Translations under genes and position numbers: made by a program
Shown: piece after piece, positions 1-64,000 of the stretch
How the letters are laid out: the number at the start of each line of letters is the position of its first letter
How positions within the stretch are numbered: position 1 is the first letter of the stretch
Source of the DNA: Acidobacteriota bacterium
Lineage (GTDB): Bacteria > Acidobacteriota > Vicinamibacteria > Vicinamibacterales > 2-12-FULL-66-21
NCBI GenBank assembly: GCA_046734955.1
Contig: JBKPSH010000074.1
Coordinates: forward strand, 8,698-72,697
Reading direction: 5' to 3'
Length of the DNA stretch: 64,000 nucleotides
Notes under the pieces: model-generated
Database searches by the model: none
Seen by the model: the letters and a program-made list of their open reading frames with translations, nothing else
What the model was told of the DNA's origin: nothing

Positions 1-2
1 TC

Positions 3-71
3 GTCGTGCGATACATCGCCGCATCCGAGCGGGTCTGGGAATACGTCGACATGTGGCGGGCGCACGCCTGA
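3..71 (+). CDS. 3' end of an upstream gene entering the window (partial, product unknown)
   Basis: Reading frame 3 is open from the window edge and stops at TGA 69-71, overlapping the ATG at 71 (cTGATG coupling). Only about 22 codons are visible, so no product call is possible. Confidence 0.25.
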   Translation, partial: VVRYIAASERVWEYVDMWRAHA

Positions 72-889
72 TGGTCCGTCGCGCCACGTCCGTCGTCCTC
101 GTCTTGCTGTTGGTGTGCCTCGTCGTCCCTGGAACAACGAAGGCTGCCGCGCAATCCATTCCTCAGCTGACCGCGCCGGTCAACGATTTTGCCGACGTCA
201 TCGACGACGACAGCGAGCGAGAGATCGATCGCCGAATCCGCGCGCTCAAGGCGGCAAGCGGCGACGTGGTCGTTGTCGCCACGGTGCGGACGTTCAAGCC
301 CTACGCCGACATCGATGAGTATGCAGTAAAGATGTTCGAGAACGGCGGCCGCGGCATTGGTGACAAAGGAAAAGACAACGGCCTCTTGATCGTCGTCGCC
401 GTCGACGATCGAAGGATCAGGATCGAGGTCGGGTACGACCTCGAGCAATTCGTGACCGATGGTTTCGCGGGGGAAACGATTCGCGACGTCATCACACCGC
501 AATTTCGAAGCGGCAACTACGGCGCGGGACTGCTGGCCGGCACCACATCCGTCATCAACCGCATCGCGGAGCGGCGCGGCGTCACGCTGCAGGACGTCCC
601 CCCGCCTCCGGCGCCTCGGCGGACCACCGGTTCAGGCTTCCCCTGGTGGATCATCATCCTGCTCATCATCATCATCGCCAGCAATCGGCGACGACGCCGC
701 CGGCGGATGTGGGGCGGCGGCCCGTGGAGCGGGTGGAACAGCGGCATCGGACCGTTCGGCGGGGGCGGATTCGGCGGCGGCTTTGGCGGATTCGGCGGAG
801 GTGGATTCGGCGGTGGCGGTGGCGGTGGTGGCTTCGGCGGATTCGGTGGAGGCCGCAGCGGTGGCGGCGGCGCATCCGGTGGTTGGTAG
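71..889 (+). CDS. TPM-domain (YgcG-type) membrane protein with Gly/Phe-rich tail
   Basis: ORF track 53..889. ATG 71 gives a signal peptide (MVRRATSVVLVLLLVCLVVPGTTKAAAQ). TPM-like core (LTAPVNDFADVI, GLLIVVAVDDRRIRIEVGYDLE), then a TM stretch WWIIILLIIIIA and a GGFGG-repeat C-terminus. Confidence 0.85.
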   Translation: MVRRATSVVLVLLLVCLVVPGTTKAAAQSIPQLTAPVNDFADVIDDDSEREIDRRIRALKAASGDVVVVATVRTFKPYADIDEYAVKMFENGGRGIGDKGKDNGLLIVVAVDDRRIRIEVGYDLEQFVTDGFAGETIRDVITPQFRSGNYGAGLLAGTTSVINRIAERRGVTLQDVPPPPAPRRTTGSGFPWWIIILLIIIIASNRRRRRRRMWGGGPWSGWNSGIGPFGGGGFGGGFGGFGGGGFGGGGGGGGFGGFGGGRSGGGGASGGW

Positions 890-976
890 ACGAATCGCTA
901 ATCGCTGATGACTAATCTTGAATCCGTGGCTTCCGCCTTCAGGCGGAGATCAGTAGGAGAACAGAAAAGGGGCGAC

Positions 977-1543
977 ATGGATAAACGACTTCGATTCACG
1001 ACGAACATCGCCATCCTGATGTTGATCACAGCGCTGTCCGGTTGTTCCTACAACAAGTTTTCAACCCAGGAAGAAGCCATCAACGCGCAGTGGGCGGAAG
1101 TGCAGAACCAGTTGCAGCGCCGGAATGATCTGATCCCGAATCTGGTCAACACTGTGAAGGGCTACGCGGCGCATGAGTCAGGTGTCTTCAAGGACATCGC
1201 GGATGCGCGCTCGCGACTGCTCGCGGCAAAAACGCCTGAAGAAACCATCCAGGCCGCCAATCAGACGTCATCCGCCCTCGGGCGGCTGCTCGCACTCGTC
1301 GAGAACTACCCTCAGCTCAAAGCGGACGCGCAGTTCAATCGATTGATGGACGAGCTGAGCGGGACCGAAAACCGGTTATCCGTTGCACGTATGCGCTACA
1401 ACGAATCGGTTCAGGCATACAACACACAACGACGAAAGTTCCCCTCGAACGTCACCGCCAAGATGTTCGGCTTCAAAGAACATCCGTACTGGGAAGTTCC
1501 CCCCGAGGCCCGGCAGGCTCCAAAAGTAGACTTCAGCAAGTAG
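977..1543 (+). CDS. LemA family protein (lipoprotein-type N-terminus)
   Basis: ORF track 908..1543. Internal ATG 977 gives MDKRLRF...ITALSGCSY (lipobox-like). LemA signature region QWAEVQNQLQRRNDLIPNLVNTVKGYAAHE...NRLSVARMRYNESV. Confidence 0.85.
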   Translation: MDKRLRFTTNIAILMLITALSGCSYNKFSTQEEAINAQWAEVQNQLQRRNDLIPNLVNTVKGYAAHESGVFKDIADARSRLLAAKTPEETIQAANQTSSALGRLLALVENYPQLKADAQFNRLMDELSGTENRLSVARMRYNESVQAYNTQRRKFPSNVTAKMFGFKEHPYWEVPPEARQAPKVDFSK

Positions 1544-1562
1544 AAAGGCAGAGGAGAAAGTT

Positions 1563-4500
1563 GTGAGTCGACAGATTCTGCGCGTGCGCGTGCTCGCCTG
1601 GCTCGGCATTGGGGTGTGTCTCGTCGCGGGGCGAGTGCTCATCGCACAGGGGCCCGCCCAGGTCCCGCCGCTTCCGCCGCCTATCAATCAGTCCGACGAT
1701 CCCATCTTGAAGCCTTTCGTCTGGCGACCGATTGGTCCGGCGAGCATGGGCGGTCGCGTCGATGACATCGCTGTCGTCGAGAGCAATCCAAGCACGATCT
1801 ATCTCGGATTTGCGACCGGCGGAATCTGGAAGAGCACGAATAACGGGACGACATGGATGCCGATCTTCGATACGTATCCTGTCTCCTCAATTGGCGACAT
1901 CGCAATCGCGCCGTCGAACCCCGACATCGTTTACGTCGGCACCGGTGAGCCGAACAATCGTCAGAGTTCCTCGTTCGGCGCCGGCGTGTACAAGTCAATC
2001 GATGGCGGGAAGACCTTTCAGGAGGCTGGCCTGAAAGAAACGCAATCGATCGGCCGCATCGTCGTGCATCCCAAAGATCCGAACATTGCGTACGTCGCCG
2101 CCGTGGGACATCTCTTTGGCCCCAACAAGGAACGCGGTCTCTATAAGACGACCGACGGCGGAAAGACCTGGACCAATACGAAATTCATCGACGACAACAC
2201 GGGATTCACCGACGTCGTGATCGATCCAGGCAATCCGAACATGCTCATCGCTGCGTCGTATCAGCGGCGTCGCACGCCGTGGGGGTTCAACGGCGGCGGG
2301 CCGGGCAGTGGAATCTGGAAGACCACCGATGCCGGCAAGACATGGACGAAGCTCACCAACGGATTACCGAACAATCCGATCATCGGACGGATTGGGCTCG
2401 ACATCGCGCGCTCGAAACCATCGACAATTTACGCGTCGATCGAAGTTGGGCCGAGCGGTGGCACCGGAGCCGGCGTCAACGATGATGGAACGCTGGTGCC
2501 TCCCGGCCAGCGCGGAGGGGGCGGCGGTGGCGGAGGCTTCGGCGGCGGACGCGGTCAGGCTCCTCCGCCAGATCCCAACAAGAGCGGTGTGTGGCGATCG
2601 GATGATGGCGGAAAGAGCTGGCGCTTCCTGTCGAATCAAGGCGATCGGTGGATGTACTACAGCCAGATCCGTGTCGATCCCACTAATCCGGAGATCGCGT
2701 ATCAGGGCGGCGCGCCCTTTTTCAAGAGCACCGACGGTGGAAAAACCTGGAACACCGTTCAAGGCATTCCACATAGCGATCATCACGCGATCTGGATCGA
2801 TCCACGCGATGGCAAACACATCCTGCTTGGCAACGACGGCGGCTTCGACGTGACCTACGACCGCGGCGACACCTGGGAGTACGTCAACAACCTGCCGGTC
2901 GGGCAGTTCTACGCGATTAGCGCGGACATGCGCAAGCCGTATTACGTCTGCGGCGGATTACAAGACAACGGCAGCTGGTGCGGACCGAGCGCCACACGTA
3001 GCGCAAATGGAATTCTGAATTCCGATTGGTATCGCGTCGGCGGCGGCGACGGGTTCTACACGCAGAACGATCAATCGGACTGGACCGTCGTGTACTCCGA
3101 GTCGCAGGACGGCGCCACCAATCGCCTCGATTTACGGACAGGACGCAGCAACAGCATCCGGCCGCGTGGACCAGGACAGGCCGGACGCGGCGGTGGCGGC
3201 GCGCCGGCCGGCGAAACACCCGATCCAGCCGCCCAAGTGCCCGCGCCGTTTGGATTCGCCGGAAATCAAAACCCGAACGTGGTCCCGACGCCGCCGTCAG
3301 GCACGTACTACCGTTTCTACTGGAACACGCCGTTCATTCTTTCGCCACACAATCCGCGAACGATATTTCTCGGTGGTGACCGATTGTTCCGCTCGTACGA
3401 TCGGGGCGACACATGGGTGGCCTCTCCGGATCTGACGAAGAACATCGGCCGCAACGACCGTCCGATTCTCGGCGTCGACGGTTCAGCGCCGATGGCGTCG
3501 AAGCACGATGGCGCAGCGTCGTACAGCAACATCGTCACCATCGGCGAATCGCCGCTGGTGCCGGGCATCATCTGGGTGGGAACCAACGATGGCAATCTTC
3601 AAGTCAGCCGCGACAGCGGCAACACATGGAAGAACGTCGTCGACAAAGTGCCAGGCGTGGCGAAGGAGACGCACGTCTCGCGCGTCGAGCCATCACGCTA
3701 CGATGCCGGCACGTGTTACGTGACATTCGATGCGCATCGCACCGACGATCACAAGCCTTACGTTTTCCTGACGACAGACTTCGGTGAAACGTGGACGTCG
3801 ATCTCGTCGAATCTTCCCGAAGGAAACGTCAACGTCATTCGCGAAGATCCGAAGAACAAGAACCTCCTGTATCTCGGAACCGAGTACGCGTTCTACGTAT
3901 CGCTGAACCGCGGAAGAGAATGGAAGCGGTTCATGAACGGGATGCCGACCGTGCGCATCGACGACATCATGGTCCACCCGCGCGACAACGATCTGATCGT
4001 TGGCACGCACGGGCGAAGCATCTACATCATCGACGACATCACGGCGCTCCAGCAGCTGTCAGACACAACGACCGGGTCAGACGCGGCTTTGCTGGATATC
4101 CGCCCTGGCGTCTCGTGGGTGACCGACATCCAGAAGACTATCCTCACCGAGGGGGCGAAATCCTTCCGCGCGCAGAATCCGTCCCAGGGATCTGCGATCA
4201 GCTACTGGCTGAAGAGCGCTGCGACGTCAGACGTGCGGGTCACGATCAGCGACGTCACCGGCCGTGAGATCCGTACTCTGGTTGGGACGAAGAACGCCGG
4301 CCTCAATCGCGTGCAATGGGACCTACGCGCAGGCGGTGCAGGAGGTCGCGGACGCGGCCAGGGAGGCGGGGCTACTCCGCAGCCAACTGCTGCCGCCGAG
4401 GCCGGAGCACCAGTTGCGCAACCGGTGACACAACAACCGGCCGCGCAACAGCCTGCCGCGCCGGCCGCACCAGACGAAGGGGCGCGTGGAAGAGGAGCGC

Positions 4501-4670
4501 CGACAGCAACGCCGGCGGCGGCACCGAGAGGTGGCGGCGGACGCGGGCGCGGGGGCGTCCAGGGCCCACCGGTCGCGGCGGGCACCTATCTCGTCAAGCT
4601 TATGATCGGCGACAAGCTCATCGGTCAGAAGACGATTGTGGTCGAGGCGGATTCGACGTTTCTGCAGTAG
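1563..4670 (+). CDS. Sortilin/VPS10-type BNR-repeat beta-propeller protein (glycosyl-hydrolase-like), secreted
   Basis: 1035-aa ORF with an N-terminal signal/TM. Repeated S/T-x-D-x-G-x-T-W (BNR/Asp-box) motifs (STNNGTTW, SIDGGKTF, TTDGGKTW, TTDAGKTW, SDDGGKSW, STDGGKTW, SRDSGNTW, TTDFGETW). Carries Gly/Arg and Pro/Ala/Gln low-complexity inserts. Confidence 0.8.
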   Translation: MSRQILRVRVLAWLGIGVCLVAGRVLIAQGPAQVPPLPPPINQSDDPILKPFVWRPIGPASMGGRVDDIAVVESNPSTIYLGFATGGIWKSTNNGTTWMPIFDTYPVSSIGDIAIAPSNPDIVYVGTGEPNNRQSSSFGAGVYKSIDGGKTFQEAGLKETQSIGRIVVHPKDPNIAYVAAVGHLFGPNKERGLYKTTDGGKTWTNTKFIDDNTGFTDVVIDPGNPNMLIAASYQRRRTPWGFNGGGPGSGIWKTTDAGKTWTKLTNGLPNNPIIGRIGLDIARSKPSTIYASIEVGPSGGTGAGVNDDGTLVPPGQRGGGGGGGGFGGGRGQAPPPDPNKSGVWRSDDGGKSWRFLSNQGDRWMYYSQIRVDPTNPEIAYQGGAPFFKSTDGGKTWNTVQGIPHSDHHAIWIDPRDGKHILLGNDGGFDVTYDRGDTWEYVNNLPVGQFYAISADMRKPYYVCGGLQDNGSWCGPSATRSANGILNSDWYRVGGGDGFYTQNDQSDWTVVYSESQDGATNRLDLRTGRSNSIRPRGPGQAGRGGGGAPAGETPDPAAQVPAPFGFAGNQNPNVVPTPPSGTYYRFYWNTPFILSPHNPRTIFLGGDRLFRSYDRGDTWVASPDLTKNIGRNDRPILGVDGSAPMASKHDGAASYSNIVTIGESPLVPGIIWVGTNDGNLQVSRDSGNTWKNVVDKVPGVAKETHVSRVEPSRYDAGTCYVTFDAHRTDDHKPYVFLTTDFGETWTSISSNLPEGNVNVIREDPKNKNLLYLGTEYAFYVSLNRGREWKRFMNGMPTVRIDDIMVHPRDNDLIVGTHGRSIYIIDDITALQQLSDTTTGSDAALLDIRPGVSWVTDIQKTILTEGAKSFRAQNPSQGSAISYWLKSAATSDVRVTISDVTGREIRTLVGTKNAGLNRVQWDLRAGGAGGRGRGQGGGATPQPTAAAEAGAPVAQPVTQQPAAQQPAAPAAPDEGARGRGAPTATPAAAPRGGGGRGRGGVQGPPVAAGTYLVKLMIGDKLIGQKTIVVEADSTFLQ

Positions 4671-4762
4671 TTGGTGAATTGGTGAATTGGGCGACTCACT
4701 GACGCCGGGCGTCCTCAATTCACGATTCACCAACTCATAAATTCATCAATTCACCAATTCAT
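4671..4762. repeat. (GGTGAATT)n inverted-repeat hairpin between convergent genes (bidirectional terminator candidate)
   Basis: ttggtgaattggtgaattgg (4671-4690) is complementary to tcaattcacgattcaccaac (4715-4734). A further copy, tcaattcaccaattca (4746-4761), overlaps the stop of the minus-strand gene. The tract starts 1 nt after the stop at 4670. Confidence 0.7.
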
Positions 4763-5352
4763 TTCTGCACGTTCAGCGTCGCGTCCAGCTTGATCGTCTG
4801 TCCGCTCACCGGATCGGTCACCGCTGTCGATTGAGCCGTCTGGCCGTCTCGCATCATCAGCGTGAAAGATGAGTTGAAGTTGCGAAAGGCTGGCGCACCT
4901 GTGCTGGCGATCGTCGACCGGGCCGCGGGCTCGGCTTGATCCGGGTAATACACGGATGAATCGGTGATGGTAATTTGTATTTTGTAGAAACCATCGAGGG
5001 CGGTGGACGCGTTTACGTCGATATTCGTGCCGACATCGCGATAGTTATACGACTGCGTCTTTTCCCCATCCTTTCCGAAAATCGTCGACGGAACCGGAAT
5101 CTGTGTACCCAGCCGCAGAGTTGTCGGCGTCCTGCCATCGGTCGCCGTCGCCCAGAGAGTGTGCGGCACGCTGCTGATCTTCTTCTCCCCCTGGTAGCGC
5201 GAAAAAACGAGCGACAGTTTCAACGAGACGGGCGTCCCTGGACGAGCCTGTGCGGCCGGCTGCGCGTCCTGCGCGACAAGAGTTGTGGTCGTCAACACGG
5301 CAAGCGCGGCGGTCATGATTTTGAAAGCTCTGGTCACGGTTCTACTCCTCAT
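4759..5352 (-). CDS. Hypothetical secreted protein (last gene of an ECF sigma/anti-sigma operon)
   Basis: 197-aa ORF with a signal peptide (MTAALAVLTTTTLVAQDAQ). Beta-rich composition and no recognised motif. Lies 12 nt downstream of the anti-sigma ORF. Confidence 0.6.
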   Translation of the reverse strand: MRSRTVTRAFKIMTAALAVLTTTTLVAQDAQPAAQARPGTPVSLKLSLVFSRYQGEKKISSVPHTLWATATDGRTPTTLRLGTQIPVPSTIFGKDGEKTQSYNYRDVGTNIDVNASTALDGFYKIQITITDSSVYYPDQAEPAARSTIASTGAPAFRNFNSSFTLMMRDGQTAQSTAVTDPVSGQTIKLDATLNVQK

Positions 5353-5364
5353 TCTGAATACGCA

Positions 5365-5934
5365 CTACTGCCCGCCGTTCGGATCGACAGGAGTCAACAC
5401 GAGTTCGGGAACTTTTAATGGCTCGGCGATCGGCAGGGCGCCTGCGTGCGCGTCGGCGGCGATACTCTCGCCATTCGAAGCGTCCAGGATCGTATTCCTC
5501 GCAGCGGCCGCAAGGCGCTGGATCGCCGCGGTGATGGCTGGATCGATGATGACTTCTGGACTCGCCGTGGCCTCCATGGTAAGCGTGGATTGCTTGTGAA
5601 CGGCGGCCTGACGAGCAGCGATGATCACCGGCGCTATCCTGTGTTCCACTGGTAGCGGCGTGTCCGAACGCCTGACGATCTCAGCGTTCTGAGTCCCAGA
5701 CGAACTGTCATTCGTTCGAAGCACAGCCACGAAGATCAGCGCCGCGGCGGTCGCGATCGCCAATCCGATCCAGCCCCATCGCGTCGCACGAGATTCGCGA
5801 TGCTCGTCAATACGAGCGCGGACTCGTGCAGCGAACTCCGGTGACGGCTCGATCGACAGCAACCGCTGCAGGTCGGCCTCCGCCTCGGCGACAATGCGCT
5901 CGTCCAGTTCTGTCATTTGCTCGGTGCGAGACAT
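5365..5934 (-). CDS. Putative anti-sigma factor (single-pass membrane protein)
   Basis: 189-aa ORF that overlaps the 3' end of the sigma gene by 22 nt. Central TM segment WGWIGLAIATAAALIFVAVL. Called from position and topology only, without a motif. Confidence 0.5.
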   Translation of the reverse strand: MSRTEQMTELDERIVAEAEADLQRLLSIEPSPEFAARVRARIDEHRESRATRWGWIGLAIATAAALIFVAVLRTNDSSSGTQNAEIVRRSDTPLPVEHRIAPVIIAARQAAVHKQSTLTMEATASPEVIIDPAITAAIQRLAAAARNTILDASNGESIAADAHAGALPIAEPLKVPELVLTPVDPNGGQ

Positions 5935-6464
5935 TTCAGACTCTCCGCCAGCCCTTTTCGGGCCAGATACAACCGCGACTTGACGGTGCCTTCCGGTAAA
6001 TCGAGCAGTCGCGCCATCGTTCGAATGTCATGTCCCTCGATCGCGCCCAGGACGACGACGATTCGCAGCTTTTCCGGCAGCGTGTCGATCGCCTCCCACA
6101 AGCGCTCGGCGCGCTCACGTGATACTGCAACCTCTTCGGTCGACGGCGCGTGAGCGAATTCGACCGCCTGTTCCCGCGCCGTGCGACGCCGTTCGGATCG
6201 CCAGCGGTCGATCGCCAGCCGCCACGTCATCCGCATCAGCCACGCGCGGAACCGATCACGATCGCGGAGTTGAGTGAAGCTGCGATAGGCCTTCGCAAAC
6301 GCTTCCTGCGCGACATCTTCGGCGTCCTGCCGGTGGCGCAGGACCCCATACGCGACGCGGAAGGCCAGCGTGGTCGATTCGCGAAGGCGGTCCTCGAACT
6401 CCCGCTCGAGATCCTCGTCCAGGGTCACAAACGTCCCGGAAAACCCGCCGGCCCAGTCATTCAT
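5913..6464 (-). CDS. ECF-type RNA polymerase sigma-70 family factor
   Basis: 183 aa. Region 2 (AEDVAQEAFAKAYRSF...FRAWLMRMTWRLAIDRWR) and region 4 HTH (IEGHDIRTMARLLDLPEGTVKSRLYLARKGL). Confidence 0.85.
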   Translation of the reverse strand: MNDWAGGFSGTFVTLDEDLEREFEDRLRESTTLAFRVAYGVLRHRQDAEDVAQEAFAKAYRSFTQLRDRDRFRAWLMRMTWRLAIDRWRSERRRTAREQAVEFAHAPSTEEVAVSRERAERLWEAIDTLPEKLRIVVVLGAIEGHDIRTMARLLDLPEGTVKSRLYLARKGLAESLKCLAPSK

Positions 6465-6573
6465 TCAAGCTCCAGAAGCAAGACGGCATGGACACGGAGT
6501 GAGTTCAGTCACGTCATCTCACCCGTTTTTCTGACGGTTGAACTGGCGTCAAGGGACGACATATTCTCTAAGG

Positions 6574-7071
6574 ATGGCTCTCAAAGATGCATTGCTTCCG
6601 GAATTCGACCATGAGATGGGCACGACTCGACGGGTGCTCGAGCGCGTACCCGAGGCGGAATTCGCCTGGAAGCCGCACGACAAGTCCTTCAACCTCGGCC
6701 AGCTGGCCGGGCATGTCGCGAATATTCCCCACTGGGTCGATGCGATCGTCAAGAACACGGTGTTCGATCTCGCTGACGCGGAAGACGCGCGCCCCCGCGT
6801 GCCGGAGTCAACCGCGTGGCTCGTGTCACAGTTCGAGAAGAATGTCGGCGCCGCCCGGGCGGGAATCGCGAGTATGAGCGATCCGGAATTCCTCGCGCCG
6901 TGGACGTTCAAGCACAGCGGTCAGACCGTCTTCACCATGCCGCGCGCCGCCGCACTCCGGTCATTCGTGATGAACCACCTGATTCATCATCGCGGACAAC
7001 TGACGGTGTACCTGCGCCTGAAGAACGTGCCCGTGCCGCCCGTCTATGGTCCTACCGCTGACGAACAGTGA
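6574..7071 (+). CDS. DinB family protein
   Basis: ORF track 6538..7071. ATG 6574 is preceded by aagga. Shows the DinB-like His pattern (LAGHVANIPHW ... HLIHHRGQLTVYLR). Confidence 0.8.
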   Translation: MALKDALLPEFDHEMGTTRRVLERVPEAEFAWKPHDKSFNLGQLAGHVANIPHWVDAIVKNTVFDLADAEDARPRVPESTAWLVSQFEKNVGAARAGIASMSDPEFLAPWTFKHSGQTVFTMPRAAALRSFVMNHLIHHRGQLTVYLRLKNVPVPPVYGPTADEQ

Positions 7072-8561
7072 AAAGGCAATCCGTTCTTTTACCTTTCCTT
7101 TTCCCTTTTGCCTTTTGCCTTTTCCCTTTCCTGTTACTTTGCACCCTCAATTCCGCCGGCTATCGCTACGGCGCCTCCGATCTCGCGTTCTACATCCCGG
7201 CGGCACTCGAACGGCTCGATCCGTCACTCTTCCCGCGGGACGGCGCGTTGATTGCGTCCCAGGCACGATTGACGATGATCGATGAGACGATCGCGGCGCT
7301 GTCGCGCGTCAGCGGACTCGGATTGCCGTCACTGTTCGCGACGTTATACGCGACGACGCTCGCGCTGCTGCTGGCCGGCGCACTTCTGCTTGGACGGTTC
7401 CTGTATCGGACCGAGGCGGCGGCGCTCGCATTCGTTGCCGCCCTGACCTTGCGCCACGCCATCGCGAAGTCGGGGACGAATACACTCGAGGGCTATTTCC
7501 ATCCGCGCCAACTCGCATTCAGTCTTGGGGTTCTGGCGCTGGTCGCACTGATGCAACAGCGCGTGCTCGTCAGCGCGGCGCTTGTCGTCGCCGGTGGTCT
7601 GCTTCATCCGACGACGGCGTTGTGGTTTTCGATCTGGATAGCGATTGCCGCGGCCGTGAACGATCGCCGGTGGCGGCTACCGATGATCCTTGTGGCAATC
7701 GCGGTGGTAATTGCAGCCGCATGGATGCTGGCGGCAGGACCGCTTGCGGGCCGGCTGGTCACGATGGATGACGAGTGGCTGGCGACGCTGGAGACCAAGG
7801 ATTATCTGTTCCCGCTCGAGTGGCCTCTGTATGCGTGGGGACTCAACCTCATTTATCCTCCGACCATTTTTTATATCTACAAACGGCGGTCGGCCATGGG
7901 CATTCTGGCGCCGGGGGAACGAGGATTGGTCTGGGGATGCCTGGCGCTCGTCGGCGTATTTGCAGTCGCGCTGCCGTTGAACGCGGCGCGACTCGCCCTG
8001 GTGATTCAACTCCAGGTACCGCGGGTGTTCTGGATGCTTGATTTTCTCGCCATTGCCTACCTGATCTGGTTGATCGCGGAAGACCTCAAGCCCTCGCCGC
8101 GGCGAGCGGGGATCGTCTGCCTCGTGATCGCGCTGGCATCGCTGACGCGCAGCGCGTACATCAAGTTCCTTAAGTTTCCAGATCGGCCAATCGCCGAAAT
8201 CGGCGTGCCCGACAACGACTGGGGGCGCGTGATGGCGTGGGTGCGCAGTACGCCTCACGACACCGGCTGGCTTGCTCACCCCGGACACGCCGTTCTGTAC
8301 GGAACGAGCGTCAGAGTTGCAGGGCAGCGCGACGTGTTTGTCGAAGGTATCAAGGACGCAGCAATTGGCATGTACGAACGCGACGTCGCCATCCGCACGC
8401 GCGATCGATTGCAAGAGCTGCGCGATTTCGACACGCTGACGCCCGAGCGCGCGACGTCGCTCGGCGCGCGCTATCAGATGGACTTTCTCGTTACGGGTCA
8501 AACTCTCGATCTTCCGGTGGCGTTCTCGAGCGGGCCACTGCGGGTCTATCGCCTGCGATGA
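7068..8561 (+). CDS. Polytopic integral membrane protein of unknown function
   Basis: 497-aa ORF with many hydrophobic segments. The first about 25 codons ([18 protein letters not shown]) are translated from the simple-sequence tract, so the true start is uncertain (alternative ATG near 7279). Confidence 0.6.
   Translation: MKRQSVLLPFLFPFAFCLFPFLLLCTLNSAGYRYGASDLAFYIPAALERLDPSLFPRDGALIASQARLTMIDETIAALSRVSGLGLPSLFATLYATTLALLLAGALLLGRFLYRTEAAALAFVAALTLRHAIAKSGTNTLEGYFHPRQLAFSLGVLALVALMQQRVLVSAALVVAGGLLHPTTALWFSIWIAIAAAVNDRRWRLPMILVAIAVVIAAAWMLAAGPLAGRLVTMDDEWLATLETKDYLFPLEWPLYAWGLNLIYPPTIFYIYKRRSAMGILAPGERGLVWGCLALVGVFAVALPLNAARLALVIQLQVPRVFWMLDFLAIAYLIWLIAEDLKPSPRRAGIVCLVIALASLTRSAYIKFLKFPDRPIAEIGVPDNDWGRVMAWVRSTPHDTGWLAHPGHAVLYGTSVRVAGQRDVFVEGIKDAAIGMYERDVAIRTRDRLQELRDFDTLTPERATSLGARYQMDFLVTGQTLDLPVAFSSGPLRVYRLR
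7092..7141. repeat. Pyrimidine-strand (CCTTTTS)n simple-sequence tract
   Basis: cctttccttttcccttttgccttttgccttttccctttcc lies directly after the DinB stop. It is the complement family of the GGSAAAA tracts at 21025, 23430 and 43479. Confidence 0.8.
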
Positions 8562-9544
8562 ACGATTACGTGCCCAAGCGTGGCCTGACGAACGGCCATC
8601 TCATGACAGTGTATTGCTGGGGAAAGCCGCGCAAGTTCCCGGCGTTACCCGCACCGACCGAACGCCACTTCGATACCGAACCCAAAACCCGCGTCCTCGC
8701 GCATTGCCATTGGCAACGCGATCCCGCCGCGCATCCGGCACTCATCGGCCTGCATGGTCTGGAGGGATCGAGCAGCGCGCACTACATGCGCGGCATGGCG
8801 GCGAAGGCCTACGGACGCGGATTCAACGTCCTCTTGCTCAATCAGCGCAATTGCGGCGGCACGGAATCGCTGTCCGCAGGGCTCTATCACTCGGGTCTCA
8901 CCGCGGATGCTGCCCACGTCATCAGCGAACTCCGACGCGACGGCATCGATCGCGTCGTCGTTGCCGGCTACTCGCTGGGAGGGAACCTGGCGCTCAAGCT
9001 CGCCGGCGACTACGGAAGCGCGCCACCGCCATCGCTGAAAGGCGTGTGTGCCGTGTCGCCCGTGATTGAGCTGGCCGAGTGTGTCAGAGCGCTCGACCGC
9101 CGTGAGAATTTCATTTACCAATGGAATTTTGTCAGAGGGCTGAAGGCGCGGATGCGCCGCAAAGCGGCCGCGCATCCGGGACGATTCCCGCTCGAACGGC
9201 TGTCGCAGGTGCGAACCGTTCGCCAATTCGATGAATACTTCACCGCACCGCACTTCGCGTTCGATGGCGCGGATGATTACTATTTTCGCGCGAGCGCGAT
9301 GCGCGTCGTCGATCGGATCCGCGTGCCGGCGCTCGTCATAACCGCCGAAGACGATCCGTTTGTCCCGGCTGAGATCTTTCGCGATCCACGCCTCCAAACC
9401 AATCCCCACATCAACCTCGTCGTCACCCGGCATGGGGGCCATTGCGGGTTCGTCGCCAATATGAACGGGGTGGACGACGGGTATTGGGCGGAGCGCCGGA
9501 TCGTTGAGTTTGCGGCCGCGGTGACGGAGAGCAGGAATCGCTGA
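8558..9544 (+). CDS. Alpha/beta hydrolase, YheT/ABHD1-3-like
   Basis: ORF track 8237..9544. ATG 8558 overlaps the upstream stop (ATGA). MNDYVPKRGLTNGHLMT..., GLEGSSSAHYMRG, nucleophile elbow GYSLGGN, C-terminal HGGHCGF. Confidence 0.8.
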   Translation: MNDYVPKRGLTNGHLMTVYCWGKPRKFPALPAPTERHFDTEPKTRVLAHCHWQRDPAAHPALIGLHGLEGSSSAHYMRGMAAKAYGRGFNVLLLNQRNCGGTESLSAGLYHSGLTADAAHVISELRRDGIDRVVVAGYSLGGNLALKLAGDYGSAPPPSLKGVCAVSPVIELAECVRALDRRENFIYQWNFVRGLKARMRRKAAAHPGRFPLERLSQVRTVRQFDEYFTAPHFAFDGADDYYFRASAMRVVDRIRVPALVITAEDDPFVPAEIFRDPRLQTNPHINLVVTRHGGHCGFVANMNGVDDGYWAERRIVEFAAAVTESRNR

Positions 9545-9737
9545 TCACTGATCACTGATCGTGAATCCCTTATCCTCGAATCGTCGAATCCCTAATCCTG
9601 GAATCGGCGAATCGCGCCATCGACATTCGATTCAGCGATTCGAGGATTCAAGGATTCATGGATCCACGGATTAGCGATTCGCGATCAGTGATTCAACGAT
9701 GAGCGATTCGCGATCAGTGACTAGTGATAAGGGATTA
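9541..9737. repeat. About 195-bp imperfect palindromic tract of short GATCAST / GAATCS units between convergent genes
   Basis: ctgatcactgatcactgatcg...gaatcccttatcctcgaatcg on the left. Right half carries the complements cgattcgaggattcaaggattca ... cgatcagtgactagtgataagggatt. Fills the whole gap between stops 9544 (+) and 9735 (-). Confidence 0.75.
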
Positions 9738-10433
9738 AGCATCGAGCGCTGAGATCAGGCGACGCGCAAAGTCCGGCCCGAGCCCCTGCTCCTCGTGTTT
9801 GAAGTAGACAAAGACATCCGACAGCCCGAGGGTGCGGATCGTCTGCGCCCATCGGTCGATGTCGGATTGTTGATAGCCCTCGTCGCGGAGGCGGAAGTAA
9901 CCGTAGTCGGCGGTCATCTCGACTGGTGTGTGCAGTTTCTCGCTATCGGCAACACACAACGCGACATTGCGTCGACGCAGCGTGTCGAACGTCTCGGCGT
10001 CGAACCACGATGCGTGACGGAACTCGACTGCCGCGCGCGTCCCTGCTGGAAGTAAATCGACGAACTCGCCGAGCACACGGGCGTCCTTCTTGAACGTCGG
10101 TGGCAGCTGAAAAAGGAGCGTGGCGAGTTTTGGCCCAAGCGTTCGCGCGGTTCGGCAAAAGGTCTGAAGCAAGTCTTCACATCGCTGCAGCTTTGAATCG
10201 TGAGTGATTCGTCGCGGTGCTTTCAGCGTGAACGTGAAGTTGTCAGGTGTCCCGGCAGCCCAGCCGGCGAGCAGTTTCTCGGTGGGAATGCGATAGAAGG
10301 TGTAGTTGATTTCGACCGTCGGAAACCGTTCGGCGTAATACGCGAGCATTTTATTGGTGCTGAGCTTCTCAGGATAAAAAGTGCCGCGCCACTCTGGATA
10401 GTTGTAGCCGGAAGTGCCGATGCGGATGGTCAT
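9735..10433 (-). CDS. DUF72 family protein
   Basis: ORF track 9735..10442. ATG at 10433 gives MTIRIGTSGYNYPEWRGTFYP..., the typical DUF72 N-terminus, and FEFRHASW-like EFRHASWF further on. Confidence 0.85.
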   Translation of the reverse strand: MTIRIGTSGYNYPEWRGTFYPEKLSTNKMLAYYAERFPTVEINYTFYRIPTEKLLAGWAAGTPDNFTFTLKAPRRITHDSKLQRCEDLLQTFCRTARTLGPKLATLLFQLPPTFKKDARVLGEFVDLLPAGTRAAVEFRHASWFDAETFDTLRRRNVALCVADSEKLHTPVEMTADYGYFRLRDEGYQQSDIDRWAQTIRTLGLSDVFVYFKHEEQGLGPDFARRLISALDA

Positions 10434-10438
10434 AGGTG

Positions 10439-10476
10439 TCAATGTTCAATGTTCAATGTTCAATGTTCAGTGTTCG
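10439..10476. repeat. (CAATGTT)5 heptamer array, left inverted arm of four-helix-bundle cassette 1
   Basis: tcaatgttcaatgttcaatgttcaatgttcagtgttcgg. Lies between the DUF72 start and the stop of the four-helix-bundle gene, overlapping that stop at 10467-69. Confidence 0.85.
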
Positions 10477-10853
10477 GAATCCTGAGAGCCGCGGCCGGGA
10501 TTAGATTCGGCAGTCCTTATGATTCTCGTCAGAATTTTCAGGATTTGGTGGCACTCGTCAATAAGCGGTTCTGCCTGCGCTCTTATTGTCGGCTTGGCGA
10601 ACGCGATCAAGCGTAGCCAGTAGCGCGTCTCTGCCGACTCCTTCCGAGCGATGGCCCCCTTTCCAATGAAGTCACGTTTGGTCTGTCCGGCATCAGCTTC
10701 TTCGAGGTTTGCGCCGATTGACGTGCCTGCATCCAGCAATTGTGAGCCGAGTCGTCGGATGACGTAGTCTGATTGAGCCAAGAGCCGGCAAAAATCGATG
10801 ATTTTGCAAGCGAACGTAAATGTGCGTGGTTGAATGTCGTGCGGTCGGGACAT
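10467..10853 (-). CDS. Four-helix-bundle protein (23S rRNA intervening-sequence protein / Avd-like family)
   Basis: ORF track 10467..10973. ATG at 10853 gives a 128-aa protein. Family signature FTFACKIIDFCRLL...LGSQLLDAGTSIGANLEEA...RKESAETRYWLRLI. Confidence 0.85.
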   Translation of the reverse strand: MSRPHDIQPRTFTFACKIIDFCRLLAQSDYVIRRLGSQLLDAGTSIGANLEEADAGQTKRDFIGKGAIARKESAETRYWLRLIAFAKPTIRAQAEPLIDECHQILKILTRIIRTAESNPGRGSQDSEH

Positions 10854-11001
10854 GGCGAGCCGGACTGCACGGCATGTTCCGTTACCGCCGCTCAGGATTC
10901 TCGGCGGAGCCGAAGGACCTCGTGGCGATGAACAGATTGCCGCTCCGAACCATTGCAGAATCCGCGCTGTCAATCACGCAGTTGGTACGCTGCTTCTGCT
11001 C

Positions 11002-11110
11002 CATTGAACATTGAGCATTGAACATTGAACATTGAGCATTGAACATTGAGCATTGAACATTGAGCATTGAACATTGAACATTGAGCATTGAACATTGAAC
11101 ATTGAGCATT
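11002..11110. repeat. (CATTGAR)~15 heptamer array, right inverted arm of cassette 1
   Basis: 109 bp of cattgaa/cattgag units, the reverse complement of the CAATGTT array at 10439-10476. Generates the spurious MFNVQCS ORFs. Confidence 0.9.
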
Positions 11111-11244
11111 TGTGGGACTGCTCCGCCCATTTACGAACAGTGTGATGGGAGGCAATTCGGACGGTTGATCCCATATAACTTACATAAATTCAACAACTTA
11201 CACCTCGGTCCCTGCCGTGGCAAACCCTTGGCTATCACTCCGAT

Positions 11245-13674
11245 ATGCTCCACGACCTTCGGCATGCTGTCCGTGGACTTCTCAAGGCTCCCGGGTTCGC
11301 TGCGGTATCGATTCTCACGCTGGCGGTCGGGATCGGTGCAAACACGGCGGTGCTCAGCCTCGCCCGCGCTGTCTTCTTAACTCCTCTACCCTTCAAGGAT
11401 CCGGACAGGCTGGTCGCGATTGCTGAGCGGCGTCCGAGCAGCCGAACGAGCAACATCTCCATTTCCGGACATGAGTTCGCCGCGTGGAGAGAACAAAATC
11501 GGGTGTTCGAGGAGATCGCTCTCTACCACCCCACGGGGCTCAACCTCACAGGAGTCGGAGAACCACGAGCCGTCCAAGTGATCGAAGCGTCGGTCAATTA
11601 TTTGCCGATGCTTGGTTTATCGCCCGCGCTCGGACGCTGGTTCGATGACGGCGAGAACCGGGTTGCGATCGTGAGCGATCCGTTATGGCGGCAGCGTTTC
11701 GCTGGCGATCCGGCGGCCATCGGGCGGACGGTCACGTTAAACGATCAGTCCTACACAGTCGTCGGCGTCATGCCTCCCTTACCCCGGTCGTTGACGCCCG
11801 ATCTGGTCCTGCCGCTCGACATCCCTGAGCAGATACGCGCGGTCGGGCGGCACAATCTCAGCGCGTTCGCGCGCCTGCGTCAGGACGTGTCGCTCGAGGC
11901 CGCGCAGCGCGATCTCAGCGCGATTGCCGATCGTCTTGCCGCCGAGAGGCCGCGCGATAACACCGGTCACGGAGTCGCGGTGACGCCGCTGAGAGAAGAA
12001 ATGGTTGGCGAGTTCCGGCGCGCGTCGTGGCTCATGGTTGCAGCGGTGGGTTTCGTGCTGTTGATCGGTTGCGCGAACGTGGCGAACCTGCTTCTCGCGC
12101 GAGGCGCCAACCGTCAGCGCGAGATCGCGATCCGCACCGCGCTCGGCGCAGGCCGTGCGCGAATCGTGCGGCAACTGCTGGTCGAGTCTCTTGTCCTCGC
12201 CGTGCTGAGCGGCGCGGCAGGACTGCTGATGTCGGCGTGGATTATCGATCTGACGCCGACTCTGTCCGCCGTAAACATTCCGCTGCTCGAAACGACGAGT
12301 CTTGGATGGGCGGGTCTTGCGCTCGCCTCGGCTATCTCATTAATGACCGGACTCGCCGCCGGCATGGTGCCTGCCCTGCGTTCGTCGCTGGTCCGCCCTG
12401 GCTGGCTGCGCGAGAGTCATCAAGTCTCGGACGACCGAAGTGGACGAATGATGCGCAATGCGCTGGTCGCGGCGGAAGTAGGACTGACGCTCGTTCTGCT
12501 TGTCGGTGCCGGCCTGATGGTCACGAGCTTTGCCCGGCTCGTCGAAGTTGATCCTGGTTTTCGAACCCGTGACGTGCTGGTCGTCCCAGTTGATCTGCCC
12601 GCTTCCCGCTATGCCGAGGCGTATCAGCGTCGCGGTTTCTTCGATCGTGTCATCGGCAGCATTGAAGGAATTCCTGGAGTGCAGGCAGCCGGTGCAGTGT
12701 CGCACTTGCCGCTCGGCGGCGCCGACAACTGGATGCCCTTTCGAATGCTGGGCAAGCCGGACCCCGGACCTGGTCAGGAACCCTACGCGCCATTTCGTGT
12801 CGCAACGCCTCATTACTTTTCGGCGCTCGGCATTCCGCTTCGCCGCGGACGGTTGTTCAATGACGGCGACGCCCGCCAGTCGGTGCCGCTCATCCGATGG
12901 TTTCCGCAACAGCCGTATCCACCCGGATACGACAAGCCTCAAGCCACGCCTGTAGCTATCGTGAGTGAAAGCGCCGCGAAACAGTTCTGGCCCGGGAGCG
13001 ATCCGATTGGCCAGCGTATTCGTGTGATGCTCAGTCCCGACGTCACGATCGTCGGCGTCGCCGGCGACGTGCACCACAATGGTCTCGATCTTCCCAGCTA
13101 CCCTCACATCTATCTACCTCATAACCAGGAGCCGTGGGGTTCTGTGTCGCTCGTTGTTCGCACGGCGGTCACTCCCAGCGAACTCGCACCGGCGGTGCGT
13201 GAGCGCATACGCGCCGCGGATCCCGAATTGCCAATCTCGGTCCGAACAATGACGGATGTGATGTCCACATCGGTTGGCCGACCACGCCTCTACGCTGCAA
13301 TGACCGCGGTTTTCGGATCAGTGGCGCTTCTGCTCGCGCTGGTTGGAATCTTTGGCGTGGTGAGTTACGTCGCGACGCAACGCACGCGAGAGATCGGTGT
13401 GCGCATGGCACTCGGCGCTCAACGGCGCGAAATTCTCATGCTCGTCGTCGGTCAGGAGATGCGCCCGATTGCGGTGGGGATCGGTCTTGGCGTCCTGACC
13501 GCGGTCGCCATCACTCGTTTCATGGCGAAGCTGCTCTTTCAGGTCACGCCGCTCGATCCACTCACCTTCGCTGTCGTGACGACGTTGCTCGGTGTGGTGG
13601 CGCTGGTCGCCTGCTGGATCCCGGCGCGACGTGCGACTCACGTCGATCCGCTAACCTCGCTTCGCGCTGAATGA
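11245..13674 (+). CDS. ADOP family permease (MacB-like, duplicated FtsX domains), paralog 1
   Basis: 809 aa. N-terminus MLHDLRHAVRGLLKAPGFAAVSILTLAVGIGANTAV. Two FtsX-type 4-TM halves separated by large periplasmic domains. C-terminus DPLTSLRAE. Confidence 0.85.
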   Translation: MLHDLRHAVRGLLKAPGFAAVSILTLAVGIGANTAVLSLARAVFLTPLPFKDPDRLVAIAERRPSSRTSNISISGHEFAAWREQNRVFEEIALYHPTGLNLTGVGEPRAVQVIEASVNYLPMLGLSPALGRWFDDGENRVAIVSDPLWRQRFAGDPAAIGRTVTLNDQSYTVVGVMPPLPRSLTPDLVLPLDIPEQIRAVGRHNLSAFARLRQDVSLEAAQRDLSAIADRLAAERPRDNTGHGVAVTPLREEMVGEFRRASWLMVAAVGFVLLIGCANVANLLLARGANRQREIAIRTALGAGRARIVRQLLVESLVLAVLSGAAGLLMSAWIIDLTPTLSAVNIPLLETTSLGWAGLALASAISLMTGLAAGMVPALRSSLVRPGWLRESHQVSDDRSGRMMRNALVAAEVGLTLVLLVGAGLMVTSFARLVEVDPGFRTRDVLVVPVDLPASRYAEAYQRRGFFDRVIGSIEGIPGVQAAGAVSHLPLGGADNWMPFRMLGKPDPGPGQEPYAPFRVATPHYFSALGIPLRRGRLFNDGDARQSVPLIRWFPQQPYPPGYDKPQATPVAIVSESAAKQFWPGSDPIGQRIRVMLSPDVTIVGVAGDVHHNGLDLPSYPHIYLPHNQEPWGSVSLVVRTAVTPSELAPAVRERIRAADPELPISVRTMTDVMSTSVGRPRLYAAMTAVFGSVALLLALVGIFGVVSYVATQRTREIGVRMALGAQRREILMLVVGQEMRPIAVGIGLGVLTAVAITRFMAKLLFQVTPLDPLTFAVVTTLLGVVALVACWIPARRATHVDPLTSLRAE

Positions 13675-13759
13675 CTGCCTGCTTGCTAGAAAGGGCTGCC
13701 GCGAATGACGACGCGAGCGAGCGCAGCGAAGCGAGCCAGGCGAGCCTCTCGGAGTGGTA

Positions 13760-16174
13760 ATGACGGCAGATTTTAAGTACGCGATTCGATCGCTCTCGCG
13801 AAGCCCAATATTCGCGCTTGGCGCGATCGCAACGCTCGCCCTCGGCATCGGCGTGAACAGTACGATCTTCACGCTGGCGGACAACGCGCTCTTCAGGCCG
13901 ATGGCGGCGGTCGGTACACCGTCCGAGCTGGTCTGGGTGTCTGGCTTGTCGCGGACGACCGGCCGCACGGGCGGCGTGTCGTATCCCGAATACGTAGACT
14001 TTCAGAATCGCACGACCGATGTCTTCTCAGGGCTGATGGCATTCGCGCCGTCGTCGTTCAGCCTTGGCAGTGGCGGAGAGCCGCAGCGGATACGGGGGCA
14101 CCTCGTCAGCGACTCGTACTTCTCGACGCTCGCGGTCAACGTCAGCGACGGCCGAACCCTGCAGCGATCCGACCATGAACCCGGTGCACTCCTTGTCGCC
14201 GTAATCAGCCATCGTCTTTCGAAGCAGCGATTCGGGGGGAAGATTCCAGACCGACCAATTCTCGTGAACGGCCGCGACGTCACTGTCGTCGGCATTGCGC
14301 CAATCGGGTTCGTTGGCCCGGAGTTCGGTCAATCGGCGGACATCTGGGTACCGATTTCCGCGTTGCCGCTGATCAATGCAACACAGGCGGCGTGGGTGAA
14401 CCAGCGCGACACGCTTTGGCTGCGCGTCATTGCAAGACGGCGAGTTGACGTTTCTCTTCAGCAGGCGCAAGCGGTCGTCACAAGCGTTGCCGCGGCGCTC
14501 GACGCGGAGCATCCGACCATACACAAGAATCGCGGAGCGGTTGTCTCGAGTGCATCGTCCGGAGTGCGCCCCTCAGAGCGCGGGGAACTGCTGCCAATCG
14601 CCGCGCTGCTCTTAATCGTGACCGGACTCGTGCTCCTGATCGCCTGCGCCAATGTCTCGAACCTGCTGCTCGCGCGCGGCGCGGCGCGCTCAACTGAGAT
14701 CAGCATCCGGGCCGCCGTCGGCGCGTCACGCTGGAGAATCGTTCGTCAGCTACTGATCGAGAGTCTCGTGCTTGCCTCGGCCGGCGCCCTTGGTGGCCTG
14801 CTGCTCTCGTTCTGGGCCGCCGATCTTTTGCTCGCTCACCTGCCAGAAGTGGACTTCGGCGGCCTCGACGCGAGCGTCGATGCGCGCGTGCTGGTGTTCA
14901 CGTCGGTGCTCGCCGCGATGAGCGCGTGCATCTTCGGACTGACGCCGGCGCTCAATGTCACACGCGGCTCGCTGTTGCCGCGACTTCGTCAAACGGTCGG
15001 TGCTGGCGGCCGCTCACGCACGCAGGGATTCTTCGTCGTGATGCAGTTATCGCTGTCGCTGGTGTTGCTGCTTGGCGCAGGCCTGAGTCTCCGCGCGCTT
15101 CAAAAGACAGCCGCGATTGAGCTCGGGTTCAACGCTGACGGTTTGCTGACCGCGTCGTACGATCTCACGCTTCAGAACTACCCCCGCCAGCGGCGTGAAA
15201 TCTTTCGCCGCGATCTGGCCGCTCGGATGCAGTCGCTTCCTGGCGTCGGGTCAGTCGCTATTGCGGATCGGCCGCCGCTTAGCGGGACGATGGTAAGCGC
15301 GATGGTGACGGCAACCGATAGCGACGGCCGTAAGTTCGAATCGCGTGCCTACATGAGCAGCATTGGATCCGATTACTTCAAAACGATGGGGATTCCCTTG
15401 CTTCGCGGTCGCGGCGTCGCCGAAACCGATCGGCCCGGCTCTCCTGACGTGGCAATCGTCAACGAAACCCTTGCCCACAGGCTGTGGCCTGATCTCGATC
15501 CACTCGGACGAACGTTACAGGTCGACGACCAGCCTGTGCAGATTATTGGTGTCGCGCGAGATGCCAAATACGACGAAGCCACCGAAGATCCGCGACCGTT
15601 CCTCTATCTCGCACTGGACCAGCATTCCATGATCGATCGAGAAACTGTCATCGCACGGTCGTCCGGTGGGGCCATCCTCACCGGAGCCGCCGTTCGGGAT
15701 CAGATTCACGCGCTCGACCCGGCACTGCCGGTCTTCGACGTGAAATCGTTCGACGATGTGCTGCGGGATCGCGCGGACAAGCAGCGTGGGATCAGTACGC
15801 TGTTTGCGGCATTTGGGCTGCTGGCGCTCGCGCTTGCGTCTTTGGGACTGTACGGGGTGATGTCGTATGCCGTCACCCGTCGCACTCACGAGATTGGCGT
15901 GCGACTGGCGCTCGGGGCGACGCCTCGACAACTCATCAGCCTTATCGCGAAGGACGGCTTTCAGTTGACCGCCTTCGGAATCGCGATCGGAACCGTGCTC
16001 GCGTACCCGCTTGCACGTGCGCTCGGCGCACTGATTTTCGGAGTCCAGATCGCAGACCTCGCAACGTTTGGAGCAACGTGTGTCGTCCTGATCGCCGTGG
16101 CGATGACCGCGGCGCTTCTGCCGGCGGCCCGGGCAGCCCAGCTCGATCCGGTTGCGGCGCTGAGAACCGAGTGA
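13760..16174 (+). CDS. ADOP family permease, paralog 2
   Basis: ORF track 13754..16174. ATG 13760 follows ggag. MTADFKYAIRSLSRSPIFALGAIATLALGIGVNS...; C-terminus DPVAALRTE. Confidence 0.85.
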   Translation: MTADFKYAIRSLSRSPIFALGAIATLALGIGVNSTIFTLADNALFRPMAAVGTPSELVWVSGLSRTTGRTGGVSYPEYVDFQNRTTDVFSGLMAFAPSSFSLGSGGEPQRIRGHLVSDSYFSTLAVNVSDGRTLQRSDHEPGALLVAVISHRLSKQRFGGKIPDRPILVNGRDVTVVGIAPIGFVGPEFGQSADIWVPISALPLINATQAAWVNQRDTLWLRVIARRRVDVSLQQAQAVVTSVAAALDAEHPTIHKNRGAVVSSASSGVRPSERGELLPIAALLLIVTGLVLLIACANVSNLLLARGAARSTEISIRAAVGASRWRIVRQLLIESLVLASAGALGGLLLSFWAADLLLAHLPEVDFGGLDASVDARVLVFTSVLAAMSACIFGLTPALNVTRGSLLPRLRQTVGAGGRSRTQGFFVVMQLSLSLVLLLGAGLSLRALQKTAAIELGFNADGLLTASYDLTLQNYPRQRREIFRRDLAARMQSLPGVGSVAIADRPPLSGTMVSAMVTATDSDGRKFESRAYMSSIGSDYFKTMGIPLLRGRGVAETDRPGSPDVAIVNETLAHRLWPDLDPLGRTLQVDDQPVQIIGVARDAKYDEATEDPRPFLYLALDQHSMIDRETVIARSSGGAILTGAAVRDQIHALDPALPVFDVKSFDDVLRDRADKQRGISTLFAAFGLLALALASLGLYGVMSYAVTRRTHEIGVRLALGATPRQLISLIAKDGFQLTAFGIAIGTVLAYPLARALGALIFGVQIADLATFGATCVVLIAVAMTAALLPAARAAQLDPVAALRTE

Positions 16175-16178
16175 TCAG

Positions 16179-18575
16179 GTGCTGAACGACCTTCGCTACG
16201 CGTCGCGGATGCTCCTCAAGTCACGGGCGTTCGTGTTCGGCGCAGTGGCTGCGCTCACCATTGGAATCGGTGCAACCACCGCGATGTTCAGCGCGGTGAA
16301 CTCCGTGCTGCTTCGCCCACTGCCGTTCCCGGATGCGGACCGCCTGTATGTCGTCCGCGAAACCCGCGCCCAGGCCGGCTTTGAACGCACGGTCGTTGCC
16401 GATGGGGAATACCTGCGGTGGGGTCGCAACAATCCCCACTTTGAATATGCTGCCGTCGTCGAGGAACCGGGTCTCTCGATCAGGATTGGTGATACGCCGG
16501 AGCGAATGCCGGCATTACGAGTGCCCGCGGATTTCTTTCCGCTCTTCGGTGTCACTCCGGCGGGAGGCCGCGTCTTCACGCGCGAAGCCGAACAACCGGG
16601 GCAAGGCAACGTCATTCTGATTTCCTACAACCTGTGGCAGCGGAGACTCGGCGCATCAAGCGACGTCATTGGACGTCTGATCGCGGTCGAAGGGCGCCCC
16701 TTCACCCTGATCGGCATCCTTCCGAAGCGCTTCTCCTTTGGCGGACGCGTGGACGCGGTCGTCCCGATGACGCTCGGCCCCGCCGAGGCGGCGGAATTCT
16801 CGTCGCACTCCTTCGATATGTACGCGCGCCTCGCGCCGGGGGTCGATCCGGCGCAGGCCGCCGCCGATCTGACCCGGACGATTCTCGCCACTCAGGATGA
16901 TCCGCCGCATGCCACAGGCGCCGCGCTCGTGCCGCTCCAGGAAGAGGCCGTGGGCGACAGCCGAACGGCAATGCTCGTGCTGTTCGCCGCGGTGGGGTTC
17001 GTGCTGCTCATCGCGTGCGCCAACATTGCCAATCTCCTGCTCGCACGGGGTGCGTCGCGGCAGAAGGAAATCGCCGTCCGATTCGCCATCGGCGCAACTC
17101 GCGCGCGGGTTCTGCGGCAGCTCGTGACCGAAAGCCTCCTGCTTTCATCGGCAGGCGGTGTGCTCGGCCTCGTGCTGGCATCGTGGTTGACGGATCTGTT
17201 CGCACGCAGAGCCGAGGATTCTCTTCCGCGCGCCTTGGAGATTGGAATGGATGCGCGAGCGTTTGCCTTTGCGCTCGGCATCTCGGTCGTTTGCGGAGTG
17301 CTGTTCGGCGTAGCCCCAGCGTGGCAGGCATCAAGGGTCGACATCCATTCCACGCTCAAACAGGAAGCCCGCGGGGGAACCGTGGCAGGACGGAGGCGGG
17401 CGCTGTCGTTCTTCGCCACCGCCCAGATCGCACTCGCCCTCGTGCTGCTCGTGGGCGCGGGACTTCTTCTCGCAACGTTTAGGAACCTGCGCCACGTTGA
17501 TCCGGGATTCGAACCGGCACACGTGCTCACGGCAGCGGCGTACCTGCCTGATTGGAAGTACACGACAGCGGAACAGCAGCGGGCGTTCTTTCAACGCGTA
17601 ACATCAGATCTGGCAAATATTCCAGGCGTGACCGCGGCAGCGGCAGTGAACGTGCTCCCGCTCTCGGGCAACAACGCCTCGGGAGCAATCACGGTCGAAG
17701 GATTTCCGCCACCGCCACCGAATCAGCGTGAAAGTGCCGATCGGCGGATGATCACACCGGGCTATTTCTTGGCCATGGGGATTCGCCTCGTCGCCGGGCG
17801 CACTTTTACCGACCGTGACGACGAGCGATCGCCTGGCGTAGTCATCGTCAGCCGTTCGCTGGCGGAACACTACTGGCCCGGCGAGAATCCGATTGGCAAG
17901 CGCCTCAAGCTCGCGCGATATGCAGCGGCTGCGCCGTGGCTGACCATTGTCGGCGTCGCCGCAGACGTTCGGCACGGCACACTGGCAGCTGCCTCCAGGC
18001 AAGTCGTCTACTTCCCTCACGCACAGCGGCCAAGCGGTGGAATGGAGCTGCTCGTGCGCACCGCGGCTACTAATCTGAGCGTCGCGAGCGCGATTCGAGA
18101 GGCGATTCACCGGATGGATCCCGATCTCCCTGTCGATTCGATTGAGCCAATGACCGAGATCGTGCGCGCGTCGCTTTCCGATCGCGAGCTGGAATTCGCG
18201 ATCCTCGCGGCCTTTGCACTAATCGCAGTTGTCCTCGCCGCGACGGGGATTTATGGAGTCATGACCTACACCATCAGCCAACGGGCGCAGGAATTCGGCA
18301 TCCGCCTCGCCCTTGGCGCCTCACCAAAAAACATCGTCCAACTGGTGAGTGCCGAAGGACTGCGGCTGACAGGGGCGGGAACCTTTGTTGGGCTGGCTGG
18401 TGCCTGGGTCGGATCGCAGATGCTCGACGAGCTCTTGTTCGGGATCGATCCAAGCAATCCCGTCATCCTCGGGAGCGCTGCCGCGTTGCTCGCTTTCACG
18501 GCGCTTGCCGCGTGCATCATGCCGGGCTTACGTGCTATGCGCGTCGATCCACTCACGTTCGTTCGATCGCAATAA
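16179..18575 (+). CDS. ADOP family permease, paralog 3
   Basis: 798 aa. GTG start 4 nt after the previous stop. [34 protein letters not shown]...; C-terminus DPLTFVRSQ. Confidence 0.85.
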
Positions 18576-18594
18576 TCAGGTCAGCCGGTTCACC

Positions 18595-21018
<2,424 letters not shown>

Positions 21019-21024
21019 CCGGAA

Positions 21025-21066
21025 GGCAAAAGGGAAAAGGGAAAGGGAAAAGACAGGAACAGGAAC
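21025..21066. repeat. Purine-strand (GGSAAAA)n simple-sequence tract between ADOP paralogs 4 and 5
   Basis: ggcaaaagggaaaagggaaagggaaaagacaggaacaggaac occupies most of the 53-bp gap. Confidence 0.8.
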
Positions 21067-21071
21067 TTGAC

Positions 21072-23429
21072 ATGACCGACATCCGTTACGCACTGCGGAC
21101 ACTGCTTCGCGCGCCTGGCTTCACCGTCGTCGCGATTCTGACGCTTGCGCTCGGCATCGGCGCGACGACCGCGATCTTCAGCGTCGTCAATGCCGTGCTG
21201 CTGCGACCGCTGCCCTACACCGATCCCGATCGACTCGTGATGACGCGGGGTTCGCTTGCCGACTTGCGCGATCTCGACGCGGCCAATCACTCGTTTGAAG
21301 AAATGGCAGTCTGGGCGTCGAACATGTACAACCTTCGCGTCGGCGACAACTCGGAACAGGTTCTGGCAGGCCAGGTCACACGCAATCTGCTGCCACTGCT
21401 GGGCGTTCAGCCGCTCATCGGACGCAATTTCACCGAAGAAGACGACCGCCAGGACACGGTCATTCTGGGCTACGGGCTGTGGCAGCGCCGGTTCGGCGGC
21501 GATCATCAGGTCATCGGAACAACAATCAATCTGAGCGGGACCACCTACACCGTCATCGGCATTACACCGCCATGGTTCCGGTTCCCTGACGCGACGTTTC
21601 AACTCTGGGCGCCGCTGAGCATGATTGACCGTACGGCACCCGAGCAGGCAAAGAATCGCGCATTTCGCATTTTCCGCGCGGTCGCCAGGTTGAAACCCGA
21701 GGTCAGCATCACGCAGGCGCAATCGGAAATCCGATCGTTCAGCGAGCGACTGGCGCGCGAGTTTCCGGCGACCAACGAAGGCGTCACCTACGAGGTGCAG
21801 ATGCTCTCGGAACAGCTGGTGCAAAATGCGCGGCCGGTTTTGCGCGTACTCCTCGGCACGGTGCTGCTCCTGCTCCTGATTGCGTGCGCGAACGTCGCCA
21901 ACCTGATGCTTGCGCGAGCGACAGTCCGCGAGCGCGAAATGGCGATACGGGCGGCTCTTGGTGCCGGGCGTGCGCGACTGGTTCGTCTCCTGGTGACGGA
22001 AAGTCTGGTCCTTGCCGTCCTTGGCGGCACAGTCGGAGTGATCGTAGCGATGTGGGGAGTCGACTTGCTGCCGGCGGTGCTCGAAGCTCGTGTGCCGCGT
22101 GCGGATGGAATCCGAATCGATGCCGTCGTCCTGCTGTTCTCCGCATGTGCCACGCTCATCACCGGACTCATCTTCGGTCTGACGCCGGCGATGCAGACGG
22201 CTGGCGGACACGCCGAATCACTCAAAGACAGCGGCCGGAGTGTTGCGGGAACCGTTCGCGGTCGACGCTTGCGTCAGACGATCGCTGTTGTCGAAGTCGC
22301 ACTTGCCGTGATCGTTCTGCTCGGTGCCGGCCTGCTCGTCCGCAGCTTTCTGACGCTGAGTGGAACCGATCCAGGGTTCACGCCGACGCAACTGTTGTCG
22401 TTCAACGTTCAATTCATTTCGCTGCCGGACGTCGCCGCCCGTGGCCAGGTCGCCGCTACCTTGATCGATCGATTGAGCCACGTGCCGGGAGTCGAAGCGG
22501 CCGGCGCGGCGACCGGCTTCCCCAGCGTTACCGCGCAGCGCGGAACACGCTTCGCCATCGACGGCCGAACGTTGACCGCCGACGAGGACTCTGCCTATTT
22601 CATCGCCGCGACACCGGGATACTTCAATGCGCTTCGCGCGCCGGTTCTTCAGGGCCGCGCAATTGATGCGACCGACCGCGCCGGAGGCGAACCGATCGCG
22701 GTCATCAACCGCACATTCGCGTCGCAGTTCTTTCCGGCGGGAGATGCGGTCGGGCATCGGCTCCGTATCATCAACCCCGAACAGTCGGCGGAATGGCGAA
22801 CGATCGTGGGCGTTGTCGGCGACATCAAGTACCGCGGATTGCACGAGGACACGCCGCCTACTCTCTACACACCATTCGCGCAGACACCGTTCATGTGGCT
22901 CTACGTCATGGTCAGAACACCGGGCAGGCTCGACTCCTTATCGGCGACATTGCGCTCACTGGTCCCCGCGGTGGAGCCGTCACTGACCGCCGGAAACATC
23001 AGGCCGATGACCGACGTGATCGCGCAGGGTATCTCCGGACCGCGTTTTAACATGCTGCTCGTGTCCGCGTTTGCCGGACTCGCACTGCTTTTGTCGTCTA
23101 TCGGGATTTACGGAGTGATCGCGTACTCGGTCGCACAACGATCCCAGGAGATCGGGGTTCGCATGGCGTTGGGCGCCGCGCGTGGCGACATCCTGCGACT
23201 CGTCATTCGTGAAGGCGTCGTGATTGCGCTTGGCGGAATTGCTCTCGGCCTCGTCGGCTCATTCGCGTTGGGGCGGGTCATGACCGGGTTGCTCGTCGGC
23301 GTATCCGCGCGCGACCCGCTCACGTTCGCAGTTGGCGCGGTCGCGCTCTTCGTGATCGCGCTCCTCGCCGGTTACGCGCCTGCGCTTCGCGCTTCCCGCA
23401 TCGCGCCGTCTGATGCATTGCGCGCGTAG
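21072..23429 (+). CDS. ADOP family permease, paralog 5
   Basis: 785 aa. [33 protein letters not shown]...; same two-FtsX architecture. Confidence 0.85.
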
Positions 23430-23467
23430 AAAGGGAAAAGGCACAAGGGAAAAGGGAAAAGGAAAGG
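23430..23467. repeat. 38-bp purine-rich left inverted repeat of four-helix-bundle cassette 2
   Basis: aaagggaaaaggcacaagggaaaagggaaaaggaaagg starts at the base after the ADOP5 stop. Its reverse complement matches 24046-24083 at 33 of 38 positions (my manual alignment). Confidence 0.85.
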
Positions 23468-23599
23468 TAACAAGGCAGCAAGCCAAAAAGAGCGACCTTG
23501 CCACCCAGCCAGAGGTTGCATTTACTGCGACGTCAGCAGAAACGACCTCGAAATTCCTCGTGAATCTTGAGCGGAACGGCGCGTGCATCGTTGTGCGAC

Positions 23600-24028
23600 A
23601 TGGCTCAGAAACCGTACGACTTTCGCCAGCGCTCGTTTCTGTTCGCGTGCGACATCGTCGCATTTGCGCGAATCGTCGCCGCCCGAGGTTACATCTTCGG
23701 CCGACTCGCGACGCAGTTGGTCAAGTCTGGTGCATCCGTCGGCGCAAATCTGGAAGAAAGTGTCGACGGACAATCGAAACCCGACTTCACTTCGAAGCAA
23801 TCGATCGCATTGAAAGAGGCGCGTGAAGCGCGATTCTGGCTTCGGCTCATCGCCGCGAGCGAACCCTCACTCGCCCCGCGCGCTCAGCCACTCATTACCG
23901 AAGCATCAGAATTCGTCGCGATGCTGACGGCATCTGTGAAGACCGCCAAATCCAACCCGTACCGAGGAGCAAGGCGAGCTGCAATCGGCTGCCTTGTCCT
24001 CTTTGTGGTTCTTCTGCTGTGGCAGTAA
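23600..24028 (+). CDS. Four-helix-bundle protein (23S rRNA intervening-sequence protein / Avd-like family), second copy
   Basis: ORF track 23567..24028. ATG 23600 gives MAQKPYDFRQRSFLFACDIVAFARIV...LATQLVKSGASVGANLEES...LKEAREARFWLRLI. Has a hydrophobic C-terminal tail. Confidence 0.85.
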   Translation: MAQKPYDFRQRSFLFACDIVAFARIVAARGYIFGRLATQLVKSGASVGANLEESVDGQSKPDFTSKQSIALKEAREARFWLRLIAASEPSLAPRAQPLITEASEFVAMLTASVKTAKSNPYRGARRAAIGCLVLFVVLLLWQ

Positions 24029-24045
24029 TGCCCGCTCGGCTTTGA

Positions 24046-24083
24046 CCTTTCCTTTTCCCTTGTGCCTTTTCCCTTGTCCCTTT
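24046..24083. repeat. 38-bp pyrimidine-rich right inverted repeat of cassette 2
   Basis: cctttccttttcccttgtgccttttcccttgtcccttt, complementary to 23430-23467. Confidence 0.85.
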
Positions 24084-24134
24084 CGGGGGCGAGGTCATTC
24101 CGTCGAGCTGAGCGTTCTCCTGCGACGGCGCTTT

Positions 24135-24755
24135 CTACGGACGAATCGCGACTTCGTACGAAGCAACTTCGGCTGGACTGGCACCGCCGACAACGCGGGT
24201 AAGCGCGATCTCGTACGCGCCGGGTGCGAAGACGTCGCCGGTGATCAACGCCGTCACCATTCGCTTGTCGTCCACGGTCGCCGCGGTCAGCGCGCTTCGT
24301 GACCATACGGTGTCGCCGCCACTCCACGTCCGGATCGCAATGCTGTAGCGCGCGTCCCGTGTTTCGGTGCGACCGGGAAGTAAAAGCCGCAGTTGAATCG
24401 CTTGATGATCGGCTGGTTTTGCGACGGTCGGATCGGGCGGCTCCGCGCCTCTCTTGATCAACGGAGAGAGCGTGAGCGTCGGCTGCGTGACGGGAGCGCC
24501 CGTGCCGTGCTGGCGCGCGAGCTGGAGCGCCACCGCTTCGCGTGCCGCCCGGTCGCGCGCTGCCTGTGCGCTCAACTTGTCGAATTCGAGGCGTGCATTC
24601 AGGTCGGCGGCGCGCAATGATGCGATTTCCGTTCGCGCCCGTAACAACGCGGCGCCCTCTCCTACGGCAACGAGGACGAGCACGATACCGAGAGCGACGA
24701 AGAGCCATTGAAGGCCCGGACGTTCGAGCCCACTCACCGGACGCATGACGCCCAC
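24135..24755 (-). CDS. Hypothetical membrane-anchored protein with coiled-coil segment
   Basis: 206-aa ORF. One TM (WLFVALGIVLVLVAV) followed by a heptad-like Ala/Arg/Leu-rich stretch. No recognised family. Confidence 0.5.
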   Translation of the reverse strand: MGVMRPVSGLERPGLQWLFVALGIVLVLVAVGEGAALLRARTEIASLRAADLNARLEFDKLSAQAARDRAAREAVALQLARQHGTGAPVTQPTLTLSPLIKRGAEPPDPTVAKPADHQAIQLRLLLPGRTETRDARYSIAIRTWSGGDTVWSRSALTAATVDDKRMVTALITGDVFAPGAYEIALTRVVGGASPAEVASYEVAIRP

Positions 24756-24816
24756 ACGATATACTGTTCCTCGCCTATCCCCAATTCTTCAGGACCTGCA
24801 GCGAGGTACGCTCTGC

Positions 24817-27800
24817 ATGTTTGCCGTCCGACAGATCTCCACTGCGCTGGTTTTGACCGCGGCACTTGGTGCGGCGGTCGTGGCACAAGACACAATCGCT
24901 CCTCAGTCATCGACGAGCGCCACCGACAAGAATCAAGGCTCGACACCGAAGGAATTCAAGGCGCTCAAATATCGATTGATTGGACCCGCCGCCGGCGGAC
25001 GCGTGGCACGCGCAGCAGGCGTAGCCGGTGATCCGGCGACCTACTACCTTGCTGCCGCCTCCGGCGGCGTCTGGAAGTCAACTGACGGCGGTGCCAGTTG
25101 GAAGCCCGTCTTCGACGATCAACCGATCTCCTCGATCGGATCGATCGCGATCTCGCCGTCGAACCCGAGCATCGTGTATGTCGGATCCGGCGAAGCGAAT
25201 ATTCGCGGCAACGTCGCCGCCGGTAACGGCATCTACAAATCGTCCGACGCAGGCAAAACGTGGGCGCACGTGTGGGACCACGAAGGGCAGATCGGCAAGA
25301 TGGTCGTCCATCCAGAAAATCCGGATATCGCGTTCGCCGCGGTCCTCGGTCACGCGTTCGGACCCAATGCCGATCGTGGCGTGTTTCGCACGAAGGACGG
25401 CGGAAAAACATGGGTTCAGGTTTTGAAGAAAGACGAGAGCACCGGCGCGTCGGACGTCGAGATGGATCCGTCCAACCCGCTCGTCATCTTCGCAGGGTTC
25501 TGGCAGGCGCGCCGCTTTCCGTGGGACCTCGTCAGCGGCGGACCAGGCAGCGGCCTCTATGTGTCGCGCGACGGCGGCGACACATGGAAACAACTCAAGG
25601 GAGAAGGCCTGCCCGACGGGATCTGGGGAAAGATCGGCATTGCGATCGCTCCGTCGGACAGCCGACGGGTGTACGCGCTAATCGAAGCCGACAAAGGCGG
25701 ACTGTTTCGATCCGACGACGGTGGCGCAACGTGGCAGCTGGCGAATCCTGCCCGCGCGCTGCGGCAGCGGGCCTGGTATTACTCGACACTGACCGTCAGT
25801 CCAACCAATCGCGAGGACCTGTGGTTTCCACAGGTGCCGATGCTTCACTCGATCGACGGCGGCAAGACGATCCAGTACGTCAAGGGCCTGCACCATGGCG
25901 ATCATCATGACGTCTGGATCGATCCGAAGAATCCGAAACGGATGATCGCCGCCAACGATGGCGGCGTCGACATTTCGACCAATGGCGGGGAATCGTGGTT
26001 CGCGCCGCCGCTTCCGCTCGGTCAGTTCTATCACGTGTCGGTCGACAACCGCAGACCCTATCACGTGGCCGGCGCGATGCAGGACCTCGGCACCGCCCAG
26101 GGACCGAGTCAAACCTTCGGCCGCAACATCGCCTTATCGGACTGGCACAATGTCGGCGGCGGCGAAGCCGGTCACGTCGTTTCCGACGCGAGCGATCCAA
26201 ACATCGTCTATGCGGGCGAGTACCTCGGCATCATCACCCGATACGATCACCGCACCGGCGAGTCGCGGAACGTCAGCGCCTGGCCCGAGAATCCTTCGGG
26301 CCACGGCGGCGAGGACATGAAATATCGCTTCCAGTGGACCGCGCCAATTGCCGCCTCTCCGCACGACGCGAAAGTGATTTATCACGGCGCGCAAGTGATC
26401 TTCCGCACGACCAACGGCGGTCAGAGCTGGGACGTGATCTCGCCGGACCTGACGCGCAACGACAAATCGAAACAGAAATGGGCCGGCGGACCCATCACCG
26501 GCGACAACACCGGCGTCGAAACCTACGACACCGTATTCGCCATCGCTGAATCGCCGATGCAGAAGGGGTTGATCTGGGCGGGCACCGACGATGGGCTCGT
26601 GCATGTGACCCGCGATGGCGGACAGACCTGGACGAACGTGACCGCCGCAATGACCGGCATGCCCGAGTGGGGCACGGTCACGATGATCGAGCCCTCACCG
26701 TTCGATCCCTCAATCGCCTATGTCGTAGTGGACGCCCATCGACTCGACAATGTGCACCCCTTTCTGTTCAAGACCGCGGACTACGGGCAGACATGGAAGC
26801 GACTGGACGCGAAGCTGCCGCAGGACGTTTACCTCCACGCGGTTCGCGAGGATCCGAAGAAGAAGGGGCAGCTGTATCTGGGCACGGAACGTGGCGTCAT
26901 GTTCTCAACCGACGGCGGCGAAACGTGGCGGGATCTCAGGCTGAACCTGCCGACAGTGGCAGTGCACGATCTTGTCGTCAAAGATGATGATCTGGTCGTC
27001 GCCACGCACGGCCGTTCGCTGTGGATTTTTGACGACCTGCGGCCGGTTCGCGATTTCAACGCCGCTATTGCTTCTTCCTCTTTTCACCTCTTCCCTGTCG
27101 CCGATCCGATCCGGTGGCGGCTCGGAAGCGATGCATATGGCGCGAAAGCCGCGGGCTTTCCCAACCCGCCGCCCGGCGTCTCCATTTCCTATTTCCTGAA
27201 AGAGAAAGCCAAGGGTGAGGTGAAAATCGAAATCCTCGACGGTCAAGGCACTGTCGTTCGAAAGCTCACCAGCATCCCGCGTGAACCGGATGGCAGCGAC
27301 GACAACGAAGATCCCGAAGAACTCAAGAAAGCCGCGCTGTCGGTCGAGGCTGGCGTGCAGCGGACGTCGTGGGATCTCGCCTGGCAGGGGGCCGCGAAGA
27401 TTAAAGGCGGCAAGATCGACACCGGGGATCCGATCGATGGTCCACGTGCGGTGCCCGGCCCCTATACGGTGCGTCTCACCGTCGATGGCAAAACCCAAAC
27501 GGCGCCGATACAGATCCTGCCGGATCCTCGCGGTGGAATCAGCCAGGCCGATCTCGAAGCTCAAGTCGCCCATGCGCTGCGCGTGCGGGACGACGTGACG
27601 AAGTTGACGTCTCTCGTCAACGATTTGCGCTCGGTCAAGGAGCAACTGAAGGCACGGTCGAAAGCGCTCGAACCACGCAAAGAAGAATCCGGCGTGACGG
27701 AACTGATGAAAGCCTCGGACGATGTCATCGAGAAAGCGGACGCGCTCGAAGACAAGCTGCACAACCGCACGGCGGAAGTCGTGTACGACATTCTCGCGAT

Positions 27801-28020
27801 GCGTGGCGGCACGCGTTTGTACTCGCGACTCGTGCCGCTGCAAACCTGGGCGGTGGAGGGGGACGGTCCGCCGACGGCGGGCATGGTGCAGGTGCTAGAG
27901 GTTCAGGAGAAGGAACTCGCCGAGCTGGAGCGCGAAACGCGAAACTTCATCGAGGAAGAAGTCGGCACACTCAATGCCACGGCGGTCAAGCTTGGGCTGT
28001 CATTCGTCATTGTGAAGTGA
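24817..28020 (+). CDS. Sortilin/VPS10-type BNR-repeat beta-propeller protein, paralog 2
   Basis: ORF track 24745..28020. ATG 24817 gives the signal peptide MFAVRQISTALVLTAALGAAVVAQ. Many Asp-box motifs (STDGGASW, SSDAGKTW, TKDGGKTW, SRDGGDTW, SDDGGATW, SIDGGKT, TTNGGQSW, TRDGGQTW, TADYGQTW, STDGGETW). C-terminal helical extension. Confidence 0.8.
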   Translation: MFAVRQISTALVLTAALGAAVVAQDTIAPQSSTSATDKNQGSTPKEFKALKYRLIGPAAGGRVARAAGVAGDPATYYLAAASGGVWKSTDGGASWKPVFDDQPISSIGSIAISPSNPSIVYVGSGEANIRGNVAAGNGIYKSSDAGKTWAHVWDHEGQIGKMVVHPENPDIAFAAVLGHAFGPNADRGVFRTKDGGKTWVQVLKKDESTGASDVEMDPSNPLVIFAGFWQARRFPWDLVSGGPGSGLYVSRDGGDTWKQLKGEGLPDGIWGKIGIAIAPSDSRRVYALIEADKGGLFRSDDGGATWQLANPARALRQRAWYYSTLTVSPTNREDLWFPQVPMLHSIDGGKTIQYVKGLHHGDHHDVWIDPKNPKRMIAANDGGVDISTNGGESWFAPPLPLGQFYHVSVDNRRPYHVAGAMQDLGTAQGPSQTFGRNIALSDWHNVGGGEAGHVVSDASDPNIVYAGEYLGIITRYDHRTGESRNVSAWPENPSGHGGEDMKYRFQWTAPIAASPHDAKVIYHGAQVIFRTTNGGQSWDVISPDLTRNDKSKQKWAGGPITGDNTGVETYDTVFAIAESPMQKGLIWAGTDDGLVHVTRDGGQTWTNVTAAMTGMPEWGTVTMIEPSPFDPSIAYVVVDAHRLDNVHPFLFKTADYGQTWKRLDAKLPQDVYLHAVREDPKKKGQLYLGTERGVMFSTDGGETWRDLRLNLPTVAVHDLVVKDDDLVVATHGRSLWIFDDLRPVRDFNAAIASSSFHLFPVADPIRWRLGSDAYGAKAAGFPNPPPGVSISYFLKEKAKGEVKIEILDGQGTVVRKLTSIPREPDGSDDNEDPEELKKAALSVEAGVQRTSWDLAWQGAAKIKGGKIDTGDPIDGPRAVPGPYTVRLTVDGKTQTAPIQILPDPRGGISQADLEAQVAHALRVRDDVTKLTSLVNDLRSVKEQLKARSKALEPRKEESGVTELMKASDDVIEKADALEDKLHNRTAEVVYDILAMRGGTRLYSRLVPLQTWAVEGDGPPTAGMVQVLEVQEKELAELERETRNFIEEEVGTLNATAVKLGLSFVIVK

Positions 28021-28155
28021 AGTCCCCTACAGTGTCTGAACCGTGAACTAACTCAGCCGCAAAACACACGCTAACTAGCCGGTATTTGACTGGTGCGATT
28101 GTTGCTCACTCCTGACTAGATAGGCGTGTGACTTCATACGCAAAGGAGATAACGC

Positions 28156-28803
28156 ATGAGCCTTCGAACTTGGATCGCGGCGCTCGCTCTAGGTGCCTTG
28201 ACGGTTGCGCCCGCAGCTTCGGCACAGACGAGCACGGCCGCGAAAAACGACAGCGCGATCAAAGGTCGGGTTGAAGCGCGTTTGAACAATGTGGAATCGC
28301 TGAAGGACGAACACATCACCGTGTCGGTCGATAACGGTGTCGTCACGCTGAAGGGAGACGTCCGCACCGCAGCCGACCGAGAGCGTGCCGCGGAGCTGGC
28401 GAAGGTTCCCGGCGTAACCAGCGTCGAAAACAAGCTGGAAGTGGAAGGGTCCGAGAAGGGTGTGGCATCGAAGACCAAGGACGCGACGACCAAGGGCGCG
28501 GAGAAGACCAAAGACGCGACGGTCAAGGGCGCGAAGAAGACAGGCGAAGCGACCAAGGACGTGGCTGGAACGACCGGTGAAGTGATTAACGACGCGTGGA
28601 TCACGTCGAAGATCAGCGCCGACTTCGTCAACGAAGACACGCTCAAGGGCAGCGACATCAACGTCGACACCAAGGACCATGTGGTGACGTTGAAGGGCAC
28701 AGTGGCGTCGGCGGCTGGAAAAGCCCGCGCGGAAGAGATCGCGAAGACGACCAAGGGCGTGAAGCGCGTCAACAACACGCTGACGATCGGACCGAAGAAG
28801 TAA
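28156..28803 (+). CDS. BON-domain protein (OsmY-like, two BON domains)
   Basis: Signal peptide, then two BON units (HITVSVDNGVVTLKGDVRT...VPGVTSVENKLEV and DINVDTKDHVVTLKGTVAS...KGVKRVNNTLTI). They are joined by a KTKDAT-type repeat linker. Confidence 0.8.
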   Translation: MSLRTWIAALALGALTVAPAASAQTSTAAKNDSAIKGRVEARLNNVESLKDEHITVSVDNGVVTLKGDVRTAADRERAAELAKVPGVTSVENKLEVEGSEKGVASKTKDATTKGAEKTKDATVKGAKKTGEATKDVAGTTGEVINDAWITSKISADFVNEDTLKGSDINVDTKDHVVTLKGTVASAAGKARAEEIAKTTKGVKRVNNTLTIGPKK

Positions 28804-28811
28804 GGGCTGCC

Positions 28812-29948
28812 TCACGCGGCGCGTTTCCGGCTTCGTGAAACGGCCAACGAGAGCACGATCAATCCCCAGGCGGCGAGCGCTGCTGCCTGGGGCCACAACA
28901 GATCGAGCCCGATCCCTTTCAGGAATATTCCCCGCACGATAATCAAGAAATAACGCAGCGGAATCAGGTAGGTGAACACCTGAATTACCGACGGCATGTT
29001 CTCGATCGGAAAAATAAATCCGGAGAGATAAATCATCGGGGTCAGAAAGAAGAACGTGGCGGTCATCATCGCCTGCTGCTGCGTCTCCGAAATCGTCGAG
29101 ATGAACAGGCCCAGCGCAAGCGTGCACAGCACGTAGAGCAAACTCATCCCAAGCAACAGCAGGAAACTCCCGCGCAACGGGACCTCGAACCAGAACACAG
29201 CGACGGCGACAACAAGCACCACATCGATCATCGCAATCGCGCCGTACGGAAGCAGTTTTCCGACGATCAACTCCCAGCGCCGGAGCGGCGTCACATTCAG
29301 CTGCTCGAGCGTGCCGAGTTCCTTTTCGCGCACGATTGCCATCGATGCCAGATTCGCGGTCACGACGAGAAGAACGAGTGCGAGAACCCCGGGAATCATG
29401 AAGTGACGGCTTTCGAGCTGTGGATTGAACCAGATGCGGATTCGCGGCTCGATGCCGCCTGGCTGCTGCCTCACGGCGGTGGACGGATTGGCGGCCATGC
29501 GCCCCTCGACGATCTCCTGTGCGTAGGCCCCGATCACGGTCGTGGCGTACCCGAGTGCGACGGTGGTCGAGTTGGAATCGCTGCCGTCGGCGATGAGCTG
29601 AAGCCGCACGGGAACATCTGCCCTGATGTTCGCTCCGTAACCGGCTGGAATTGACAGCGCGAGCCACGCTTTGCCCAGCTCCAGATACGGTTCCACTTCG
29701 GGAGTCGTAGACACCACGCCAGCGAGCGAAAAATTGCGCGAGCCATCGAAGCGGGCAATGAGTTCACGACTCGCGGGCGAGCGATCGCCGTCAGCGACCA
29801 CCACCGGCACATCGCGCACGTCGGTCGTGGCCGCGTATCCGAGCATCGTCAACTGGACGATGGGAGCGATGACGACCACGCCAAACAGCTTCGGATCTTT
29901 TCGCAGCTCGAGGAATTCCTTCCACACGAGAAACCGGAGCCGTTGCAC
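28812..29948 (-). CDS. ABC-2 type transporter permease (YbhR/YbhS-like)
   Basis: ORF track 28812..30044. GTG at 29948 lies 1 nt after the upstream stop and gives VQRLRFLVWKEFLELRKDPKLF, the typical ABC-2 N-terminus. Six TM segments at the C-terminal half. Confidence 0.8.
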   Translation of the reverse strand: MQRLRFLVWKEFLELRKDPKLFGVVVIAPIVQLTMLGYAATTDVRDVPVVVADGDRSPASRELIARFDGSRNFSLAGVVSTTPEVEPYLELGKAWLALSIPAGYGANIRADVPVRLQLIADGSDSNSTTVALGYATTVIGAYAQEIVEGRMAANPSTAVRQQPGGIEPRIRIWFNPQLESRHFMIPGVLALVLLVVTANLASMAIVREKELGTLEQLNVTPLRRWELIVGKLLPYGAIAMIDVVLVVAVAVFWFEVPLRGSFLLLLGMSLLYVLCTLALGLFISTISETQQQAMMTATFFFLTPMIYLSGFIFPIENMPSVIQVFTYLIPLRYFLIIVRGIFLKGIGLDLLWPQAAALAAWGLIVLSLAVSRSRKRAA

Positions 29949-29949
29949 G

Positions 29950-31059
29950 TCAGGCTCGCTCTCTCGCCAGGCGCAGCGATGCAAGACCGAGCATCGCGGC
30001 CGCGTAAACGCCCAGCGCTGTGAGCTGCGGAAGCAGCGGCGCAAGCGCAGTGCCCTTGAGGACGATGCCGCGCAGCGCGATGAGAAAATATCGCGCCGGA
30101 ACGAGATGCGTGATGAGCTGCAGGGCGGCGGGCATGCTGTTAATCGGAAAGATGAAGCCGGAGAGCATGATCGTAGGAAGGAACGAAATCAGCAGGGCCA
30201 TCTGGAACGCGAGCTGCTGAGTATCGGCGATCGTGGAGATCAGGATCCCTGTGGCGAGCGCCCCAATCAGAAACAACGACAGCGCGATCAACAGCGATAT
30301 CCAGTTCCCGCGCATCGGCAGACCGAACAGAAGCATGGACGCGCCGATGATGAGCGCTGCCGAGGCAAGCGCAATGATGAAATATGGAATCGTCTTGCCA
30401 ATAACGAAGGAAAACGTTCCCAGCGGCGCCATACGGATTTGCTCGATGGTGCCGGTCTCCTTCTCGCGGACGATCGACAGCGCGGTCGAGGCGACGGCAG
30501 TAATCATGGCGATGTAGGCGATCAGGCCGGGTACGAGGAAGAGCGTGCTGCGGAGTTCCGGGTTGTACCAGATACGCGGCTCGACCGAAAGCGGAGGCGC
30601 CAGGTCGGCGCTGCCAGGCGCCAGCTCCTCGTTCACTGTTCGCAGAATACTTCCTGCGTAGCCGAGCACCGCCGTTGCCGTATTCGCGTTATCGCCGCTG
30701 ATGATGACCTGCACCGGTACGGTCCGTCCGGTCCGGACGTCACGACCGAATCCTTCAGCGATGACGAGCACCGCGCGCGCGTCGTTGAGGTCAAGCTTTC
30801 GTTGCGCCTCCTTCGCATCGTAAACGGCCCCGGCAAAATCAAAATATCCGGAGTTGATGAACGCTGAGACGACCGCCCGGCTTTCGGGAGATCCGTCACG
30901 ATCCTGCACCGCCAGCAGCACGTGGCGAATGTCGAAATTGAGCGCGTAACCGTAGAGCAGGAGGAAGAACGCGGGCACGAAGATCAGGATCAGCAACGTG
31001 CGCTGGTCGCGCGCGATTTGACGGAGCTCCTTGCGATAAACGGCGAGCGTCTTCTTCAC
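29950..31059 (-). CDS. ABC-2 type transporter permease (YbhS/YbhR-like)
   Basis: 369 aa. MKKTLAVYRKELRQIARDQRTLLILIF..., a large periplasmic loop, then a C-terminal TM cluster. Start overlaps the ATPase stop. Confidence 0.8.
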   Translation of the reverse strand: MKKTLAVYRKELRQIARDQRTLLILIFVPAFFLLLYGYALNFDIRHVLLAVQDRDGSPESRAVVSAFINSGYFDFAGAVYDAKEAQRKLDLNDARAVLVIAEGFGRDVRTGRTVPVQVIISGDNANTATAVLGYAGSILRTVNEELAPGSADLAPPLSVEPRIWYNPELRSTLFLVPGLIAYIAMITAVASTALSIVREKETGTIEQIRMAPLGTFSFVIGKTIPYFIIALASAALIIGASMLLFGLPMRGNWISLLIALSLFLIGALATGILISTIADTQQLAFQMALLISFLPTIMLSGFIFPINSMPAALQLITHLVPARYFLIALRGIVLKGTALAPLLPQLTALGVYAAAMLGLASLRLARERA

Positions 31060-32069
31060 GACGCGACGCTCCGCTGCGCCTCGGCGCGCTCCACAACATC
31101 GAGGAACACGTCCTCGAGTGAAGGCTCTACCAACTCGATGGACTCGACGGGAATTCCACGCGCCCGCAACTGCTCCGCAACCGTCGCTGGTTTGAGCGTG
31201 GAGTCCTTCAACACTGCATGCACGGCCGTGCCAAACAGGCTCGTCTTCTCGACCACCGGCATCGCATCAAGCGCCTGCATCGCGTCGGTCGCTCGCGGCG
31301 TCCGCACCTCGACGATCGGCCGGTCCGCGAATACGCGCTTTACCTCTGAAATGGTTCCGATCGCCGCCAGCCGTCCGGCATGAATGAGGGTCACCCGATG
31401 GCAACGTTCCGCTTCGTCGAGATAATGCGTCGTCACGAGGATTGTCACGCCGGAGTTTGCGAGCGCATCGATGAGGCGCCAGAACTGGCGTCGGGATAAC
31501 GGATCGACCCCGCCTGTGGGCTCGTCAAGGAAGAGAATCGCCGGCTCGTGCAGAATCGCGCACCCCAGCGCCAGCCGCTGCCGCCACCCGCCGGCAAGAT
31601 CACGCGCGAGGCTGTGCTCGCGGCCGCGAAGGCCTGCCATCTCGATCACGAACGATCGACGCGCCTCGAGTTGTTCCGGCGTGAGTCCGTACACGCCACC
31701 AAAAAATCGGATGTTCTGATCGACGGTCAGCAGCTCATACAGCGAGAATCGCTGCGACATGTAACCAATCCGCCGCTTGACACCTTCGGGATCCGCCGCG
31801 ACATCAATGCCGCCGACACGTGCGGTTCCCGATGTCGGCCTGAGCAATCCGCACAGCATACGAATCGTCGTCGACTTCCCGGCGCCGTTGCTGCCGAGAA
31901 AGCCAAAGATCTCACCCTTCCGCACTTCGAACGAGACGTCGTTGACAGCGACGAACTGACCGAAGCGGCGGGTGAGATGCTTGACGTCGATTGCAATAGA
32001 CACGGAGTCGTTATTTGCCAAGGGCGCGATCGAGTCGTGCGTCGGCGAGCCGTGCATTCGCGCGAGCAC
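31056..32069 (-). CDS. ABC transporter ATP-binding protein (second ATPase of the operon)
   Basis: Walker A GSNGAGKST, signature LAGGWRQRL, Walker B ILFLDEPTGGVD. The ORF start overlaps the TolC gene by 59 nt. An alternative GTG at 32003 lies 8 nt after the TolC stop. Confidence 0.85.
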   Translation of the reverse strand: MLARMHGSPTHDSIAPLANNDSVSIAIDVKHLTRRFGQFVAVNDVSFEVRKGEIFGFLGSNGAGKSTTIRMLCGLLRPTSGTARVGGIDVAADPEGVKRRIGYMSQRFSLYELLTVDQNIRFFGGVYGLTPEQLEARRSFVIEMAGLRGREHSLARDLAGGWRQRLALGCAILHEPAILFLDEPTGGVDPLSRRQFWRLIDALANSGVTILVTTHYLDEAERCHRVTLIHAGRLAAIGTISEVKRVFADRPIVEVRTPRATDAMQALDAMPVVEKTSLFGTAVHAVLKDSTLKPATVAEQLRARGIPVESIELVEPSLEDVFLDVVERAEAQRSVAS

Positions 32070-33321
32070 GCGTGAGATCCAACTCGGCTTGCAAAACCGC
32101 CAGGTTCGCGTCGAGCACGTCGGTGTTGGTGACGACTCCGGCGCGGTATCGCTCCATCACGACGCGCTGCGCTTCCACCGCGCTGTGAACCCCATCCTGA
32201 GCCGCATCGATTGCCGCGCGGCTCGAGTCGACTTCGAGCCGGCGCTGCTGCACTTCGAACGACACCTGTCGATCGAACTCCGCCGTGCGTGCTTTGATCG
32301 CCTGCGACGCGGCGACGGTTTCGGCAAGTTGCGCGCGGCGGCGGCCGCCGTCCCACAACGACCAGCTCAAGTTCAGGGAGGCGTCCCACGAGTCGTGCCA
32401 TTCGGCGACGCGAGGAAAGACGCGAGCGTTGGGTCGAGCGTAGTCGTAGCCGGCGTTGACGCCAACCTGTGGCCGCGCATCTGCCTCCACCGCTGCCTCG
32501 CGGGCCCGTGATGCTTCCAGGCGGTCCTCCAGTGCCCGGCGTTCCGCCCGCTGCGCACGCGCCTCGGTCAACAGACCATTGAGCGTCGTGGTCGATGCCA
32601 CCCGTTCTTCGAGCGCCGCAATCGGCTCGATTCGCTCTAGCGTGTCGATGCCAATCAAGCGTCGAAGATCGGCTTCGGACACGCCGCGGATGTTGGTGGC
32701 TTCGATTGAGAGGAGGCGCTCTCGCGATTGCTGCGCTTCAGCGGTCAGGACTTCGTTCGGAGCGATGAGCCCTTGTTCGAGCTGCCTACGAAGATCGGTC
32801 ACGTGCGCCCCGATCGTATCGAGGGATCGCGCGAGCACGCGCTCAGACTCGATCGCGGAGACCAGCGCCCAGAAGGCGCGTGTAATCTCGAGTCGCAGGT
32901 CCGATCGCGCGGCCACAATGTCTTCTTCGCTGGCCTTGCGCTCGGCCGTGGCGACGCGTTCGAGTGCATCAGTGCGGCCGGCCGAATACACCGGCCACGC
33001 CAGATCGAGACGCGCGCGATAGTTGTCGGGCACGTCGGGATAAACCACAATGACCCCCTGTCCCGGCTGCACGATCCTGAATTCCTCAACGTGATTCGTG
33101 CGCGTGTAGTTCGCAAGGATCGACAGTGACGGCATCGATGCCGCATCGCGCCCTGCCTCGGCCGCGGCGGCGCCTTCCTTGCGCGCCTGCAGCTCTGCGA
33201 GCCGGTGACTGTTGGCAAGCCCGCGCGCAATCGCTTCGTCGAGCGTCAGCCGCAGCGGTTCCTGCGCCGCAGCGCTGTGCGGTATCAAACACAGTAAGAC
33301 GAGCCCGACGGTGCGTGTCAT
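32011..33321 (-). CDS. TolC family outer-membrane efflux protein
   Basis: 436 aa with a signal peptide. Duplicated coiled-coil/beta architecture with typical TolC-family sequence (LTLDEAIARGLANSHRL...). ATGA overlap with the upstream ATPase stop. Confidence 0.8.
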   Translation of the reverse strand: MTRTVGLVLLCLIPHSAAAQEPLRLTLDEAIARGLANSHRLAELQARKEGAAAAEAGRDAASMPSLSILANYTRTNHVEEFRIVQPGQGVIVVYPDVPDNYRARLDLAWPVYSAGRTDALERVATAERKASEEDIVAARSDLRLEITRAFWALVSAIESERVLARSLDTIGAHVTDLRRQLEQGLIAPNEVLTAEAQQSRERLLSIEATNIRGVSEADLRRLIGIDTLERIEPIAALEERVASTTTLNGLLTEARAQRAERRALEDRLEASRAREAAVEADARPQVGVNAGYDYARPNARVFPRVAEWHDSWDASLNLSWSLWDGGRRRAQLAETVAASQAIKARTAEFDRQVSFEVQQRRLEVDSSRAAIDAAQDGVHSAVEAQRVVMERYRAGVVTNTDVLDANLAVLQAELDLTRARANARLADARLDRALGK

Positions 33322-34277
33322 GGTTCTCTCAGCGGATCAGAAGTAGAGGCCACCCGCGTCGTGGCGGTAATGAGGTCGATGAAGACGTCTTCAAGCGATG
33401 CCGCGATCGGACGAACCGACACGGCGGACGCGCCCGCCCGCTCGAGCGCCTGAGCGATGGCCCTCGCTGCCTCAGCCGGTTGCTGGTCACGTAAGCGAAC
33501 GTGGGCACGATCTCCAAACGACTGCACGTCCGCGATCCCGGGAATCGATCGCAGGACGTCGAGCGGTGGGCGTCCGCCTCGCACACTGACTTCCACCAGT
33601 TGCCCGTCGAGATGACCCTGCAACTGTTGTGGACGATCGACCGCGAGCAGCTGCCCATCATGGAGCAAGGCAACGCGGCTACACCGCTCCGCCTCGTCCA
33701 GATACGGCGTCGACATCACAATCGTGAGACCACGCGACAGAAACTCCGAGAGCAGTTTCCAGAATTCCCGCCGCGACACCGGATCCACACCGGTGGTTGG
33801 TTCGTCGAGCAGCAGGATCTTCGGTTCGTGAACGAGCGTGCAGGCGAGCGCGAGCTTCTGCTTCATCCCACCCGAGAGGCGATCCGCTCGTCTTGATCGG
33901 AACGGTGAAAGCTGCGTCATTTCAAGCAGTCGGTCGCGCGCGGGCTCATATCGGCGGACGCCGTGAATCTCGGCAAAGAACCCGATGTTCTCGTCGATTG
34001 AGAGATCGCCGTACAGTGAGAACCGTTGCGAGAGGTAACCAAGATCCGCCGTCACCGCTCGATGCTGCTTCACCGGATCGTGACCAAGTACTCGAATCTC
34101 GCCGGTATCGGCGTGCAAAAGCCCGCACGCCATTCGAATCGACGTCGTCTTCCCGGCGCCGTCCGGTCCAATGAGGCCGAACATCTCCCCTCGCTCAATC
34201 GTCAGCGACAGTTGGTCGACGGCAGTCAGTTCGCCGTACCGTTTCGTCACGCGGTCAAAGGAAATGGCGGCTTCCAT
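33318..34277 (-). CDS. ABC transporter ATP-binding protein (first ATPase of the operon)
   Basis: Walker A GPDGAGKTT, signature LSGGMKQKL, Walker B ILLLDEPTTGVD. Confidence 0.85.
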   Translation of the reverse strand: MEAAISFDRVTKRYGELTAVDQLSLTIERGEMFGLIGPDGAGKTTSIRMACGLLHADTGEIRVLGHDPVKQHRAVTADLGYLSQRFSLYGDLSIDENIGFFAEIHGVRRYEPARDRLLEMTQLSPFRSRRADRLSGGMKQKLALACTLVHEPKILLLDEPTTGVDPVSRREFWKLLSEFLSRGLTIVMSTPYLDEAERCSRVALLHDGQLLAVDRPQQLQGHLDGQLVEVSVRGGRPPLDVLRSIPGIADVQSFGDRAHVRLRDQQPAEAARAIAQALERAGASAVSVRPIAASLEDVFIDLITATTRVASTSDPLREP

Positions 34278-34283
34278 GGCTCG

Positions 34284-35297
34284 CTACTTCGGCAACTCGG
34301 CTTCGACCGGCATGCCAGGTTTGAGCACACCGTCGCGATTGTTGGTGCTCACCTTGATGCGGTAAACGAGCTTCGATCGTTCCGCCGCGGTTTGAACGTT
34401 GCGAGGCGTGAACTCCGCCTTCGGTGAGATGAACGTGATGCTGCCCTGCAGGCGTTGTCCGGCATCAGTGACGAGCGCCACGGCCTGCCCGAGCCGCAGC
34501 CGCGGCACAACTGGTTCATCGACATAGACGTTCGCCCACGCATGATCGAGATCGGTGATCGCTACGACGGGCGTCCGCGGGGCGATCGTTTCACCGGCAT
34601 CAGCCAGCTTGGCGGTCACGATGCCGCCAACTGGTGAGGTCAACACCGCGTCGGCCACGTTCTTTCGCAAGGCAGCTATCTGCGCGTCGGCTGCAGCCAC
34701 CCGCGCCCGACCGCCGGCAATCTCTTCAGGGCGCGCGCCGGCGCGCAGGCGGGCGACGGCTTCATTCGCCGCCCGCGTGCGTTCGCGCGAGGCATTGACA
34801 CGCGCCGCGGCCACATCGCGTCGTGTCGCAGCATCGTCACGCTGTTTGCGCGAACCGGAATTGGATTGGAGCAGCGCCTCAAAGCGCTGCAGGTCGGCCG
34901 TCGCGGACTGAAGTTCCGATTCCGCGGCGACGACCTCGGCCTGCGCCGACTCGGCCTGCGCGCGCGCCTGGCGAATGTCCTCAGCGCGCGCCCCTGCCTC
35001 GAGCAGTTTGAGAGCGGCCACGGCTTGATCGCGATCCGCTTCGGCCCGCCGCAGCGCGATCTCCGTGTCGGCCGTATCGAGCTTGGCGATCAGTGCGCCT
35101 GCTGCGACGCGATCGCCTTCGGCGACGGCAACCTCGATCAGTCGTCCGCCGACTTGCGGAGCGACGCGCACATCGGTCGCTTCGACGTAGCCCGACGCCC
35201 GTTCGGCATTCTCCTGCGCGCGACCGCCGCACGCCGCGGCCGCCGCAGCGGCCGCGACGACGGTGACGAGGTGCCATCCCCGAAAGCCGATGCTCAT
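34284..35297 (-). CDS. HlyD family periplasmic adaptor (YbhG-like)
   Basis: 337 aa. N-terminal anchor, barrel-sandwich motif VAPQVGGRLIEVAVAEGDRV, and a long Ala/Arg coiled-coil hairpin. Confidence 0.8.
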   Translation of the reverse strand: MSIGFRGWHLVTVVAAAAAAAACGGRAQENAERASGYVEATDVRVAPQVGGRLIEVAVAEGDRVAAGALIAKLDTADTEIALRRAEADRDQAVAALKLLEAGARAEDIRQARAQAESAQAEVVAAESELQSATADLQRFEALLQSNSGSRKQRDDAATRRDVAAARVNASRERTRAANEAVARLRAGARPEEIAGGRARVAAADAQIAALRKNVADAVLTSPVGGIVTAKLADAGETIAPRTPVVAITDLDHAWANVYVDEPVVPRLRLGQAVALVTDAGQRLQGSITFISPKAEFTPRNVQTAAERSKLVYRIKVSTNNRDGVLKPGMPVEAELPK

Positions 35298-35953
35298 GCT
35301 GTTTTTCCTTGTAACGCCATCAATGCCAGGTGCTGCACGTGCGCGACGACTTCATTCCGGGAAACCATCGCCGCGCCGGGTACTCCGGCGGTCGCGAGCC
35401 GACGCCGCAACTGCGCGCTCGCGAAATATAGAAGCAGCGGTCCGACGACGCCGGCGTGTACGAGGATTGGATTGACGGCACGAAAACGCCCCGACTCAAT
35501 TCCTTCGTGAAGGATGCGGCCGAGCGCGGTAATGACTTTCCGAATGTGAACGATGGTCGCCGCATCCAGGTGTGTGCCGTTCTCCGCGATTTCGCGAAAC
35601 CAGATCGGGGGGAAATGCGGCCGCGCCTCGGCTTCAATCGCAATCGCCTCGACGAAAGCGCGAACCTTGACGTCAGCATGGGAGTCCATCCGGCTCGCTT
35701 CCTCGACGCGCACCGCCACCGCTTCAAACATGTCGCGCAGGATCTCGCGATAGAGCGCGGCCTTGCTGGTGAAGTGGTAATAAATCATCGCCTTGTTGAC
35801 GCGGGCGGCGCGCGCGATGCGATCGACATTGGCGCCGGCGAATCCGCGTGCCGCGAACTCGGCCGCGGCAGCCTTGACGAGACGCCGTCGCGAGGCGGCA
35901 CTCCGATCCTGCTGCCGCCGGCGACCGCTATGCCGCGCCCCTGATCGATCCAT
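35294..35953 (-). CDS. TetR/AcrR family transcriptional regulator (first gene of the efflux operon)
   Basis: ORF track 35294..35959 (TTG). ATG at 35953 is preferred. HTH region RRRLVKAAAAEFAARGFAGANVDRIARAARVNKAMIYYHFTSK. Confidence 0.85.
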   Translation of the reverse strand: MDRSGARHSGRRRQQDRSAASRRRLVKAAAAEFAARGFAGANVDRIARAARVNKAMIYYHFTSKAALYREILRDMFEAVAVRVEEASRMDSHADVKVRAFVEAIAIEAEARPHFPPIWFREIAENGTHLDAATIVHIRKVITALGRILHEGIESGRFRAVNPILVHAGVVGPLLLYFASAQLRRRLATAGVPGAAMVSRNEVVAHVQHLALMALQGKTA

Positions 35954-35960
35954 AAACAAA

Positions 35961-35976
35961 TTAACTGGTTAGTTAA
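35961..35976. promoter_or_regulatory. Candidate TetR operator: TTAACT-GGTT-AGTTAA inverted repeat
   Basis: AT-rich 6+4+6 palindrome 8 nt upstream of the TetR ATG, in an otherwise GC-rich region. Confidence 0.45.
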
Positions 35977-36013
35977 TATCTTACGTCCGATTCTACGCCC
36001 GGCCGGGTCCAGC

Positions 36014-36241
36014 GTGTCAAGCACTCGCTCCCTTCCCTGCTGCGGTTTGACGCTCGGAACCCGTACAACCAGCCCACAGATAACCCCACAGTCAGAATAT
36101 CGAACGATAGTCGTGACACCGAGTGCACCGCTGCAGCCAGGTACGCAATATCAGTTCGGTGTTTATTACTGGAATACCGATCTGGCAGGCAACGCGTACG
36201 CGTCATCAGTTGCGATCAGCTTCACCACGGCGACGCAGTGA
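36014..36241 (+). pseudogene. Orphan C-terminal fragment resembling an Ig-like (SbsA/Big-type) surface-protein domain
   Basis: The 75-aa ORF ends ...VVTPSAPLQPGTQYQFGVYYWNTDLAGNAYASSVAISFTTATQ, the pattern of Ig-like domains of large surface proteins. It has no upstream coding partner, signal peptide or RBS. Confidence 0.3.
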
Positions 36242-36326
36242 ATCAAAGACGCGAACGAGCGTCAGCGAATGAGCCTCGCGAGCGAAGTGGGGCGCTGGCC
36301 CCCGCGAGCGAGCGAGTAAGGGGGTT

Positions 36327-36345
36327 CGGGGGACGAAGTCCCCCG
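36327..36345 (-). terminator. GC-rich hairpin directly after the cytochrome c stop
   Basis: cgggggac-gaa-gtcccccg: 8-bp stem with a 3-nt loop, 1 nt from the stop at 36347-49. No U-tract. Confidence 0.4.
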
Positions 36346-36346
36346 A

Positions 36347-37321
36347 TTAATGTAAGGACGCCACGTACGCCGAAAGATTCAGCATGTCCTCCTGCGACAG
36401 CTTCGCCACGACCTGTTTCATCAGCGGTGACCAGAGGCCCTTGCGGGTCCCCTGCTGAATATCCCACAGCTGACGCATGATGTAGCTGGGCGACCGTCCG
36501 GCAACGCCGGGCATGGGTCCGAGGCCGTTCAGATCCTGTCCGTGACAGACGTTGCACGGCAACGTCTTGTTACCACCGCTCGAAGCGAGCGCCGCCCCCT
36601 TCGCAATGCTCCCACGTGGCGCGTAGGCGACGAACCCGGAATGTGGATCGCGCAGCTCGAACCTTTCGGCATCCTCGGGCGTTTCGACGATGCGGTTGCC
36701 GAGCGGCTCGGTGCCACCGTCGGCAATCGGGAAAAACACATTGCCGGCGATCCGCATCTTAGGAATGGTGTCGGTCTCGACGACGCGAACCCACGGCGTG
36801 TACTTGAGAGACGCGATGTACTCGGCTGCCGCCTTGATCTCCTCGTCGGTCATCGCCTTTGCCGCCTGAATCATCTGCGTCGTGTTGGTCTTCCGCACAT
36901 CGGCACTCGCCCGCAGATCGTTCTTGAAGTCCGCGAGCTGCTGCACCACATACGCGTACGGAAGCCCCGCGATCGGCGCGTTCTCGGGGCGCCCTTTGCC
37001 GTTCGGCATGTGGCACATGCCGCAACCTCTCACATCCGGCGCCCGACCGTGCACGAAGACCTCCGGCATCGGCGGATGTTCGCTCGGAAACCAGTCAGCG
37101 ACGTGAAAGAAGTCGCGCAACTCGGCAACCGTGAACGCCTGTGTGCTGTCGGGAATATGTTTCGGCGAGGGATCGGGCGGGCGCGGCCCGCCTCCTCCGG
37201 CAGGCGGGGTGTTTGGGACGCCATACGCCCAGTCTGGCGATTTGACTGGCGCGTCTTGAGCGATGACCAGCGCCGTGTAAGTCAGAGCCGCGAGAGAGAG
37301 TGCAACGGATGAACTGCGCAT
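36347..37321 (-). CDS. Diheme c-type cytochrome
   Basis: ORF track to 37360. ATG 37321 gives the signal peptide MRSSSVALSLAALTYTALVIAQ and avoids overlap with the upstream gene. Two CxxCH motifs (CGMCH, CNVCH). Confidence 0.8.
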   Translation of the reverse strand: MRSSSVALSLAALTYTALVIAQDAPVKSPDWAYGVPNTPPAGGGGPRPPDPSPKHIPDSTQAFTVAELRDFFHVADWFPSEHPPMPEVFVHGRAPDVRGCGMCHMPNGKGRPENAPIAGLPYAYVVQQLADFKNDLRASADVRKTNTTQMIQAAKAMTDEEIKAAAEYIASLKYTPWVRVVETDTIPKMRIAGNVFFPIADGGTEPLGNRIVETPEDAERFELRDPHSGFVAYAPRGSIAKGAALASSGGNKTLPCNVCHGQDLNGLGPMPGVAGRSPSYIMRQLWDIQQGTRKGLWSPLMKQVVAKLSQEDMLNLSAYVASLH

Positions 37322-37334
37322 GAGGATGAATACG

Positions 37335-38078
37335 CTACAGCAACTTGGCCAATCGCGCATAGCCCGCCCGGCTGACCGGCAGCTTGACGGCGTCTCTGAG
37401 GATCGCGACGCGGCTGTCCTTGGCGTACAGCTCGACGCGTGCGATCCGTTCGATGTTCAGCAGATACGATCGATGGATGCGAACGAAGCGCGCGGGATCA
37501 AGCAGAGCCTCGACGGCAGCAAGCGTCTGATCCTTGAGATACGACTTGCCGTCGGCATGGAACGCGACGTAATCGTCCTGCGCCTCGACGTAATCGATTT
37601 TCTCGATCGGCAGCACATGGACCTTGGAACCGTCGCGGATCAGCACGCGCTCGAGCGGTGTCCGCTTCGCCCGAGTCTCGTCGACCAGCGCCTCCACTGG
37701 CATCGCCTCACGCGCCGCAAGCCGCTCGCGCGCGCGCGCCAGCGCCTCGGCAAATCGCTCGGCACTGAATGGCTTCAGCAGGTAGTCAATCGCATGGACC
37801 TCGAAGGCACTGAGCGCGTACTGGTCGTACGCGGTGGTGAAGATCACCGGCACCGATCGCCCAATGAGTTCCAGTACTTCAAACCCACTGAGCTTTGGCA
37901 TCTGCACATCGAGGAACATCAAATCGGGCGACAGCTCGGCCACCGCCTTGACCGCTTCGAAGCCGTTCGCGCATTCGGCAACGATCTCGACTCCCGGGTG
38001 GGCGCGGACGTATTCGCGCACCACGGCCCGCGCCAGCGGCTCATCGTCAACGACAACGACGCGAAGGGAATCGGTCAT
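37335..38078 (-). CDS. LytTR family two-component response regulator
   Basis: ORF track to 38117. ATG 38078 forms an ATGA overlap with the kinase stop. Receiver domain (VVVVDDEPLAR...LMFLDVQMPKLSGFE) plus a C-terminal LytTR domain (FVRIHRSYLLNIERI). Confidence 0.85.
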   Translation of the reverse strand: MTDSLRVVVVDDEPLARAVVREYVRAHPGVEIVAECANGFEAVKAVAELSPDLMFLDVQMPKLSGFEVLELIGRSVPVIFTTAYDQYALSAFEVHAIDYLLKPFSAERFAEALARARERLAAREAMPVEALVDETRAKRTPLERVLIRDGSKVHVLPIEKIDYVEAQDDYVAFHADGKSYLKDQTLAAVEALLDPARFVRIHRSYLLNIERIARVELYAKDSRVAILRDAVKLPVSRAGYARLAKLL

Positions 38079-39130
38079 GCTGATCGCTCCACCGGCAGTG
38101 TCAGCTCGACTCGCCACATTTCGTCCACTTCTGTCGACGACACTCGAGCAAGGTCACCGTACACGGCAAGGAGACGGGCGCGCACGTTCGCCAGTCCGAC
38201 GCCGGTGCCGGTGCGCCGCGGACGATCCGCATCGCACGGATTCTCAACCACGATCTTCAACGTCGTCTCTGCCACTGAAGTTCTGATCGCGATCAGGCCG
38301 CCGTCAAGTACATGAGCTACCCCGTGGGTCACGGCGTTCTCAACCAGCGGTTGGAGCAGCAAGGGCGGCACCAGGACCGCACCGTCGGTGGGGATGGCGA
38401 CGCTGACACGCAAGCGGTCACCGAACCTCACCTGCTCGATCTCGAGGAACCGCTCGGCGAGCTTGAGCTCACGGGCAAGCGTAATACGATCTTCCGATCC
38501 GAGCGCGAGACTGTCGCGGAAGAAATCTCCGAGCAGCACGCACATGCGGCGCGCGGCCGCCGGATCCGCGGTGGTCAGCGCGCTGATCGAATGCAGACTG
38601 TTGAACAGGAAGTGAGGATCGATTTGAGCTCGAAGCGATCGAAGTTCCGCTTCGCGCGCGTGCACTTGCGCTTCCAGTCCGCGCCGCTCCGCCTGCCGTG
38701 ACATCTCGAAGGCCGCGAGCAGATAACTGATCGCAAGCGACAGCAGATAGAGCAGCACGCCGTAGCCGAAGATCAGCGGCCGCACCGCCACAAAGACGCG
38801 GGCCGGCGCGATCTCGCTCCCTCGGGTGAAGATTTCGAGCCAGCCGCGCGCGACGACGAGCCATATCGCGCTGGAGATGACCGACGAGCTCAGCGCCGTG
38901 ACCATGAGCCGCACTGGACCAGTGGGCCCGATTGGTGTGCTGCGCGCGACGTACCAGGCGGACAGACAAAAGAATGCGTAGGCGAGAGCGATCGGCAGCG
39001 CGATCGCCAGCGCCGCGAACGGGGTCAGTCCGCCGGCCGCCACGAGAAACGCGGCAAGCGATAGTCCGATGAATGTCCAGACAGCAAGATACAGCGCAAG
39101 ACGGCTCGCTCGCGCGAGGATCGGATGCAT
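38075..39130 (-). CDS. Sensor histidine kinase, LytS/YehU-type (His_kinase + HATPase_c)
   Basis: N-terminal multi-TM region. Phospho-acceptor box QIDPHFLFNSLHSISAL. ATPase motifs LLLQPLVENAVTHG and GTGVGLANVRARL. Confidence 0.85.
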   Translation of the reverse strand: MHPILARASRLALYLAVWTFIGLSLAAFLVAAGGLTPFAALAIALPIALAYAFFCLSAWYVARSTPIGPTGPVRLMVTALSSSVISSAIWLVVARGWLEIFTRGSEIAPARVFVAVRPLIFGYGVLLYLLSLAISYLLAAFEMSRQAERRGLEAQVHAREAELRSLRAQIDPHFLFNSLHSISALTTADPAAARRMCVLLGDFFRDSLALGSEDRITLARELKLAERFLEIEQVRFGDRLRVSVAIPTDGAVLVPPLLLQPLVENAVTHGVAHVLDGGLIAIRTSVAETTLKIVVENPCDADRPRRTGTGVGLANVRARLLAVYGDLARVSSTEVDEMWRVELTLPVERSA

Positions 39131-39136
39131 TACGGA

Positions 39137-39832
39137 TTAGTTCTTGATCTCCACGCCACCCATGATCACCAGTCCGCGCACCAGCAGCCGCTGGTTCGAC
39201 GCGTCACGCACAGCCCGGGTCTTGTCTTCGTATCCCCCGAGGATCGGCGTCACGCGCCCCGAGACGCTCCAGTTCTCAGGAACCCTAATCTCTATTCCGC
39301 CCCACATCGCGAAGACATCGATCACGGCTTCACCTTCGATCGCCGCCTGCCGGAGATCAATCTGGCATCCGCCGAGCACAGCCGTGATGTCGCCGCCACG
39401 AAACGTCTTCGAACTGTTGCCACGATTGACTCCCGACAATACGGCCATCGCACTCACAGTCGAATGAGAATCGCCAATGGCTCGTCCACTCCCTTGCCCA
39501 TACATGCCGCGCCACACCATGGATGCGCCGGCAAACACGAGGAGCATGGGCCACAGACTCCACAAGCTGACCGTGACGATGCCCATTCCCTGCAGCAGCA
39601 GCCACCCGCCCGCGAACGTGAAGATGGAGCCGCTCAAGATTCGGCACCCGCTTCCCTGCCAGAGTTGCAGCAGCCCGACGGCGATGAGTGCCACCGGCCA
39701 GTAGCGGAGATATTCCTCGGTATCGAGGAACCCGAGATTCTCGAGCGTGAACAGCAGACCGATGACGACGATCAGCACGCCCATCACGAGCTGCGGTGCG
39801 ATCTGACGCGCGGGCTGCGGACCGTCCATCAT
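39137..39832 (-). CDS. LiaF-like cell-wall-active-antibiotic response protein (N-terminal TM region + DUF2154-type beta domain)
   Basis: 231 aa. TM helices LVMGVLIVVIGLLFTLENLGF... C-terminal repeats of the type VLGGCQIDLRQA...VFAMWGGIEIRVPENW...VIMGGVEIK. Confidence 0.7.
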   Translation of the reverse strand: MMDGPQPARQIAPQLVMGVLIVVIGLLFTLENLGFLDTEEYLRYWPVALIAVGLLQLWQGSGCRILSGSIFTFAGGWLLLQGMGIVTVSLWSLWPMLLVFAGASMVWRGMYGQGSGRAIGDSHSTVSAMAVLSGVNRGNSSKTFRGGDITAVLGGCQIDLRQAAIEGEAVIDVFAMWGGIEIRVPENWSVSGRVTPILGGYEDKTRAVRDASNQRLLVRGLVIMGGVEIKN

Positions 39833-40227
39833 CGCTCCCCCTCGGCGTGCTGACAGGCGCGTCGATCAGAGCCTTCAATCGCCCGCCAGATCATCCCGAT
39901 GCCGGTGCCGACGATGAGGAGCGGCCACGACGTGGTGTACCACAGCCCAAACACTCGAAACTCATTCACGAAAAACCAGAGACCGAGATAGACAAACCAG
40001 ATACCGGTCCAGCGTGATGGACGTTTTCCGTCTCGTGAGGCTGGTGGCGCAAGCAACCGGGACACACCGAACGCAATCATCACGAACGGCCACAACTTGC
40101 CCGTCAGATGGATTGCTGAGAAGCCTGTCCGATCCGCGAGCAGCGCCAGTCCTATTAAGGTGAGGATGAGACCCACGAGGACGGCGCCGCTGTCGCGACG
40201 AGGCGGTTCTTCTTCCTGATTACTCAT
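39829..40227 (-). CDS. Small polytopic membrane protein (LiaI/LiaF-type TM region, DUF5668-like)
   Basis: 132 aa with four hydrophobic segments (AVLVGLILTLIGLALLA, LWPFVMIAFGV, GIWFVYLGLWFFV, WPLLIVGTGIGMIW). ATGA-type overlap with the next gene. Confidence 0.6.
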   Translation of the reverse strand: MSNQEEEPPRRDSGAVLVGLILTLIGLALLADRTGFSAIHLTGKLWPFVMIAFGVSRLLAPPASRDGKRPSRWTGIWFVYLGLWFFVNEFRVFGLWYTTSWPLLIVGTGIGMIWRAIEGSDRRACQHAEGER

Positions 40228-40228
40228 G

Positions 40229-40379
40229 ATCCGTGTTCATTGTCGGGATCCGTTGGCCGGGATCCGGGATCCGATCCGTGTGAATCCGTGTTCTTCCGTG
40301 ATCCGTCTTTTTCCGTGGTCCATGTTCTTCCGTGTTCTTCCGTGGCCCGTGTTTTTCCGTGGCCCGTGTTCTTCCGTGG
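40229..40379. repeat. Degenerate CCGTG-TTCTT-CCGTGG tandem array in a divergent promoter region
   Basis: gatccgtgttcat...gaatccgtgttcttccgtgatccgtctttttccgtggtccatgttcttccgtgttcttccgtggcccgtgtttttccgtggcccgtgttcttccgtgg. Same family as 48712-48853. Confidence 0.85.
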
Positions 40380-40504
40380 TCAGGATACGGCGGCCCCGCG
40401 CGCGAATCCCAGTGTTTCCGGTGAACGCCCCCACCCTGCCGGTAAACGGCGTCTTGTCCACCGTAGCCATGCGCGACGGCGGATGTTTGGTAACATGGCC
40501 GCTC

Positions 40505-41971
40505 ATGCGCACCTGGCAGAAGGACTTGCGACTCTGGTCGATCGCGCTTCTTTTATGGGCACTCCCCGCCGTCACGACGGCAGCAGGGCCGCAACAGGAC
40601 GATTTGAAGACGCGCCGCAGCCACACCATGGAGAAATTGGGGCCCGAGGCGATCGCGATCTTCTGGAGCGCGCCGTCGCGCGTCTACTCCGCCGACGTCA
40701 ATTATGAGTACCGGCAGGATAGCAACCTGCTCTATCTCACCGGCATCGATCAGGAAGAGACGATTCTGGTCCTGATGCCTGGTAACGAGACGCGCAAAGA
40801 GATTTTGTTCGTGCGCGAGGCTGACGCGCGCCGTGAACATTGGAACGGCCACAGCCTGACCCCGGCCGAAGCCACAGCTGCAAGCGGCATCGAGACCGTG
40901 CTGACGCTCAACCAGTTCCAGCCGTTCATCGCCGCGATGTTTTCAAAGCGGCCGATCGCTGGAGCGGCGACCGAGTACGCGCGGTTCTTCCAGGCGCTGT
41001 CCGACGGCCGCGCGAAGCTTGCGCTGTTGCTCGAGCCGGTGACGGATCTGTCGACCCCTCCGAGCCAGACGACCGAGTTCGCGTCAAAACTGCGTGACCG
41101 CTTTTTCGGCTTCTCGGTTCAGGATTCGTCGCCGATTCTCGCCGAGCTGCGGCAGATCAAGACGACGTTCGAACAAAACGTGCTTCGCAAGAGCGTCGAG
41201 ATCTCCAGTGAAGCACATCGCGCCGGTATGCGCGCCGCCCGCGCCGGCAAATATGAGTACGAAGTCGAAGCCGCCATAGAAGAAGTCTATCTGCGCAATG
41301 GTGCGATGAGCTGGGGCTATCCGTCGATCGTCGGGAGCGGACCGAACGCGACCATTCTTCATTACGAAAAATCCAGCCGCAAGATGGAGCCGGGCGATCT
41401 CCTCCTTGTCGACGCAGCCGCGAACTATCAGGGTCTCACCGGCGATATCACTCGCACCTACCCGATCGATGGCAAGTTTTCCCGCGAACAGCGTGACATC
41501 TACGACATCGTCTATGCCGCGCAGCAGGCAGGCGAAAAGGCGGCCAGGATCGGCGGCCAGGCGCGCGACATCCAGAACGCATGCGACGAAGTGCTCCGCG
41601 CCGGGCTCGTCAAACTCGGTCTCGTGACCGATGGCAGCGGAATGCAGTTCAAAATCTGGGCGACGCACGGGGTAACGCACTGGATTGGAATGGACGTGCA
41701 CGACGTCGGCGTTCCGCGCAAAGCGCTCGACGCCGGCATGGCGTTCACCATCGAGCCTGGGATCTACATTCGTGAAGCGGCGCTGAACGATCTGCCGAAG
41801 ACACCGGAGAACGCGGCATTCGTCGAGAAGGTCCGACCGCTCGTCGCGAAGTACAAGAACATTGGTGTGCGGATTGAGGATTCTTACCTGCTGACGAAGG
41901 ATGGACTCGAGCGGCTGTCGAGGTCCGTGCCACGCACGGTTGAAGAAATCGAAACCTTCTTGAAAAGGTAA
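40505..41971 (+). CDS. Xaa-Pro aminopeptidase (M24B, aminopeptidase P family), secreted/periplasmic
   Basis: ORF track 40226..41971. ATG 40505 gives the signal peptide MRTWQKDLRLWSIALLLWALPAVTTAAG. AMP_N region, then M24 metal-ligand motifs (LLLVDAAANYQGLTGDITRT, HWIGMDVHD, FTIEPGIY, GVRIEDS). Confidence 0.85.
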   Translation: MRTWQKDLRLWSIALLLWALPAVTTAAGPQQDDLKTRRSHTMEKLGPEAIAIFWSAPSRVYSADVNYEYRQDSNLLYLTGIDQEETILVLMPGNETRKEILFVREADARREHWNGHSLTPAEATAASGIETVLTLNQFQPFIAAMFSKRPIAGAATEYARFFQALSDGRAKLALLLEPVTDLSTPPSQTTEFASKLRDRFFGFSVQDSSPILAELRQIKTTFEQNVLRKSVEISSEAHRAGMRAARAGKYEYEVEAAIEEVYLRNGAMSWGYPSIVGSGPNATILHYEKSSRKMEPGDLLLVDAAANYQGLTGDITRTYPIDGKFSREQRDIYDIVYAAQQAGEKAARIGGQARDIQNACDEVLRAGLVKLGLVTDGSGMQFKIWATHGVTHWIGMDVHDVGVPRKALDAGMAFTIEPGIYIREAALNDLPKTPENAAFVEKVRPLVAKYKNIGVRIEDSYLLTKDGLERLSRSVPRTVEEIETFLKR

Positions 41972-41974
41972 CGG

Positions 41975-42015
41975 CCTTTCCCTTTTGCCTTTTGCCTTTT
42001 CCCTTTTGCCTTTTT
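41975..42015. repeat. Pyrimidine-strand (CCTTTTS)n tract between convergent genes
   Basis: cctttcccttttgccttttgccttttcccttttgccttttt, complementary to the purine tract at 43479-43512. Confidence 0.8.
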
Positions 42016-42580
42016 ATTTCGGCGGCAGGCCCGCTGCGATGCGGGCCTTCTCGAGTTCCGCGAGCGCCTCCTGAACTTCCTTCCGCGCAGCTTCGCGTTC
42101 GCGGTCCGCTTTGGCCTCCTGGAACTTGTGAACCGCTTTCTGAAGCGCCCACTGCAGCGCGAATGACGTGGCCGCCACCGTCGCCGCTTCCTTATTGCTG
42201 AAGGCGGCATATCCCTGCACATCCTTCGGGGTGACCAGGTCGAGGAACTCCTGGTGCGTCATCCCGCCGGAGGCCGGCACCGGTCCCTTCAGGTAGTCGG
42301 GCCCCAGGATGTCCTCGATGGTCAGCCTTCTCGCGACGACCTCGACGCGGAAAACCGTCCCTTGTGTCTGCAGTTTGATCGCGGGCGGGTCCGACAACTT
42401 CTGGCGGATCCGATCGACTGAGACCGGTAACTCACCGTCCGGTGTGTCCGTCGGTGTGGCGGCAATGGTTGTGTCACCCTGGAGGGCAGGAGTCGGGGCC
42501 GGCTGCCTCTCTTGAGGCATCGCGGCCGTCACGGCGGCCGTCAACAGTAGAACAGGGAGCGCGAACATCCGCCTTCTCAC
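42014..42580 (-). CDS. Hypothetical secreted protein
   Basis: 188-aa ORF with the signal peptide MRRRMFALPVLLLTAAVTAA. C-terminal charged helix. No recognised family. Confidence 0.55.
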   Translation of the reverse strand: MRRRMFALPVLLLTAAVTAAMPQERQPAPTPALQGDTTIAATPTDTPDGELPVSVDRIRQKLSDPPAIKLQTQGTVFRVEVVARRLTIEDILGPDYLKGPVPASGGMTHQEFLDLVTPKDVQGYAAFSNKEAATVAATSFALQWALQKAVHKFQEAKADREREAARKEVQEALAELEKARIAAGLPPK

Positions 42581-42663
42581 TTAGGACGACAGACCAGCCG
42601 TCCCAGCCTCTTTATATGCAATATGACGGCTCAAGGCCTAAGGCGCAAGGCTCGACTGGGCAC

Positions 42664-42669
42664 TATAAT
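42664..42669 (+). promoter_or_regulatory. Candidate -10 box (TATAAT) upstream of the orphan ABC ATPase gene
   Basis: A perfect TATAAT about 75 nt upstream of ATG 42744, in a GC-rich intergenic region. No convincing -35 was found. Confidence 0.25.
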
Positions 42670-42743
42670 GAGAAACCGATCCTCTTCACGAGCCGTCTAA
42701 CCGTCGAGTACCGGCACGATTCACAGAAAGGGTCCACGAACTC

Positions 42744-43478
42744 ATGGCTTTTTTTTCGAAGGCGCCGCAACCGGCAGTAACCGCGCAGAATGAGGTAGCC
42801 CTTGCGCCGAACGCGCTGATCGCGCTTCGCAATATCGAGAAATCGTACGCCCACGGCACCAGCCGCACCTACGTGTTGCGTCGCATCAACCTCGACGTCA
42901 AGGAAGGCGAGTTCATCTCGATTATGGGACCGTCGGGCGCCGGCAAGTCGACGCTGCTACACATCATCGGCATGCACGACAGTGCATGGACGGGCGAGTA
43001 CTACTTCCTCGATCAACCGGTACACAAACTGGCGGCGAAGGATCGCGCCAAACTGCACAAGCAGTACATCGGCTTTGTATTTCAAAGCTACCACTTGCTC
43101 GATCACCTGACGGTATATGAGAACCTCGACATCCCCCTCTCGTACCGCGACATCAAGAAATCGGAGCGCGAGAGCATGGTGTGCGACATTCTCGATCGCT
43201 TCGCAATCGTCGGCAAAAAAGATCTGTATCCGAATCAGCTCTCAGGTGGCCAGCAGCAGCTGGTCGCCGTCGCCCGCGCGGTGATCTCGAATCCGAAAGT
43301 CATTCTCGCCGATGAACCGACCGGCAACCTGCATACCAGTCAGGGCAAAGAGATCATGGAGCTGTTCAAGAAACTGAATGAAGCTGGGACGACGATCATC
43401 CAGGTCACGCACTCGGAGACGAATGCGGCGTATGGAAGCCGGGTCGTGAATTTGAGAGACGGATGGGTCGTCGATTAA
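42744..43478 (+). CDS. ABC transporter ATP-binding protein, MacB/LolD/FtsE-type (no adjacent permease)
   Basis: Walker [10 protein letters not shown], signature [14 protein letters not shown], Walker [12 protein letters not shown]. Matches the ATPase subfamily that normally partners FtsX-domain permeases. Confidence 0.85.
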
Positions 43479-43550
43479 GGGAAAAGGCAAAAGGCAAAAG
43501 GCAAAAGGGACAAGGAAAAACGTAAATTTTCCCTTGTCCCCTTGCCTTTC
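43479..43550. repeat. Purine-strand (GGCAAAA)n tract followed by a hairpin, between convergent genes
   Basis: gggaaaaggcaaaaggcaaaaggcaaaa, then gggacaaggaaaa-acgtaaa-ttttcccttgtccc (stem with one bulge). Abuts both stops (43478 and 43550). Confidence 0.8.
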
Positions 43551-43930
43551 TACCAGCGCGGTTCTTTGCGCCGACCGCCGCTGAAGTCTCCATCGTCGTA
43601 GCTGCGATTGCCGCCGCCACCACCGCCGCCGCCGCGATAACCGCCGCCGCCCCCGCGGCCGCCTCCGCCGAAGCCGCCTTCAGGCTTCGGACGCGCTTCG
43701 TTCACAACCAGCGCGCGTCCCTCCATCTGCTGTTCGTGGAACTGGCTGATCGCTTTTTGTGCTTCCTCGTCCGTGCCCATCTCAACGAAGGCGAAGCCGC
43801 GAGCTCGACCGGTCGCCATGTCGCGCATCACGCGGACGCTGTCGACCTTGCCGACGCGGCTGAACATTTCGGTGAGCTGATCTTCGGTCGCGGAGTACGG
43901 AAGGTTGCCGACGTAGAGTCTCCTGCCCAT
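43550..43930 (-). CDS. RNA-binding protein with RRM (RNP-1/RNP-2) domain and Gly/Arg-rich tail
   Basis: RNP-2 LYVGNL, RNP-1 RGFAFVEM, C-terminal GGFGGGGRGGGGGYRGGGG. Confidence 0.9.
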   Translation of the reverse strand: MGRRLYVGNLPYSATEDQLTEMFSRVGKVDSVRVMRDMATGRARGFAFVEMGTDEEAQKAISQFHEQQMEGRALVVNEARPKPEGGFGGGGRGGGGGYRGGGGGGGGNRSYDDGDFSGGRRKEPRW

Positions 43931-44210
43931 CTGTCACTTACTCCTGCCCTAGGCAGCCTGACCAGCCTCGGCCGAAACTTCGGCAGAGCGCCGGAGCGTG
44001 GGAATAGCCGGAGGGGCTGCGCTACAAAGATGACGCGCAATTGTTCTGACAAGGAGCGGACCGCGCGCCCTGGACCACTCTCGCCGAAATGCGCTCGCGG
44101 ATTGTTCCGAACAGCAAGAATCGGGCTGCACAGACAAGGGGCGGGCTCCCATTCGGCCGGGAGTATAGCAGAATGCATGCCGCGACTTTGCAGCGTACAA
44201 AACCTCATCC

Positions 44211-45089
44211 GTGACAATCTTTACCAACGTGCGGCCTCACGTTACAGTGGCAATCGTGCGTACGGTCGTTACGGTCTTCGTCGCTACCTCGGCCATGCTG
44301 TGCGCGTGTGTGCGGTCGCAGCACTATGACCTGCGCGGGCAGGTGCTTGCCGTCGATCGCGGTCGTCAGGAAGTCACGATCAAGCACCAGGACATTCGTG
44401 GATTCATGGCCGGGATGACGATGCCGTTCAAGGTTTCCGATCCGGGGCTCTTGAACGGGTTGGAAGCTGGCGATCTCGTTGAGGCCACACTCGTGGTGAA
44501 GGATTACACGGGGTACCTGACGGCGTTGCGGCGCACCGGGCACGAAACACCCGCTCCGTTGGAAACGCCTCCCATCGCCGTGCTGCAACCGGGCGACCGA
44601 GTACCGGATGTCCGGTTGGTCGACGAGACAGCGACAGCTCGGGCGATCGCGGACTGGCGAGGAAAAGTTCTTGTCGTCACGTTCATATACACACGCTGTC
44701 CATTCCCGGACTTTTGTCCGAGGATGGACCGGCAGTTCAAGACCGTGCAGACAGATGTTTTGGCCGACCCGCAGCTCCGCGATCGTGTCGCGCTGTTGTC
44801 GGTCACGTTCGATCCCGCGTTCGATACGCCGCCAGTTCTCGCCGCGCATGCCAGGCAGCTCGGTGCCGATCCCCGCCTCTGGCATTTCGCAACCGGAGAT
44901 CGCGAGGCGATTGAGGGCTTCGCCTCTCGCCTCGGCGTCTCGGTCATTCGCGAAGGCACGAACGCGGAAAACGTGACGCATAACCTGCGCACCGCGGTGA
45001 TCGGATCAGACGGGACACTGCGCACCGTGTTCAGCGGCAACGAGTGGACTCCGGCGCAGCTGATCAATGCCGTGAGACACGCCGATTGA
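44211..45089 (+). CDS. SCO1/SenC-like thioredoxin-fold protein with an N-terminal CusF-like metal-binding beta domain
   Basis: N-terminal VLAVDRGRQEVTIKHQDIRGFMAGMTMPFKV (Met-rich, CusF-type). Then GKVLVVTFIYTRCPFPDFCPRM and a SenC-like remainder. Confidence 0.7.
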   Translation: MTIFTNVRPHVTVAIVRTVVTVFVATSAMLCACVRSQHYDLRGQVLAVDRGRQEVTIKHQDIRGFMAGMTMPFKVSDPGLLNGLEAGDLVEATLVVKDYTGYLTALRRTGHETPAPLETPPIAVLQPGDRVPDVRLVDETATARAIADWRGKVLVVTFIYTRCPFPDFCPRMDRQFKTVQTDVLADPQLRDRVALLSVTFDPAFDTPPVLAAHARQLGADPRLWHFATGDREAIEGFASRLGVSVIREGTNAENVTHNLRTAVIGSDGTLRTVFSGNEWTPAQLINAVRHAD

Positions 45090-45781
45090 GCGCCGCGCCG
45101 ACGCCACCGATTGGCGCGGTGCGCCCGCCGTGGTCGGCATTTACTCCACGCGAGCGGCGCATCATCCGCCGTCTGCGAACGCCACTTCAGGTCCAGCGTT
45201 TTTTGAACGCGCTGCCGTACAACACCGAGCCGCCGCCGAAGGGAGCGACACAGCGCACCTTTCGCGGCGTCATCGCTCATAACTCTGCGCATTGTCTGGA
45301 AGCGGCGCTGAGCGCGGCCGTGATCCTCGAGCAGCACGGTTGGCCGCCGCTGGTGATGTCGTTCGAATCCATCGACGAACTGGATCACGTCATCTTCGTC
45401 TATCGACAGAACGGCCGCTGGGGATCGGTGGCACGATCGCGGGACCCGGGACTGCACGGCCGTAAACCCGTCTTCGCGACACCGCGAGCGCTCGCGCTCA
45501 GCTACGTCGACGAATACGTCGACTTCACCGGACGCATTACTGGCTACGCAATCGCCGACCTGCGCGACGTCGGCAACTACGACTGGCGACTCTCTTCAGG
45601 GAATGTGTGGAAGGTCGAACGCATGCTGCTGGAACTGCCGCACCGGCGGCTGCACATCTCCGACGTGAGGATCGATCGCCTGCGAAAACACTATCGTGAA
45701 TACCGCGCGCGCTACGGCCGCAAGCCGGTGTATTACAAGCGCATGGACAGGTGGACTGAACTGCCGAGGGAGTTTCTGTAA
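45044..45781 (+). CDS. Hypothetical protein, possible transglutaminase-like cysteine-peptidase fold
   Basis: 245-aa ORF whose start is uncertain (overlaps the SCO gene by 46 nt). Spacing of AHCLEAAL (Cys) ... DHVIFVYRQNGRWGSV (His) resembles the Cys/His core of transglutaminase-like proteins. Inferred from the pattern only. Confidence 0.45.
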   Translation: MDSGAADQCRETRRLSAAPTPPIGAVRPPWSAFTPRERRIIRRLRTPLQVQRFLNALPYNTEPPPKGATQRTFRGVIAHNSAHCLEAALSAAVILEQHGWPPLVMSFESIDELDHVIFVYRQNGRWGSVARSRDPGLHGRKPVFATPRALALSYVDEYVDFTGRITGYAIADLRDVGNYDWRLSSGNVWKVERMLLELPHRRLHISDVRIDRLRKHYREYRARYGRKPVYYKRMDRWTELPREFL

Positions 45782-45808
45782 TCAACAATCGGCAATTTCA
45801 GCGAGTCG

Positions 45809-46108
45809 TTAATCCAAATCGAAGTCTCTCGTGGGCTTTGTGATCGGCTCGGTGTTGGCCTGCTTGAGCGCTTCCTCGAATCGCTTCGACAGCGCATCGC
45901 CCCGGGTTCTCTCCGCAGCAACTGATTGCTGAAAAATATCTTCGCGGCGGCGCGCCTGTTCATCGAGCAGGCGATGCGCGTCGCTCAACTCCGGAATCTC
46001 TCCGCTCGGCGGCTCCACGTGCCGGACGATCCGCCGAAGATTGACGTCGATTACCAGCGTGGAGCGGCAGCACGGGCAGGTGGTTTCGAATTCAGACTTG
46101 AGAGCCAT
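45809..46108 (-). CDS. Hypothetical small protein (CPCC motif N-terminus, charged helical C-terminus)
   Basis: 99-aa ORF with GC3-rich codon usage. No recognised family. Confidence 0.5.
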   Translation of the reverse strand: MALKSEFETTCPCCRSTLVIDVNLRRIVRHVEPPSGEIPELSDAHRLLDEQARRREDIFQQSVAAERTRGDALSKRFEEALKQANTEPITKPTRDFDLD

Positions 46109-46123
46109 GGCGTTGATCCTTGC

Positions 46124-46159
46124 AATTGGTGAATTGGTGAATTCACCAATTCACCAATT
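46124..46159. repeat. Perfect 36-bp palindrome of (GGTGAATT) units
   Basis: aattggtgaattggtgaattcaccaattcaccaatt, centred on GAATTC. Overlaps the stop of the 46143 gene and lies 15 nt upstream of the next minus-strand start. Confidence 0.9.
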
Positions 46160-46499
46160 TCTTATTGCGGTTATCGAGCTCCAGCTTCACTTCCTCCCCC
46201 TGGGCATCTGTCGCGGTGACCTCGACCCTGAACACGAACTGTCGCGACACATCGTAACGCTGCCCGAACGCGGTTTGAAACTGGCTCAGCGGTGCGGCCA
46301 TCCGGCTGCCCGCCGCGAGCGACGGTGTGCCGCCACGAAAATGATCGTTGACGGTGACGACGACGTTCCGCCAATCGCGCGCCGTTTGATTGTGAATGGC
46401 AACGATGTTGTCATTGACCTCGATCGGCCCCGGACGCGGCTTGCACGCGGCGTGAATCAGCCCGAGGACCAGGAGCCCGCAGCACAGGCGCCGTACCAT
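46143..46499 (-). CDS. Hypothetical lipoprotein
   Basis: ORF track to 46652. ATG 46499 gives MVRRLCCGLLVLGLIHAACKP (lipobox-like). The last five codons (KLVNW) are encoded by the palindrome. Confidence 0.55.
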   Translation of the reverse strand: MVRRLCCGLLVLGLIHAACKPRPGPIEVNDNIVAIHNQTARDWRNVVVTVNDHFRGGTPSLAAGSRMAAPLSQFQTAFGQRYDVSRQFVFRVEVTATDAQGEEVKLELDNRNKKLVNW

Positions 46500-46575
46500 C
46501 GGATTATGATATCCCCATGCGCCCCGACGGCCGGTCGACGGCCCTACTGCCTGCTGGTTCGGGAACGTCGCGCTG

Positions 46576-47841
46576 ATGTTCTGGCTGTCGGTCGCCGGGG
46601 CGGTCTTTCTCACCTGGCTGATCCTCGTGTTTCTGTTCACGCCGGGGATCAATTACCACTTAGCCGCACGGACGTCGATTCACGAACGTGACTTTCTTTA
46701 TACCCTGCAGTCGACGTGTCAGGCCGCGCTCCATCACGGCAACGCGGTGACGGTTTTCACCAACGGCGTCTCCTTCTATCCCGCAATGCTGAGCGCCATC
46801 GGCGGGGCGACACGCTCCATCAACATGGAGCTGTACATCTTTCAGCCCGGCAAGATCGCGGACCAGTTCGTCGCCGAACTCTCGGCCAAGGCACGTGCCG
46901 GTGTGACGGTGACGATCGTGGTCGACGCGATCGGCAGTCTCTCACTCTGGGGACGACCGGTCAGACGCCTCCGCCGCGCCGGCTGCCGGATCGAGTCATA
47001 TCAAAAGCTGCGCTGGTATTCACTCGCGCGGCTGAATAACCGAACACACCGTGAACTGCTAATCGTCGACGGAAAGGTTGCCTTCATTGGCGGCGCCGGA
47101 ATTGCCGACTGGTGGATTTATCCCTCGTTCAAGCGCATGCGCTGGCACAAACCATGGCGCGACACGATGCTGCGCATCGAGGGGCCGGTCGTCGCGGCGT
47201 TGCAGGGGGTCGCCGCTGAGAACTGGCTCGAGTGCTGCGGCGAAATTCTGGCCGGTGCAAAATACTTCCCCACTCTGACGCCGGCTGGCGACACGACCGC
47301 ATTCGTCGTCAAGAGCTCCCCCTCGGATCGCGCGACCGCCTCGCGCGTGACATTCCAGACGCTGATGGAAGGCTCCGATCATTCAATCCACATCAACACC
47401 CCGTACTTTCTCCCCGATCGATCGCTGCGGCGGGCGCTGATGGAGACCGCACGCCGCGGCGTGAAAATTACGGTGATCGTGCCCGGCCGGAACACCGATC
47501 AACGATGGGTGCGGCTGGCGAGCCGCCGCATGTGGGGTCGACTGCTCGAAGCAGGGGTTCGAATATTCGAGTACCGAAGCACGATGATTCACGCCAAGGT
47601 GCTGATCGTGGACGAACTCTGGTGCGTGCTGGGCACGACCAATATTGATAACCGATCATTCGAACACAACGACGAGGTGAATATCGCGATGCGGGATCGC
47701 GCACTGGCGATGAGACTGCTTGAAGACTACGTGCGCGACGTCACCGAGAGCGAAGAGATCACGCTGGAGCGCTGGAGGCGCCGGCCCTTCTGGGAAAAAG
47801 TCGTCGGTCCGTTCGTCTGGATTCTGGAGCGGCAGCAGTGA
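46576..47841 (+). CDS. Phospholipase D family protein (cardiolipin-synthase-like), first HKD motif degenerate
   Basis: N-terminal TM. Motif 1 reads THRELLIVDG (H-x-E instead of H-x-K, codon GAA 47053-55). Motif 2 is intact, IHAKVLIVDELWCVLGTTNIDNRS. Confidence 0.8.
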   Translation: MFWLSVAGAVFLTWLILVFLFTPGINYHLAARTSIHERDFLYTLQSTCQAALHHGNAVTVFTNGVSFYPAMLSAIGGATRSINMELYIFQPGKIADQFVAELSAKARAGVTVTIVVDAIGSLSLWGRPVRRLRRAGCRIESYQKLRWYSLARLNNRTHRELLIVDGKVAFIGGAGIADWWIYPSFKRMRWHKPWRDTMLRIEGPVVAALQGVAAENWLECCGEILAGAKYFPTLTPAGDTTAFVVKSSPSDRATASRVTFQTLMEGSDHSIHINTPYFLPDRSLRRALMETARRGVKITVIVPGRNTDQRWVRLASRRMWGRLLEAGVRIFEYRSTMIHAKVLIVDELWCVLGTTNIDNRSFEHNDEVNIAMRDRALAMRLLEDYVRDVTESEEITLERWRRRPFWEKVVGPFVWILERQQ

Positions 47842-48578
47842 GCGACAGCAAATCCGGCCGGCACCACGTCGACGTCCGGGTCGCGACCTACAACATTCAT
47901 CGCTGCCGCGGGATGGATCGGCGGACGTTGCCGCTGCGCGTCGCCGAAGTGATCAGGGAAATGAATGCCGATGTCGTGGCGCTGCAGGAAGTCGTCGGTG
48001 CCGGACCGAACGGCGCCGGACAAGCGGAGGAGATTGGCGCCGCCGTCGGTATGGGCTGGGTGATGGCGTCAGTGCGGCATCTGCGAAGTCATCTGTTCGG
48101 CAACGTCGTCCTCAGCCGCTTTCCGATCGTGCATCACAGTCAGTACGATCTGTCCTGGCGCACCTGCGAGCCGCGCGCGTGCCAGCGCGCCGACCTGGAC
48201 CTCGATGGACATCCACTGCATATCTATAACGTGCACCTCGGGACTGCGGTGCTCGAGCGGCGATATCAGGCGACACGTCTTGCCGGATTCGTCCACGACA
48301 AGCGAATCGAAGGCACCAAGATCATCCTTGGTGACTTCAATGAATGGCTGCGCGGACTCGCGACCAGCACGCTCAGTTCGCTATTCCAGAGCATCGATAT
48401 CTACGAACACCTGAAGCGGCGCCGCACCTACCCGGGCATCTTTCCTGTCTTGCACCTCGATCACATTTATTACGAAGGGCACGTCGAAATCCGCGGCCTC
48501 GAGCTCATTCGCTCGCGCAAAGCGCTGATGGCGTCGGACCATCTCCCGCTCGTCGCCAACCTGCGCATCGGTCTGTAA
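47838..48578 (+). CDS. Endonuclease/exonuclease/phosphatase (EEP) family protein
   Basis: VATYNIHRCRG..., ADVVALQEV, C-terminal SDHLPLVANL. GTGA overlap (GTG 47838-40 / TGA 47839-41) with the PLD stop. Confidence 0.8.
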   Translation: MSDSKSGRHHVDVRVATYNIHRCRGMDRRTLPLRVAEVIREMNADVVALQEVVGAGPNGAGQAEEIGAAVGMGWVMASVRHLRSHLFGNVVLSRFPIVHHSQYDLSWRTCEPRACQRADLDLDGHPLHIYNVHLGTAVLERRYQATRLAGFVHDKRIEGTKIILGDFNEWLRGLATSTLSSLFQSIDIYEHLKRRRTYPGIFPVLHLDHIYYEGHVEIRGLELIRSRKALMASDHLPLVANLRIGL

Positions 48579-48664
48579 AGAGGCTGTCCGCTTCACTTAC
48601 TGCTCGCGGAGTCCCACCCTCGCCTTTTCCCCTTTCGTGGAACACGCACGGCACCCCGTCCGTA

Positions 48665-48702
48665 TTGACACATAGATACCAAAGTGATATCACTTTGGTA
48701 TC
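48665..48702 (+). promoter_or_regulatory. Candidate promoter (TTGACA-17-TATCAC) overlapped by a perfect 28-bp palindromic operator
   Basis: ttgaca at 48665-70 and tatcac at 48688-93. Palindrome gataccaaagtgat|atcactttggtatc at 48675-48702. AT-rich island upstream of the SPFH-RHH pair. Confidence 0.5.
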
Positions 48703-48711
48703 TCACAGCGG

Positions 48712-48853
48712 GGTCCGTGTTAATCCGTGTTTTTCCGTGGCCCGTGAGTCCGTGTTCTTCCGTGGCCCGTGTTAGTCCGTGTTCTTCCGTGGCCCGGGTT
48801 TTTCCGTGGCCCGTGTGAGTCCGTGTTCTTCCGTGGCCCGTGTTAGTCCGTGG
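48712..48853. repeat. CCGTG-TTCTT-CCGTGG-type tandem array in the SPFH leader; its first 29 nt are the left inverted repeat
   Basis: Begins ggtccgtgttaatccgtgtttttccgtgg (48712-40), followed by about 6 more degenerate units up to the RBS (ggagg at 48860-64). Confidence 0.85.
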
Positions 48854-48873
48854 CGGCGAGGAGGTCGCACACC

Positions 48874-49743
48874 ATGATTCGCGAACGCGAAAACCCGGCG
48901 ATTCCGGGACTGCCTGTCCTCATCGGCGGCATTGCGCTCATCTTCGGCAGCATGTATCAGATCATTCAAGGCGCGCGCGAGCCGTCCGCCGTGATGATCA
49001 TCGGGTGGACGCTCGTGCTGATCGGATCGTTCCTGTTGCTCGCGGGCCTCTTCGTCGTCAATCCGAACGAAGGCAAGGTGCTCCAGTTTTTCGGCAACTA
49101 CGTGGGCACGGTGAAGCGGCCAGGACTCAGGTGGGCCAACCCGCTGTATACGAAGAAGCGAATCTCGCAGCGCATTCGCAACTTCGAGAGCGCGCGTCTG
49201 AAGGTCAACGACAACGAGGGCAATCCGATCGAGATCGCCGCGGTCGTCGTGTGGCGCGTCGTCGACACGGCCGAAGCGGTCTTCGAGGTCGACGACTACA
49301 ACAATTACGTCAAGGTGCAGACGGAGGCGGCGCTGCGCAACCTGGCGACCAGCTACACCTACGACGCGCACGACGATGCGCAGATCTCGTTACGCGGACA
49401 CACAACGGCCGTTGCCGAGCACCTCAAGAAAGAGATCCAGGAGCGGCTCGCACGCGCCGGCGTCGAAGTGATGGAAGCGCGAATCAGCCACCTCGCTTAC
49501 GCGCCGGAAATCGCGCACGCGATGCTGCAGCGTCAACAGGCAGGAGCGATCATCGCCGCACGGCAGCGAATTGTCGAAGGCGCGGTCGGGATGGTCGAAA
49601 TGGCGCTCGACATGCTGTCGCGGCGCGACATCGTCACGCTCGATAACGAGCGGAAGGCGGCGATGGTCAGCAATCTGCTGGTCGTGCTGTGCGGCGACAA
49701 ATCGACGCAGCCGATCGTCAACACCGGCACGATCTATCAGTAA
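48874..49743 (+). CDS. SPFH/Band-7 domain membrane protein
   Basis: ORF track 48850..49743. ATG 48874 follows ggagg. Two N-terminal TM helices, then the SPFH core ([28 protein letters not shown]...[13 protein letters not shown]). Confidence 0.85.
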
Positions 49744-49748
49744 ACGCC

Positions 49749-49961
49749 GTGGCCGAGCGGAAACCGTTCCTGCTGCGAATCGATCGCGAGATTCTCGACG
49801 CCGTTCAGCGCTGGGCAGACGATGATCTGCGCAGCCTGAACGGCCAGATCGAGTTTCTCCTGCGCCGGGCGCTGAAGGAAGGTGGACGCGAACTGAAAGA
49901 CGCGAGCCACGGAAGAACACGGATCAACACGGACCAGAGGGAGAAGAAGGAGAAAAGCTAG
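49749..49961 (+). CDS. Small ribbon-helix-helix (Arc/MetJ-like) DNA-binding protein
   Basis: ORF track 49689..49961. GTG 49749 lies 5 nt after the SPFH stop. Beta-strand PFLLRIDREI followed by two helices, LDAVQRWADDD and LNGQIEFLLRRAL. Confidence 0.6.
   Translation: MAERKPFLLRIDREILDAVQRWADDDLRSLNGQIEFLLRRALKEGGRELKDASHGRTRINTDQREKKEKS
49907..49935. repeat. Right inverted repeat of the SPFH-RHH cassette (inside the 3' end of the RHH ORF)
   Basis: The reverse complement of ccacggaagaacacggatcaacacggacc is ggtccgtgttgatccgtgttcttccgtgg, matching 48712-48740 at 27 of 29 positions. Confidence 0.85.
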
Positions 49962-50179
49962 GACTCTTCGTATTCGGTTTCTTCCGGCGGCAGCAGGCGC
50001 GTCGATGGACGCAGCGCCTCGCGATGGTCGAACAGCGGAAGATCGCGCACGTGCTGCGTGAGCGGGCAGCCCGGTCCTTTCTGCTCGAGGACGACGGTTA
50101 CAGGACTGCCTTCGACGCCTTCACGAAATCCGATGCGGCAGCCGCACGCGAGCCGTGCGTGCGTGAACCCTTTCAACAT
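49958..50179 (-). CDS. Hypothetical small Cys-containing protein (last gene of an ECF/TlpA operon)
   Basis: 73-aa ORF with strong GC3 bias. Contains CGC and GC motifs. Its stop overlaps the RHH stop on the other strand (CTAG). Confidence 0.45.
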   Translation of the reverse strand: MLKGFTHARLACGCRIGFREGVEGSPVTVVLEQKGPGCPLTQHVRDLPLFDHREALRPSTRLLPPEETEYEES

Positions 50180-50194
50180 CCTGTAGCGATCATA

Positions 50195-50743
50195 CTACAG
50201 GAGCGCCTTGATCTCCTGATCGATCCGCTCCTTGGTCACCGGCCCGAAGTGGCGTCGGCTGATCGTGCCGTCGCGACCGATAAAGAACGTGATGGGTACT
50301 CCCACAATCGGTCCATATGCATCGTCGAACTTGTCGTCCCAGAGCAGGAGCGGATAGTTCATGTTCTTCTTCGGTGCGTACGCGCGGAGCGTTTCGGCGG
50401 GATCGTCGAGCGAGAGACCGAGCACGACGACGCCGTCATCTTTGTACTTCGAGTACGCCTCGACCAGCTCCGGAATTTCAAGCTCGCAGGGGCCGCACCA
50501 GGTCGCCCAGACATTGAGCAGGATCACTTTGCCCTTGTAATCGGCAAGGCGAACGTCGGCGCCGTTCATGTCCTTGAAGACGAGATCAAGGTTCGCTTTG
50601 CCTTCGGACTTCTTCGTCGTGTCAGCCTTGGCCGCGTTCTTCGCTTTCCAGTCGAGCTCCGCCGTGTGCAGGATTAAGGGCACCACCAGCAGCGCGAGCG
50701 CGCTGGCAGCAGCGATTGCAGCGATCCATCGACTCTTCATCAC
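50195..50743 (-). CDS. TlpA-like thiol:disulfide oxidoreductase (thioredoxin fold, membrane-anchored)
   Basis: N-terminal anchor plus the active site WATWCGPCELEIPEL. Confidence 0.85.
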   Translation of the reverse strand: MMKSRWIAAIAAASALALLVVPLILHTAELDWKAKNAAKADTTKKSEGKANLDLVFKDMNGADVRLADYKGKVILLNVWATWCGPCELEIPELVEAYSKYKDDGVVVLGLSLDDPAETLRAYAPKKNMNYPLLLWDDKFDDAYGPIVGVPITFFIGRDGTISRRHFGPVTKERIDQEIKALL

Positions 50744-50770
50744 GTAATCCTTGTCGTTCCCAGTTTCCAG

Positions 50771-51541
50771 TCAGTGCGCCGTTTGCCTTACATATCCGAT
50801 GACCGGCGCGAGTTCGTTCGGGCGTGCACGCGCGAGCAGCACGTAGGTCCGATCTTTCCCTGACCAGATCACTGCCTCGTGACCAAACTTCTCCACGAAC
50901 TCCTGTCGCTCGGGCACGCCGTTGATGGCGCGCGGCACGACGAACATCGACAGCGGATGTCCGTGCCACATGTACATCACGTGGGCGACGCGCCCACTGC
51001 TCATTGCGCATCGCCGAACGCCGAGCAACTCGAGTCCCGCGCTCGGAGAGCTGTCGGGAACCTCAATCGCCCATCCTTGCTTCTCGGCCCATTGGTGCGC
51101 CGCGGTCGCGGCGTCGATGTGCTTGAGCCGCTCCGGCGCGAACTGAAAGCACTTGACGTGATCGAGCGTCAACTGCGCGGCGATCGCCTCGACCTTGTCG
51201 TTGACGCCGATGATGAATACCGCGGCAACCGCGATGATCAGGGTTGCGGCGAGTGACAGCGGAATCCATGGCCGCTCGGCGAGACGCGCCGCGACCGACC
51301 GCCGGCGCGGAGCGCTCCCGGCTTGAGCGGCGCATCGCGCGCGCAGCTCATTCGGCGCGTTCGCGCGAAGTGAAGGACGGCAAGCCGCCACAGCCGCGCG
51401 GACCGTCCGCTGCTCAGCAACGTTTTCGCGGCATGGCGGGCATCGATCCAGGTGTGACTCGACGGCTGCGCGATCGACAGGCGCTCCTTCGCCGTCAGCG
51501 TACGGCGCGAACAACGGATCCAGGTCACGGCACTTGCTCAT
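50771..51541 (-). CDS. Anti-sigma factor with zf-HC2 (ZAS) motif, single TM and periplasmic domain
   Basis: HLDRCPPC (H-x3-C-x2-C). TM segment WIPLSLAATLIIAVAAVFII. Lies immediately downstream of the sigma gene. Confidence 0.75.
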   Translation of the reverse strand: MSKCRDLDPLFAPYADGEGAPVDRAAVESHLDRCPPCRENVAEQRTVRAAVAACRPSLRANAPNELRARCAAQAGSAPRRRSVAARLAERPWIPLSLAATLIIAVAAVFIIGVNDKVEAIAAQLTLDHVKCFQFAPERLKHIDAATAAHQWAEKQGWAIEVPDSSPSAGLELLGVRRCAMSSGRVAHVMYMWHGHPLSMFVVPRAINGVPERQEFVEKFGHEAVIWSGKDRTYVLLARARPNELAPVIGYVRQTAH

Positions 51542-51547
51542 CGCACC

Positions 51548-52234
51548 TCACACCACATCAGCCTTCTGCTTTCCATCAGTGGCTCGTTTCACTGTTTCCG
51601 GTCCGGACTCCCGCAAGCGTCCGGCCTGAAGCCGTTCATACAACGCGCGGCGGCCTCGAGAGATCCGCGACATTACGGTGCCGATCGGTACGGCAAGAAC
51701 TTGCGCAATCTCCGCGTAACTGAGCTCCTCCACGTCCCGCAGCCACACCGCCTGGCGGAATGCGTCAGGAAGTGCGTCGAGCGCCGCCTGAAGGTCGGCG
51801 TCCAGCGTCGCGCGCGTCAGCAGCTCCTCGGGCGAATGCTCGTTCGCGGCATACGCGGGAGCCTGATCCACATACTCGCTGTCGACGTCGACCGGGTTCC
51901 GTCCGTCGTGCCGGAGCATATTCCGGAACGTATTGTGAAGGATCGTGAACAGCCACGCCTTCAGGTTCGTCCCGCGCTGAAACTGCGAGGCAGAACGGAA
52001 CGCCTTCAGGTACGTGTCCTGGACCAGATCCTCCGCGTCCGGCGGCCGGCGCGTCAACCGCAGCGCGGTGCCGTACAGGCTGTCGACATATCCGAGCGCT
52101 TCCTGGACGAACGCCTCGTCGGTAGCTGGAGCTGACCGCCCATGGTCGTCCGCAGGCGAAGACTCGCCGGCAGGCGGATCGGACGAGGTCGCTCGGCGGC
52201 GAAACACCATGGCGTCGAATTTCAGGCCGCCCAA
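51548..52234 (-). CDS. ECF-type RNA polymerase sigma-70 family factor
   Basis: Region 2 (DAEDLVQDTYLKAFRS...KAWLFTILHNTFRNMLR) and region 4 (LSYAEIAQVLAVPIGTVMSRISRGRRAL). The N-terminal extension makes the start uncertain. Confidence 0.85.
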   Translation of the reverse strand: MGGLKFDAMVFRRRATSSDPPAGESSPADDHGRSAPATDEAFVQEALGYVDSLYGTALRLTRRPPDAEDLVQDTYLKAFRSASQFQRGTNLKAWLFTILHNTFRNMLRHDGRNPVDVDSEYVDQAPAYAANEHSPEELLTRATLDADLQAALDALPDAFRQAVWLRDVEELSYAEIAQVLAVPIGTVMSRISRGRRALYERLQAGRLRESGPETVKRATDGKQKADVV

Positions 52235-52307
52235 TTAAGGGAAACACCGACGGGACGACCGTTTATTCCTTGTATTGTAAGTTCTTTCGGTCGTCGTCCG
52301 GCCTCAG

Positions 52308-52357
52308 CCGAAGGGCCCTTCGGCCTTCGGCGCCTTCCCTTTTCCCTTTTGCCTTTT
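52308..52357. repeat. 16-bp palindrome CCGAAGGGCCCTTCGG followed by a (CCTTTTS)n tract
   Basis: ccgaagggcccttcgg at 52308-23, then ccttcccttttcccttttgcctttt at 52333-57. Inside a 417-bp divergent intergenic region. Confidence 0.75.
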
Positions 52358-52651
52358 CGATGTCCGTCGACGGGGACGGCGCGATACCGGAGGATGACAG
52401 CGCGCCACAGTGGTTCGTGGTGTGATTGCGCGGTTTACTCGAATTCGCCACGCAGCACAGCAGGTACATGGCTTGCTTCGGGCCCCCTGGCGATCGTTTC
52501 GCTTCGTTGCCGGCACCCGATTCCGGGGACGCGAACGTTGCGACAACCGTCTCAGCTACAGTAACATCGGCGACGAGCAGCTGACGATCTACGTCGCCGC
52601 GTTCGCAGGAGCGGACTGGCAGTCTGTCTCGCTGTGCTTCCGAGGTGAAAT

Positions 52652-55600
52652 ATGCGTACGCGTCCGCCGCGCGGCTCTGTCGCGCCGATGGCCCTCACAC
52701 TCCTCGTCTTCGTCTTCCTGTTGGGCGGCCCTGTCGGGGAGGCCTTTGGCCAGACGCCGTACATCCCGTATTTCGGCAAGAACCGAATCCGCTACAACGA
52801 CTTCAAGTGGAACATCTACAAGACCGATCACTTCGAGATCTATTACTACCCGGAGATCGAGAAGCAGCTTGAACGGGTCACGTCGTACGCGGAAAGCGCC
52901 TATCAGCAGGTCAGCTCCGATCTCAAACACGATCTCGCATTCAAAGTTCCGCTCGTCCTCTACAAGACGGAAAGTGAATTCCAGCAACAGAACATCGAGC
53001 CTGGCGAACTGCCGGAAGGCGTGCTCGCGTTCGCCGAACCGTATCGCGACCGCATGGTGCTGCCGATTGACGAGCCGTCGGACGCGCTCTATCGCTTGAT
53101 CACGCACGAACTCACGCACATCTTCGAATTCGACATCATCCCGCGCTCGCTCCTCCACCGGCAGCTACCGTTGTGGGTGGATGAAGGCCTCTCCGACTAC
53201 ATGACCGGCTACTGGCAGCCGTTCGATCTGATGACCGTGCGCGACGCGGCGATTGCCGACATCATCCCGTCGATGAGCGATTTCGAAGGCGTGCAGTTCG
53301 CCGACGGCCGTCTCCCCTACAACCTCGGACACGCGGCGTTCGAGTTCATCGAATCGCGCTGGGGCAAGGAAGGGTTGCGGCAGTTCCTGTTCGCGCTGCG
53401 CAAAGCCGTCATCGGCGGCGGCGAGAGCGCTTATGAAGAAGCGTTCCGCCTGAAGCCGGAAGAGTTCGACGAGCAGTTCGACAAGTACTTGAAGGATCGC
53501 TTCAAGCCGTTCCGCGACAAGGAACGGCCGCAGGATTACGGACGGGATCTCGCTCCGAAACGGGGCAAGACGCAGTACACGGTGGTGGTGTCGATTGAAC
53601 CATCGCCGTCAGGCGATCTGATGGCGGTCGCGGCGGGCAACCGCAAGGATCAGGAACTGGACATCGTGCTGATGTCGACCAAGGACGGCAAGATTGTCGG
53701 CAACCTGACCAGCGGGTTCAACCAGAACCACGGCTACGAGTACATCGCGACGCCGGGCGGATTCCGGAATAATGCCGTCTCGTGGATGTCGTGGGCACCA
53801 GCCGGCGACCGCATCGCGTACTTCGCGCGAACCGAGAAGAACAAGACGCTCATCCTGCAGAATGTGGTGACGAAGAAGATTGAGACGCGCATCGAGCTGA
53901 AAACCGTCGACGGTCCCGAGTCGCCGGACTTCAGCCCGGACGGACGAGAGGTCGCGTTTGCCGCGATGCGCGGAGCCGTCGCCGACATCTTCGTCATCAA
54001 TCTCGAGACAAAAGAAATCCGCAACATCACCAACGATGCGTTCGGCGATTACGCGCCGACTTTCGCGCCCGACGGCAAGTCGATCATTTATCTCGCGCGC
54101 GTCAGTGGAAATGACAAGCTGTTTCGAGTCGATCTCGACACCGGCAAAAAGACCCAGGTCACCTTCGGCACCCACGACGACGGCGGCGTGCAGTTTATCG
54201 ACAACGACACGATCGTGTTTCCGTCGACCGCGACCGATCCCAATCAGCCGATCGAGCCAGAAGTGGCGCGCAACGGGAACATCTACAACATCTGGACGCT
54301 CAAGTTTGACAAGGACGGCAAGCCGGGCGAGCTCAAGCAGTATACGGATACGTTGACCGGGAACGTCTCGCCGATCGTGCTGCGCGATCAGAAGCCGGCG
54401 AAGATCGCCTTTGTGACGTACTACAAAGGCGAGTACGGCATCCACACGCTGCCGAGAGATGAGGCGCTGCACACGGTGGCGAACTCCGAGTTCGGGTCCG
54501 CGGAAGCCGGTGAGCCAATGGACTTCATCCCGCCGCAGACGCACACGCTCGTGCCGTCGAACATCCACAAGAAGGGCACGTTCGAAAAGCTGTTCCTCGA
54601 GGGACGGCCGCCGGTGGCGCTTGGCGTGACGAGCGGCGGCGACGTCTTCGGCGGCACCGAGGTGACGTTCAGCGACGTGCTCGGCGACAAGCAGTTCAGC
54701 ATGTTCGCGTCGTCGGTCTCGCAGTACCGGACGTTGAACTTCTCCTACGTCAACCTGTCACGACGGCTGCAGTACGCGGTGCAGGCGTATTCGCAGCAGC
54801 AGTTCTATTACGGCTACGATCCCGGATTGCTCTACGGATCGGAGTATGCGTTCGTGAGCCGCGATCAAGCCATCGCAACGCAGACCGCCCGGGGCGCCAC
54901 GATCTTCGGCATCTATCCGTTCAACCGCTACAACCGCGTCGAGCTCTCCGCCGGCGTCTACAACTACGAGCAGGGCTATAACGATCCGAACCTTCAGGCC
55001 GTGGCGGATCAATACCAGCAGGATCAGTACGGGCGTCTGTTGTTCAGCTCGGGTAGCTTCATGCCGTTGGGGGTTGCCCTCACACGTGAAACCACTGTGT
55101 TCCGTGAGTATGGCCCGCTTGCCGGCAGCACGATGCGCCTCGGTTACGAGTACGCACCGTCGGTCGGCAGCTTCCTGTCGCGACAGACCGCCGACGTCGA
55201 TGCGCGCTACTACCTGCGACTCGCGACCAACGGCGTCCTGGCATTCCGCGCGCGCGGGTTCAAGAGCTGGGGTGAGTTCCCCGGCTACATGTACTTCGGC
55301 GGCAACTCCGAGCTGCGCGGCTACGACTACCTCGAGTTCCTTGGGAACAAGGCGTTCTTCCTCAATACCGAACTGCGGTTCCCGCTGATCGAAGCGGCGC
55401 TGACGCCGCTCGGTGTCATTGGCGGACTTCGCGGGATCGCGTACGCGGGCCTCGGCGCGGCGGGTTACGAAGGCATCCCGATGAACGTCTGGACGCACGA
55501 TCCGATCACGGTCACCCCGCTGCTCGGCTTCCGTCCGAACTACGAGACGTTCACCTACGATCCGATATATGGCCAGCCGCAGCAGATCAACGGCTTTAAG

Positions 55601-55807
55601 CTGGTAGACGGCCGCGCGTCATACGGGCTCGGACTTGAAACGTTCGCCCTTGGCTTCCCCATCCACTTCGACTGGTCATGGCGAACCCTGATGAACAAGG
55701 ACTACGAAGATTACGTGTTTGCGTATCAGGGAATCCAGGAAGGCGAGTCGGGCAGCAAGTGGTTCAGGAAGCCCCGATTCACGGTGTGGATTGGATACGA
55801 CTTTTAA
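52652..55807 (+). CDS. Large outer-membrane protein: N-terminal HExxH peptidase-like domain, PD40/TolB-type beta-propeller repeats, C-terminal Omp85-like beta-barrel
   Basis: Signal peptide. ITHELTHIFEF (HExxH). PD40-type repeats (DFSPDGREVAFAA, APTFAPDGKSIIYLAR). The C-terminal about 400 aa show an alternating beta pattern ending ...RFTVWIGYDF. Confidence 0.7.
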   Translation: MRTRPPRGSVAPMALTLLVFVFLLGGPVGEAFGQTPYIPYFGKNRIRYNDFKWNIYKTDHFEIYYYPEIEKQLERVTSYAESAYQQVSSDLKHDLAFKVPLVLYKTESEFQQQNIEPGELPEGVLAFAEPYRDRMVLPIDEPSDALYRLITHELTHIFEFDIIPRSLLHRQLPLWVDEGLSDYMTGYWQPFDLMTVRDAAIADIIPSMSDFEGVQFADGRLPYNLGHAAFEFIESRWGKEGLRQFLFALRKAVIGGGESAYEEAFRLKPEEFDEQFDKYLKDRFKPFRDKERPQDYGRDLAPKRGKTQYTVVVSIEPSPSGDLMAVAAGNRKDQELDIVLMSTKDGKIVGNLTSGFNQNHGYEYIATPGGFRNNAVSWMSWAPAGDRIAYFARTEKNKTLILQNVVTKKIETRIELKTVDGPESPDFSPDGREVAFAAMRGAVADIFVINLETKEIRNITNDAFGDYAPTFAPDGKSIIYLARVSGNDKLFRVDLDTGKKTQVTFGTHDDGGVQFIDNDTIVFPSTATDPNQPIEPEVARNGNIYNIWTLKFDKDGKPGELKQYTDTLTGNVSPIVLRDQKPAKIAFVTYYKGEYGIHTLPRDEALHTVANSEFGSAEAGEPMDFIPPQTHTLVPSNIHKKGTFEKLFLEGRPPVALGVTSGGDVFGGTEVTFSDVLGDKQFSMFASSVSQYRTLNFSYVNLSRRLQYAVQAYSQQQFYYGYDPGLLYGSEYAFVSRDQAIATQTARGATIFGIYPFNRYNRVELSAGVYNYEQGYNDPNLQAVADQYQQDQYGRLLFSSGSFMPLGVALTRETTVFREYGPLAGSTMRLGYEYAPSVGSFLSRQTADVDARYYLRLATNGVLAFRARGFKSWGEFPGYMYFGGNSELRGYDYLEFLGNKAFFLNTELRFPLIEAALTPLGVIGGLRGIAYAGLGAAGYEGIPMNVWTHDPITVTPLLGFRPNYETFTYDPIYGQPQQINGFKLVDGRASYGLGLETFALGFPIHFDWSWRTLMNKDYEDYVFAYQGIQEGESGSKWFRKPRFTVWIGYDF

Positions 55808-55827
55808 GCTGATCTGCGGTGACGTAT

Positions 55828-55856
55828 AAGGGCCAGAGTTGAACACTCTGGCCCTT
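55828..55856 (+). terminator. Stem-loop after the large OM protein gene
   Basis: aagggccagag-ttgaaca-ctctggccctt: 11-bp stem with a 7-nt loop, 20 nt after the stop. Only a weak T-tract follows. Confidence 0.5.
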
Positions 55857-55869
55857 CGAATGTACGCTG

Positions 55870-56124
55870 GTGTTACTGGCCGTGCCTGAGAAACGCCGCT
55901 GCAACGATCTCGTCGGGCTTCTCGCGGATTTCGTCGAGCATCATCTGCCGCCTCAGGTACACGCCGATCTCGAGCGCCACCTCGCCGCGTGTCCCCGCTG
56001 CGTTGCTCAGTTGAAAACCTACAAGTCGACGGTCTCGCTGCTCCGTTCCATCAAGGAAGACGACTTACCGCCAGAGCTTCGATGCACGCTCAAGGCATTT
56101 GTGGACCGGAATTGTAAAAACTGA
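55870..56124 (+). CDS. Small zf-HC2 (ZAS-type) putative anti-sigma factor, no adjacent sigma gene
   Basis: 84 aa containing HLAACPRC (H-x3-C-x2-C). Alternative (GTG) start. Confidence 0.55.
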   Translation: MLLAVPEKRRCNDLVGLLADFVEHHLPPQVHADLERHLAACPRCVAQLKTYKSTVSLLRSIKEDDLPPELRCTLKAFVDRNCKN

Positions 56125-56206
56125 AATTGCTGAATGTTGATTGCTGAGTGCTGATTGAACGCGACCCGTCAATCAGCACTCAGAATTCAGCAATCAGCAT
56201 TTTCAG
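56125..56206. repeat. Inverted repeat of TGCTGAK heptamers (hairpin, terminator candidate)
   Basis: Perfect 15-bp stem ctgagtgctgattga (56144-58) / tcaatcagcactcag (56169-83) with a 10-nt loop, flanked by further imperfect heptamer pairing. Starts 1 nt after stop 56124. Confidence 0.75.
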
Positions 56207-56252
56207 CCGCGGGCTTTTGCCGAATTGACCCGTTGACATACAGTACGTCGCG

Positions 56253-56765
56253 ATGAGCGAAATTCTGCCGGGCAAAAGGCCAGCGGAATCCCTGACCGAG
56301 ATGGTGCAGGTCGTTCTTCCGAACGATGCGAATCCACTGGGATTCATCCTCGGCGGAACGGTCATGCACCTGATCGACATTGCCGGCGCCATCGCGGCGC
56401 ACCGCCACGCGCGCAGTGTGCTGGTGACGGCAGCCGTCGATGGCCTCCAGTTCCTGCACCCGATTCGCGTCGGGGATCTGATCATTCTGAAAGCGCGCGT
56501 CACCGCAACGTGGACGACGTCACTCGAAGTCGAAGTCGAGGTATTTTCGGAGGAAACGCTCACCGGACACCGGCAGCTCACAAGTCTTGCCTATCTCACG
56601 TTCGTTGCGGTCGATCGCGACAGTCAACGACTTCCCATTCCGCATCTGATCCTCGAAACCGATGACGACAGACGACGGGCCGCCGAGGCCGAAGCGCGTC
56701 GCGCCGATCGCCTGAAGGCGCGCCAGGCGTTGGAACTCCGCCGGGCCACCGCGGCGGAGCGATGA
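56253..56765 (+). CDS. Acyl-CoA thioesterase (hotdog fold, YciA/BFIT-like)
   Basis: VLPNDANPLGFILGGTVMHLIDIAGAIAA, typical of the YciA-type hotdog family. Confidence 0.8.
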   Translation: MSEILPGKRPAESLTEMVQVVLPNDANPLGFILGGTVMHLIDIAGAIAAHRHARSVLVTAAVDGLQFLHPIRVGDLIILKARVTATWTTSLEVEVEVFSEETLTGHRQLTSLAYLTFVAVDRDSQRLPIPHLILETDDDRRRAAEAEARRADRLKARQALELRRATAAER

Positions 56766-58552
56766 CCGAGGCGCCGCGCGGATCATCCCGCCGCTCGTCG
56801 TCGGTCCTCTTTGTGGTTGCCATCATCGCTGCCGCTGCGGCAATCGCCATAGCGATTTCCGGTGGATTCTCCGTGCGGCTGTTCGGAATCCGAGTGTCGA
56901 GCCGTGGACCGTTGCGGCCGACACTATTCGCGCTGCTCTTCCTCGCGATTGCGTATCGGCGCATGCCGGAGTGGCAGAGGGGCGCCGTCTCGAGTTTTCT
57001 CTCTCGCTTTCTCCGCGCCTTGACGCCATGGGTGGCGACGGCAGCGGCTGCGGCGGTCCTGGTGGTGTGCTGGGTGTATGGCACTCGCGCCGCCGGCGGA
57101 TCCGACAGTTATGGGTATGTCAGCCAGGCTCGTCTCTGGCTCGCGGCCGATCTTCACGTCCACCAGGATTTCGCTGCGACAGCGCCGTGGCCAAACGCCG
57201 ACTGGACGTTCACGCCGCTCGGCTATCGGCCCGCGCCGGGCCACACCATCGTTCCGACCTACGCGCCAGGATTGCCGCTGTTGATGGCGATGTTCATGAA
57301 GTTCGCCGGCGAGTGTGGTGCGTTCATTGTGACGCCTCTGTCCGGCGCCCTGCTCGTGCTTCTGACGTTCGCACTCGGTGTCCAGCTATCCGGTCGATCG
57401 ACCGGGGCGCTCGCTGCGCTCTTGACCGCCAGCAGCCCGACGATTTTGTTCATGACGCTTTGGCCAATGAGCGATGTGCCCGCGGCTGCGTTCTGGATAA
57501 TGTCGCTGGTGATCGCCGTGCGGCCGCCGTCGCTCACATCCGCAACTCTCGCAGCGGTCTCAGCGGGCGTCGCGATCCTCATTCGACCGAACCTCGCGCC
57601 ATTGGTTGTCTTTCCTGCCGCCTTGGCGGCATGGCGAGCAACGGGGTCCGCCAGTGTCCGAGTCCTGCGTCTCTCCATCTTCGCACTCGCGTGTCTCCCT
57701 TTCGTCGCACTCGTCGCCTGGGTCAATCACGATCTCTACGGATCGTTTCTCACGTCCGGATATGGCGAGGCATCATCCATCTATAAATGGCAGTACTTCC
57801 GACCGAATCTCGATCGCTACCCGCGCTGGCTGTGGGAATCGCAGGGCCCGTACGTATTCGTATTCCTGCTGGCCGTCGGGCTGCCGCGTGGCCCGAAGAC
57901 GGAGAGCCGGGCGCTGCGCTGGATCCTGCTCGCCTACGTCGCCGGCGTGTTCGCCTGCTATCTGTTCTACGGTGTGTTCGATGACTGGTGGTATCTCAGG
58001 TTCGTCATTCCTGCACTGCCGGTGATGTTCGTGTTGAGTATTGATGCGATCTCACAAGCTGGCCGCGGGTTCGGTCCAGTGGTCCAAGCAATGGCAACGG
58101 TTGTCTTCACGGCGCTCACGGTCAATCATGCGATCGCATATGCGCGGCAGCACTCGGTTTTCGAGATCGGCGAAGGAGAACAGAAGTATGCGGACGTCGG
58201 CCGATACCTCGCGCGTGAACTCTCGCCGGACACGGTCGTGATCTCCGGACTGCACAGCGGGAACATCCGGTTGTACTCACAACTGAGAACGTTGCGGGTC
58301 GACGTACTCGACGACGCGTGGCTCGATCGCGCGATCGATTACCTGAAATCAGAGGGTCCGCCACCCTACCTGGTGCTGGAAGAATCAGAGGTTCGAAATT
58401 TTCGTCAGCGCTTTGCGAACCAGCAGGCCGTCGCACTCGTGGATCGGCCGGCAGTGGCGGTCCATTCGCGGCGCGTGTACGTGTTCAGTACCGATCCTCG
58501 GCGTTCAGCCGATTCGCCACAAACGATTCCGCACACGAGTGGGTGTGAGTGA
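56762..58552 (+). CDS. Polytopic membrane protein, possible GT-C fold (ArnT/PMT-like) glycosyltransferase
   Basis: 596 aa with more than 10 hydrophobic segments. The first loop carries GGSDSYGYV and the C-terminal domain is soluble. ATGA overlap with the thioesterase stop. The family call rests on topology only. Confidence 0.45.
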   Translation: MTEAPRGSSRRSSSVLFVVAIIAAAAAIAIAISGGFSVRLFGIRVSSRGPLRPTLFALLFLAIAYRRMPEWQRGAVSSFLSRFLRALTPWVATAAAAAVLVVCWVYGTRAAGGSDSYGYVSQARLWLAADLHVHQDFAATAPWPNADWTFTPLGYRPAPGHTIVPTYAPGLPLLMAMFMKFAGECGAFIVTPLSGALLVLLTFALGVQLSGRSTGALAALLTASSPTILFMTLWPMSDVPAAAFWIMSLVIAVRPPSLTSATLAAVSAGVAILIRPNLAPLVVFPAALAAWRATGSASVRVLRLSIFALACLPFVALVAWVNHDLYGSFLTSGYGEASSIYKWQYFRPNLDRYPRWLWESQGPYVFVFLLAVGLPRGPKTESRALRWILLAYVAGVFACYLFYGVFDDWWYLRFVIPALPVMFVLSIDAISQAGRGFGPVVQAMATVVFTALTVNHAIAYARQHSVFEIGEGEQKYADVGRYLARELSPDTVVISGLHSGNIRLYSQLRTLRVDVLDDAWLDRAIDYLKSEGPPPYLVLEESEVRNFRQRFANQQAVALVDRPAVAVHSRRVYVFSTDPRRSADSPQTIPHTSGCE

Positions 58553-58553
58553 G

Positions 58554-58814
58554 TTATTTCTGAAAGTACTGCGCGTTCACTGGAATATAGTTCTTCCACT
58601 TCTCCGGCGTTTCATCGAGCGCGAAGATGGCCTCGACCGGGCACGCCGGCACACAGGCGCCGCAGTCGATGCACTCATCGGGGTGGATGTAAAGCATCTC
58701 GGCCGTCGCGAAATCAGGTTCATCCTTGCGGGGATGAATGCAGTCCACCGGACACACATCGACACACGCGGTGTCTTTGGTACCGATGCACGGCTCGCAG
58801 ATGATGTAGGCCAC
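58554..58814 (-). CDS. 7Fe-type ferredoxin ([3Fe-4S][4Fe-4S])
   Basis: CEPCIGTKDTACVDVCP and CIDCGACVPACP cluster motifs; 86 aa. Confidence 0.9.
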   Translation of the reverse strand: MAYIICEPCIGTKDTACVDVCPVDCIHPRKDEPDFATAEMLYIHPDECIDCGACVPACPVEAIFALDETPEKWKNYIPVNAQYFQK

Positions 58815-58887
58815 TGTCTGTATCTCCTCCTCAATCCCTCACAAGATAAACTCTGGTTATATACGCAGGACGGCGATCAATCAAGGT

Positions 58888-59241
58888 TCAGTGAATTTTG
58901 ATTCGGCCGGCGAATCCATCGTCGTAGCCATGGTAATGCGTGATCGCAGGCTCGGGATAACTCCAGCAGTAATAGCCTTCGCCATTATCGAAATCGACGA
59001 GCCACAGGCCCTTTGCCTCGAGGCCGAGGGCACGCACCTCTTCAACCCATCCGGCCACGACGTCACGCAAGGCCTCGGATAAGAGGGAGTGTTCAGGGTT
59101 ATCCTCGGACAATCCGCGGAGCTGGTCGGCCAGCGCTTCAGCCCGGCGTACCGCATCCGCGGTCAGATGTTTCACCTGCGGCAGCAGCTCTGACGCCTGA
59201 GTCAGCGTGAAGATCTGGGCGGAATCGGAAGTCGTAGCCAT
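58888..59241 (-). CDS. DUF2203 family protein
   Basis: 117 aa. FTLTQASELLPQV...LWLVDFDNGEGYYCWSYPE pattern typical of DUF2203. Confidence 0.65.
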   Translation of the reverse strand: MATTSDSAQIFTLTQASELLPQVKHLTADAVRRAEALADQLRGLSEDNPEHSLLSEALRDVVAGWVEEVRALGLEAKGLWLVDFDNGEGYYCWSYPEPAITHYHGYDDGFAGRIKIH

Positions 59242-59280
59242 CCGACGATTATAATTGCAGCTTTAGAGAACGGAGAAGAG

Positions 59281-60531
59281 GTGACACGCGCGCGATCTCT
59301 TCCCGGCTGTACCCACGTGTTTACCTGGCGCCTTACACATTGTCTTCTCCTCCTCGCGGTAGTGACCTGCGCGGATCCGATGCCTTCTCGCGCACAGACG
59401 CTCCCGGAACGGCCGATTCAGGCCTTCGACGGGAAGGTCGCGCTCGGGGCCGAAGTGATTGCGACCGGCGGTAACGCCGACGAGATTGCGTTCTTCAATT
59501 ACACGGACTACGAGCACAACGCACTTCGCATGTTCCGGATCGGCGTCTCGGGAATTTATCGCCCCGCCCACTGGGTGTCGTTTGTCGGCGAGTTGCGATC
59601 CGAGGATCTTGAATCGCCGAACGCCTACGCGGCGTACGTTCGACTGCGGCCGTGGCGCAATCGATCGTTTGACATCCAGGCCGGGCGAATCCCACCGGTG
59701 TTCGGATCGTTCGGACGCCGGCAATACGAGACCGGGAATCCCGTCATCGGCTATCCCCTCGCCTATCAATACCTGACGTCACTACGGACTGACGCTATTC
59801 CGGCGACGGCCGACGACGTGCTCCGGATGCGCGCGCGCGGATGGCGTTCGAGCTATCCCATCGGCTCACCGCTCCCCGGCCCGGGCATTCCCCTGATCAG
59901 CGGCTTCCAGTGGGACACAGGCCTGGAGGCGACGTGGCGGACCGGCGTACTGGAACTTGCCGGCTCGGTCACCAACGGCACGCTTTCGAGTCCGCGAGTG
60001 AGCGATGACAACGGCGGCAAACAGGTCGCGGCCCGCGTCGGCGTCACGCCCGCGGTCGGTCTTGTTCTGGGGGCATCCGCGGCACACGGGGCGTGGCTCT
60101 CACGAACCGTGTCACCCGACTCGTCGCCGGCACAGCAGTCGTACGGTGCAGACGCAGAGTACTCGCGCGATCACTGGATCGTGCGATGGGAACTGGTCTG
60201 GAGCCGCTGGGGCTTTCCGCATGCCCTGACTCCAGACAACACGACGTCGCTCGATTCGCTGGGCACGTGGGTCGAAGGACGATATCGGGTGACGCCGCGG
60301 ATCTTCGTCGCGGCACGCGCCGATCGCCTCGACTTTTCGACGCTGCACGGTGCAACGATTGGCGAGACTGGCTTGCCTTGGGACGCGCCGGTCAAACGCG
60401 TCGAAGGCGCGTTTGGGTATTACCTGCAGCGTAATTTCGTGCTGCGAACCAGCGTCCAGAGCAATTGGCGTGATGGCGGGCGCGATCGCAGCCGGACATA
60501 TCTCTCAGGTCAACTGGTGTACTGGTTTTGA
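59281..60531 (+). CDS. Putative outer-membrane beta-barrel (porin-like) protein
   Basis: 416 aa with a signal peptide. Alternating beta-strand pattern. C-terminal OMP signature ...YLSGQLVYWF. Confidence 0.55.
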   Translation: MTRARSLPGCTHVFTWRLTHCLLLLAVVTCADPMPSRAQTLPERPIQAFDGKVALGAEVIATGGNADEIAFFNYTDYEHNALRMFRIGVSGIYRPAHWVSFVGELRSEDLESPNAYAAYVRLRPWRNRSFDIQAGRIPPVFGSFGRRQYETGNPVIGYPLAYQYLTSLRTDAIPATADDVLRMRARGWRSSYPIGSPLPGPGIPLISGFQWDTGLEATWRTGVLELAGSVTNGTLSSPRVSDDNGGKQVAARVGVTPAVGLVLGASAAHGAWLSRTVSPDSSPAQQSYGADAEYSRDHWIVRWELVWSRWGFPHALTPDNTTSLDSLGTWVEGRYRVTPRIFVAARADRLDFSTLHGATIGETGLPWDAPVKRVEGAFGYYLQRNFVLRTSVQSNWRDGGRDRSRTYLSGQLVYWF

Positions 60532-61223
60532 TCTCCAGACCTTGCTTCGCGATGCTGATGGCCGGACTGGTCGCGGTGGCGATCGCACAGATCGATGCCG
60601 GCGCATCGCCGCCGACAGCGCGGGCGACGGGGACCATCCGCGGACGTGTCGAGCTCCGGCAGGCACCGTCGGATATTGCGCCGCGCGTGAGCGTCGCCGA
60701 TCTCGGCATGAGCAACACGCACGAGCCGCCGGATCGGCGCAGCGTCGTCTATCTGGATCCTGCGCCGCGTGCAGCGTTCGAACGCTCCGACGAAACCCGC
60801 CCCCGAATGGATCAGAAAAGCGAAACCTTCGTGCCGCACGTGCTGCCGATTGTGGTCGGGACGACGGTCGATTTTCCCAACAACGATCACACGTATCACA
60901 ACGTGTTTTCGCTCTCGAAGACCAAGTCCTTCGATCTTGGCCGCTACGCCGCGGGACGATCGAAGTCGGTTCGCTTCGATCGTCCCGGTATCGTGCGCGT
61001 GTTCTGTGACATTCATTCCCACATGAGTGCGTTCATCATCGTGTTCGCACATCGATATTTTTCTCTCTCCGACAGCGACGGGTTGTATCGCCTGGAAAAC
61101 GTGCCGCCCGGGACCTACACCGTTGTCGCCTGGAATGAGTCCGCGCCGCTCGAGTCCCGACGCGTCGTCGTACCGGATGCGGGGGGTGAAGTCGAAGTGA
61201 ATTTCGCGCTCGGCCGGCGATGA
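60528..61223 (+). CDS. Periplasmic cupredoxin-like protein with C-terminal carboxypeptidase-regulatory-like beta-sandwich
   Basis: Signal peptide. FVPHVLPIVVGTTVDFPNNDHTYHNVFS...VRVFCDIHSHM (H...C-x2-H-x2-M, a plastocyanin/azurin-like ligand pattern). Then DGLYRLENVPPGTYTVVAW. ATGA overlaps on both sides. Confidence 0.6.
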   Translation: MISRPCFAMLMAGLVAVAIAQIDAGASPPTARATGTIRGRVELRQAPSDIAPRVSVADLGMSNTHEPPDRRSVVYLDPAPRAAFERSDETRPRMDQKSETFVPHVLPIVVGTTVDFPNNDHTYHNVFSLSKTKSFDLGRYAAGRSKSVRFDRPGIVRVFCDIHSHMSAFIIVFAHRYFSLSDSDGLYRLENVPPGTYTVVAWNESAPLESRRVVVPDAGGEVEVNFALGRR

Positions 61224-62998
61224 ACCTCTTTGCTTCGCTCACCAATCGGATCTTTTTCGCCAGCGCGATTCTCACCGTCGTCGCCATCGCAGTCGCCGTG
61301 TATCGAGTAAACGTTGCGGTGACGACGCAGGCGGAGAATGAACTTCGCCGCGGCATTGACGAGGCAGGAACCCTCCTGGAGGAATACCGGACAAGGCTGT
61401 TCGAGCAGTACGCGCGCGACGGAGCCCTGGTGGCCGATCTGTCGAATATGAAAGCGGCGATGACGACGCTGGATCCGCCGACCGTCGAACCGATTGCCGC
61501 GCGGTATCAAAAACAGATTGACTGTGATGTGCTCCTCGTCACCGATCCGTCTGGGGCTGTCCTGGCGGAAAGCGGCCGGCTCAAGATTGATGATCCATCG
61601 ACTGTGCTGCGCGACGCGGTCGCCGAGGCGAAACGCGGCAAGGAGACCGTGTCCCTGTGGCCGCATCCGGGCGGCGTGATTCAGATTGTCACGGTCCCCA
61701 GCTTTATCGTTCAGCCGGCAGGGCCTGAGTTTGTCGGCACTGTCAGCGTAGGATTCAGCCTTGATGCCGAGACCGCACAACGTTTCAAGCGGCTCACCAA
61801 CAGCGAAATTGCGTTTGCGGTAAACGGCGAAATTGAGGCATCGACACTTCCGGACCAATACAGCTCGCAGCTCGAGACGCTCATCCGCACACAGGATGTT
61901 CACGCTATTCGTCTCGGCGAGGGGGAATACGTCGCGGTCAGTAGGGTCCTTCCTCTGCAAGCCAGCGTCGGACCGACGTCGTCCGCAAAGGGCCCCGTCG
62001 CGACGGCTGTCATTCTCCGATCCCGGACCGAACGGCTGCGCTTTCTCAATGCCGTACACCGTGAACTCGCCGTCACGGCATTTCTCGCCGTCATGGCTGC
62101 CACCCTCCTCAGCTACGCGGTCGCACGGACGGTGACACGGCCGCTCGGCGCGATCACCGCGACGATGCGCGAGATGGCAACGACCGGAGACCTGACGAGG
62201 AAGATCGCGCTCTCGCCGAACGCGCGCTGGGAAGATGAAGATGCGACCCTGCTCGCCAACACATTCAACACGATGACCGACTCAATCGCGCGCTTTCAGC
62301 GGGAGGCCGCGCAGCGCGAACGGTTGTCTTCACTGGGCCGGCTCTCGACGGTCGTCGCGCACGAAATCCGGAATCCTCTGATGATCATCCGCACGGCGCT
62401 TCGCACGCTGAAACAGGGGACCGGCCATTCACCGGAGGTGGATGGAGCGATTGCGGACATCGACGAGGAGGTCACGCGGCTCAATCGCATTGTCGCCGAA
62501 GTGCTCGACTTTGCCCGGCCGATCAAGTTCGATCTGGAAGCGGTCAACGTGAACGCGCTGTGCGAGGATGCGGCGCGCGCCGTAGGCAGCGAGGAGCCGG
62601 GTATCACCGCACATCTCGACCTCGATCGTCAGATCGGAGAGATCGTCACCGACGGAGAGCGGGTGCGCCTCGCGCTCGTCAACGTACTGACCAATGCGCG
62701 ACACGCGGTGCTGGCACGGACCGATCGGCCTGGATATCCCGCACGCGCGATCGAACTCGTCACCCGCAACGCGACACCGGGACGCGTTTCGATCGAAGTT
62801 CGCGATCGCGGCGTTGGGATCGCTGCCGATGATTTGTCCCGCGTGTTCGATCCATTCTTTACCACCCGCCGAACAGGCACCGGCCTTGGACTGGCGATCA
62901 CCCGCCGCATCATCGAAGGACTTGGAGGTACCATTACAGTGACGAGCCGTCCAGGACAGGGCACGGATGTCCGGATTGAACTGCCCGTCAGCGCGTAA
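61220..62998 (+). CDS. Sensor histidine kinase (TM - large periplasmic domain - TM - HAMP - HisKA - HATPase_c)
   Basis: H-box LGRLSTVVAHEIRNPL, N-box LVNVLTNARHA, G-boxes DRGVGI and GTGLGLAI. Periplasmic segment of about 250 aa between two TM helices. Confidence 0.85.
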   Translation: MNLFASLTNRIFFASAILTVVAIAVAVYRVNVAVTTQAENELRRGIDEAGTLLEEYRTRLFEQYARDGALVADLSNMKAAMTTLDPPTVEPIAARYQKQIDCDVLLVTDPSGAVLAESGRLKIDDPSTVLRDAVAEAKRGKETVSLWPHPGGVIQIVTVPSFIVQPAGPEFVGTVSVGFSLDAETAQRFKRLTNSEIAFAVNGEIEASTLPDQYSSQLETLIRTQDVHAIRLGEGEYVAVSRVLPLQASVGPTSSAKGPVATAVILRSRTERLRFLNAVHRELAVTAFLAVMAATLLSYAVARTVTRPLGAITATMREMATTGDLTRKIALSPNARWEDEDATLLANTFNTMTDSIARFQREAAQRERLSSLGRLSTVVAHEIRNPLMIIRTALRTLKQGTGHSPEVDGAIADIDEEVTRLNRIVAEVLDFARPIKFDLEAVNVNALCEDAARAVGSEEPGITAHLDLDRQIGEIVTDGERVRLALVNVLTNARHAVLARTDRPGYPARAIELVTRNATPGRVSIEVRDRGVGIAADDLSRVFDPFFTTRRTGTGLGLAITRRIIEGLGGTITVTSRPGQGTDVRIELPVSA

Positions 62999-63061
62999 TG
63001 AAACTCGTCACCGGTCCTTTATGTGTAGGGCGCGGTCTTCAGACCCCGCCGACGGAAAAGC

Positions 63062-64000
63062 ATGAGTGGCTCGATTCTTCTCGTAGATGACGAAGCAAAG
63101 ATCCTGAATGCGCTGGCCTCAGCGCTCCGGAAAGAAGGATACGAGGTCGTCGCAACCGGCAGCGCGCGTGAAGCGCAGCGGCTCTTGAGCCAGCGCCTTT
63201 TCGACGTTCTGGTCGTCGACAACCTGATGCCCGAACTGACGGGCACCGACTTGATCCGGGAACTCGTCTCGACGACCGCCGTCGGCGACCGGCCGCAGAT
63301 CCTGATGATGACAGCACACGCCACGGTCGAAAGCGCGATCGAGGCGATGAAGCTCGGCGCGCTCGATTACCTGCAGAAGCCGTTCGAGGTCGATGAACTG
63401 CTTGTCGTCGTCAACCGCGCGCTGGAACATCAGCGGCTCAGTACCGAACACCGGTATCTGATCAGCGAGCGTGACGCCGAGTTCAATCATTACGGGATCG
63501 TCGGTCGCAGCCGTCGCATGCAGGAAGTGATTAACACGGCGCAGCTTGTCGCCAAATCAAAGAGCACGATCCTGATTACCGGCGAGACAGGCACGGGCAA
63601 AGAAATGGTCGCCCGCGCGGTTCACTTTCACAGCGCGCAGCGGGAAATGCCCCTCATCAAGGTGAACTGCGCCGCCATCCCCGAGACGCTCCTCGAATCA
63701 GAGCTCTTCGGTCACGTGCGCGGGGCGTTCACCGGCGCCACGACCAACAAGAAAGGCAAGTTCGCGCTCGCCGATGGCGGCACGATTTTCCTGGATGAGA
63801 TCGGCACCATGAGCCCGGCGCTGCAGGCGAAGCTCCTCCGCGTCCTGCAGGAACGCGAGTTCGAGCCGCTGGGTTCGGAGCGCACCCAACGCGTCGACGT
63901 GCGTGTGATCGCGGCGACCAACCGCGACCTTCGACAAATGGTTGCTGATGGACGGTTCCAGGAAGATCTCTACTACCGCCTCAACGTCATTCCGATTCAC
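63062..64000 (+). CDS. Sigma-54-dependent response regulator (NtrC family), 3'-truncated by the window edge
   Basis: My own translation from ATG 63062: [18 protein letters not shown]... (receiver domain), then the AAA+ sigma54-interaction domain with [15 protein letters not shown] (Walker A), [17 protein letters not shown] and [19 protein letters not shown]. Open to base 64000. Confidence 0.85.

Follow-up and report, generated by a model that had tools for sequence, protein, structure and literature searches.

The window, a 64,000-nucleotide stretch of DNA, derives from a MAG of a soil bacterium of the Vicinamibacterales (Acidobacteriota) and carries five ADOP genes, in line with its earlier description as an Acidobacteria-like, ADOP-bearing genome. 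An earlier note had listed 16 tracts of short tandem units at its gene boundaries. TRF and direct reading recovered all 16, at or a few bases off the positions reported, and the presence of the repeat tracts is confirmed. [quoted passage not shown] The features are the following:

4671..4762: local hairpin with (GGTGAATT)n / (AATTCACC)n arms (TRF)
7086..7141: single (CCTTTTS)n array, 14 nt past the DinB gene stop, without local partner (TRF, sequence reading)
9541..9737: 190-nt imperfect hairpin of GATCACT / GAATCSC / GATTAGT-type units (MFE −90.3 kcal/mol, z −7.7)
10434..10476: short arm of the IVP1 cassette, (TCAATGT)5 (TRF)
10467..10853, minus strand: IVP1, PF05635/TIGR02436 gene in the loop between inverted arrays (Pfam 1.8e-14, TIGR02436 1.3e-21)
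11002..11110: ADOP-side long arm of the IVP1 cassette, (CATTGAR)15.6 (TRF score 176)
21023..21066: single (GGGAAAA)n array between two ADOP genes, taking up their 53-nt gap (TRF)
23430..23467: upstream arm of the IVP2 cassette, (AAAGGSA)n (TRF)
23600..24028, plus strand: IVP2, PF05635/TIGR02436 gene in the loop (Pfam 2.4e-11, TIGR02436 2.4e-17, PDB 2RLD 7.6e-14)
24046..24083: downstream arm of the IVP2 cassette, (CCTTKTS)n (TRF, blastn, duplex energy)
40229..40381: single (TCCGTGTTCTTCCGTGG)-type array (TRF, orthologous intergenic comparison)
41975..42015: single (CCTTTTS)n array, the entire 42-nt convergent intergenic region after the aminopeptidase gene (TRF)
43479..43549: hairpin with (GGCAAAA)n / (TTTTCCC..) arms (z −3.2 to −3.9, terminator scan)
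46124..46159: perfect 36-nt palindrome, (AATTGGTG)2(AATTCACC)2 (TRF; terminator scan, 16 pairs)
48712..48854: (CCGTGTTCTTCCGTGG)-type array (TRF)
49907..49935: CCGTGTTCTT family as its complement, within the part of the small RHH ORF 49689-49961 that encodes the C-terminal tail
52333..52358: short (CCTTTTS)n array in a divergent intergenic region (TRF, sequence reading)
56121..56206: hairpin with (TGCTGAK)n / (MTCAGCA)n arms (MFE −52.2 kcal/mol, z −8.06)

The window has 29 intergenic regions (IGRs) with a length of 25 nt or more; 14 of them hold tandem arrays with a total cover of 872 nt, whereas 200 dinucleotide shuffles yielded on average 11.8 nt (maximum 86) in 0.46 IGRs (maximum 3), bearing out an enrichment over shuffled intergenic sequence. 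Arrays with a period that is not a multiple of three occupy 19.4% of the intergenic versus 0.22% of the coding bases, an 89-fold difference. Complementary pairing likewise exceeds chance, as an inverted partner lies no more than 250 nt away for 7 of the 18 window arrays (the internally palindromic 46124-46159 being counted on top of these) compared to 0.0 with shuffled flanks. Elsewhere, such partners were found for 38 of 78 arrays in close relatives, 24 of 30 in Blastocatellia and 1 of 20 in other phyla. The tracts are not assembly artefacts, because the sister assembly GCA_046724295.1 (three contigs, 99.3–99.8% identity over ~38 kb) covers 12 of the listed tracts and has identical copy numbers in 12/12; the same array architecture is seen in MAG contigs from long reads and, for cultured strains, in finished plasmids.

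The position of almost all tracts 0–3 nt from a stop codon had been overstated: about 10 of the 16 overlap a stop codon or lie within 6 nt of it, two lie 14–17 nt away, and four (at 11002, 40229, 48712 and 52333) adjoin start codons or sit in promoter regions. The neighbouring genes have housekeeping or transport functions and do not encode surface antigens. The tracts are five local hairpins with tandem-repeat arms, two inverted pairs around PF05635/TIGR02436 genes and, for the remainder, single structure-free arrays; 4671-4762, 9541-9737, 46124-46159 and 56125-56206 each represent the two arms of one hairpin, not one array. The claim that most tracts can pair thus holds for the five hairpins and the two gene-enclosing pairs and fails for at least five partnerless arrays, while the supposed partners at kilobase distance are merely copies of the same family.

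Each of the five hairpins lies at the 3' end of a gene, three being placed between convergent genes, with z-scores of −3 to −8. The tract at 4671..4762 fills the convergent IGR between a BNR/sortilin-like gene (stop 4670) and a minus-strand gene (stop 4759); it folds with an MFE of −36.5 kcal/mol (z −7.1), reaches an inverted-partner score of 31 versus a shuffled maximum of 18, and is identical in the sister assembly. The convergent hydrolase/DUF72 IGR is filled by 9541..9737, the ends of which hold both stop codons; the relative L112 has the same family at this junction, whereas L113, L117 and L099 have overlapping or abutting genes without it. The palindrome 46124..46159 provides the final residues (..LVNW) and the stop codon of the minus-strand ORF 46143-46652, and it is present in L003 (with a core), L004 and L042 and missing from L002. 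The small zf-HC2-like ORF 55870-56124 shares its stop codon with the beginning of the hairpin 56121..56206, after which comes UUUU; relative to the sister assembly this hairpin shows a compensatory pair of changes, 56148 G>T and 56179 C>A (G-C to U-A), between strains ~0.2% apart outside a recombinant patch. Finally, 43479..43549 represents the entire convergent IGR between the genes for an ABC ATPase and an RRM protein, forming on the minus strand an 18-bp stem followed by a U-rich tail.

This ABC/RRM junction exhibits one dominant hairpin in 12/12 genomes (z −2.0 to −8.7), with arm units that are non-homologous between genomes (GGCAAAA, GGTAAAT, GAAGGAA, GAATGCC, GGTCTTY) and, in most relatives, a GC-rich core, e.g. 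AAAAAGGCCGGCG...CGCCGGCCTTTTT, with an A-tract/U-tract. A terminator scan of the window revealed no excess of classical terminators over chance, and its only two intergenic hits, 43479..43549 and 46124..46159, are both repeat-armed hairpins. The suggestion that the tracts replace classical terminators is only in part borne out: in the ABC/RRM hairpin of the window the arrays form the whole stem, in most relatives they extend the stem of the GC-rich core, and at other junctions relatives lack any hairpin and their genes abut or overlap, indicating that the tracts are dispensable insertions, not obligatory terminators. For the same reason we consider it unlikely that the hairpins are the ordinary bidirectional intrinsic terminators or 3'-end stabilisers of the lineage, with stems repetitive by chance and an incidental PF05635 association. 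Their 3'-end location, the retained core and the chance level of other terminators would agree with such a role, as would the GGGAAAA...CCCTTTT arms, which are always purine-first and give U-rich sequence after the stem on both strands. However, the arrays at 11002, 40229, 48712 and 52333 lie at start codons, promoter regions or 5'UTRs, arms placed 500–600 nt apart around a gene cannot be an intrinsic terminator, and the enclosure of PF05635 genes described below is too regular (27/27) to be incidental.

The inverted pairs 10439/11002 and 23430/24046 had been noticed before, but not that both enclose PF05635 genes, which ties the system to 23S-rRNA intervening-sequence (IVS) elements. IVP1 takes its stop codon from the short arm of its cassette, and 5 nt separate the end of this arm from the DUF72 start codon. 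The calculated RNA duplex between the arms (10434-10480 with 11002..11110) amounts to −50.7 kcal/mol compared to −8.9 ± 3.1 for shuffled partners, and the flank inverted-alignment score of 64 is the top of 891 control genes. The segment between these arms is inverted in the window relative to L112, L113 and L117. For IVP2, the upstream arm starts immediately behind the ADOP stop codon, synteny with L081-L083 stops exactly at the final base of the downstream arm (blastn), and the arm–arm duplex reaches −52.6 versus −27.9 ± 3.9 kcal/mol; its relatives at 60% identity or more all possess AAGGGAA-type arms.

Inverted tandem 6-8-mer arrays enclose 27/27 of the non-redundant PF05635 genes scored, a sample from Acidobacteriota, Cyanobacteriota, Bacteroidota, Spirochaetota, Chloroflexota and unclassified metagenome contigs (six phyla in total) that is biased to relatives of the two window genes and to plasmids. 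All 27 have flank scores of at least 29, and 25 exceed the 99th percentile of the controls (35; n = 891); a score of at least 39 was observed for 7 of the 891 controls, three of which are PF05635 genes themselves, leaving 4 of 888 other genes. The arm unit follows the protein clade, with AAGGGAA-type units accompanying the IVP2 clade in three genomic contexts and the IVP1 unit changing from TCAATGT via TGAATGC to GAATGCC with falling protein identity. On the sense strand of the gene, mismatches in the 27 arm pairs comprised 26 G-U versus 47 A-C (p = 0.02), the opposite of a G-U excess and hence nothing that specifically suggests selection at the RNA level for this strand; the spectrum is equally well explained by homogenisation or pairing at the DNA level. 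A general link between PF05635 genes and such arrays was not found described in the searched literature, heptamer arrays and rRNA IVSs themselves being known.

Our preferred reading, which we hold to be probable though by no means secure, is that the tracts are the arms or one-armed leftovers of IVS-like palindromic intergenic elements extending or replacing terminator stems. An arm consists of one 7-8-nt unit in tandem, and two inverted arrays give a 20-90-bp stem that may close on a short loop alone, surround a GC-rich terminator-like core between A-tract and U-tract, or hold a whole PF05635 gene. The elements are placed exactly between genes and often supply the stop codon, since TGA-containing units of period 7-8 close all three frames within ~3 units. 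Comparison of relatives revealed fast gain, loss and replacement at a given gene boundary; elements are copied between loci, the arms remain complementary despite drift of their units, the segment they flank can invert, and two loci 99.4% identical show copy-number polymorphism. Paired arms would form long duplexes in transcripts, which could extend or stand in for bidirectional intrinsic terminators at convergent gene ends and act like the terminal stems of 23S-rRNA IVSs around PF05635 genes. As RNase III cuts IVS stems, the insert would be removed from the host transcript and its insertion at a boundary tolerated; at these stems, termination and RNase III cleavage alike are putative. Slippage may account for array growth and shrinkage, stem selection or arm-to-arm templated correction may uphold arm complementarity, and loss of one arm, or of the loop and one arm, would yield single arrays. 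A transposase, RAYT or reverse transcriptase is missing from the window, as are clear target-site duplications; the gene-less hairpins may have derived from gene-carrying cassettes, or the genes may have lodged in pre-existing hairpins. Taken as a whole, the interpretation in the earlier note is partly supported.

The arrays at 7092, 21025, 40229, 41975 and 52333 have no partner and are structure-free upon RNA folding (z ≥ 0; MFE −2.6 kcal/mol and z 0.0 for 21023..21066), and single arrays in the window adopt no consistent orientation relative to transcription. At the aminopeptidase/184-aa junction (41975..42015), L002 and L003 hold the same family, L011, L042 and L043 other unit families, and L004 and L005 0 nt. 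Upstream of the aminopeptidase gene, the array 40229..40381 is inserted right where the LiaF-like gene of the minus strand has its start codon; L003 lacks it at this site. In front of the Band_7 gene, the array 48712..48854 separates a conserved promoter/operator from the ribosome-binding site; in orthologous IGRs the −35 box, operator and ribosome-binding site are conserved and the arrays between these variable. Both are paralogous copies (40270-40385 and 48712-48860), having irregular variants in common in the same order. The complement copy 49907..49935 could pair with 48712-48856 (−62 kcal/mol), an enclosure not seen in the relatives, and 52333..52358 comes directly after a GC-rich hairpin (52307-52324).

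Single arrays of this kind would also be produced if period-7/8 arrays were neutral, slippage-prone SSRs expanding in unconstrained sequence, without a structure-dependent role or mobility. Heptamer SSRs are generally over-represented in bacteria, an excess ascribed to slippage (Mrazek 2007, as cited in PMC4679880 and PMC4692102), and the fast unit turnover, the presence or absence of tracts among relatives and the copy-number polymorphism point in the same direction. As an account of the tracts this is nevertheless improbable, given the share of arrays with inverted partners within 250 nt in the window, its close relatives and Blastocatellia, the hairpin kept at the ABC/RRM junction, the compensatory double change between near-identical strains, the variants common to paralogous arrays at distant loci and the specific association with one gene family. 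Contingency (phase-variation) loci, with copy number tuning promoter spacing or 5'UTR length of the adjacent genes, are very unlikely. Here, 40229-40381 and 48712-48854 are suitably placed between promoter/operator and start codon and vary in length among relatives (140, 60, 30 nt), and heptamer SSRs drive phase variation in Haemophilus (PMC12721329); yet 0/12 covered tracts differ in copy number in the 0.2–0.7% diverged sister assembly, the majority are at 3' ends or between convergent genes, and the adjacent genes are of the wrong kind. We give hardly any credence to non-B DNA (G-quadruplex or triplex) elements acting at the DNA level, as proposed for Xanthomonas GGGAATC repeats forming G4 in vitro (PMC4692102): (GGGAAAA)n / (CCCTTTT)n is a purine/pyrimidine mirror repeat with 3-4 GGG runs in some copies (21025-21066), but the CAATGTT, GGTGAATT, TGCTGAK, GATCACT and CCGTGTTCTT families lack G-runs or purine/pyrimidine asymmetry, and the trait common to the families is inverted pairing, not G-richness.

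The IVS-like elements favoured here share their gene family, tandem heptamers of variable copy number beside the ORF and the insertion within a host transcription unit with the 23S-rRNA IVS of Coxiella burnetii and Leptospira (PMC4990558). The Coxiella IVS carries the same gene family (S23p / PF05635), is bordered by a 28-bp stem cut by RNase III, and has GACAGAT tandem heptamers of variable copy number adjoining the ORF start (PMC4990558). Whereas the IVS sits in helix 45 of 23S rRNA, the window elements lie between protein-coding genes, have long arrays of 4-17 units as arms and mostly lack an ORF; RNase III cleavage, a feature of the IVS, is putative for the window elements. In X. campestris, we take XCC0516 to be the S23p protein of solved structure. 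An array overlaps the start of XCC0516 in a table of PMC4692102, a paper that drew no PF05635 link, and the solved X. campestris S23p structure (Lin 2006) is identified in PMC4990558. The Xanthomonas GGGAATC heptamers form 70-75 convergent inverted pairs per genome, with unknown function (Rehm et al. 2015, PMC4692102), and resemble the window tracts as intergenic tandem heptamers of a high-GC genome, mostly near ORF ends, with positions conserved between species and variable length. They consist of one dominant G-rich unit, read as G-quadruplex-forming, in contrast to at least six unrelated families in the window, most without G-runs. Since inverted-paired heptamers near ORF ends have been described there (PMC4692102), the architecture itself is not new; for Acidobacteria, no description of such arrays was found in the searched literature.

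The TAACTGA repeats of marine Beggiatoaceae, cyanobacteria and Bacteroidetes, with one dominating unit and 169 direct sets versus 1 inverted, have a proposed role in translational regulation (PMC4679880). They share with the window tracts the intergenic heptamer arrays, a patchy phylogenetic spread, stop codons in the unit and, often, direct contact with start codons, and differ in being almost all direct and of a single dominant unit. REP/BIME and REPIN sequences are extragenic palindromes found inside operons and at the 3' ends of genes, with proposed roles in mRNA stabilisation and termination, and are similarly dispersed in many copies and several families per genome. REPs, however, are unique-sequence 20-40-nt palindromes without the tandem-unit arms seen here, and REPINs are mobilised by RAYT transposases, whereas the window lacks RAYT and its associated gene encodes a four-helix-bundle protein. 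The STRR of heterocystous cyanobacteria, to which the tracts had been likened, are also intergenic tandem heptanucleotide arrays with several families per genome, although from another phylum, with other unit sequences (the STRR1-3 consensus sequences are absent from the window) and with descriptions that treat them as direct arrays and place no stress on inverted pairing. The analogy is apt, as PF05635 genes on Nostoc and Anabaena plasmids are flanked by tandem 6-8-mer arrays of the same architecture.

Every tract listed in the earlier note was recovered by Tandem Repeats Finder and its unit confirmed by direct reading, with periods of 7, 8 and 10 nt plus a composite 17/27/44 nt and 2.5-15.6 copies in the window. 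This confirmed the observation itself; its interpretation as an inverted-paired, gene-boundary system was supported in part only. A codon-usage caller placed 56 genes, leaving 7.4% of the window intergenic. Within the intergenic regions (IGRs) of at least 25 nt (n=29), arrays covered 872 nt in 14 of 29 IGRs, compared with a mean of 11.8 nt (maximum 86) in 0.46 IGRs (maximum 3) for dinucleotide-preserving shuffles (n=200). Arrays with a period that is not a multiple of three occupied 19.4% of intergenic versus 0.22% of coding bases, corresponding to an 89-fold higher intergenic density in the window. The arrays run head-to-tail in tandem and are over-represented and mainly intergenic, as in the long simple-sequence-repeat class (unit 5-11 nt; Mrazek 2007).

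In many cases the tract forms the entire gap between two genes, and in five the stop codon is a TGA within the repeat unit; as read from the sequence, no reading frame stays open for more than about three units when a 7- or 8-nt unit contains TGA. About 10 of the 16 tracts conform to the proposed start within 0-3 nt of a stop codon; four are situated at a start codon or in a promoter region. An excess of complementary pairing was borne out for the window, with an inverted partner within 250 nt for 7 of 18 arrays and none for shuffled flanks. The host was correctly read as Acidobacteria-like and ADOP-bearing, the closest proteins and loci being those of Vicinamibacterales MAGs (Acidobacteriota subdivision 6) and the window containing five ADOP (MacB_PCD/FtsX) genes. 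These genes, of about 800 aa each, stand in tandem at 11245-23429.

Folding separated the tracts into three classes, with one further same-family pair.

Repeat tracts of the window
4671-4762, local hairpin with tandem-unit arms, z -7.1
9541-9737, local hairpin with tandem-unit arms, z -7.7
43479-43549, local hairpin with tandem-unit arms, z -3.2
46124-46159, local hairpin with tandem-unit arms, perfect palindrome
56121-56206, local hairpin with tandem-unit arms, z -8.1
10434-10476 with 11002-11110, inverted pair 0.5-0.6 kb apart around the gene IVP1 (10467-10853, - strand), duplex -50.7 kcal/mol versus about -9 for shuffled partners
23430-23467 with 24046-24083, inverted pair 0.5-0.6 kb apart around the gene IVP2 (23600-24028, + strand), duplex -52.6 kcal/mol versus about -28 for shuffled partners
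7086-7141, 21023-21066, 40229-40381, 41975-42015 and 52333-52358, single arrays, essentially structure-free
48712-48854 with 49907-49935, inverted same-family pair of CCGTGTTCTT type, about 1 kb apart

The last pair (-62 kcal/mol) was considered as a third cassette around a Band_7 gene and an RHH ORF and rejected: the enclosure is missing in the comparison loci L002, L003, L019 and L035, and we therefore take the pairing as that of a coincidental same-family copy. Likewise discarded was a rule that would put the purine strand of the GGSAAAA family in the upstream gene's mRNA, as the orientation of this family is mixed (pyrimidine at 7092 and 41975 versus purine at 21025, 23430 and 43479). Some tracts extend into coding sequence. 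The C-terminus of ORF 46143-46652 (-), ..KKLVNW before the stop, lies in the palindrome, and its L002 orthologue, which is without the tract, ends in ..KRERK; the tail SHGRTRINTDQ.. of the RHH ORF 49689-49961 (+) is encoded by tract 49907-49935. An 84-aa ORF at 55870-56124 (+), missed by the gene caller, has its stop codon in the base of hairpin 56121-56206 and contains a CxxC motif (..HLAACPRCVAQLK..), giving it the look of a putative anti-sigma (zf-HC2-like) protein.

[quoted passage not shown] One cassette is located between the DUF72 and ADOP genes and the other 3' of the last ADOP gene; these two alone carry an ORF, the other window hairpins having none. PF05635 cassettes repeatedly adjoin ADOP genes, in the window and in relatives. 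We assembled PF05635 genes from a metagenome scan, homologues on long contigs, plasmids of named organisms and a blind flank scan, in which 891 genes were scored for inverted similarity of their flanks and the top matches checked by Pfam. Inverted tandem 6-8-mer arrays enclosed all 27 of the 27 non-redundant PF05635 genes scored, from six phyla, usually flush with the stop and start codons of the neighbour genes. The flank inverted-alignment score exceeded the 99th percentile of control genes for 25 of the 27; a score of 39 was reached by only 7 of 891 controls, three of which are themselves PF05635 genes.

PF05635 cassettes on plasmids
Nostoc flagelliforme, arms (AATTCAAA)4
N. punctiforme, arms (GTCGGAR)n
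Anabaena cylindrica (L106, NC_019772.1, 154903-156623), arms (AGTAAAA)n, between cas2 and cas1
Planktothrix and Gloeocapsa, cassettes
Treponema, arms (GAAAGNG)n
Bernardetia, arms (GATTAGT)17
Chlorohelix, cassette

Generalised from these cases, a PF05635 gene located outside rRNA lies between inverted tandem-heptamer arrays, and hairpins without a gene are built to that design as well. In locus L088, the cassette arms combine an array with one half of a GC-rich core, as in the gene-less hairpins of relatives. Our literature search, limited in coverage, returned the link between PF05635 and heptamer arrays only as the Coxiella intervening sequence (IVS). Near arrays in the 79 aminopeptidase loci used for comparison, phmmer with the window proteins found no IVP gene; a divergent one in L055 was recovered by the blind flank scan. 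A search of the fetched loci for the GGTGAATT and GATTAGT families next to IVP genes gave one match, GATTAGT in Bernardetia (L108); the single GATTAGT match in the relative L112 lies in its hydrolase/DUF72 hairpin, outside the IVP arms. PDB 2GSC (Xcc0516) was unmatched by single-sequence and two-sequence-profile searches. We take the solved X. campestris S23p structure to be that of XCC0516. This pentamer structure is that of Lin 2006 (cited in PMC4990558), and the family membership of 2GSC rests on PMC10053308 and PMC4990558.

Metagenome cassettes are found in operons too; judged from the flanking sequence, examples have two ABC ATPase genes or ATP-synthase genes on either side. Cassettes inside operons (cas2/cas1; atpA/atpG) can thus yield spurious guilt-by-association calls. 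'23S rRNA IVP' appears in a list of CRISPR-associated genes (PMC10910872), an association that may reflect cassette insertion rather than function. In the unrelated phyla of Chlorohelix (L109) and Gloeocapsa (L111), the junction taken by a PF05635 cassette is identical: it separates a DUF1156 gene from a Swt1-family HEPN gene, with the related arm units GATTTTR and ATTTTAG.

The behaviour of the arrays over time was followed at orthologous IGRs, using 79 loci fetched around the aminopeptidase gene (40412-41971). At the junction of this gene with that for a 184-aa protein, (CCTTTTS)n is present in the window, L002 and L003, other unit families in L011, L042 and L043, and a 0-nt gap in L004 and L005, the tract being dispensable. 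Similarly, a 190-nt hairpin stands at the hydrolase/DUF72 junction of the window and L112, where L117 has a short GC-rich hairpin only, and the genes overlap in L113 and L099. At the convergent ABC-ATPase/RRM junction, a single dominant hairpin was found in 12 of 12 genomes (z -2.0 to -8.7). Most retain a GC-rich core between A-tract and U-tract, the shape of a classical bidirectional terminator, with the stem lengthened by arrays of lineage-specific units; in the window the whole stem consists of arrays. The hairpin is thus kept at a junction although its sequence turns over. The RRM_1 RNA-binding protein gene at this junction (43550-43930, -), of a type uncommon in bacteria, has the repeat hairpin at its 3' end and a Gly-rich tail derived from a GCC-type repeat at 43604-43678.

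Upstream of the Band_7 gene, the -35 box, a palindromic probable operator and the ribosome-binding site are conserved, and the spacers hold arrays differing in unit and length. The TTGACA -35 box stands beside a perfect 28-nt palindrome, GATACCAAAGTGATATCACTTTGGTATC, at 48665-48702, both conserved in L002, L003, L013, L019 and L035 with variable arrays around them. The palindrome is probably a repressor operator, and the small RHH ORF downstream (49689-49961) is a candidate regulator. Arrays 40270-40385 and 48712-48860, 8.4 kb apart, have irregular variants in common and in identical order, indicating that they are copies of one another rather than independent expansions.

Array density and inverted partners
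Window, 2.8 per 10 kb, inverted partner 7 of 18
Close Vicinamibacterales, 2.2 per 10 kb, inverted partner 38 of 78
More distant Vicinamibacteria, 0.3 per 10 kb, inverted partner 1 of 9
Blastocatellia/Pyrinomonadaceae, 2.1 per 10 kb, inverted partner 24 of 30
Other phyla, 0.7 per 10 kb, inverted partner 1 of 20

The phenomenon may extend to Gemmatimonadota. On a Gemmatimonadales MAG contig (L072), tandem 7-10-mer arrays make up 23% of the intergenic sequence and include (AGACGGAA)n and (CCGTCTTA)n in opposite orientation.

In the cassettes, the arm unit follows the protein clade. Arms of AAGGGAA type accompany every IVP2-like protein (at least 60% identical), and this at three different junctions. 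For IVP1-like proteins at the DUF72/ADOP junction, the arm unit shifts from TCAATGT to TGAATGC to GAATGCC as protein identity drops from 82% to 52%, with the change occurring in both arms together. Compared with L112, L113 and L117, the window has the IVP1 inter-arm segment (10477-11001) in the opposite orientation; the flanks are collinear and the long arm is still on the ADOP side. In L100 the same junction holds a one-armed array lacking the gene, a possible relic that suggests how single arrays can arise. Between the 99.4% identical loci L113 and L114, one arm differs by 16 nt, a copy-number polymorphism. MITEs combine terminal inverted repeats with target-site duplication; the window elements have inverted arms, and beside them no consistent direct duplication and no convincing target-site duplication was found. 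One metagenome cassette (L094, 2960-3440) lies between imperfect direct copies, about 33 nt long, of the 3' end of the upstream host gene (..AAACTGATGAACGGGGAGGTGGAGGT.. / ..AAGCTGATGAGCGGGGAGGTGGAGGT..), which may have arisen by target duplication or by duplication of an hsdS end.

Where two genes converge, the stems would lengthen bidirectional terminators or take their place. The GGGAAAA...CCCTTTT arrangement is purine-first without exception, placing U-rich sequence 3' of the stem on both strands, and the GGGAAAA-type unit is similar to the junction of a stem base with an A-tract or U-tract. Cores in relatives (L019, L021, L003, L016 and others) are GC-rich stem-loops with a U-tract, as in terminators. 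A pattern scan of the window found this form only at 43543-43504 (-) and 46124-46159 (+) and no other convincing intergenic terminator; the remaining hairpins have AT-rich, repetitive stems with weak or absent U-tracts.

The long stems that enclose PF05635 genes may behave like IVS termini. In Coxiella, the homologous ORF is flanked by a 28-bp stem cleaved by RNase III, with variable-copy tandem heptamers at the cleavage site (PMC4990558). With such processing, insertion between genes would be harmless. Pairing is preserved by compensation in hairpin 56121-56206, where the near-identical sister assembly GCA_046724295.1 differs from the window by two substitutions only, 56148 G>T and 56179 C>A. 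The two bases pair with each other, giving a compensatory change from G-C to U-A, the chance of which we estimate at about 1e-4 (about 20 substitutions in about 10 kb, recombinant patch excluded). A wobble test for RNA-level selection on the IVP sense strand gave 26 G-U versus 47 A-C mismatches, with no G-U excess and a register that is ambiguous within arrays; maintenance of complementarity by DNA-level pairing or arm-to-arm templated correction is a live alternative.

The window elements were compared with four known systems. Their cyanobacterial counterpart, the STRR, shares the tandem intergenic heptanucleotide units, whereas the host here is a member of the Vicinamibacterales rather than a heterocystous cyanobacterium and the units differ (GGSAAAA, CAATGTT, GGTGAATT, TGCTGAK and others). 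None of the window unit families matches an STRR1-3 consensus (CCCCAGT, TTGGTCA and CAACAGT). With the rRNA IVS, the cassettes share the PF05635/TIGR02436 gene and a stable stem of complementary borders; the IVS, however, sits in a 23S rRNA helix and the cassettes between protein-coding genes, and Rfam (gathering threshold) and tRNA scans found nothing in the window, rRNA included. REPINs go with a RAYT (IS200/IS605-like TnpA) transposase, and the annotated window proteins include neither this nor any other transposase or reverse transcriptase (RT). Diversity-generating retroelements combine Avd with RT and TR/VR, whereas the cassettes are without RT, no RT domain being found in the window or among the called genes adjoining 17 looked-up loci.

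Over-represented 5-11-nt repeats, above all heptamers, are found in many bacteria (PMC4679880, PMC4692102). Xanthomonas has GGGAATC arrays near ORF ends, with 70-75 convergent inverted pairs and no function assigned, and one tabulated array overlaps the start of XCC0516 (PMC4692102). For Acidobacteria, our literature search found no description of such arrays. PF05635 is a large family still termed functionally uncharacterised (bioRxiv 10.1101/2024.02.27.582315). The window and its relatives tie heptamer arrays to this family as the arms of palindromic elements, paralleling the stem around the ORF in rRNA intervening sequences. This gene-array link is the most interesting outcome, turning an old descriptive puzzle into testable predictions. 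To our knowledge, no origin or function is generally accepted for heptamer repeats between genes, although they have been on record since about 1990 (STRR), 2007 (long simple-sequence repeats) and 2015 (Xanthomonas repeats). We consider it possible, if rather unlikely, that PF05635 genes with inverted tandem-heptamer arms form one widespread class of semi-autonomous elements, of which the gene-less arrays and hairpins (of the window, the Xanthomonas GGGAATC pairs and the cyanobacterial STRR) would be non-autonomous derivatives, the Avd-like protein acting in trans on arms of its own family in copying, maintenance or processing. Such elements would explain the long-noted excess of heptamer repeats and assign a role to a protein family that has none so far. 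Cassettes also break short-read assemblies and rewrite protein C-termini.

An assembly artefact was ruled out, as the 12 listed tracts covered by the sister assembly keep identical copy number and the array architecture recurs in long-read contigs and finished plasmids, showing that the tracts are real sequence. Three sister contigs, 99.3-99.8% identical to the window, together span about 38 kb of it, and one terminates within an array-flanked cassette, as expected of short-read assembly. The window and sister contig L119 show 78 differences, 58 of which are concentrated in 480 nt (53179-53659) of gene 52652-55807, with 48 of the 58 at third codon positions; this clustering suggests an imported or recombinant allele segment.

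Further repeats lie outside the tracts listed earlier. A short GAATCGC/TAATCGC-type tract at 890-925, of the family of 9541-9737, immediately follows the stop of the TPM-phosphatase gene, with a small GC hairpin (CCGCCTTCAGGCGG) 3' of it. An additional GC-rich intergenic family, GCGAGCGA / CCCCCGAGCGAG, is found at 13713-13745 and 36277-36316. The family also occurs in intergenic regions of L004 and L005, as (CCGCGAG)n in L005.

Follow-up and report, generated by a model that had tools for sequence, protein, structure and literature searches.

A probable extraribosomal relative of ORF-bearing 23S rRNA intervening sequences bounded by inverted heptamer arrays

A gene of the PF05635/TIGR02436 family in the window (the whole 64-kb stretch of DNA analysed here) is bracketed by two tandem heptamer arrays that are reverse complements of one another, and the resulting cassette is best explained, with a probability of about 0.65, as an extraribosomal copy of the ORF-bearing 23S rRNA intervening sequence (IVS) element with tandem heptamers as its terminal inverted repeats. 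The extraribosomal assignment follows from the lack of rRNA at this position: the whole window had no match in Rfam at the gathering score, and universal motifs of 23S rRNA occur in none of the fetched loci, including 80 loci of homologues. PF05635/TIGR02436 is a large, multi-copy family that was first found inside rRNA intervening sequences about three decades ago. Period-7 inverted arms around its members constitute a regularity for which no earlier description was found in the literature searched; full-text searches, which are no proof of absence, turned up the Coxiella heptamers and general papers on heptamer repeats, and nothing that links extraribosomal PF05635 genes to inverted heptamer arrays.

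Anatomy of the cassette

The cassette occupies the divergent spacer between a DUF72 gene (9735..10433, minus strand) and the first ADOP-type permease paralogue (MacB_PCD + FtsX; 11245..13674, plus strand), and measures 672 bp from arm to arm. The initial annotation had reported this length, together with five CAATGTT heptamers 3' of the gene that overlap its stop codon, about 15.5 CATTGAR heptamers 5' of it at 11002-11110, and a reverse-complement relationship between the two, all of which our analysis reproduces. The short arm on the DUF72 side (10439..10475; GC 32%) comprises 5.3 copies of the unit TCAATGT (Tandem Repeats Finder, period 7, 96% matches), and the last two codons and stop of the gene (GAA CAC TGA, E-H-stop) lie inside it. 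The long arm on the ADOP side (11002..11110; GC 34%) is the reverse complement of the short one, namely (CATTGAR)x15.6, detected by the same program with unit CATTGAA, period 7 and 89% matches. Arms of 37 nt are 89-95% complementary in every register. The 14-mer CAATGTTCAATGTT, with at most two mismatches allowed, occurs 19 times in the 64-kb window, with all 19 occurrences falling within the two arrays; shuffled sequences yield an expectation of 0.19, and 19 was reached in 0 of 100 shuffles.

The boundaries of the cassette can be placed closely on both sides. The array had been described as touching the DUF72 start, which requires correction: homologues align from M(T/S/N)I(R/L)IGTSGY, which makes the ATG at 10433, and not the TTG at 10442, the most likely start, and the array therefore ends 5 nt away, without overlap. 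On the other side, the conserved flank TGTGGGACTGCTCCGCCCATTTACGAACAGTGTGA (11111..11146, plus strand) lies directly outside the long arm, and its presence in relatives without the cassette fixes the outer boundary. In the orientation seen in the window the IVP gene (10467..10853, minus strand) reads into DUF72; in relatives with a flipped cassette it reads into the first ADOP gene.

A leader of 148 nt (10854..11001, minus strand) separates the start codon from the long arm; it co-inverts with the ORF and is moderately conserved in close relatives, with the motifs GGAAC and GTGCA lying some 10-25 nt upstream of the ATG. The leader is presumed to be the site of the cassette's own promoter. A scan of 10300-11350 for sigma-70 and terminator consensus sequences gave nothing above the level of shuffles and nothing in the leader; no Rfam family was recognized in the leader, and at a permissive E-value the cassette yielded only a chance match to a lncRNA. 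A separate 15-nt inner inverted repeat (10477-10491 / 10886-10900) was also noted, the leader half of which falls where the leader alignment is poorly conserved. Folding of the transcript in silico (MFE -237 kcal/mol, z = -4.7) has the arms form a closing stem of about 37 bp, in both the MFE and the centroid folds.

The IVP protein and a sister cassette

The prediction of a 128-codon four-helix-bundle gene on the minus strand was borne out by profile searches, in which the 128-aa product scored 55.4 bits against PF05635 (cut-off 33.8) and 76.9 bits against TIGR02436 (cut-off 24). A profile of an IVP alignment (A1) matches PDB 2RLD with E = 1.9e-29, an entry with five chains, suggesting that the IVP protein is probably a homopentamer. 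With respect to the family motif GxxRxxxSxxxNxxE, as quoted in PMC3936711, the portion S45-x3-N49-x2-E52 is present in IVP and invariant in A1, and the GxxR positions are occupied by Q38 and D41 in this subfamily. Comparisons with relatives gave dN/dS values of 0.04-0.14, and purifying selection acts on the ORF in either orientation. Its GC3 is 0.59 as against 0.69-0.74 in three measured neighbouring genes. A profile search found no relatives of the IVP alignment in viral contigs.

The gene had also been labelled as belonging to the Avd family, raising the question of whether it is an Avd accessory gene of a diversity-generating retroelement (DGR). The label holds only as far as a distant relationship between four-helix-bundle families is concerned, and this is the sole point in favour of such an assignment. 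The ORFs of the window that were scanned include no reverse transcriptase domain, no repeats other than the heptamer arms were seen around the gene in the repeat comparison that gave the arm complementarity, the PDB sequence matches include no DGR protein, and there was no match to the PADLOC defence models. A DGR accessory gene at this locus is thus effectively refuted.

A second cassette of the same design (23430..24082, plus strand) adjoins the fifth ADOP gene, following immediately on its stop, and comprises, in order, an AAAGGGA-type arm (23430-23465), a leader, the PF05635 ORF IVP2 (23600-24028; 47% identical to the first IVP) and a CCTTTTC-type arm (24048-24082). Both the make-up of this cassette, previously given as 23430-24083, and the statement that the two cassettes flank a five-gene ADOP array agree with our findings, as five MacB_PCD + FtsX paralogues lie between them.

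Inversion, variation in arm length and gain or loss among relatives

Comparison with related loci (numbered with the prefix L) revealed that the interior of the cassette occurs in both orientations. L001 and L002 align colinearly with the window over the flanks 9711-10472 and 11070-11699 and in inverted orientation over the intervening 10445-10880, where nucleotide identity is 77-79%, in the same range as for the flanks. The orientation relative to the flanks is that of the window in L170/171 and the opposite in L001, L002-006 and L167-169; throughout, the arms stay fixed relative to the flanking genes, and leader and ORF flip between them. As the arms are inverted copies, either orientation gives the same 5' and 3' arms in the sense transcript, and in either case the ORF ends on ...E/D-H-stop, read from the array unit. 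The opposite orientations are unlikely to be assembly artefacts, since the 35-bp short arm is shorter than the reads and the final k-mers. Neighbour-joining trees built from the DUF72 flank and from the IVP gene pair the window with L167, and in the tree of the ADOP flank the window falls in a clade with L002 and L167, all of these nearest relatives having the opposite orientation, whereas L170, with the orientation of the window, lies outside the window's group in all three trees. Hence, at least two inversions have taken place.

These features bear on an alternative in which the segment is a programmed invertible switch, with a promoter in the leader driving either DUF72 or the ADOP array and a recombinase flipping it at high frequency. 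The arms fixed to the flanks, the two or more independent events, the leader that co-inverts, the ORF that is correctly terminated either way and the different neighbour into which the gene reads in each orientation would all be in keeping with such a switch. However, no recombinase, invertase or transposase was detected among the approximately 55 window ORFs scanned against Pfam, and most family members, among the matches listed, lack a leader able to hold a promoter. Furthermore, inverted repeats with both orientations are found between diverged relatives only: orientation is uniform within near-identical groups (of 6, 3 and 2 contigs from different samples), lineages differing in it are separated by a dS of about 0.8 or more, and the sister cassette is flipped in none of the five relatives examined, which share its orientation and arm family. 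The uniform groups and the unflipped sister indicate that inversion is rare, and we consider a programmed switch distinctly unlikely.

The arms themselves evolve by whole units, as seen between near-identical strains. The length polymorphism that the initial annotation had suggested looking for is evident on contigs encoding an identical protein, where an arm has 8, 8, 10, 12 or 13 units. The asymmetry between short and long arm, the conservation of which had been left as a question, is retained relative to the flanking genes, with the short arm on the DUF72 side and the long one on the ADOP side, and is not retained relative to the ORF. The DUF72-side arm has about five units in the window, L001 and L167-169 and four in L170/171, and the ADOP-side arm is hypervariable, ranging from about 4 to 15.6 units among the relatives.

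The site is also polymorphic for the cassette as such. In L007 a single array of 4.5 units stands between DUF72 and ADOP and the ORF is missing; in L008 and L009 the arrays are missing as well; and a cassette with the same arm unit and the same IVP subfamily is present at a different locus in L172-174. As judged from these comparisons, close relatives have acquired or lost the cassette as a whole. Because filled and empty sites, when compared, display no obvious target-site duplication and no transposition signature was identified, mobility is deduced only from the presence/absence polymorphism and the same-arm copy at the second locus, both of which are compatible with it.

Prevalence of the paired-arm architecture across the family

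A profile search of genome contigs provided a sample of homologues (39-53% identical, among the matches listed) from Acidobacteriota, Planctomycetota, Verrucomicrobiota, Cyanobacteria, Chloroflexota, Bacteroidota, Proteobacteria and others, in which a gene was scored as armed if an inverted repeat with a score of at least 30 brackets the ORF. Among the matches listed, 54 of the 78 IVP homologues (69%) have paired arms, as against 3 of 203 other genes from the same loci (Fisher test, p = 5e-35); the same score was attained at 1 of 270 random positions. Again among the matches listed, 52 of the 54 armed loci have arms of period 7, built from many different units; arms are about 4-5 units long; the purine fraction of the upstream arm has a mean of 0.74 and is never below 0.4; the median distance is 13 nt from arm to ATG and 11.5 nt from stop to arm; and the cassettes, with a median size of 458 bp (672 bp here), fill their intergenic spacers to within a median of about 50 nt of each neighbour. 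The shared design thus consists of a purine-rich 5' arm and a pyrimidine-rich 3' arm abutting the ORF. The view that the architecture and not the arm sequence is conserved is borne out by these data and proves to be general; the inclusion of a leader of about 150 nt in that architecture is not, given the median of 13 nt elsewhere.

Similarity of the arm units tracks similarity of the proteins (Mantel r = 0.24, p = 0.0005), and this result is relevant to two further alternatives. In the first, the heptamer arms are putative binding sites of the IVP protein, serving autoregulation or RNA packaging, and their complementarity is a by-product. Related Avd proteins bind nucleic acids, as is known from the DGR literature, and this can be counted in favour, along with the strict period of 7 and the arm length of about 4-5 units among the matches listed, the constancy of the DUF72-side arm at about five units in most relatives, and the covariation of arm unit with protein. 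That correlation is, however, modest and confounded by shared ancestry, and direct repeats would serve equally well for binding, yet the arms are inverted in 69% of the loci (among the matches listed). We therefore give this alternative little credence.

In the second, the arrays are simple sequence repeats or hairpins of genome-wide occurrence, for instance terminators or insulators, and the IVP gene merely resides between them or has landed beside them. The intergenic spacers of the window contain more than 15 AT-rich arrays of short units; GGGAAAA-type arrays occupy seven sites, two of which flank an IVP gene; inverted-array hairpins without an ORF exist; and inverted arrays also bracket a SPFH gene and an ABC-ATPase pair (41977/43477, 48712/49892). 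Heptanucleotide repeats are moreover reported to be the commonest long SSR class in most surveyed genomes (PMC4679880). Thus, the arrays have a life beyond the cassette, as they bracket non-IVP genes and many are solo. Of the findings that the initial annotation had named as counting against it, one emerged in part: arrays in relatives without the ORF are represented by the single array of L007, with L008 and L009 having none. In this genome, arrays of the other family (GGGAAAA) mostly do not form pairs around IVP genes. L007 and the unpaired GGGAAAA arrays weaken the notion that arrays exist only for the ORF, and leave the association of the gene family with the architecture unaffected. Against a merely fortuitous association stand the specificity of the bracket to one gene family over many phyla and, as indicated already by the 80-locus sample, a paired-arm fraction far above the expectation from array density. 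Likewise, the CAATGTT family is confined to these two arrays in the 64-kb window, a CAATGTT-type unit accompanies the same IVP subfamily in L172-174, the GGGAAAA unit accompanies the IVP2 subfamily, and the Mantel correlation holds across loci. A generic origin of the arrays accordingly appears unlikely to us.

Proposed mechanism and significance

If the locus is indeed an extraribosomal IVS-type element, the duplex formed by its arms in RNA would be a substrate for RNase III, which would cut the cassette from its carrier transcript by analogy with the rRNA IVSs of Coxiella, Leptospira and Salmonella, for which such cleavage has been demonstrated. Thanks to this excision the element could reside in 5' UTRs, operons or rRNA and leave host genes unharmed. 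In DNA, the arms would be subject to slippage and to occasional arm-to-arm homologous recombination, giving rise to inversions. These may be tolerated here since the site is a divergent promoter region, where in either orientation the IVP gene would face away from one neighbour and read into the other; a promoter in the co-inverting leader would keep IVP expressed in both. Mismatches between the arms on the sense strand show no excess of G.U-compatible pairs (36, as against 40 A.C), so nothing favours maintenance of the arms at the RNA level over the DNA level, and flipping would itself erase such a signal.

A broader scheme, which we put forward as speculative and rather unlikely, would have PF05635 proteins and heptamer arrays form a two-part system across bacteria, in which a ring-shaped, probably pentameric protein recognises about five heptamers in RNA or DNA, the ORF cassette is the master copy, ORF-less hairpins and solo arrays are its derivatives, and the rRNA IVS is a special case. 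Derivative arrays would then relate to the cassette much as REPINs do to RAYT genes, the rRNA IVS would be a cassette that landed in an rRNA helix, and arm-to-arm recombination would make every cassette potentially invertible.

The observation that the gene comes with inverted period-7 arms of fixed polarity in many phyla, with the rRNA IVS as one instance, makes of a hitherto uncharacterised gene family a defined genetic element whose parts can be tested: the arm duplex and its cleavage by RNase III, binding of heptamers by the protein, and the arms with their inversion and slippage. Some of the intergenic heptamer repeats that have been reported from several phyla and lack an explanation may also be accounted for in this way. 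The arms also provide a simple marker for annotation, and may mislead assemblers and repeat or CRISPR finders.

Comparison with known systems

Period-7 intergenic arrays, often upstream of starts or overlapping stops, are known as the cyanobacterial STRRs and the TAACTGA repeats of Beggiatoaceae (PMC4679880). These are described as direct repeats without a paired inverted partner, in contrast to the arms considered here; a term search of that paper found no link to PF05635 genes. Since a unit length of 7 is not divisible by 3, any stop triplet within such a unit comes up in each of the three reading frames within 21 nt.

The REP/REPIN elements with their RAYT genes resemble the cassette in that a single gene lies between inverted copies of one family of short repeats, which, like the GGGAAAA family here, is also scattered intergenically as solo copies and hairpins. 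They differ in having palindromic units of 20-40 nt in place of tandem heptamers; the IVP protein lacks both the fold and the catalytic motif of a transposase, and mobilisation of the arrays by it finds no support here.

Invertible switches such as fimS, hin and the invertible promoters of Bacteroides share with the cassette a segment bounded by inverted repeats that occurs in both orientations with a different gene downstream in each. They use short defined sites, whereas the repeats here are long, simple and variable; the scanned ORFs of the window include no site-specific recombinase; and the inversions distinguish diverged lineages only and involve a segment that carries a conserved protein gene.

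The closest known counterparts are the ORF-bearing 23S rRNA IVSs of Coxiella burnetii (with S23p), Leptospira, Xanthomonas, Brucella and Haemophilus. The cassette departs from them in lying outside rRNA, between DUF72 and an ADOP permease, in having arms that are much longer arrays (5 and 15.6 units), in its 148-nt leader, and in the two orientations of its inner segment among relatives. The Coxiella IVS (PMC4990558) is 428 nt long, carries the S23p ORF, is closed by a terminal inverted-repeat stem of 28 bp that RNase III cleaves in vitro, and contains, just upstream of the ATG, tandem GACAGAT heptamers that number 2-3 depending on the strain; cleavage of the stem of the present cassette is putative by analogy. 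The two share a protein of the same family in the loop, a similar size (428 nt and 672 bp), terminal inverted repeats that close a stem (the 37-nt arms exceeding the minimum of about 20 bp), strain-variable tandem heptamers, which in Coxiella lie in the 5' arm just before the ATG, and an AG-rich 5' side (PMC4990558).

Anatomy of the heptamer-bracketed IVP gene

The initial annotation described a four-helix-bundle gene bracketed by inverted heptamer arrays, and this description is borne out by our analysis. The ORF, termed IVP1 (10467-10853, minus strand, 128 codons), matches PF05635 (55.4 bits) and TIGR02436 (76.9 bits), and a profile of IVP1 and its relatives matches PDB 2RLD with E = 1.9e-29. 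It is flanked by a short arm of 5.3 copies of TCAATGT (10439-10475) and a long arm of 15.6 copies of CATTGAR (11002-11110), which are mutually reverse-complementary, forming 37-nt arms that are 89-95% complementary in every register and that close the predicted fold of the transcript. When up to 2 mismatches are allowed, the window contains 19 occurrences of the 14-mer CAATGTTCAATGTT against 0.19 expected, and 19/19 lie inside these arrays. The final codons of the gene, GAA CAC TGA, constitute one array unit, and a leader of 148 nt (10854-11001) lies between the arrays. This unit, cassette 1, has on one side a minus-strand DUF72 gene, which probably starts with the ATG at 10433, leaving 5 nt to the array; on the other side a set of five ADOP-type permease paralogues begins, its first gene being on the plus strand. 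The GC content of the arms is 32-34% against 62% for the window, while the GC3 of IVP1 (0.59) and of IVP2, the gene of a second cassette (23600-24028; 0.64), is below the 0.69-0.74 of the three neighbouring genes measured, and this would fit genes that are weakly expressed or were acquired horizontally.

Immediately beyond the long arm, at 11111-11146, lies the motif TGGGAC-N16-GAACAGTGTGA, which occurs once in the window. Relatives keep it ahead of their first ADOP gene whether or not they have the cassette; GTGGGAC..CGAACA-like sequences are visible in the loci L008, L009, L014 and L018 of other genomes. The motif probably serves the DUF72/ADOP divergent region as an operator or promoter element.

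Inversion of the inner segment in relatives

Syntenic metagenome contigs, obtained by exact-protein look-up of the closest IVP homologues, carry the gene in either orientation. It is opposite to that in the window in L001 (IVP 82% identical), L002-L006 (78%; six contigs read encode one and the same protein, and five of these are shown as loci) and L167-L169 (81%, with the DUF72 N-terminus 96-97% identical), and as in the window in L170 and L171 (79%). All the opposite-orientation loci share the gene order abhydrolase, DUF72, cassette, ADOP, and their arms are fixed to the flanks, with the CAATG-type array by DUF72 and the CATTGA-type array by ADOP; beyond the long arm, the sequence ..CATT/TCTGGGAC..CGAACAGTGTGA is likewise kept, and the leader and ORF are reversed relative to the window. 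In blastn comparisons with L001 and L002, window segments 9711-10472 and 11070-11699 are colinear and 10445-10880 is inverted, the inverted alignment showing 77-79% identity, in the same range as the flanks. An assembly artefact is an unlikely source of the flipped orientations, given that the short arm (35 bp) is well under the read and final k-mer length, and both orientations recur in independent assemblies.

Neighbor-joining trees were built for the IVP gene and for each flank; all three are crude and use short sequences. The window pairs with L167 in the IVP-gene and DUF72-flank trees and falls in a clade with L002 and L167, both of opposite orientation, in the ADOP-flank tree. L170, which has the window's orientation, lies outside this group in all three trees, implying at least two inversions. 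This conclusion requires only that the window be nearer to a flipped relative than to L170, and in every pairwise identity table it is closer to the flipped relative.

As the arms are inverted copies of each other, the sense transcript keeps identical 5'-arm and 3'-arm sequences after flipping. The ORF runs into GAACAYTGA in either orientation, with C-termini ..SEH (window), ..VEH (L002) and ..MDH (L001) immediately before the stop, and the protein is under purifying selection in both (dN/dS 0.04-0.14). The inversions do not look like the work of a programmed switch: orientation is uniform inside groups of near-identical contigs, the flipped lineages are separated by a dS of ~0.8 or more, and the second cassette is unflipped in 5/5 relatives. 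Flipping of the latter would put IVP2 antisense to the ADOP operon. No recombinase or transposase was found among the ~55 window ORFs scanned. The best explanation of the inversions is homologous recombination that occasionally takes place between the arms and would be tolerated at this symmetric divergent site.

Gain, loss and arm slippage

A scan with the DUF72 protein uncovered cassette-free syntenic sites. Array and ORF are both absent from L008 and L009 (DUF72 84-86% identical). In L007 (DUF72 91% identical), where DUF72 and ADOP are spaced 165 bp apart, there is neither ORF nor second arm; the spacer holds one 4.5-unit array, oriented as the ADOP-side arm and followed by the conserved flank. 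This is in part the array-without-ORF case that the initial annotation had named as counter-evidence. The distance of L007 from the window does not exceed that of L170, which has the cassette, and this favours loss in L007, though not firmly.

Array length proved polymorphic between strains: contigs encoding the identical protein P0005 have arms of 8, 8, 10, 12 and 13 units, those encoding P0003 have 8, 9 and 9, and those encoding P0011 have upstream arms of 6, 6 and 9, all differences being whole units. The DUF72-side arm has ~5 units in the window, L001 and L167-L169; thus, the asymmetry of arm length pointed out earlier is kept relative to the site and not relative to ORF polarity. Three observations are new: that the inner segment is polymorphic in orientation, that an empty site retains one arm, and that the arms slip between strains.

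A family-wide design

Scanning an alignment of IVP proteins against the genome collection recovered at least 80 loci, which come from many phyla and show 39-53% identity to the query. Each of 78 usable genes was given the score of its best local inverted repeat with one arm in the 400 nt upstream and the other between -30 and +250 downstream. Among the matches listed, IVP genes have a median score of 37, with 54/78 scoring at least 30, as against a median of 19 and 3/203 for other ORFs of the same loci (Fisher p = 5e-35) and a median of 20 and 1/270 for random positions. The best arm period is 7 in 52 of these 54 armed loci, again among the matches listed. In the armed loci the sense strand of the upstream arm is rich in purines (mean 0.74, none below 0.4) and in A+T (66%). 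The arms stand at a median of 13 nt before the ATG and 11.5 nt after the stop, and the whole unit has a median length of 458 bp; paired arm length clusters near 4-5 units. The units themselves vary by locus, with a limited set, GAAGNGT, (C/G)AAAAGK, GAATTGR, GAATGTT and AATTAAA, recurring across phyla, and the proposal that the architecture rather than the arm sequence is conserved holds across the family. Arm-unit and protein similarity are modestly correlated (Mantel r = 0.24, p = 0.0005); co-inheritance alone may account for this.

The ~150-nt leader, previously included in the conserved architecture, is present in both window cassettes; given the 13-nt median gap elsewhere, it is a local peculiarity. 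Cassettes fill the spacers between neighbouring genes (median ~50 nt to each) and are mostly co-directional with both (44/73), the divergent context of cassette 1 being the rarest class (4/73). A leader promoter would fit a need at the divergent site, where no upstream gene supplies transcription; no consensus promoter was found. Two loci contain a pair of IVP cassettes within ~2 kb: in L155 (3992-4354 and 6221-6595) they have the common unit GAAGGGT/GAAGAGT, and in L120 (168-536 and 1672-2037) the differing units AATTCAA and AAGTCAC.

The second cassette and other arrays

The second cassette (23430-24082) is as earlier described, its protein being 47% identical to IVP1, and the window has no PF05635 gene besides these two. 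The C-terminus of IVP2 (23960-24028) is a hydrophobic tail of ~16 residues (..IGCLVLFVVLLLWQ), also seen in its close relatives L175-L178 and absent from IVP1 and most family members, suggesting from sequence a membrane-anchored subfamily. A second-locus cassette in L172-L174, with CAATGTT arms as in cassette 1 and a protein 70% identical, is flanked by two ADOP paralogues arranged in tandem on the opposite strand. IVP cassettes thus recur beside ADOP genes, before the array, after it and between tandem paralogues, an adjacency which may merely reflect the high number of ADOP genes in these genomes. Paralogous Sortilin/BNR-repeat proteins of 1035 and 1091 aa (1563-4670 and 24745-28020) lie on either side of the region.

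Elsewhere in the window's genome, inverted arrays enclose unrelated genes or form hairpins with no ORF, and other arrays stand alone; the arrays may form a wider system with the IVP gene as one player. The ORF-less forms comprise a hairpin at 56121-56206 (38-nt arms of TGCTGAA-type units, 10-nt loop) between zf-HC2 and thioesterase genes, a perfect 36-bp palindrome of AATTGGTG units at 46124-46159, a hairpin at 4671-4761 (18-nt arms, 51-nt loop), and an imperfect palindrome of ~200 bp with GAATC-type 7-8-mers at 9536-9736, between the convergent abhydrolase and DUF72 genes. By analogy with the short ORF-less IVSs of rRNA, these may be counterparts of the IVP cassettes. The second cassette has arms of the GGGAAAA family, and none of five further GGGAAAA/AAAAGGC-family arrays (7084-7131, 21023-21050, 41975-42014, 43477-43519 and 52335-52357) flanks an IVP gene. 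One such array lies between the fourth and fifth ADOP genes, and the pair 41977/43477 (38 nt, 89-94% complementary) encloses two divergent genes, for an unknown 188-aa protein and an ABC ATPase, with a polarity opposite to that of IVP cassettes, the pyrimidine-rich arm coming first. The TCCGTGTTCT-type repeats, a family different from GGGAAAA, occur at 40270-40381, 48712-48854 and 49892-49936 with periods of 10, 17, 27 and 44; the latter two arrays form an inverted pair (84-91% complementary over up to 45 nt) that encloses an SPFH/Band-7 gene (48850-49743). The window has two ECF sigma factor genes and, at 55870-56124, a zf-HC2 gene; another zf-HC2 gene, of anti-sigma type (50771-51541), adjoins one of the ECF genes (51548-52234).

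Possible mechanism and relationship to known elements

The arms change in length by slippage, inversion of the inner segment is rare, the cassette as a whole is gained or lost, and the protein is conserved. By homology of design with rRNA IVSs, the arm duplex of ~37 bp would be cut by RNase III in any transcript crossing the cassette, which would release the IVP message and uncouple the flanking RNA; such release and uncoupling would account for the tolerance of the element within 5' UTRs, operons and rRNA. Mismatches between the arms gave no signal of RNA-level selection on pairing (36 G.U versus 40 A.C), and therefore complementarity might be maintained at the DNA level.

Identity as a DGR, of which Avd is the accessory protein, was rejected, there being no reverse transcriptase among the ~55 window ORFs scanned. 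Among long simple repeats, heptanucleotide arrays are reported to be the most frequent kind in the majority of genomes surveyed, and to be abundant between genes in Beggiatoaceae, cyanobacteria and some Bacteroidetes (PMC4679880); term searches of that article returned no link to the PF05635 family, and we found no paper describing a general association of PF05635 with inverted heptamer arms in the literature searched. PF05635 genes have been noted within cas operons, for instance between cmr3 and cmr2 (PMC3936711), and in rRNA insertions of CPR bacteria, occurrences which fit an element able to sit inside transcription units. The 23S rRNA IVS of Coxiella burnetii, a 428-nt element in helix 45 with an S23p ORF and a 28-bp terminal inverted-repeat stem cut by RNase III in vitro, has an AG-rich stretch and 2-3 tandem GACAGAT heptamers directly 5' of the ATG, their number varying between strains (PMC4990558), and is the same in design as the window's cassette. 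Cassette 1 shares the anatomy of rRNA IVSs and differs in position, not being in rRNA: Rfam gave no match across the whole window, and the 23S motifs tested are absent from every fetched locus. The family-wide rule of inverted, period-7 arms ties the extraribosomal PF05635 genes to the classical rRNA IVS.

Follow-up and report, generated by a model that had tools for sequence, protein, structure and literature searches.

Inverted arrays of heptamer repeats bracket four-helix-bundle protein genes located between protein-coding genes of bacteria

The 654-bp unit directly downstream of the ADOP5 permease gene in the window (the whole 64-kb stretch of DNA that was analysed) consists of a four-helix-bundle (4HB) open reading frame (ORF) and a 131-nt leader enclosed within two inverted heptamer arrays of ~4-5 copies each, and is fitted flush between host genes. 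The same architecture is found at a second 4HB locus of the window and is conserved across the clade to which the two encoded proteins belong; the arms of a cassette are complementary to each other although the repeat units differ between cassettes, and the cassette is present or absent at orthologous sites. By analogy with the ORF-carrying intervening sequences (IVS) of 23S rRNA, we consider it slightly better than an even bet that this unit represents a widespread IVS-type cassette outside rRNA, the arms of which would, in RNA made by read-through, form a stem of the type cut by RNase III.

PF05635/TIGR02436 is a large family with solved structures for which, to our knowledge, no function has been established outside diversity-generating retroelements (DGRs), and the ORF-carrying IVS of 23S rRNA have been regarded as an rRNA oddity since 1993. 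The bracket described here ties this unexplained protein family to the excess of 7-base repeats in the intergenic regions of bacteria, which is likewise unexplained. Under the preferred reading, a general cassette would insert flush between genes, and the IVS of rRNA would be no more than the most familiar of its landing sites.

Two bracketed genes and additional heptamer arrays in the window

The assignment of the cassette 1 protein (Table 1) to the 4HB (IVS-protein) family in the initial annotation is confirmed by matches above the cut-off to both PF05635 (E-value 2.4e-11, 44.2 bits, cut-off 33.8) and TIGR02436 (63.1 bits, cut-off 24). The solved structure nearest to the 4HB proteins of the window is 2RLD, an entry with 5 chains, chain A of which is detected with E-values of 7.6e-14 and 2e-24 in searches started from a single protein and from a profile, respectively; the Xanthomonas structure 2GSC was not reached by the sequence profile search. 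The hydrophobic C-terminal tail of the cassette 1 protein is encoded by degenerate, array-like DNA. Neither of the two 4HB proteins matches a PADLOC defence profile. The GC3 of the cassette 1 ORF is 0.64, compared to 0.74 for ADOP5, and the GC content of the two cassettes is 0.56 and 0.51, compared to 0.617 for the window.

As originally described, a purine tract starts at position 23430, the first base past the TAG stop codon of ADOP5 (23427-23429), and is matched by a complementary tract beyond the 4HB gene. The count of 33 complementary positions out of 38 given at that time agrees with the result of a repeat search, which identifies arms of 40 nt (23429-23468 and 24045-24084) that are 88% complementary and 576 nt apart; with the register shifted by two units, a 28-nt stretch is 96% complementary. 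Both arms are tandem arrays of the 7-nt unit AAGGSAM, with about 5 copies each (TRF period 7/14), and share the rare unit AAGGCAC (GGCAC mirrored by GTGCC). With at most one mismatch, AAGGGAAAAGG occurs 27 times in the 64-kb window, against an expectation of 0.39. The long stem that had been proposed as a possibility for the arms appears in the MFE fold as well as the centroid fold of the 23400-24110 region (-294.3 kcal/mol, z -5.1).

On one side of cassette 1 lies the gene of an ADOP permease and on the other a protein-coding gene in convergent orientation; altogether, the neighbors of the two 4HB genes encode ADOP permeases, p206, a sortilin-like protein and DUF72. An Rfam search of the 64-kb window detected no family at all, rRNA included, so that the cassettes are not located in 23S helix 25/45, and neither 4HB gene is adjoined by a reverse transcriptase or by a template/variable repeat pair. 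A promoter scan of the 131-nt leader of cassette 1 detected no sigma-70-like promoter.

The second 4HB gene, with 47% identity to the first, is bracketed alike, i.e., by (TCAATGT)x5.3 and (CATTGAA)x15.6, so that arms enclose each of the two 4HB genes found in the window. The arms of cassette 2 are 37 nt long and 95% complementary, and consist of a unit (AATGYTC) different from that of cassette 1. The TGA stop codon of this 4HB gene falls within the first unit of the 3' arm, which is followed, after 5 nt, by the ATG of the DUF72 gene. The arm-arm stem is again present in the MFE and centroid folds (z -4.4). The initial annotation had overlooked both this gene and the 7-nt periodicity, the most distinctive feature of the arms.

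Table 1. Cassettes, solo heptamer arrays and ORF-less hairpins in the window
Feature	Position	Strand	Description
Cassette 1 5' arm	23430..23468	+	heptamers AAGGGAA/AAGGCAC/AAGGAAA, ~5.4 units, directly after ADOP5 stop codon
Cassette 1 leader	23469..23599	+	131 nt; conserved blocks shared with orthologous cassettes and the L171 copy
Cassette 1 4HB gene	23600..24028	+	142 aa, PF05635 / TIGR02436
Cassette 1 3' arm	24045..24084	+	complementary array CCTTTTC/CCTTGTG/CCTTGTC
Cassette 2 5' arm (as read on minus strand)	11002..11110	-	15.6 units of AATGYTC
Cassette 2 4HB gene	10467..10853	-	128 aa; PF05635 E 8.6e-15, 55.3 bits; TIGR02436 76.7 bits
Cassette 2 3' arm	10439..10475	-	5.3 units (GAACATT on minus strand)
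Solo AAGGSAA array	7086..7140	-	
Solo AAGGSAA array	21023..21052	+	between ADOP4 stop and ADOP5 start
Solo AAGGSAA array	41977..42014	-	convergent gene junction
Short solo AAGGSAA array	52335..52358	-	
ORF-less hairpin, AAGGSAA unit	43477..43548	.	long purine arm and short pyrimidine arm around a 10-nt loop; neighboring genes convergent
ORF-less hairpin, TTGCTGA-type heptamer arms	56121..56206	.	38-nt arms, 87% complementary, 10-nt loop

The window additionally contains solo arrays and ORF-less hairpins (Table 1); the solo array between ADOP4 and ADOP5 is missing in two orthologous loci (L081 and L083). The occurrence of such arrays and hairpins made of the same units implies that the arrays may have a role independent of the ORF. 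The AAGGSAA arrays at 41977-42014 and 43477-43526 were considered as the arms of a larger cassette; their polarity is reversed, with the pyrimidine arm first, and they belong to two separate convergent junctions, so they were counted as solo arrays. An orientation rule that would place the purine-rich arm 5' of the ORF was discarded as well, given that an inverted repeat reads identically from either strand; the actual asymmetry of these repeats is purine-first.

Conservation of the bracket across phyla

The survey included 80 genome loci from the clade reached from the two window proteins (at least 38% identity), which is a part of PF05635, in Acidobacteriota, Chloroflexota, Desulfobacterota, Verrucomicrobiota, Planctomycetota, Cyanobacteria, Bacteroidota, Nitrospirota, Gammaproteobacteria and others. 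A gene was considered bracketed when the inverted-repeat (IR) alignment score was 14 or higher, and 74 of the 80 loci could be scored. This threshold is reached at 54 of the 74 4HB loci (73%) versus 5 of the 372 other ORFs (1.3%; Fisher p 1e-46), with control rates of 0.4% for shifted geometries and 0% for shuffles. A looser geometry adds 8 further 4HB loci with a score of at least 14, and recognisable arms are absent at about 4-5 of the 80. All 12 plasmid copies of the 4HB gene have arms (IR scores 19-34.5), and the Bacteroides gene that encodes PDB 2RLD, located between araD and araA, is enclosed by (AATTGAC)x4.4 arms. Thus, the expected preferential association of 4HB genes with complementary flanking arms is borne out both at the genome loci and on plasmids. 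Purine tracts do occur singly at other gene ends of the window, an outcome that the initial annotation had named as potentially refuting; it is the inverted pair that is specific to 4HB genes. No published account of a heptamer bracket around 4HB genes was found.

A period of 7 is observed in 57 of 59 arms in the locus survey; the median distance is 16 nt from the arm to the start codon and 9 nt from the stop codon to the arm, and the median gaps between the arms and the neighboring genes are 2 and 8 nt. The median number of units per arm is 4.4 on both sides, with a narrow peak at 4.3-4.7. The units conform to a loose consensus, K-K-N-W-R-A-A, with 6.5 bits versus 4.9 +/- 0.12 under the null model. 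Close to a 4HB ORF (up to 250 nt away), arrays occur at a density of 2.3 per kb, versus 0.24 per kb elsewhere. The arrays are only 2.5-fold denser in 4HB loci than in DUF72 loci (0.168 versus 0.067 per kb), a comparison that is confounded because the genomes with the DUF72 loci may have 4HB genes elsewhere; none of the 80 DUF72 loci themselves contains a 4HB gene. If the IVS-type reading holds, the flanking heptamer arrays would provide genome annotation with a simple signature of the cassette.

The two arms of a cassette are true mirror copies: permutation of the order of units reduces the complementarity (mean z 2.6; below 5% for 12 of 29 loci). The mismatches between the arms include 42 G:T and T:G pairs versus 43 A:C and C:A pairs; given this lack of wobble excess, selection for pairing of the sense-strand RNA is not visible. 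Cassettes with more similar proteins tend to have more similar units (rho -0.25, permutation p 0.002). Hairpins without an ORF that are found near the cassettes also have ~4.4 units per arm, and 33% of these contain the unit of the local cassette, compared to 5.7% for the cassettes of other loci; among 15 close pairs of arrays, 10 are inverted and none is direct.

Several other candidate regularities were rejected. The 4HB genes are co-oriented with the upstream and downstream neighbors in 79% and 67% of the cases, respectively, against a baseline of 67% for the same loci (p 0.07 and 1.0), so that the apparent sign of dependence on read-through, strong when compared to 50%, vanishes against this baseline. 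The units do not seem to have been chosen for stop codons, which are present in 33 of 55 5' units versus 36 +/- 2.4 in shuffles, or for ATG start codons, present in 18 units versus 12.7 +/- 3.1 expected. Three near-identical cyanobacterial copies (L064, L071 and L074), considered as possible genuine 23S IVS, are located beside tRNA genes, not rRNA genes, according to Rfam.

Gain, loss and possible processing of the cassette

Comparison of orthologous loci, a check proposed in the initial annotation, yielded presence and absence of the cassette but not the target-site duplications that were also sought. At an orthologous empty site for cassette 1 (L164; identity of 69% for ADOP5, 55% for p206 and 80% for the sortilin-like protein), the convergent stop codons are separated by no more than 12 nt, and both arrays are missing. 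The locus L084, syntenic with the cassette 2 locus at ~77-80% nucleotide identity, contains a single direct array where the window has ~640 bp extra, which suggests a pre-existing array as the target of insertion. Cassette 1-type arms with a homologous leader and ORF are found in another genomic context (L171), and the cassettes of L017 and L022 are 88% identical at the DNA level, with unrelated flanks. The relatives that carry the gene at the cassette 1 locus (L081-L083 and L166-L170) have the arms as well, contrary to the refuting case envisaged in the initial annotation, in which the gene would occur there unarmed. No target-site duplication was seen at the junctions of cassettes 1 and 2 or their orthologs when compared to the empty sites L164 and L084. 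Many close pairs of cassettes are vertically inherited orthologous loci in which the cassette and the flanks diverge equally fast. Given the empty orthologous sites and the presence of the cassette 1 type elsewhere, the cassette acts as a distinct unit subject to gain and loss, and the original suggestion of a small cassette is upheld in this respect.

Under the preferred reading of the unit as an IVS-type cassette, its RNA would be made by read-through from the neighboring gene, the arms would form a stem of about 30-40 bp, and this stem would be cut by RNase III, by analogy with the ORF-carrying IVS in the 23S rRNA of Coxiella. Such a cut would detach the RNA of the cassette from the host transcript, rendering the insertion tolerable within operons. 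The complementarity of the arms would be maintained mostly by copying of DNA between the arms (slippage and template switching) and less by base-by-base selection. The conserved 131-nt leader could contain a promoter of a kind outside the coverage of the promoter scan, in which case the 4HB mRNA would be without the 5' arm. Insertion tolerance, rather than function, may also be the reason why 4HB genes seem to be associated with cas and restriction loci, and heptamer-flanked cassettes may account for some of the split or truncated neighboring genes. If the reading holds, it can be tested in model organisms, e.g., at the araD-4HB-araA locus of Bacteroides thetaiotaomicron (PDB 2RLD).

A tenable, if clearly less probable, alternative is a DNA-level mobile element, in which the arms would be TIRs or hairpin sites for a recombinase or transposase acting in trans, comparable to MITEs, REP/RAYT, the ends of IS200/IS605 or integron attC sites. 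The 4HB gene would then be cargo or an accessory factor and the RNA stem a by-product, which is compatible with the IVS-type reading. The clean presence and absence at orthologous sites, the recurrence of cassettes together with arms in unrelated contexts, and a cassette GC content below that of the host are all consistent with such an element, as are the nearby ORF-less hairpins of ~4.4 units with the unit of the local cassette, the predominance of inverted over direct pairs, and the equal numbers of G:T and A:C mismatches; the mirroring of unit variants between the arms is what strand-switch copying predicts. These points have to be weighed against the absence of transposases, integrases and reverse transcriptases beside both window cassettes, the junctions without visible target-site duplications, and the vertical retention of many close cassette pairs. 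Furthermore, the arm sequences differ so widely that, the loose unit consensus notwithstanding, they appear ill-suited to a single sequence-specific enzyme.

It is also conceivable, although we consider this doubtful, that the 4HB protein and the repeats form a functional pair, such that a 4HB pentamer binds the heptamer arrays, with ~1 subunit per unit, in RNA or DNA, and thereby autoregulates its expression or helps create and spread heptamer arrays and hairpins throughout the genome. In line with this possibility, Avd, a related protein found in DGRs, binds both nucleic acid and a reverse transcriptase. The 4.3-4.7 units per arm fit a pentamer (2RLD has 5 chains, and a Xanthomonas homolog is a homopentamer; PMC4990558), and arrays of the same unit are scattered around the cassettes; the dependence between protein similarity and unit similarity also fits but is explained equally well by co-inheritance of the gene and the arms. 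Against such a pair, the S23p protein of Coxiella is apparently not produced, yet the IVS RNA is processed (PMC4990558), and ~186 arrays per Xanthomonas genome (PMC4692102) are too many for a few 4HB genes, barring action in trans.

An extension of these ideas, to which we would assign a low likelihood, is that 4HB cassettes and ORF-less heptamer hairpins constitute one cross-phylum family of selfish elements, with the cassette as the autonomous member, a pentameric protein that would recognise arrays of ~4-5 heptamers, and solo arrays and hairpins as non-autonomous derivatives or footprints. If true, this would account both for the rank of tandem heptamers as the most abundant periodic repeat between the genes of prokaryotes and for the 4HB genes that are wedged in rRNA, cas, restriction-modification and metabolic operons.

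Finally, the notion that generic intergenic heptamer arrays or hairpins (terminators or simple repeats) flank the 4HB gene by coincidence could draw on the AAGGSAA arrays that trail other genes of the window, on the fact that each arm of cassette 1 is readable as a purine array downstream of a convergent gene, and on the arrays in loci without 4HB genes (0.067 per kb), but it is most improbable and already contradicted by the controls, namely the ~50-fold enrichment of the bracket at 4HB genes over other ORFs of the same loci, the concentration of arrays near the 4HB ORF, the replication in all plasmid copies and in Bacteroides, the lack of either array at the empty site L164, and the joint movement of arms and ORF.

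Comparison with known systems

The 4HB proteins of the window share the superfamily and the pentameric four-helix-bundle fold with Avd, the DGR accessory protein (PMC10053308), but belong to the non-DGR TIGR02436 group, and their genes lack the adjoining reverse transcriptase and repeat pair. Integron gene cassettes similarly combine a small, apparently promoterless ORF with a structured repeat and are co-oriented inside transcription units; the cassettes described here differ in having two flanking arms instead of one 3' attC, and no integrase or cassette array. In common with MITEs and REP/BIME, they are short, non-autonomous, intergenic inverted-repeat or hairpin elements that are present or absent among relatives and have ORF-less versions. 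Unlike those elements, their arms are tandem 7-nt arrays instead of unique TIRs, the cargo is a conserved non-transposase ORF, target-site duplications are not seen, and a RAYT or transposase partner was not found in the window, which is only partly annotated for transposases.

The arms resemble the intergenic heptamer repeats reported in several groups of bacteria (cyanobacterial STRR; PMC4692102; TAACTGA, PMC4679880) in the 7-nt unit, the typical number of ~4 units, the location near the 3' end of the upstream ORF and the variability of the copy number among relatives. In Xanthomonas, the GGGAATC arrays form 70-75 convergent (inverted) pairs per genome (PMC4692102), and a global excess of heptamer repeats has been noted in the SPADE preprint (10.1101/309039). 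The published arrays, in contrast to the cassettes, do not enclose a gene and have been interpreted as G-quadruplexes, translational signals or phase-variation sites; a link between heptamer repeats and 4HB genes is not apparent from these reports (PMC4692102, PMC4679880 and 10.1101/309039).

The 23S IVS of Leptospira and Coxiella burnetii (S23p/23S_rRNA_IVP) differ from the window cassettes in that the latter are located between protein-coding genes outside rRNA, have full heptamer arrays on both arms, and lack an rRNA scaffold that would hold the cut halves together. The Coxiella IVS has a 28-bp terminal stem and is cut by RNase III in vitro; its 5' end consists of 2-3 (+1) tandem GACAGAT heptamers, with a strain-variable copy number, and the cut falls where the first of these repeats begins (PMC4990558). 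The large class of 23S IVS shares with the cassettes a homologous PF05635 ORF, terminal complementary sequences that enclose this ORF in a stem of about 28-40 bp, heptamer repeats (at the 5' end in Coxiella), and a patchy distribution suggestive of horizontal spread.

Two bracketed four-helix-bundle genes

The initial annotation described inverted arms that bracket a four-helix-bundle (4HB) gene immediately after the stop codon of the permease gene ADOP5 (cassette 1), and this description is correct because the coordinates, arm complementarity, family match and fold all agree (see the table below). The ORF product matches PF05635 (E 2.4e-11) and TIGR02436 (63.1 bits, cut-off 24), with 2RLD as the closest solved structure. 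Folding of 23400-24110 recovers the suggested arm-arm stem in both the minimum-energy and the centroid structures (-294.3 kcal/mol, z -5.1). What had not been noticed is that the arms are tandem 7-nt arrays (AAGGGAA, AAGGCAC, AAGGAAA). There are 27 window matches to the motif AAGGGAAAAGG at no more than one mismatch, vs 0.39 expected. The rare unit variant AAGGCAC is present in both arms, which are one unit of slippage apart; with the register shifted by two units, they are 96% complementary over 28 nt. At its C terminus, the 4HB protein has a hydrophobic tail (…AIGCLVLFVVLLLWQ), the coding sequence of which (23988-24028) is pyrimidine-rich, resembles decayed 3'-arm units and pairs with an inner extension of the 5' arm (23463-23479); the ORF seems to have extended into an old part of the array. 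The ORFs of three other loci (L003, L012 and L021) also read into the 3' arm.

Only one further 4HB gene is present in the window (cassette 2, next to a DUF72 gene), with a product 47% identical to that of cassette 1. Its arms (37 nt, 95% complementary) consist of a unit (AATGYTC) unlike that of cassette 1, and its fold is likewise closed by an arm-arm stem (z -4.4). Thus, both 4HB genes of the window are bracketed (2/2), with differing arm sequences. The 5' array of cassette 2 is expanded. The ORF stops within the 3' arm, in its first unit, and 5 nt separate the end of this arm from the DUF72 ATG.

Heptamer arms across the surveyed clade

Starting from an alignment of homologs, we retrieved 80 loci on contigs that represent each species by one genome (Acidobacteriota, Chloroflexota, Desulfobacterota, Verrucomicrobiota, Planctomycetota, Cyanobacteria, Bacteroidota, Nitrospirota, Gammaproteobacteria and others), covering the clade whose members are at least about 38% identical to the window proteins, a part of PF05635; start codons were picked by rule and neighboring gene calls were ORF-based. 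For the inverted-repeat score, the 350 nt upstream of an ORF were aligned to the 250 nt downstream of it, taken as reverse complement. A score of at least 14 was reached by 73% of the 4HB loci (n=74) vs 1.3% of other 100-400-aa ORFs at these loci (n=372; Fisher p 1e-46), 0.4% under shifted geometry (n=257) and 0% with shuffled flanks (n=222), so that, for this clade, the question of whether 4HB genes are systematically bracketed is answered in the affirmative. When arms are allowed to overlap the ORF ends, eight more loci reach this score, and only four or five then seem armless.

Period 7 is found in 57 of the 59 scoring arms. The median arm has 4.4 units, 5' and 3' alike, and the distribution peaks sharply at 4.3-4.7. 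Between the 5' arm and the start codon the median gap is 16 nt, and between the stop codon and the 3' arm it is 9 nt; the outer edges abut the neighboring genes (median gaps 2 and 8 nt). The units vary by locus, with a loose consensus K-K-N-W-R-A-A (6.5 bits vs 4.9 +/- 0.12 for shuffled units), and the density of heptamer arrays within 250 nt of a 4HB ORF is ten times that elsewhere in the loci (2.3 vs 0.24 per kb).

The arms are mirror copies, beyond being arrays of one unit family: complementarity falls when the order of the 3'-arm units is permuted (mean z 2.6), and in 12 of 29 loci fewer than 5% of the permutations match the observed score. Arm mismatches display no wobble bias (42 G:T and T:G vs 43 A:C and C:A); therefore, complementarity appears to be renewed through DNA-level copying between the arms rather than through selection that acts on individual base pairs of the RNA.

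Searching plasmids with tblastn yielded 24 records, and all 12 of those fetched (four from Nostoc and one each from Anabaena, Dolichospermum, Euhalothece, Pseudanabaena, Bernardetia, Chondrinema, Treponema and Monoglobus) carry inverted heptamer arms (scores 19-34.5); shifted controls score about 8-12, barring those whose geometry still overlaps nearby arrays. The 2RLD protein (Bacteroides thetaiotaomicron) was located on gut-metagenome contigs via a protein of 98% identity; the gene sits between araD and araA, with (AATTGAC)x4.4 and (ATTGTCA)x4.4 on its two sides, and a second Bacteroides copy, between aminotransferase and DAHP synthase genes, has the same arm unit. At the araD-4HB-araA locus (L184, 1438-1500), inverted units (AATTGTC…) directly follow the 5' arm, so that two alternative structures could form, one by local pairing and one with the remote 3' arm. 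At locus L176 (955-1851), the 5' arm contains the end of a 76-aa "DNA cytosine methyltransferase" fragment, and the 3' arm is directly followed by the start of a 92-aa hypothetical ORF; this cassette may have split a methyltransferase gene.

Gain and loss of cassettes and arrays

The comparison of orthologous ADOP loci proposed in the initial annotation reveals both presence and absence. The cassette directly follows the ADOP5 stop codon in L081, L083 and L167 (ADOP5 orthologs 67-84% identical), with the same layout in L166 and L168-L170; the orthologs of cassette 1 have the unit AAGGGAA/AAGGGAC, a homologous leader and a variable copy number (e.g., L081 and L082 encode identical 4HB proteins, with 3' arms of about 9 vs 6 units). 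At the locus L164, both flanks are orthologous (ADOP5 69%, p206 55% and sortilin-like protein 80% identity), and only 12 nt separate the convergent stop codons, with neither cassette nor arrays. There, ADOP5 is called as two overlapping pieces (1128-3490; 474 and 329 aa), which suggests a frameshift or else an error in the assembly. Judged by gene calls only, a contig whose ADOP5 is 89% identical shows a 141-nt gap and no 4HB gene. For cassette 2, none of the 80 loci of the neighboring DUF72 gene has a 4HB gene. In the closest of these (L084, with a 92% identical DUF72 and 6 kb of synteny at about 77-80% nucleotide identity), a single direct array, (AATGTTC)x4.7, abuts the DUF72 ATG; the left flank in the window is alike, followed by 15.6 units, leader, ORF and inverted array, about 640 bp extra.

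Cassettes also occur in other contexts. The 4HB protein of L171 is 72% identical to that of cassette 1, with arms and leader shared between the two, and lies upstream of a DUF72 ortholog (77% identical), beside a different ADOP paralog; the cassettes of L017 and L022 are 88% identical at the DNA level within flanks that are unrelated. In many further close pairs, the loci are plain orthologs, and the cassette has diverged to the same extent as its flanks. Protein identity and unit identity are correlated (rho -0.25, permutation p 0.002). The GC content of the two window cassettes is 0.56 and 0.51 vs 0.617 for the window, and their GC3 is below that of the neighbors. Thus, the cassette is a discrete unit whose arms, leader and ORF move together, and which can be gained or lost and can persist for a long time. 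The suggestion of a mobile cassette bounded by terminal inverted repeats agrees with the presence/absence pattern and the different contexts; however, the cassette shows no target-site duplication, which would be expected of a MITE.

Arrays also occur apart from 4HB genes (see the table).

Cassettes and repeats in the window
Feature	Position	Remarks
ADOP5 stop codon	23427-23429	TAG; purine tract starts at 23430
Cassette 1 arms	23429-23468 / 24045-24084	40 nt, 88% complementary, spacing 576 nt (repeat search)
Cassette 1 ORF	23600-24028	142 aa
Cassette 2 4HB gene	10467-10853	minus strand
Cassette 2 arms	11002-11110 / 10439-10475	(CATTGAA)x15.6 / (TCAATGT)x5.3
Solo AAGGSAA-type array	7086-7140	
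Solo AAGGSAA-type array	21023-21052	between ADOP4 and ADOP5
Solo AAGGSAA-type array	41977-42014	
Solo AAGGSAA-type array	52335-52358	
ORF-less hairpin	43477-43548	AAGGSAA-type unit
ORF-less heptamer hairpin	56121-56206	
Octamer hairpin/palindrome	4671-4762	8-nt units TTGGTGAA / TTCACCAA
Octamer hairpin/palindrome	46124-46159	perfect 36-nt palindrome; 8-nt units TTGGTGAA / TTCACCAA
Compound hairpin of short repeats	9537-9737	downstream of DUF72
Separate repeat family	40285-40381, 48714-48854, 49892-49936	10/17/27-nt units (TCCGTGTTCT, CCGTGGC)
In-frame coding tandem repeats	757-882, 28469-28553, 43604-43678	Gly-rich GGCGGN repeats, 33-nt repeat, GCC run

The solo array between ADOP4 and ADOP5 is missing in L081 and L083, where these genes overlap or are 26 nt apart; hence, solo arrays, too, are gained and lost. 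At the position matching the compound hairpin, L084 (3190-3400) has a hairpin made from another unit (AACGGAGN), so that hairpin arms turn over quickly while the position is kept. In the surveyed loci, arrays away from 4HB ORFs share the unit of the local cassette in 33% of cases vs 5.7% for the cassettes of other loci, and close pairs of them (about 4.4 units per arm, loops of 12-93 nt) are inverted in 10 of 15 cases and direct in none of the 15. In all such repeats, with or without an ORF, the first arm is purine- or G-rich; given that either strand of an inverted repeat yields the same reading, the polarity belongs to the repeat and is no matter of gene orientation. In the separate repeat family, the pair 48763-48807 / 49892-49936 (45 nt, 84% complementary) encloses two genes, one of the SPFH/Band-7 type and a small one of the ribbon-helix-helix type. 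The coding repeats have no relation to the heptamer arrays; the GCC run among them falls within the Gly-rich tail of an RNA-binding protein.

Candidate RNA processing and known systems

The only experimental anchor for a mechanism is Coxiella burnetii's 23S rRNA intervening sequence (IVS), in which a homologous S23p ORF lies within a 28-bp terminal stem that is cut by RNase III in vitro; its 5' end contains two or three tandem GACAGAT heptamers (the number is strain-variable) plus a degenerate one, and the cut is at the start of the first repeat (PMC4990558). Given that the window unit shares this anatomy outside rRNA, we favor an IVS-type cassette with arms that would serve as an RNase III substrate. 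We infer that the cassette is transcribed together with the neighboring genes by read-through, and that RNase III would cleave the paired arms and release the cassette RNA from the host message, so that flush insertion inside operons would be tolerated; any benefit is likewise inferred. Cassettes are found between adjacent genes, e.g., araD and araA (L184), RND adaptor and permease (L181), and hsdS and hsdR (L183), as well as between cas genes (csx2 and cas1, cas2 and cas1; L172, L174 and L182), with the 4HB gene on the opposite strand in two cas loci. Such wedging into defense loci may be why the family was scored as CRISPR-associated in the literature.

Against RNA processing, we count the missing wobble excess, co-orientation with neighbors that does not exceed the 67% baseline, the conserved leader, which might hold a promoter, and the solo arrays, which suggest an independent existence of the repeats. 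A role of the arms at the DNA level and a putative protein-repeat interaction are both live alternatives and compatible with RNA processing.

The ORF family and the IVS layout are already known, as are intergenic heptamer repeats, e.g., cyanobacterial STRR. Xanthomonas has GGGAATC arrays, mostly of four units, with 70-75 convergent pairs per genome, interpreted as G-quadruplexes (PMC4692102); TAACTGA heptamer repeats are known (PMC4679880), and a global excess of heptamer repeats has been called unexplained (10.1101/309039). 4HB genes have been noted within cas loci (PMC3936711) and in rRNA insertions of CPR bacteria. In the literature searched, which included a minority of subscription journals, we found neither a statement of the inverted heptamer bracket of non-rRNA 4HB genes nor a link of the heptamer excess to this family. 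For a 23S IVS, location inside 23S rRNA is defining, and the window cassette lies elsewhere, as the initial annotation had said; the IVS-like part of that proposal holds for the ORF family, the bracketing and the predicted stem. We file the cassette as an IVS-type element outside rRNA with heptamer-array arms.
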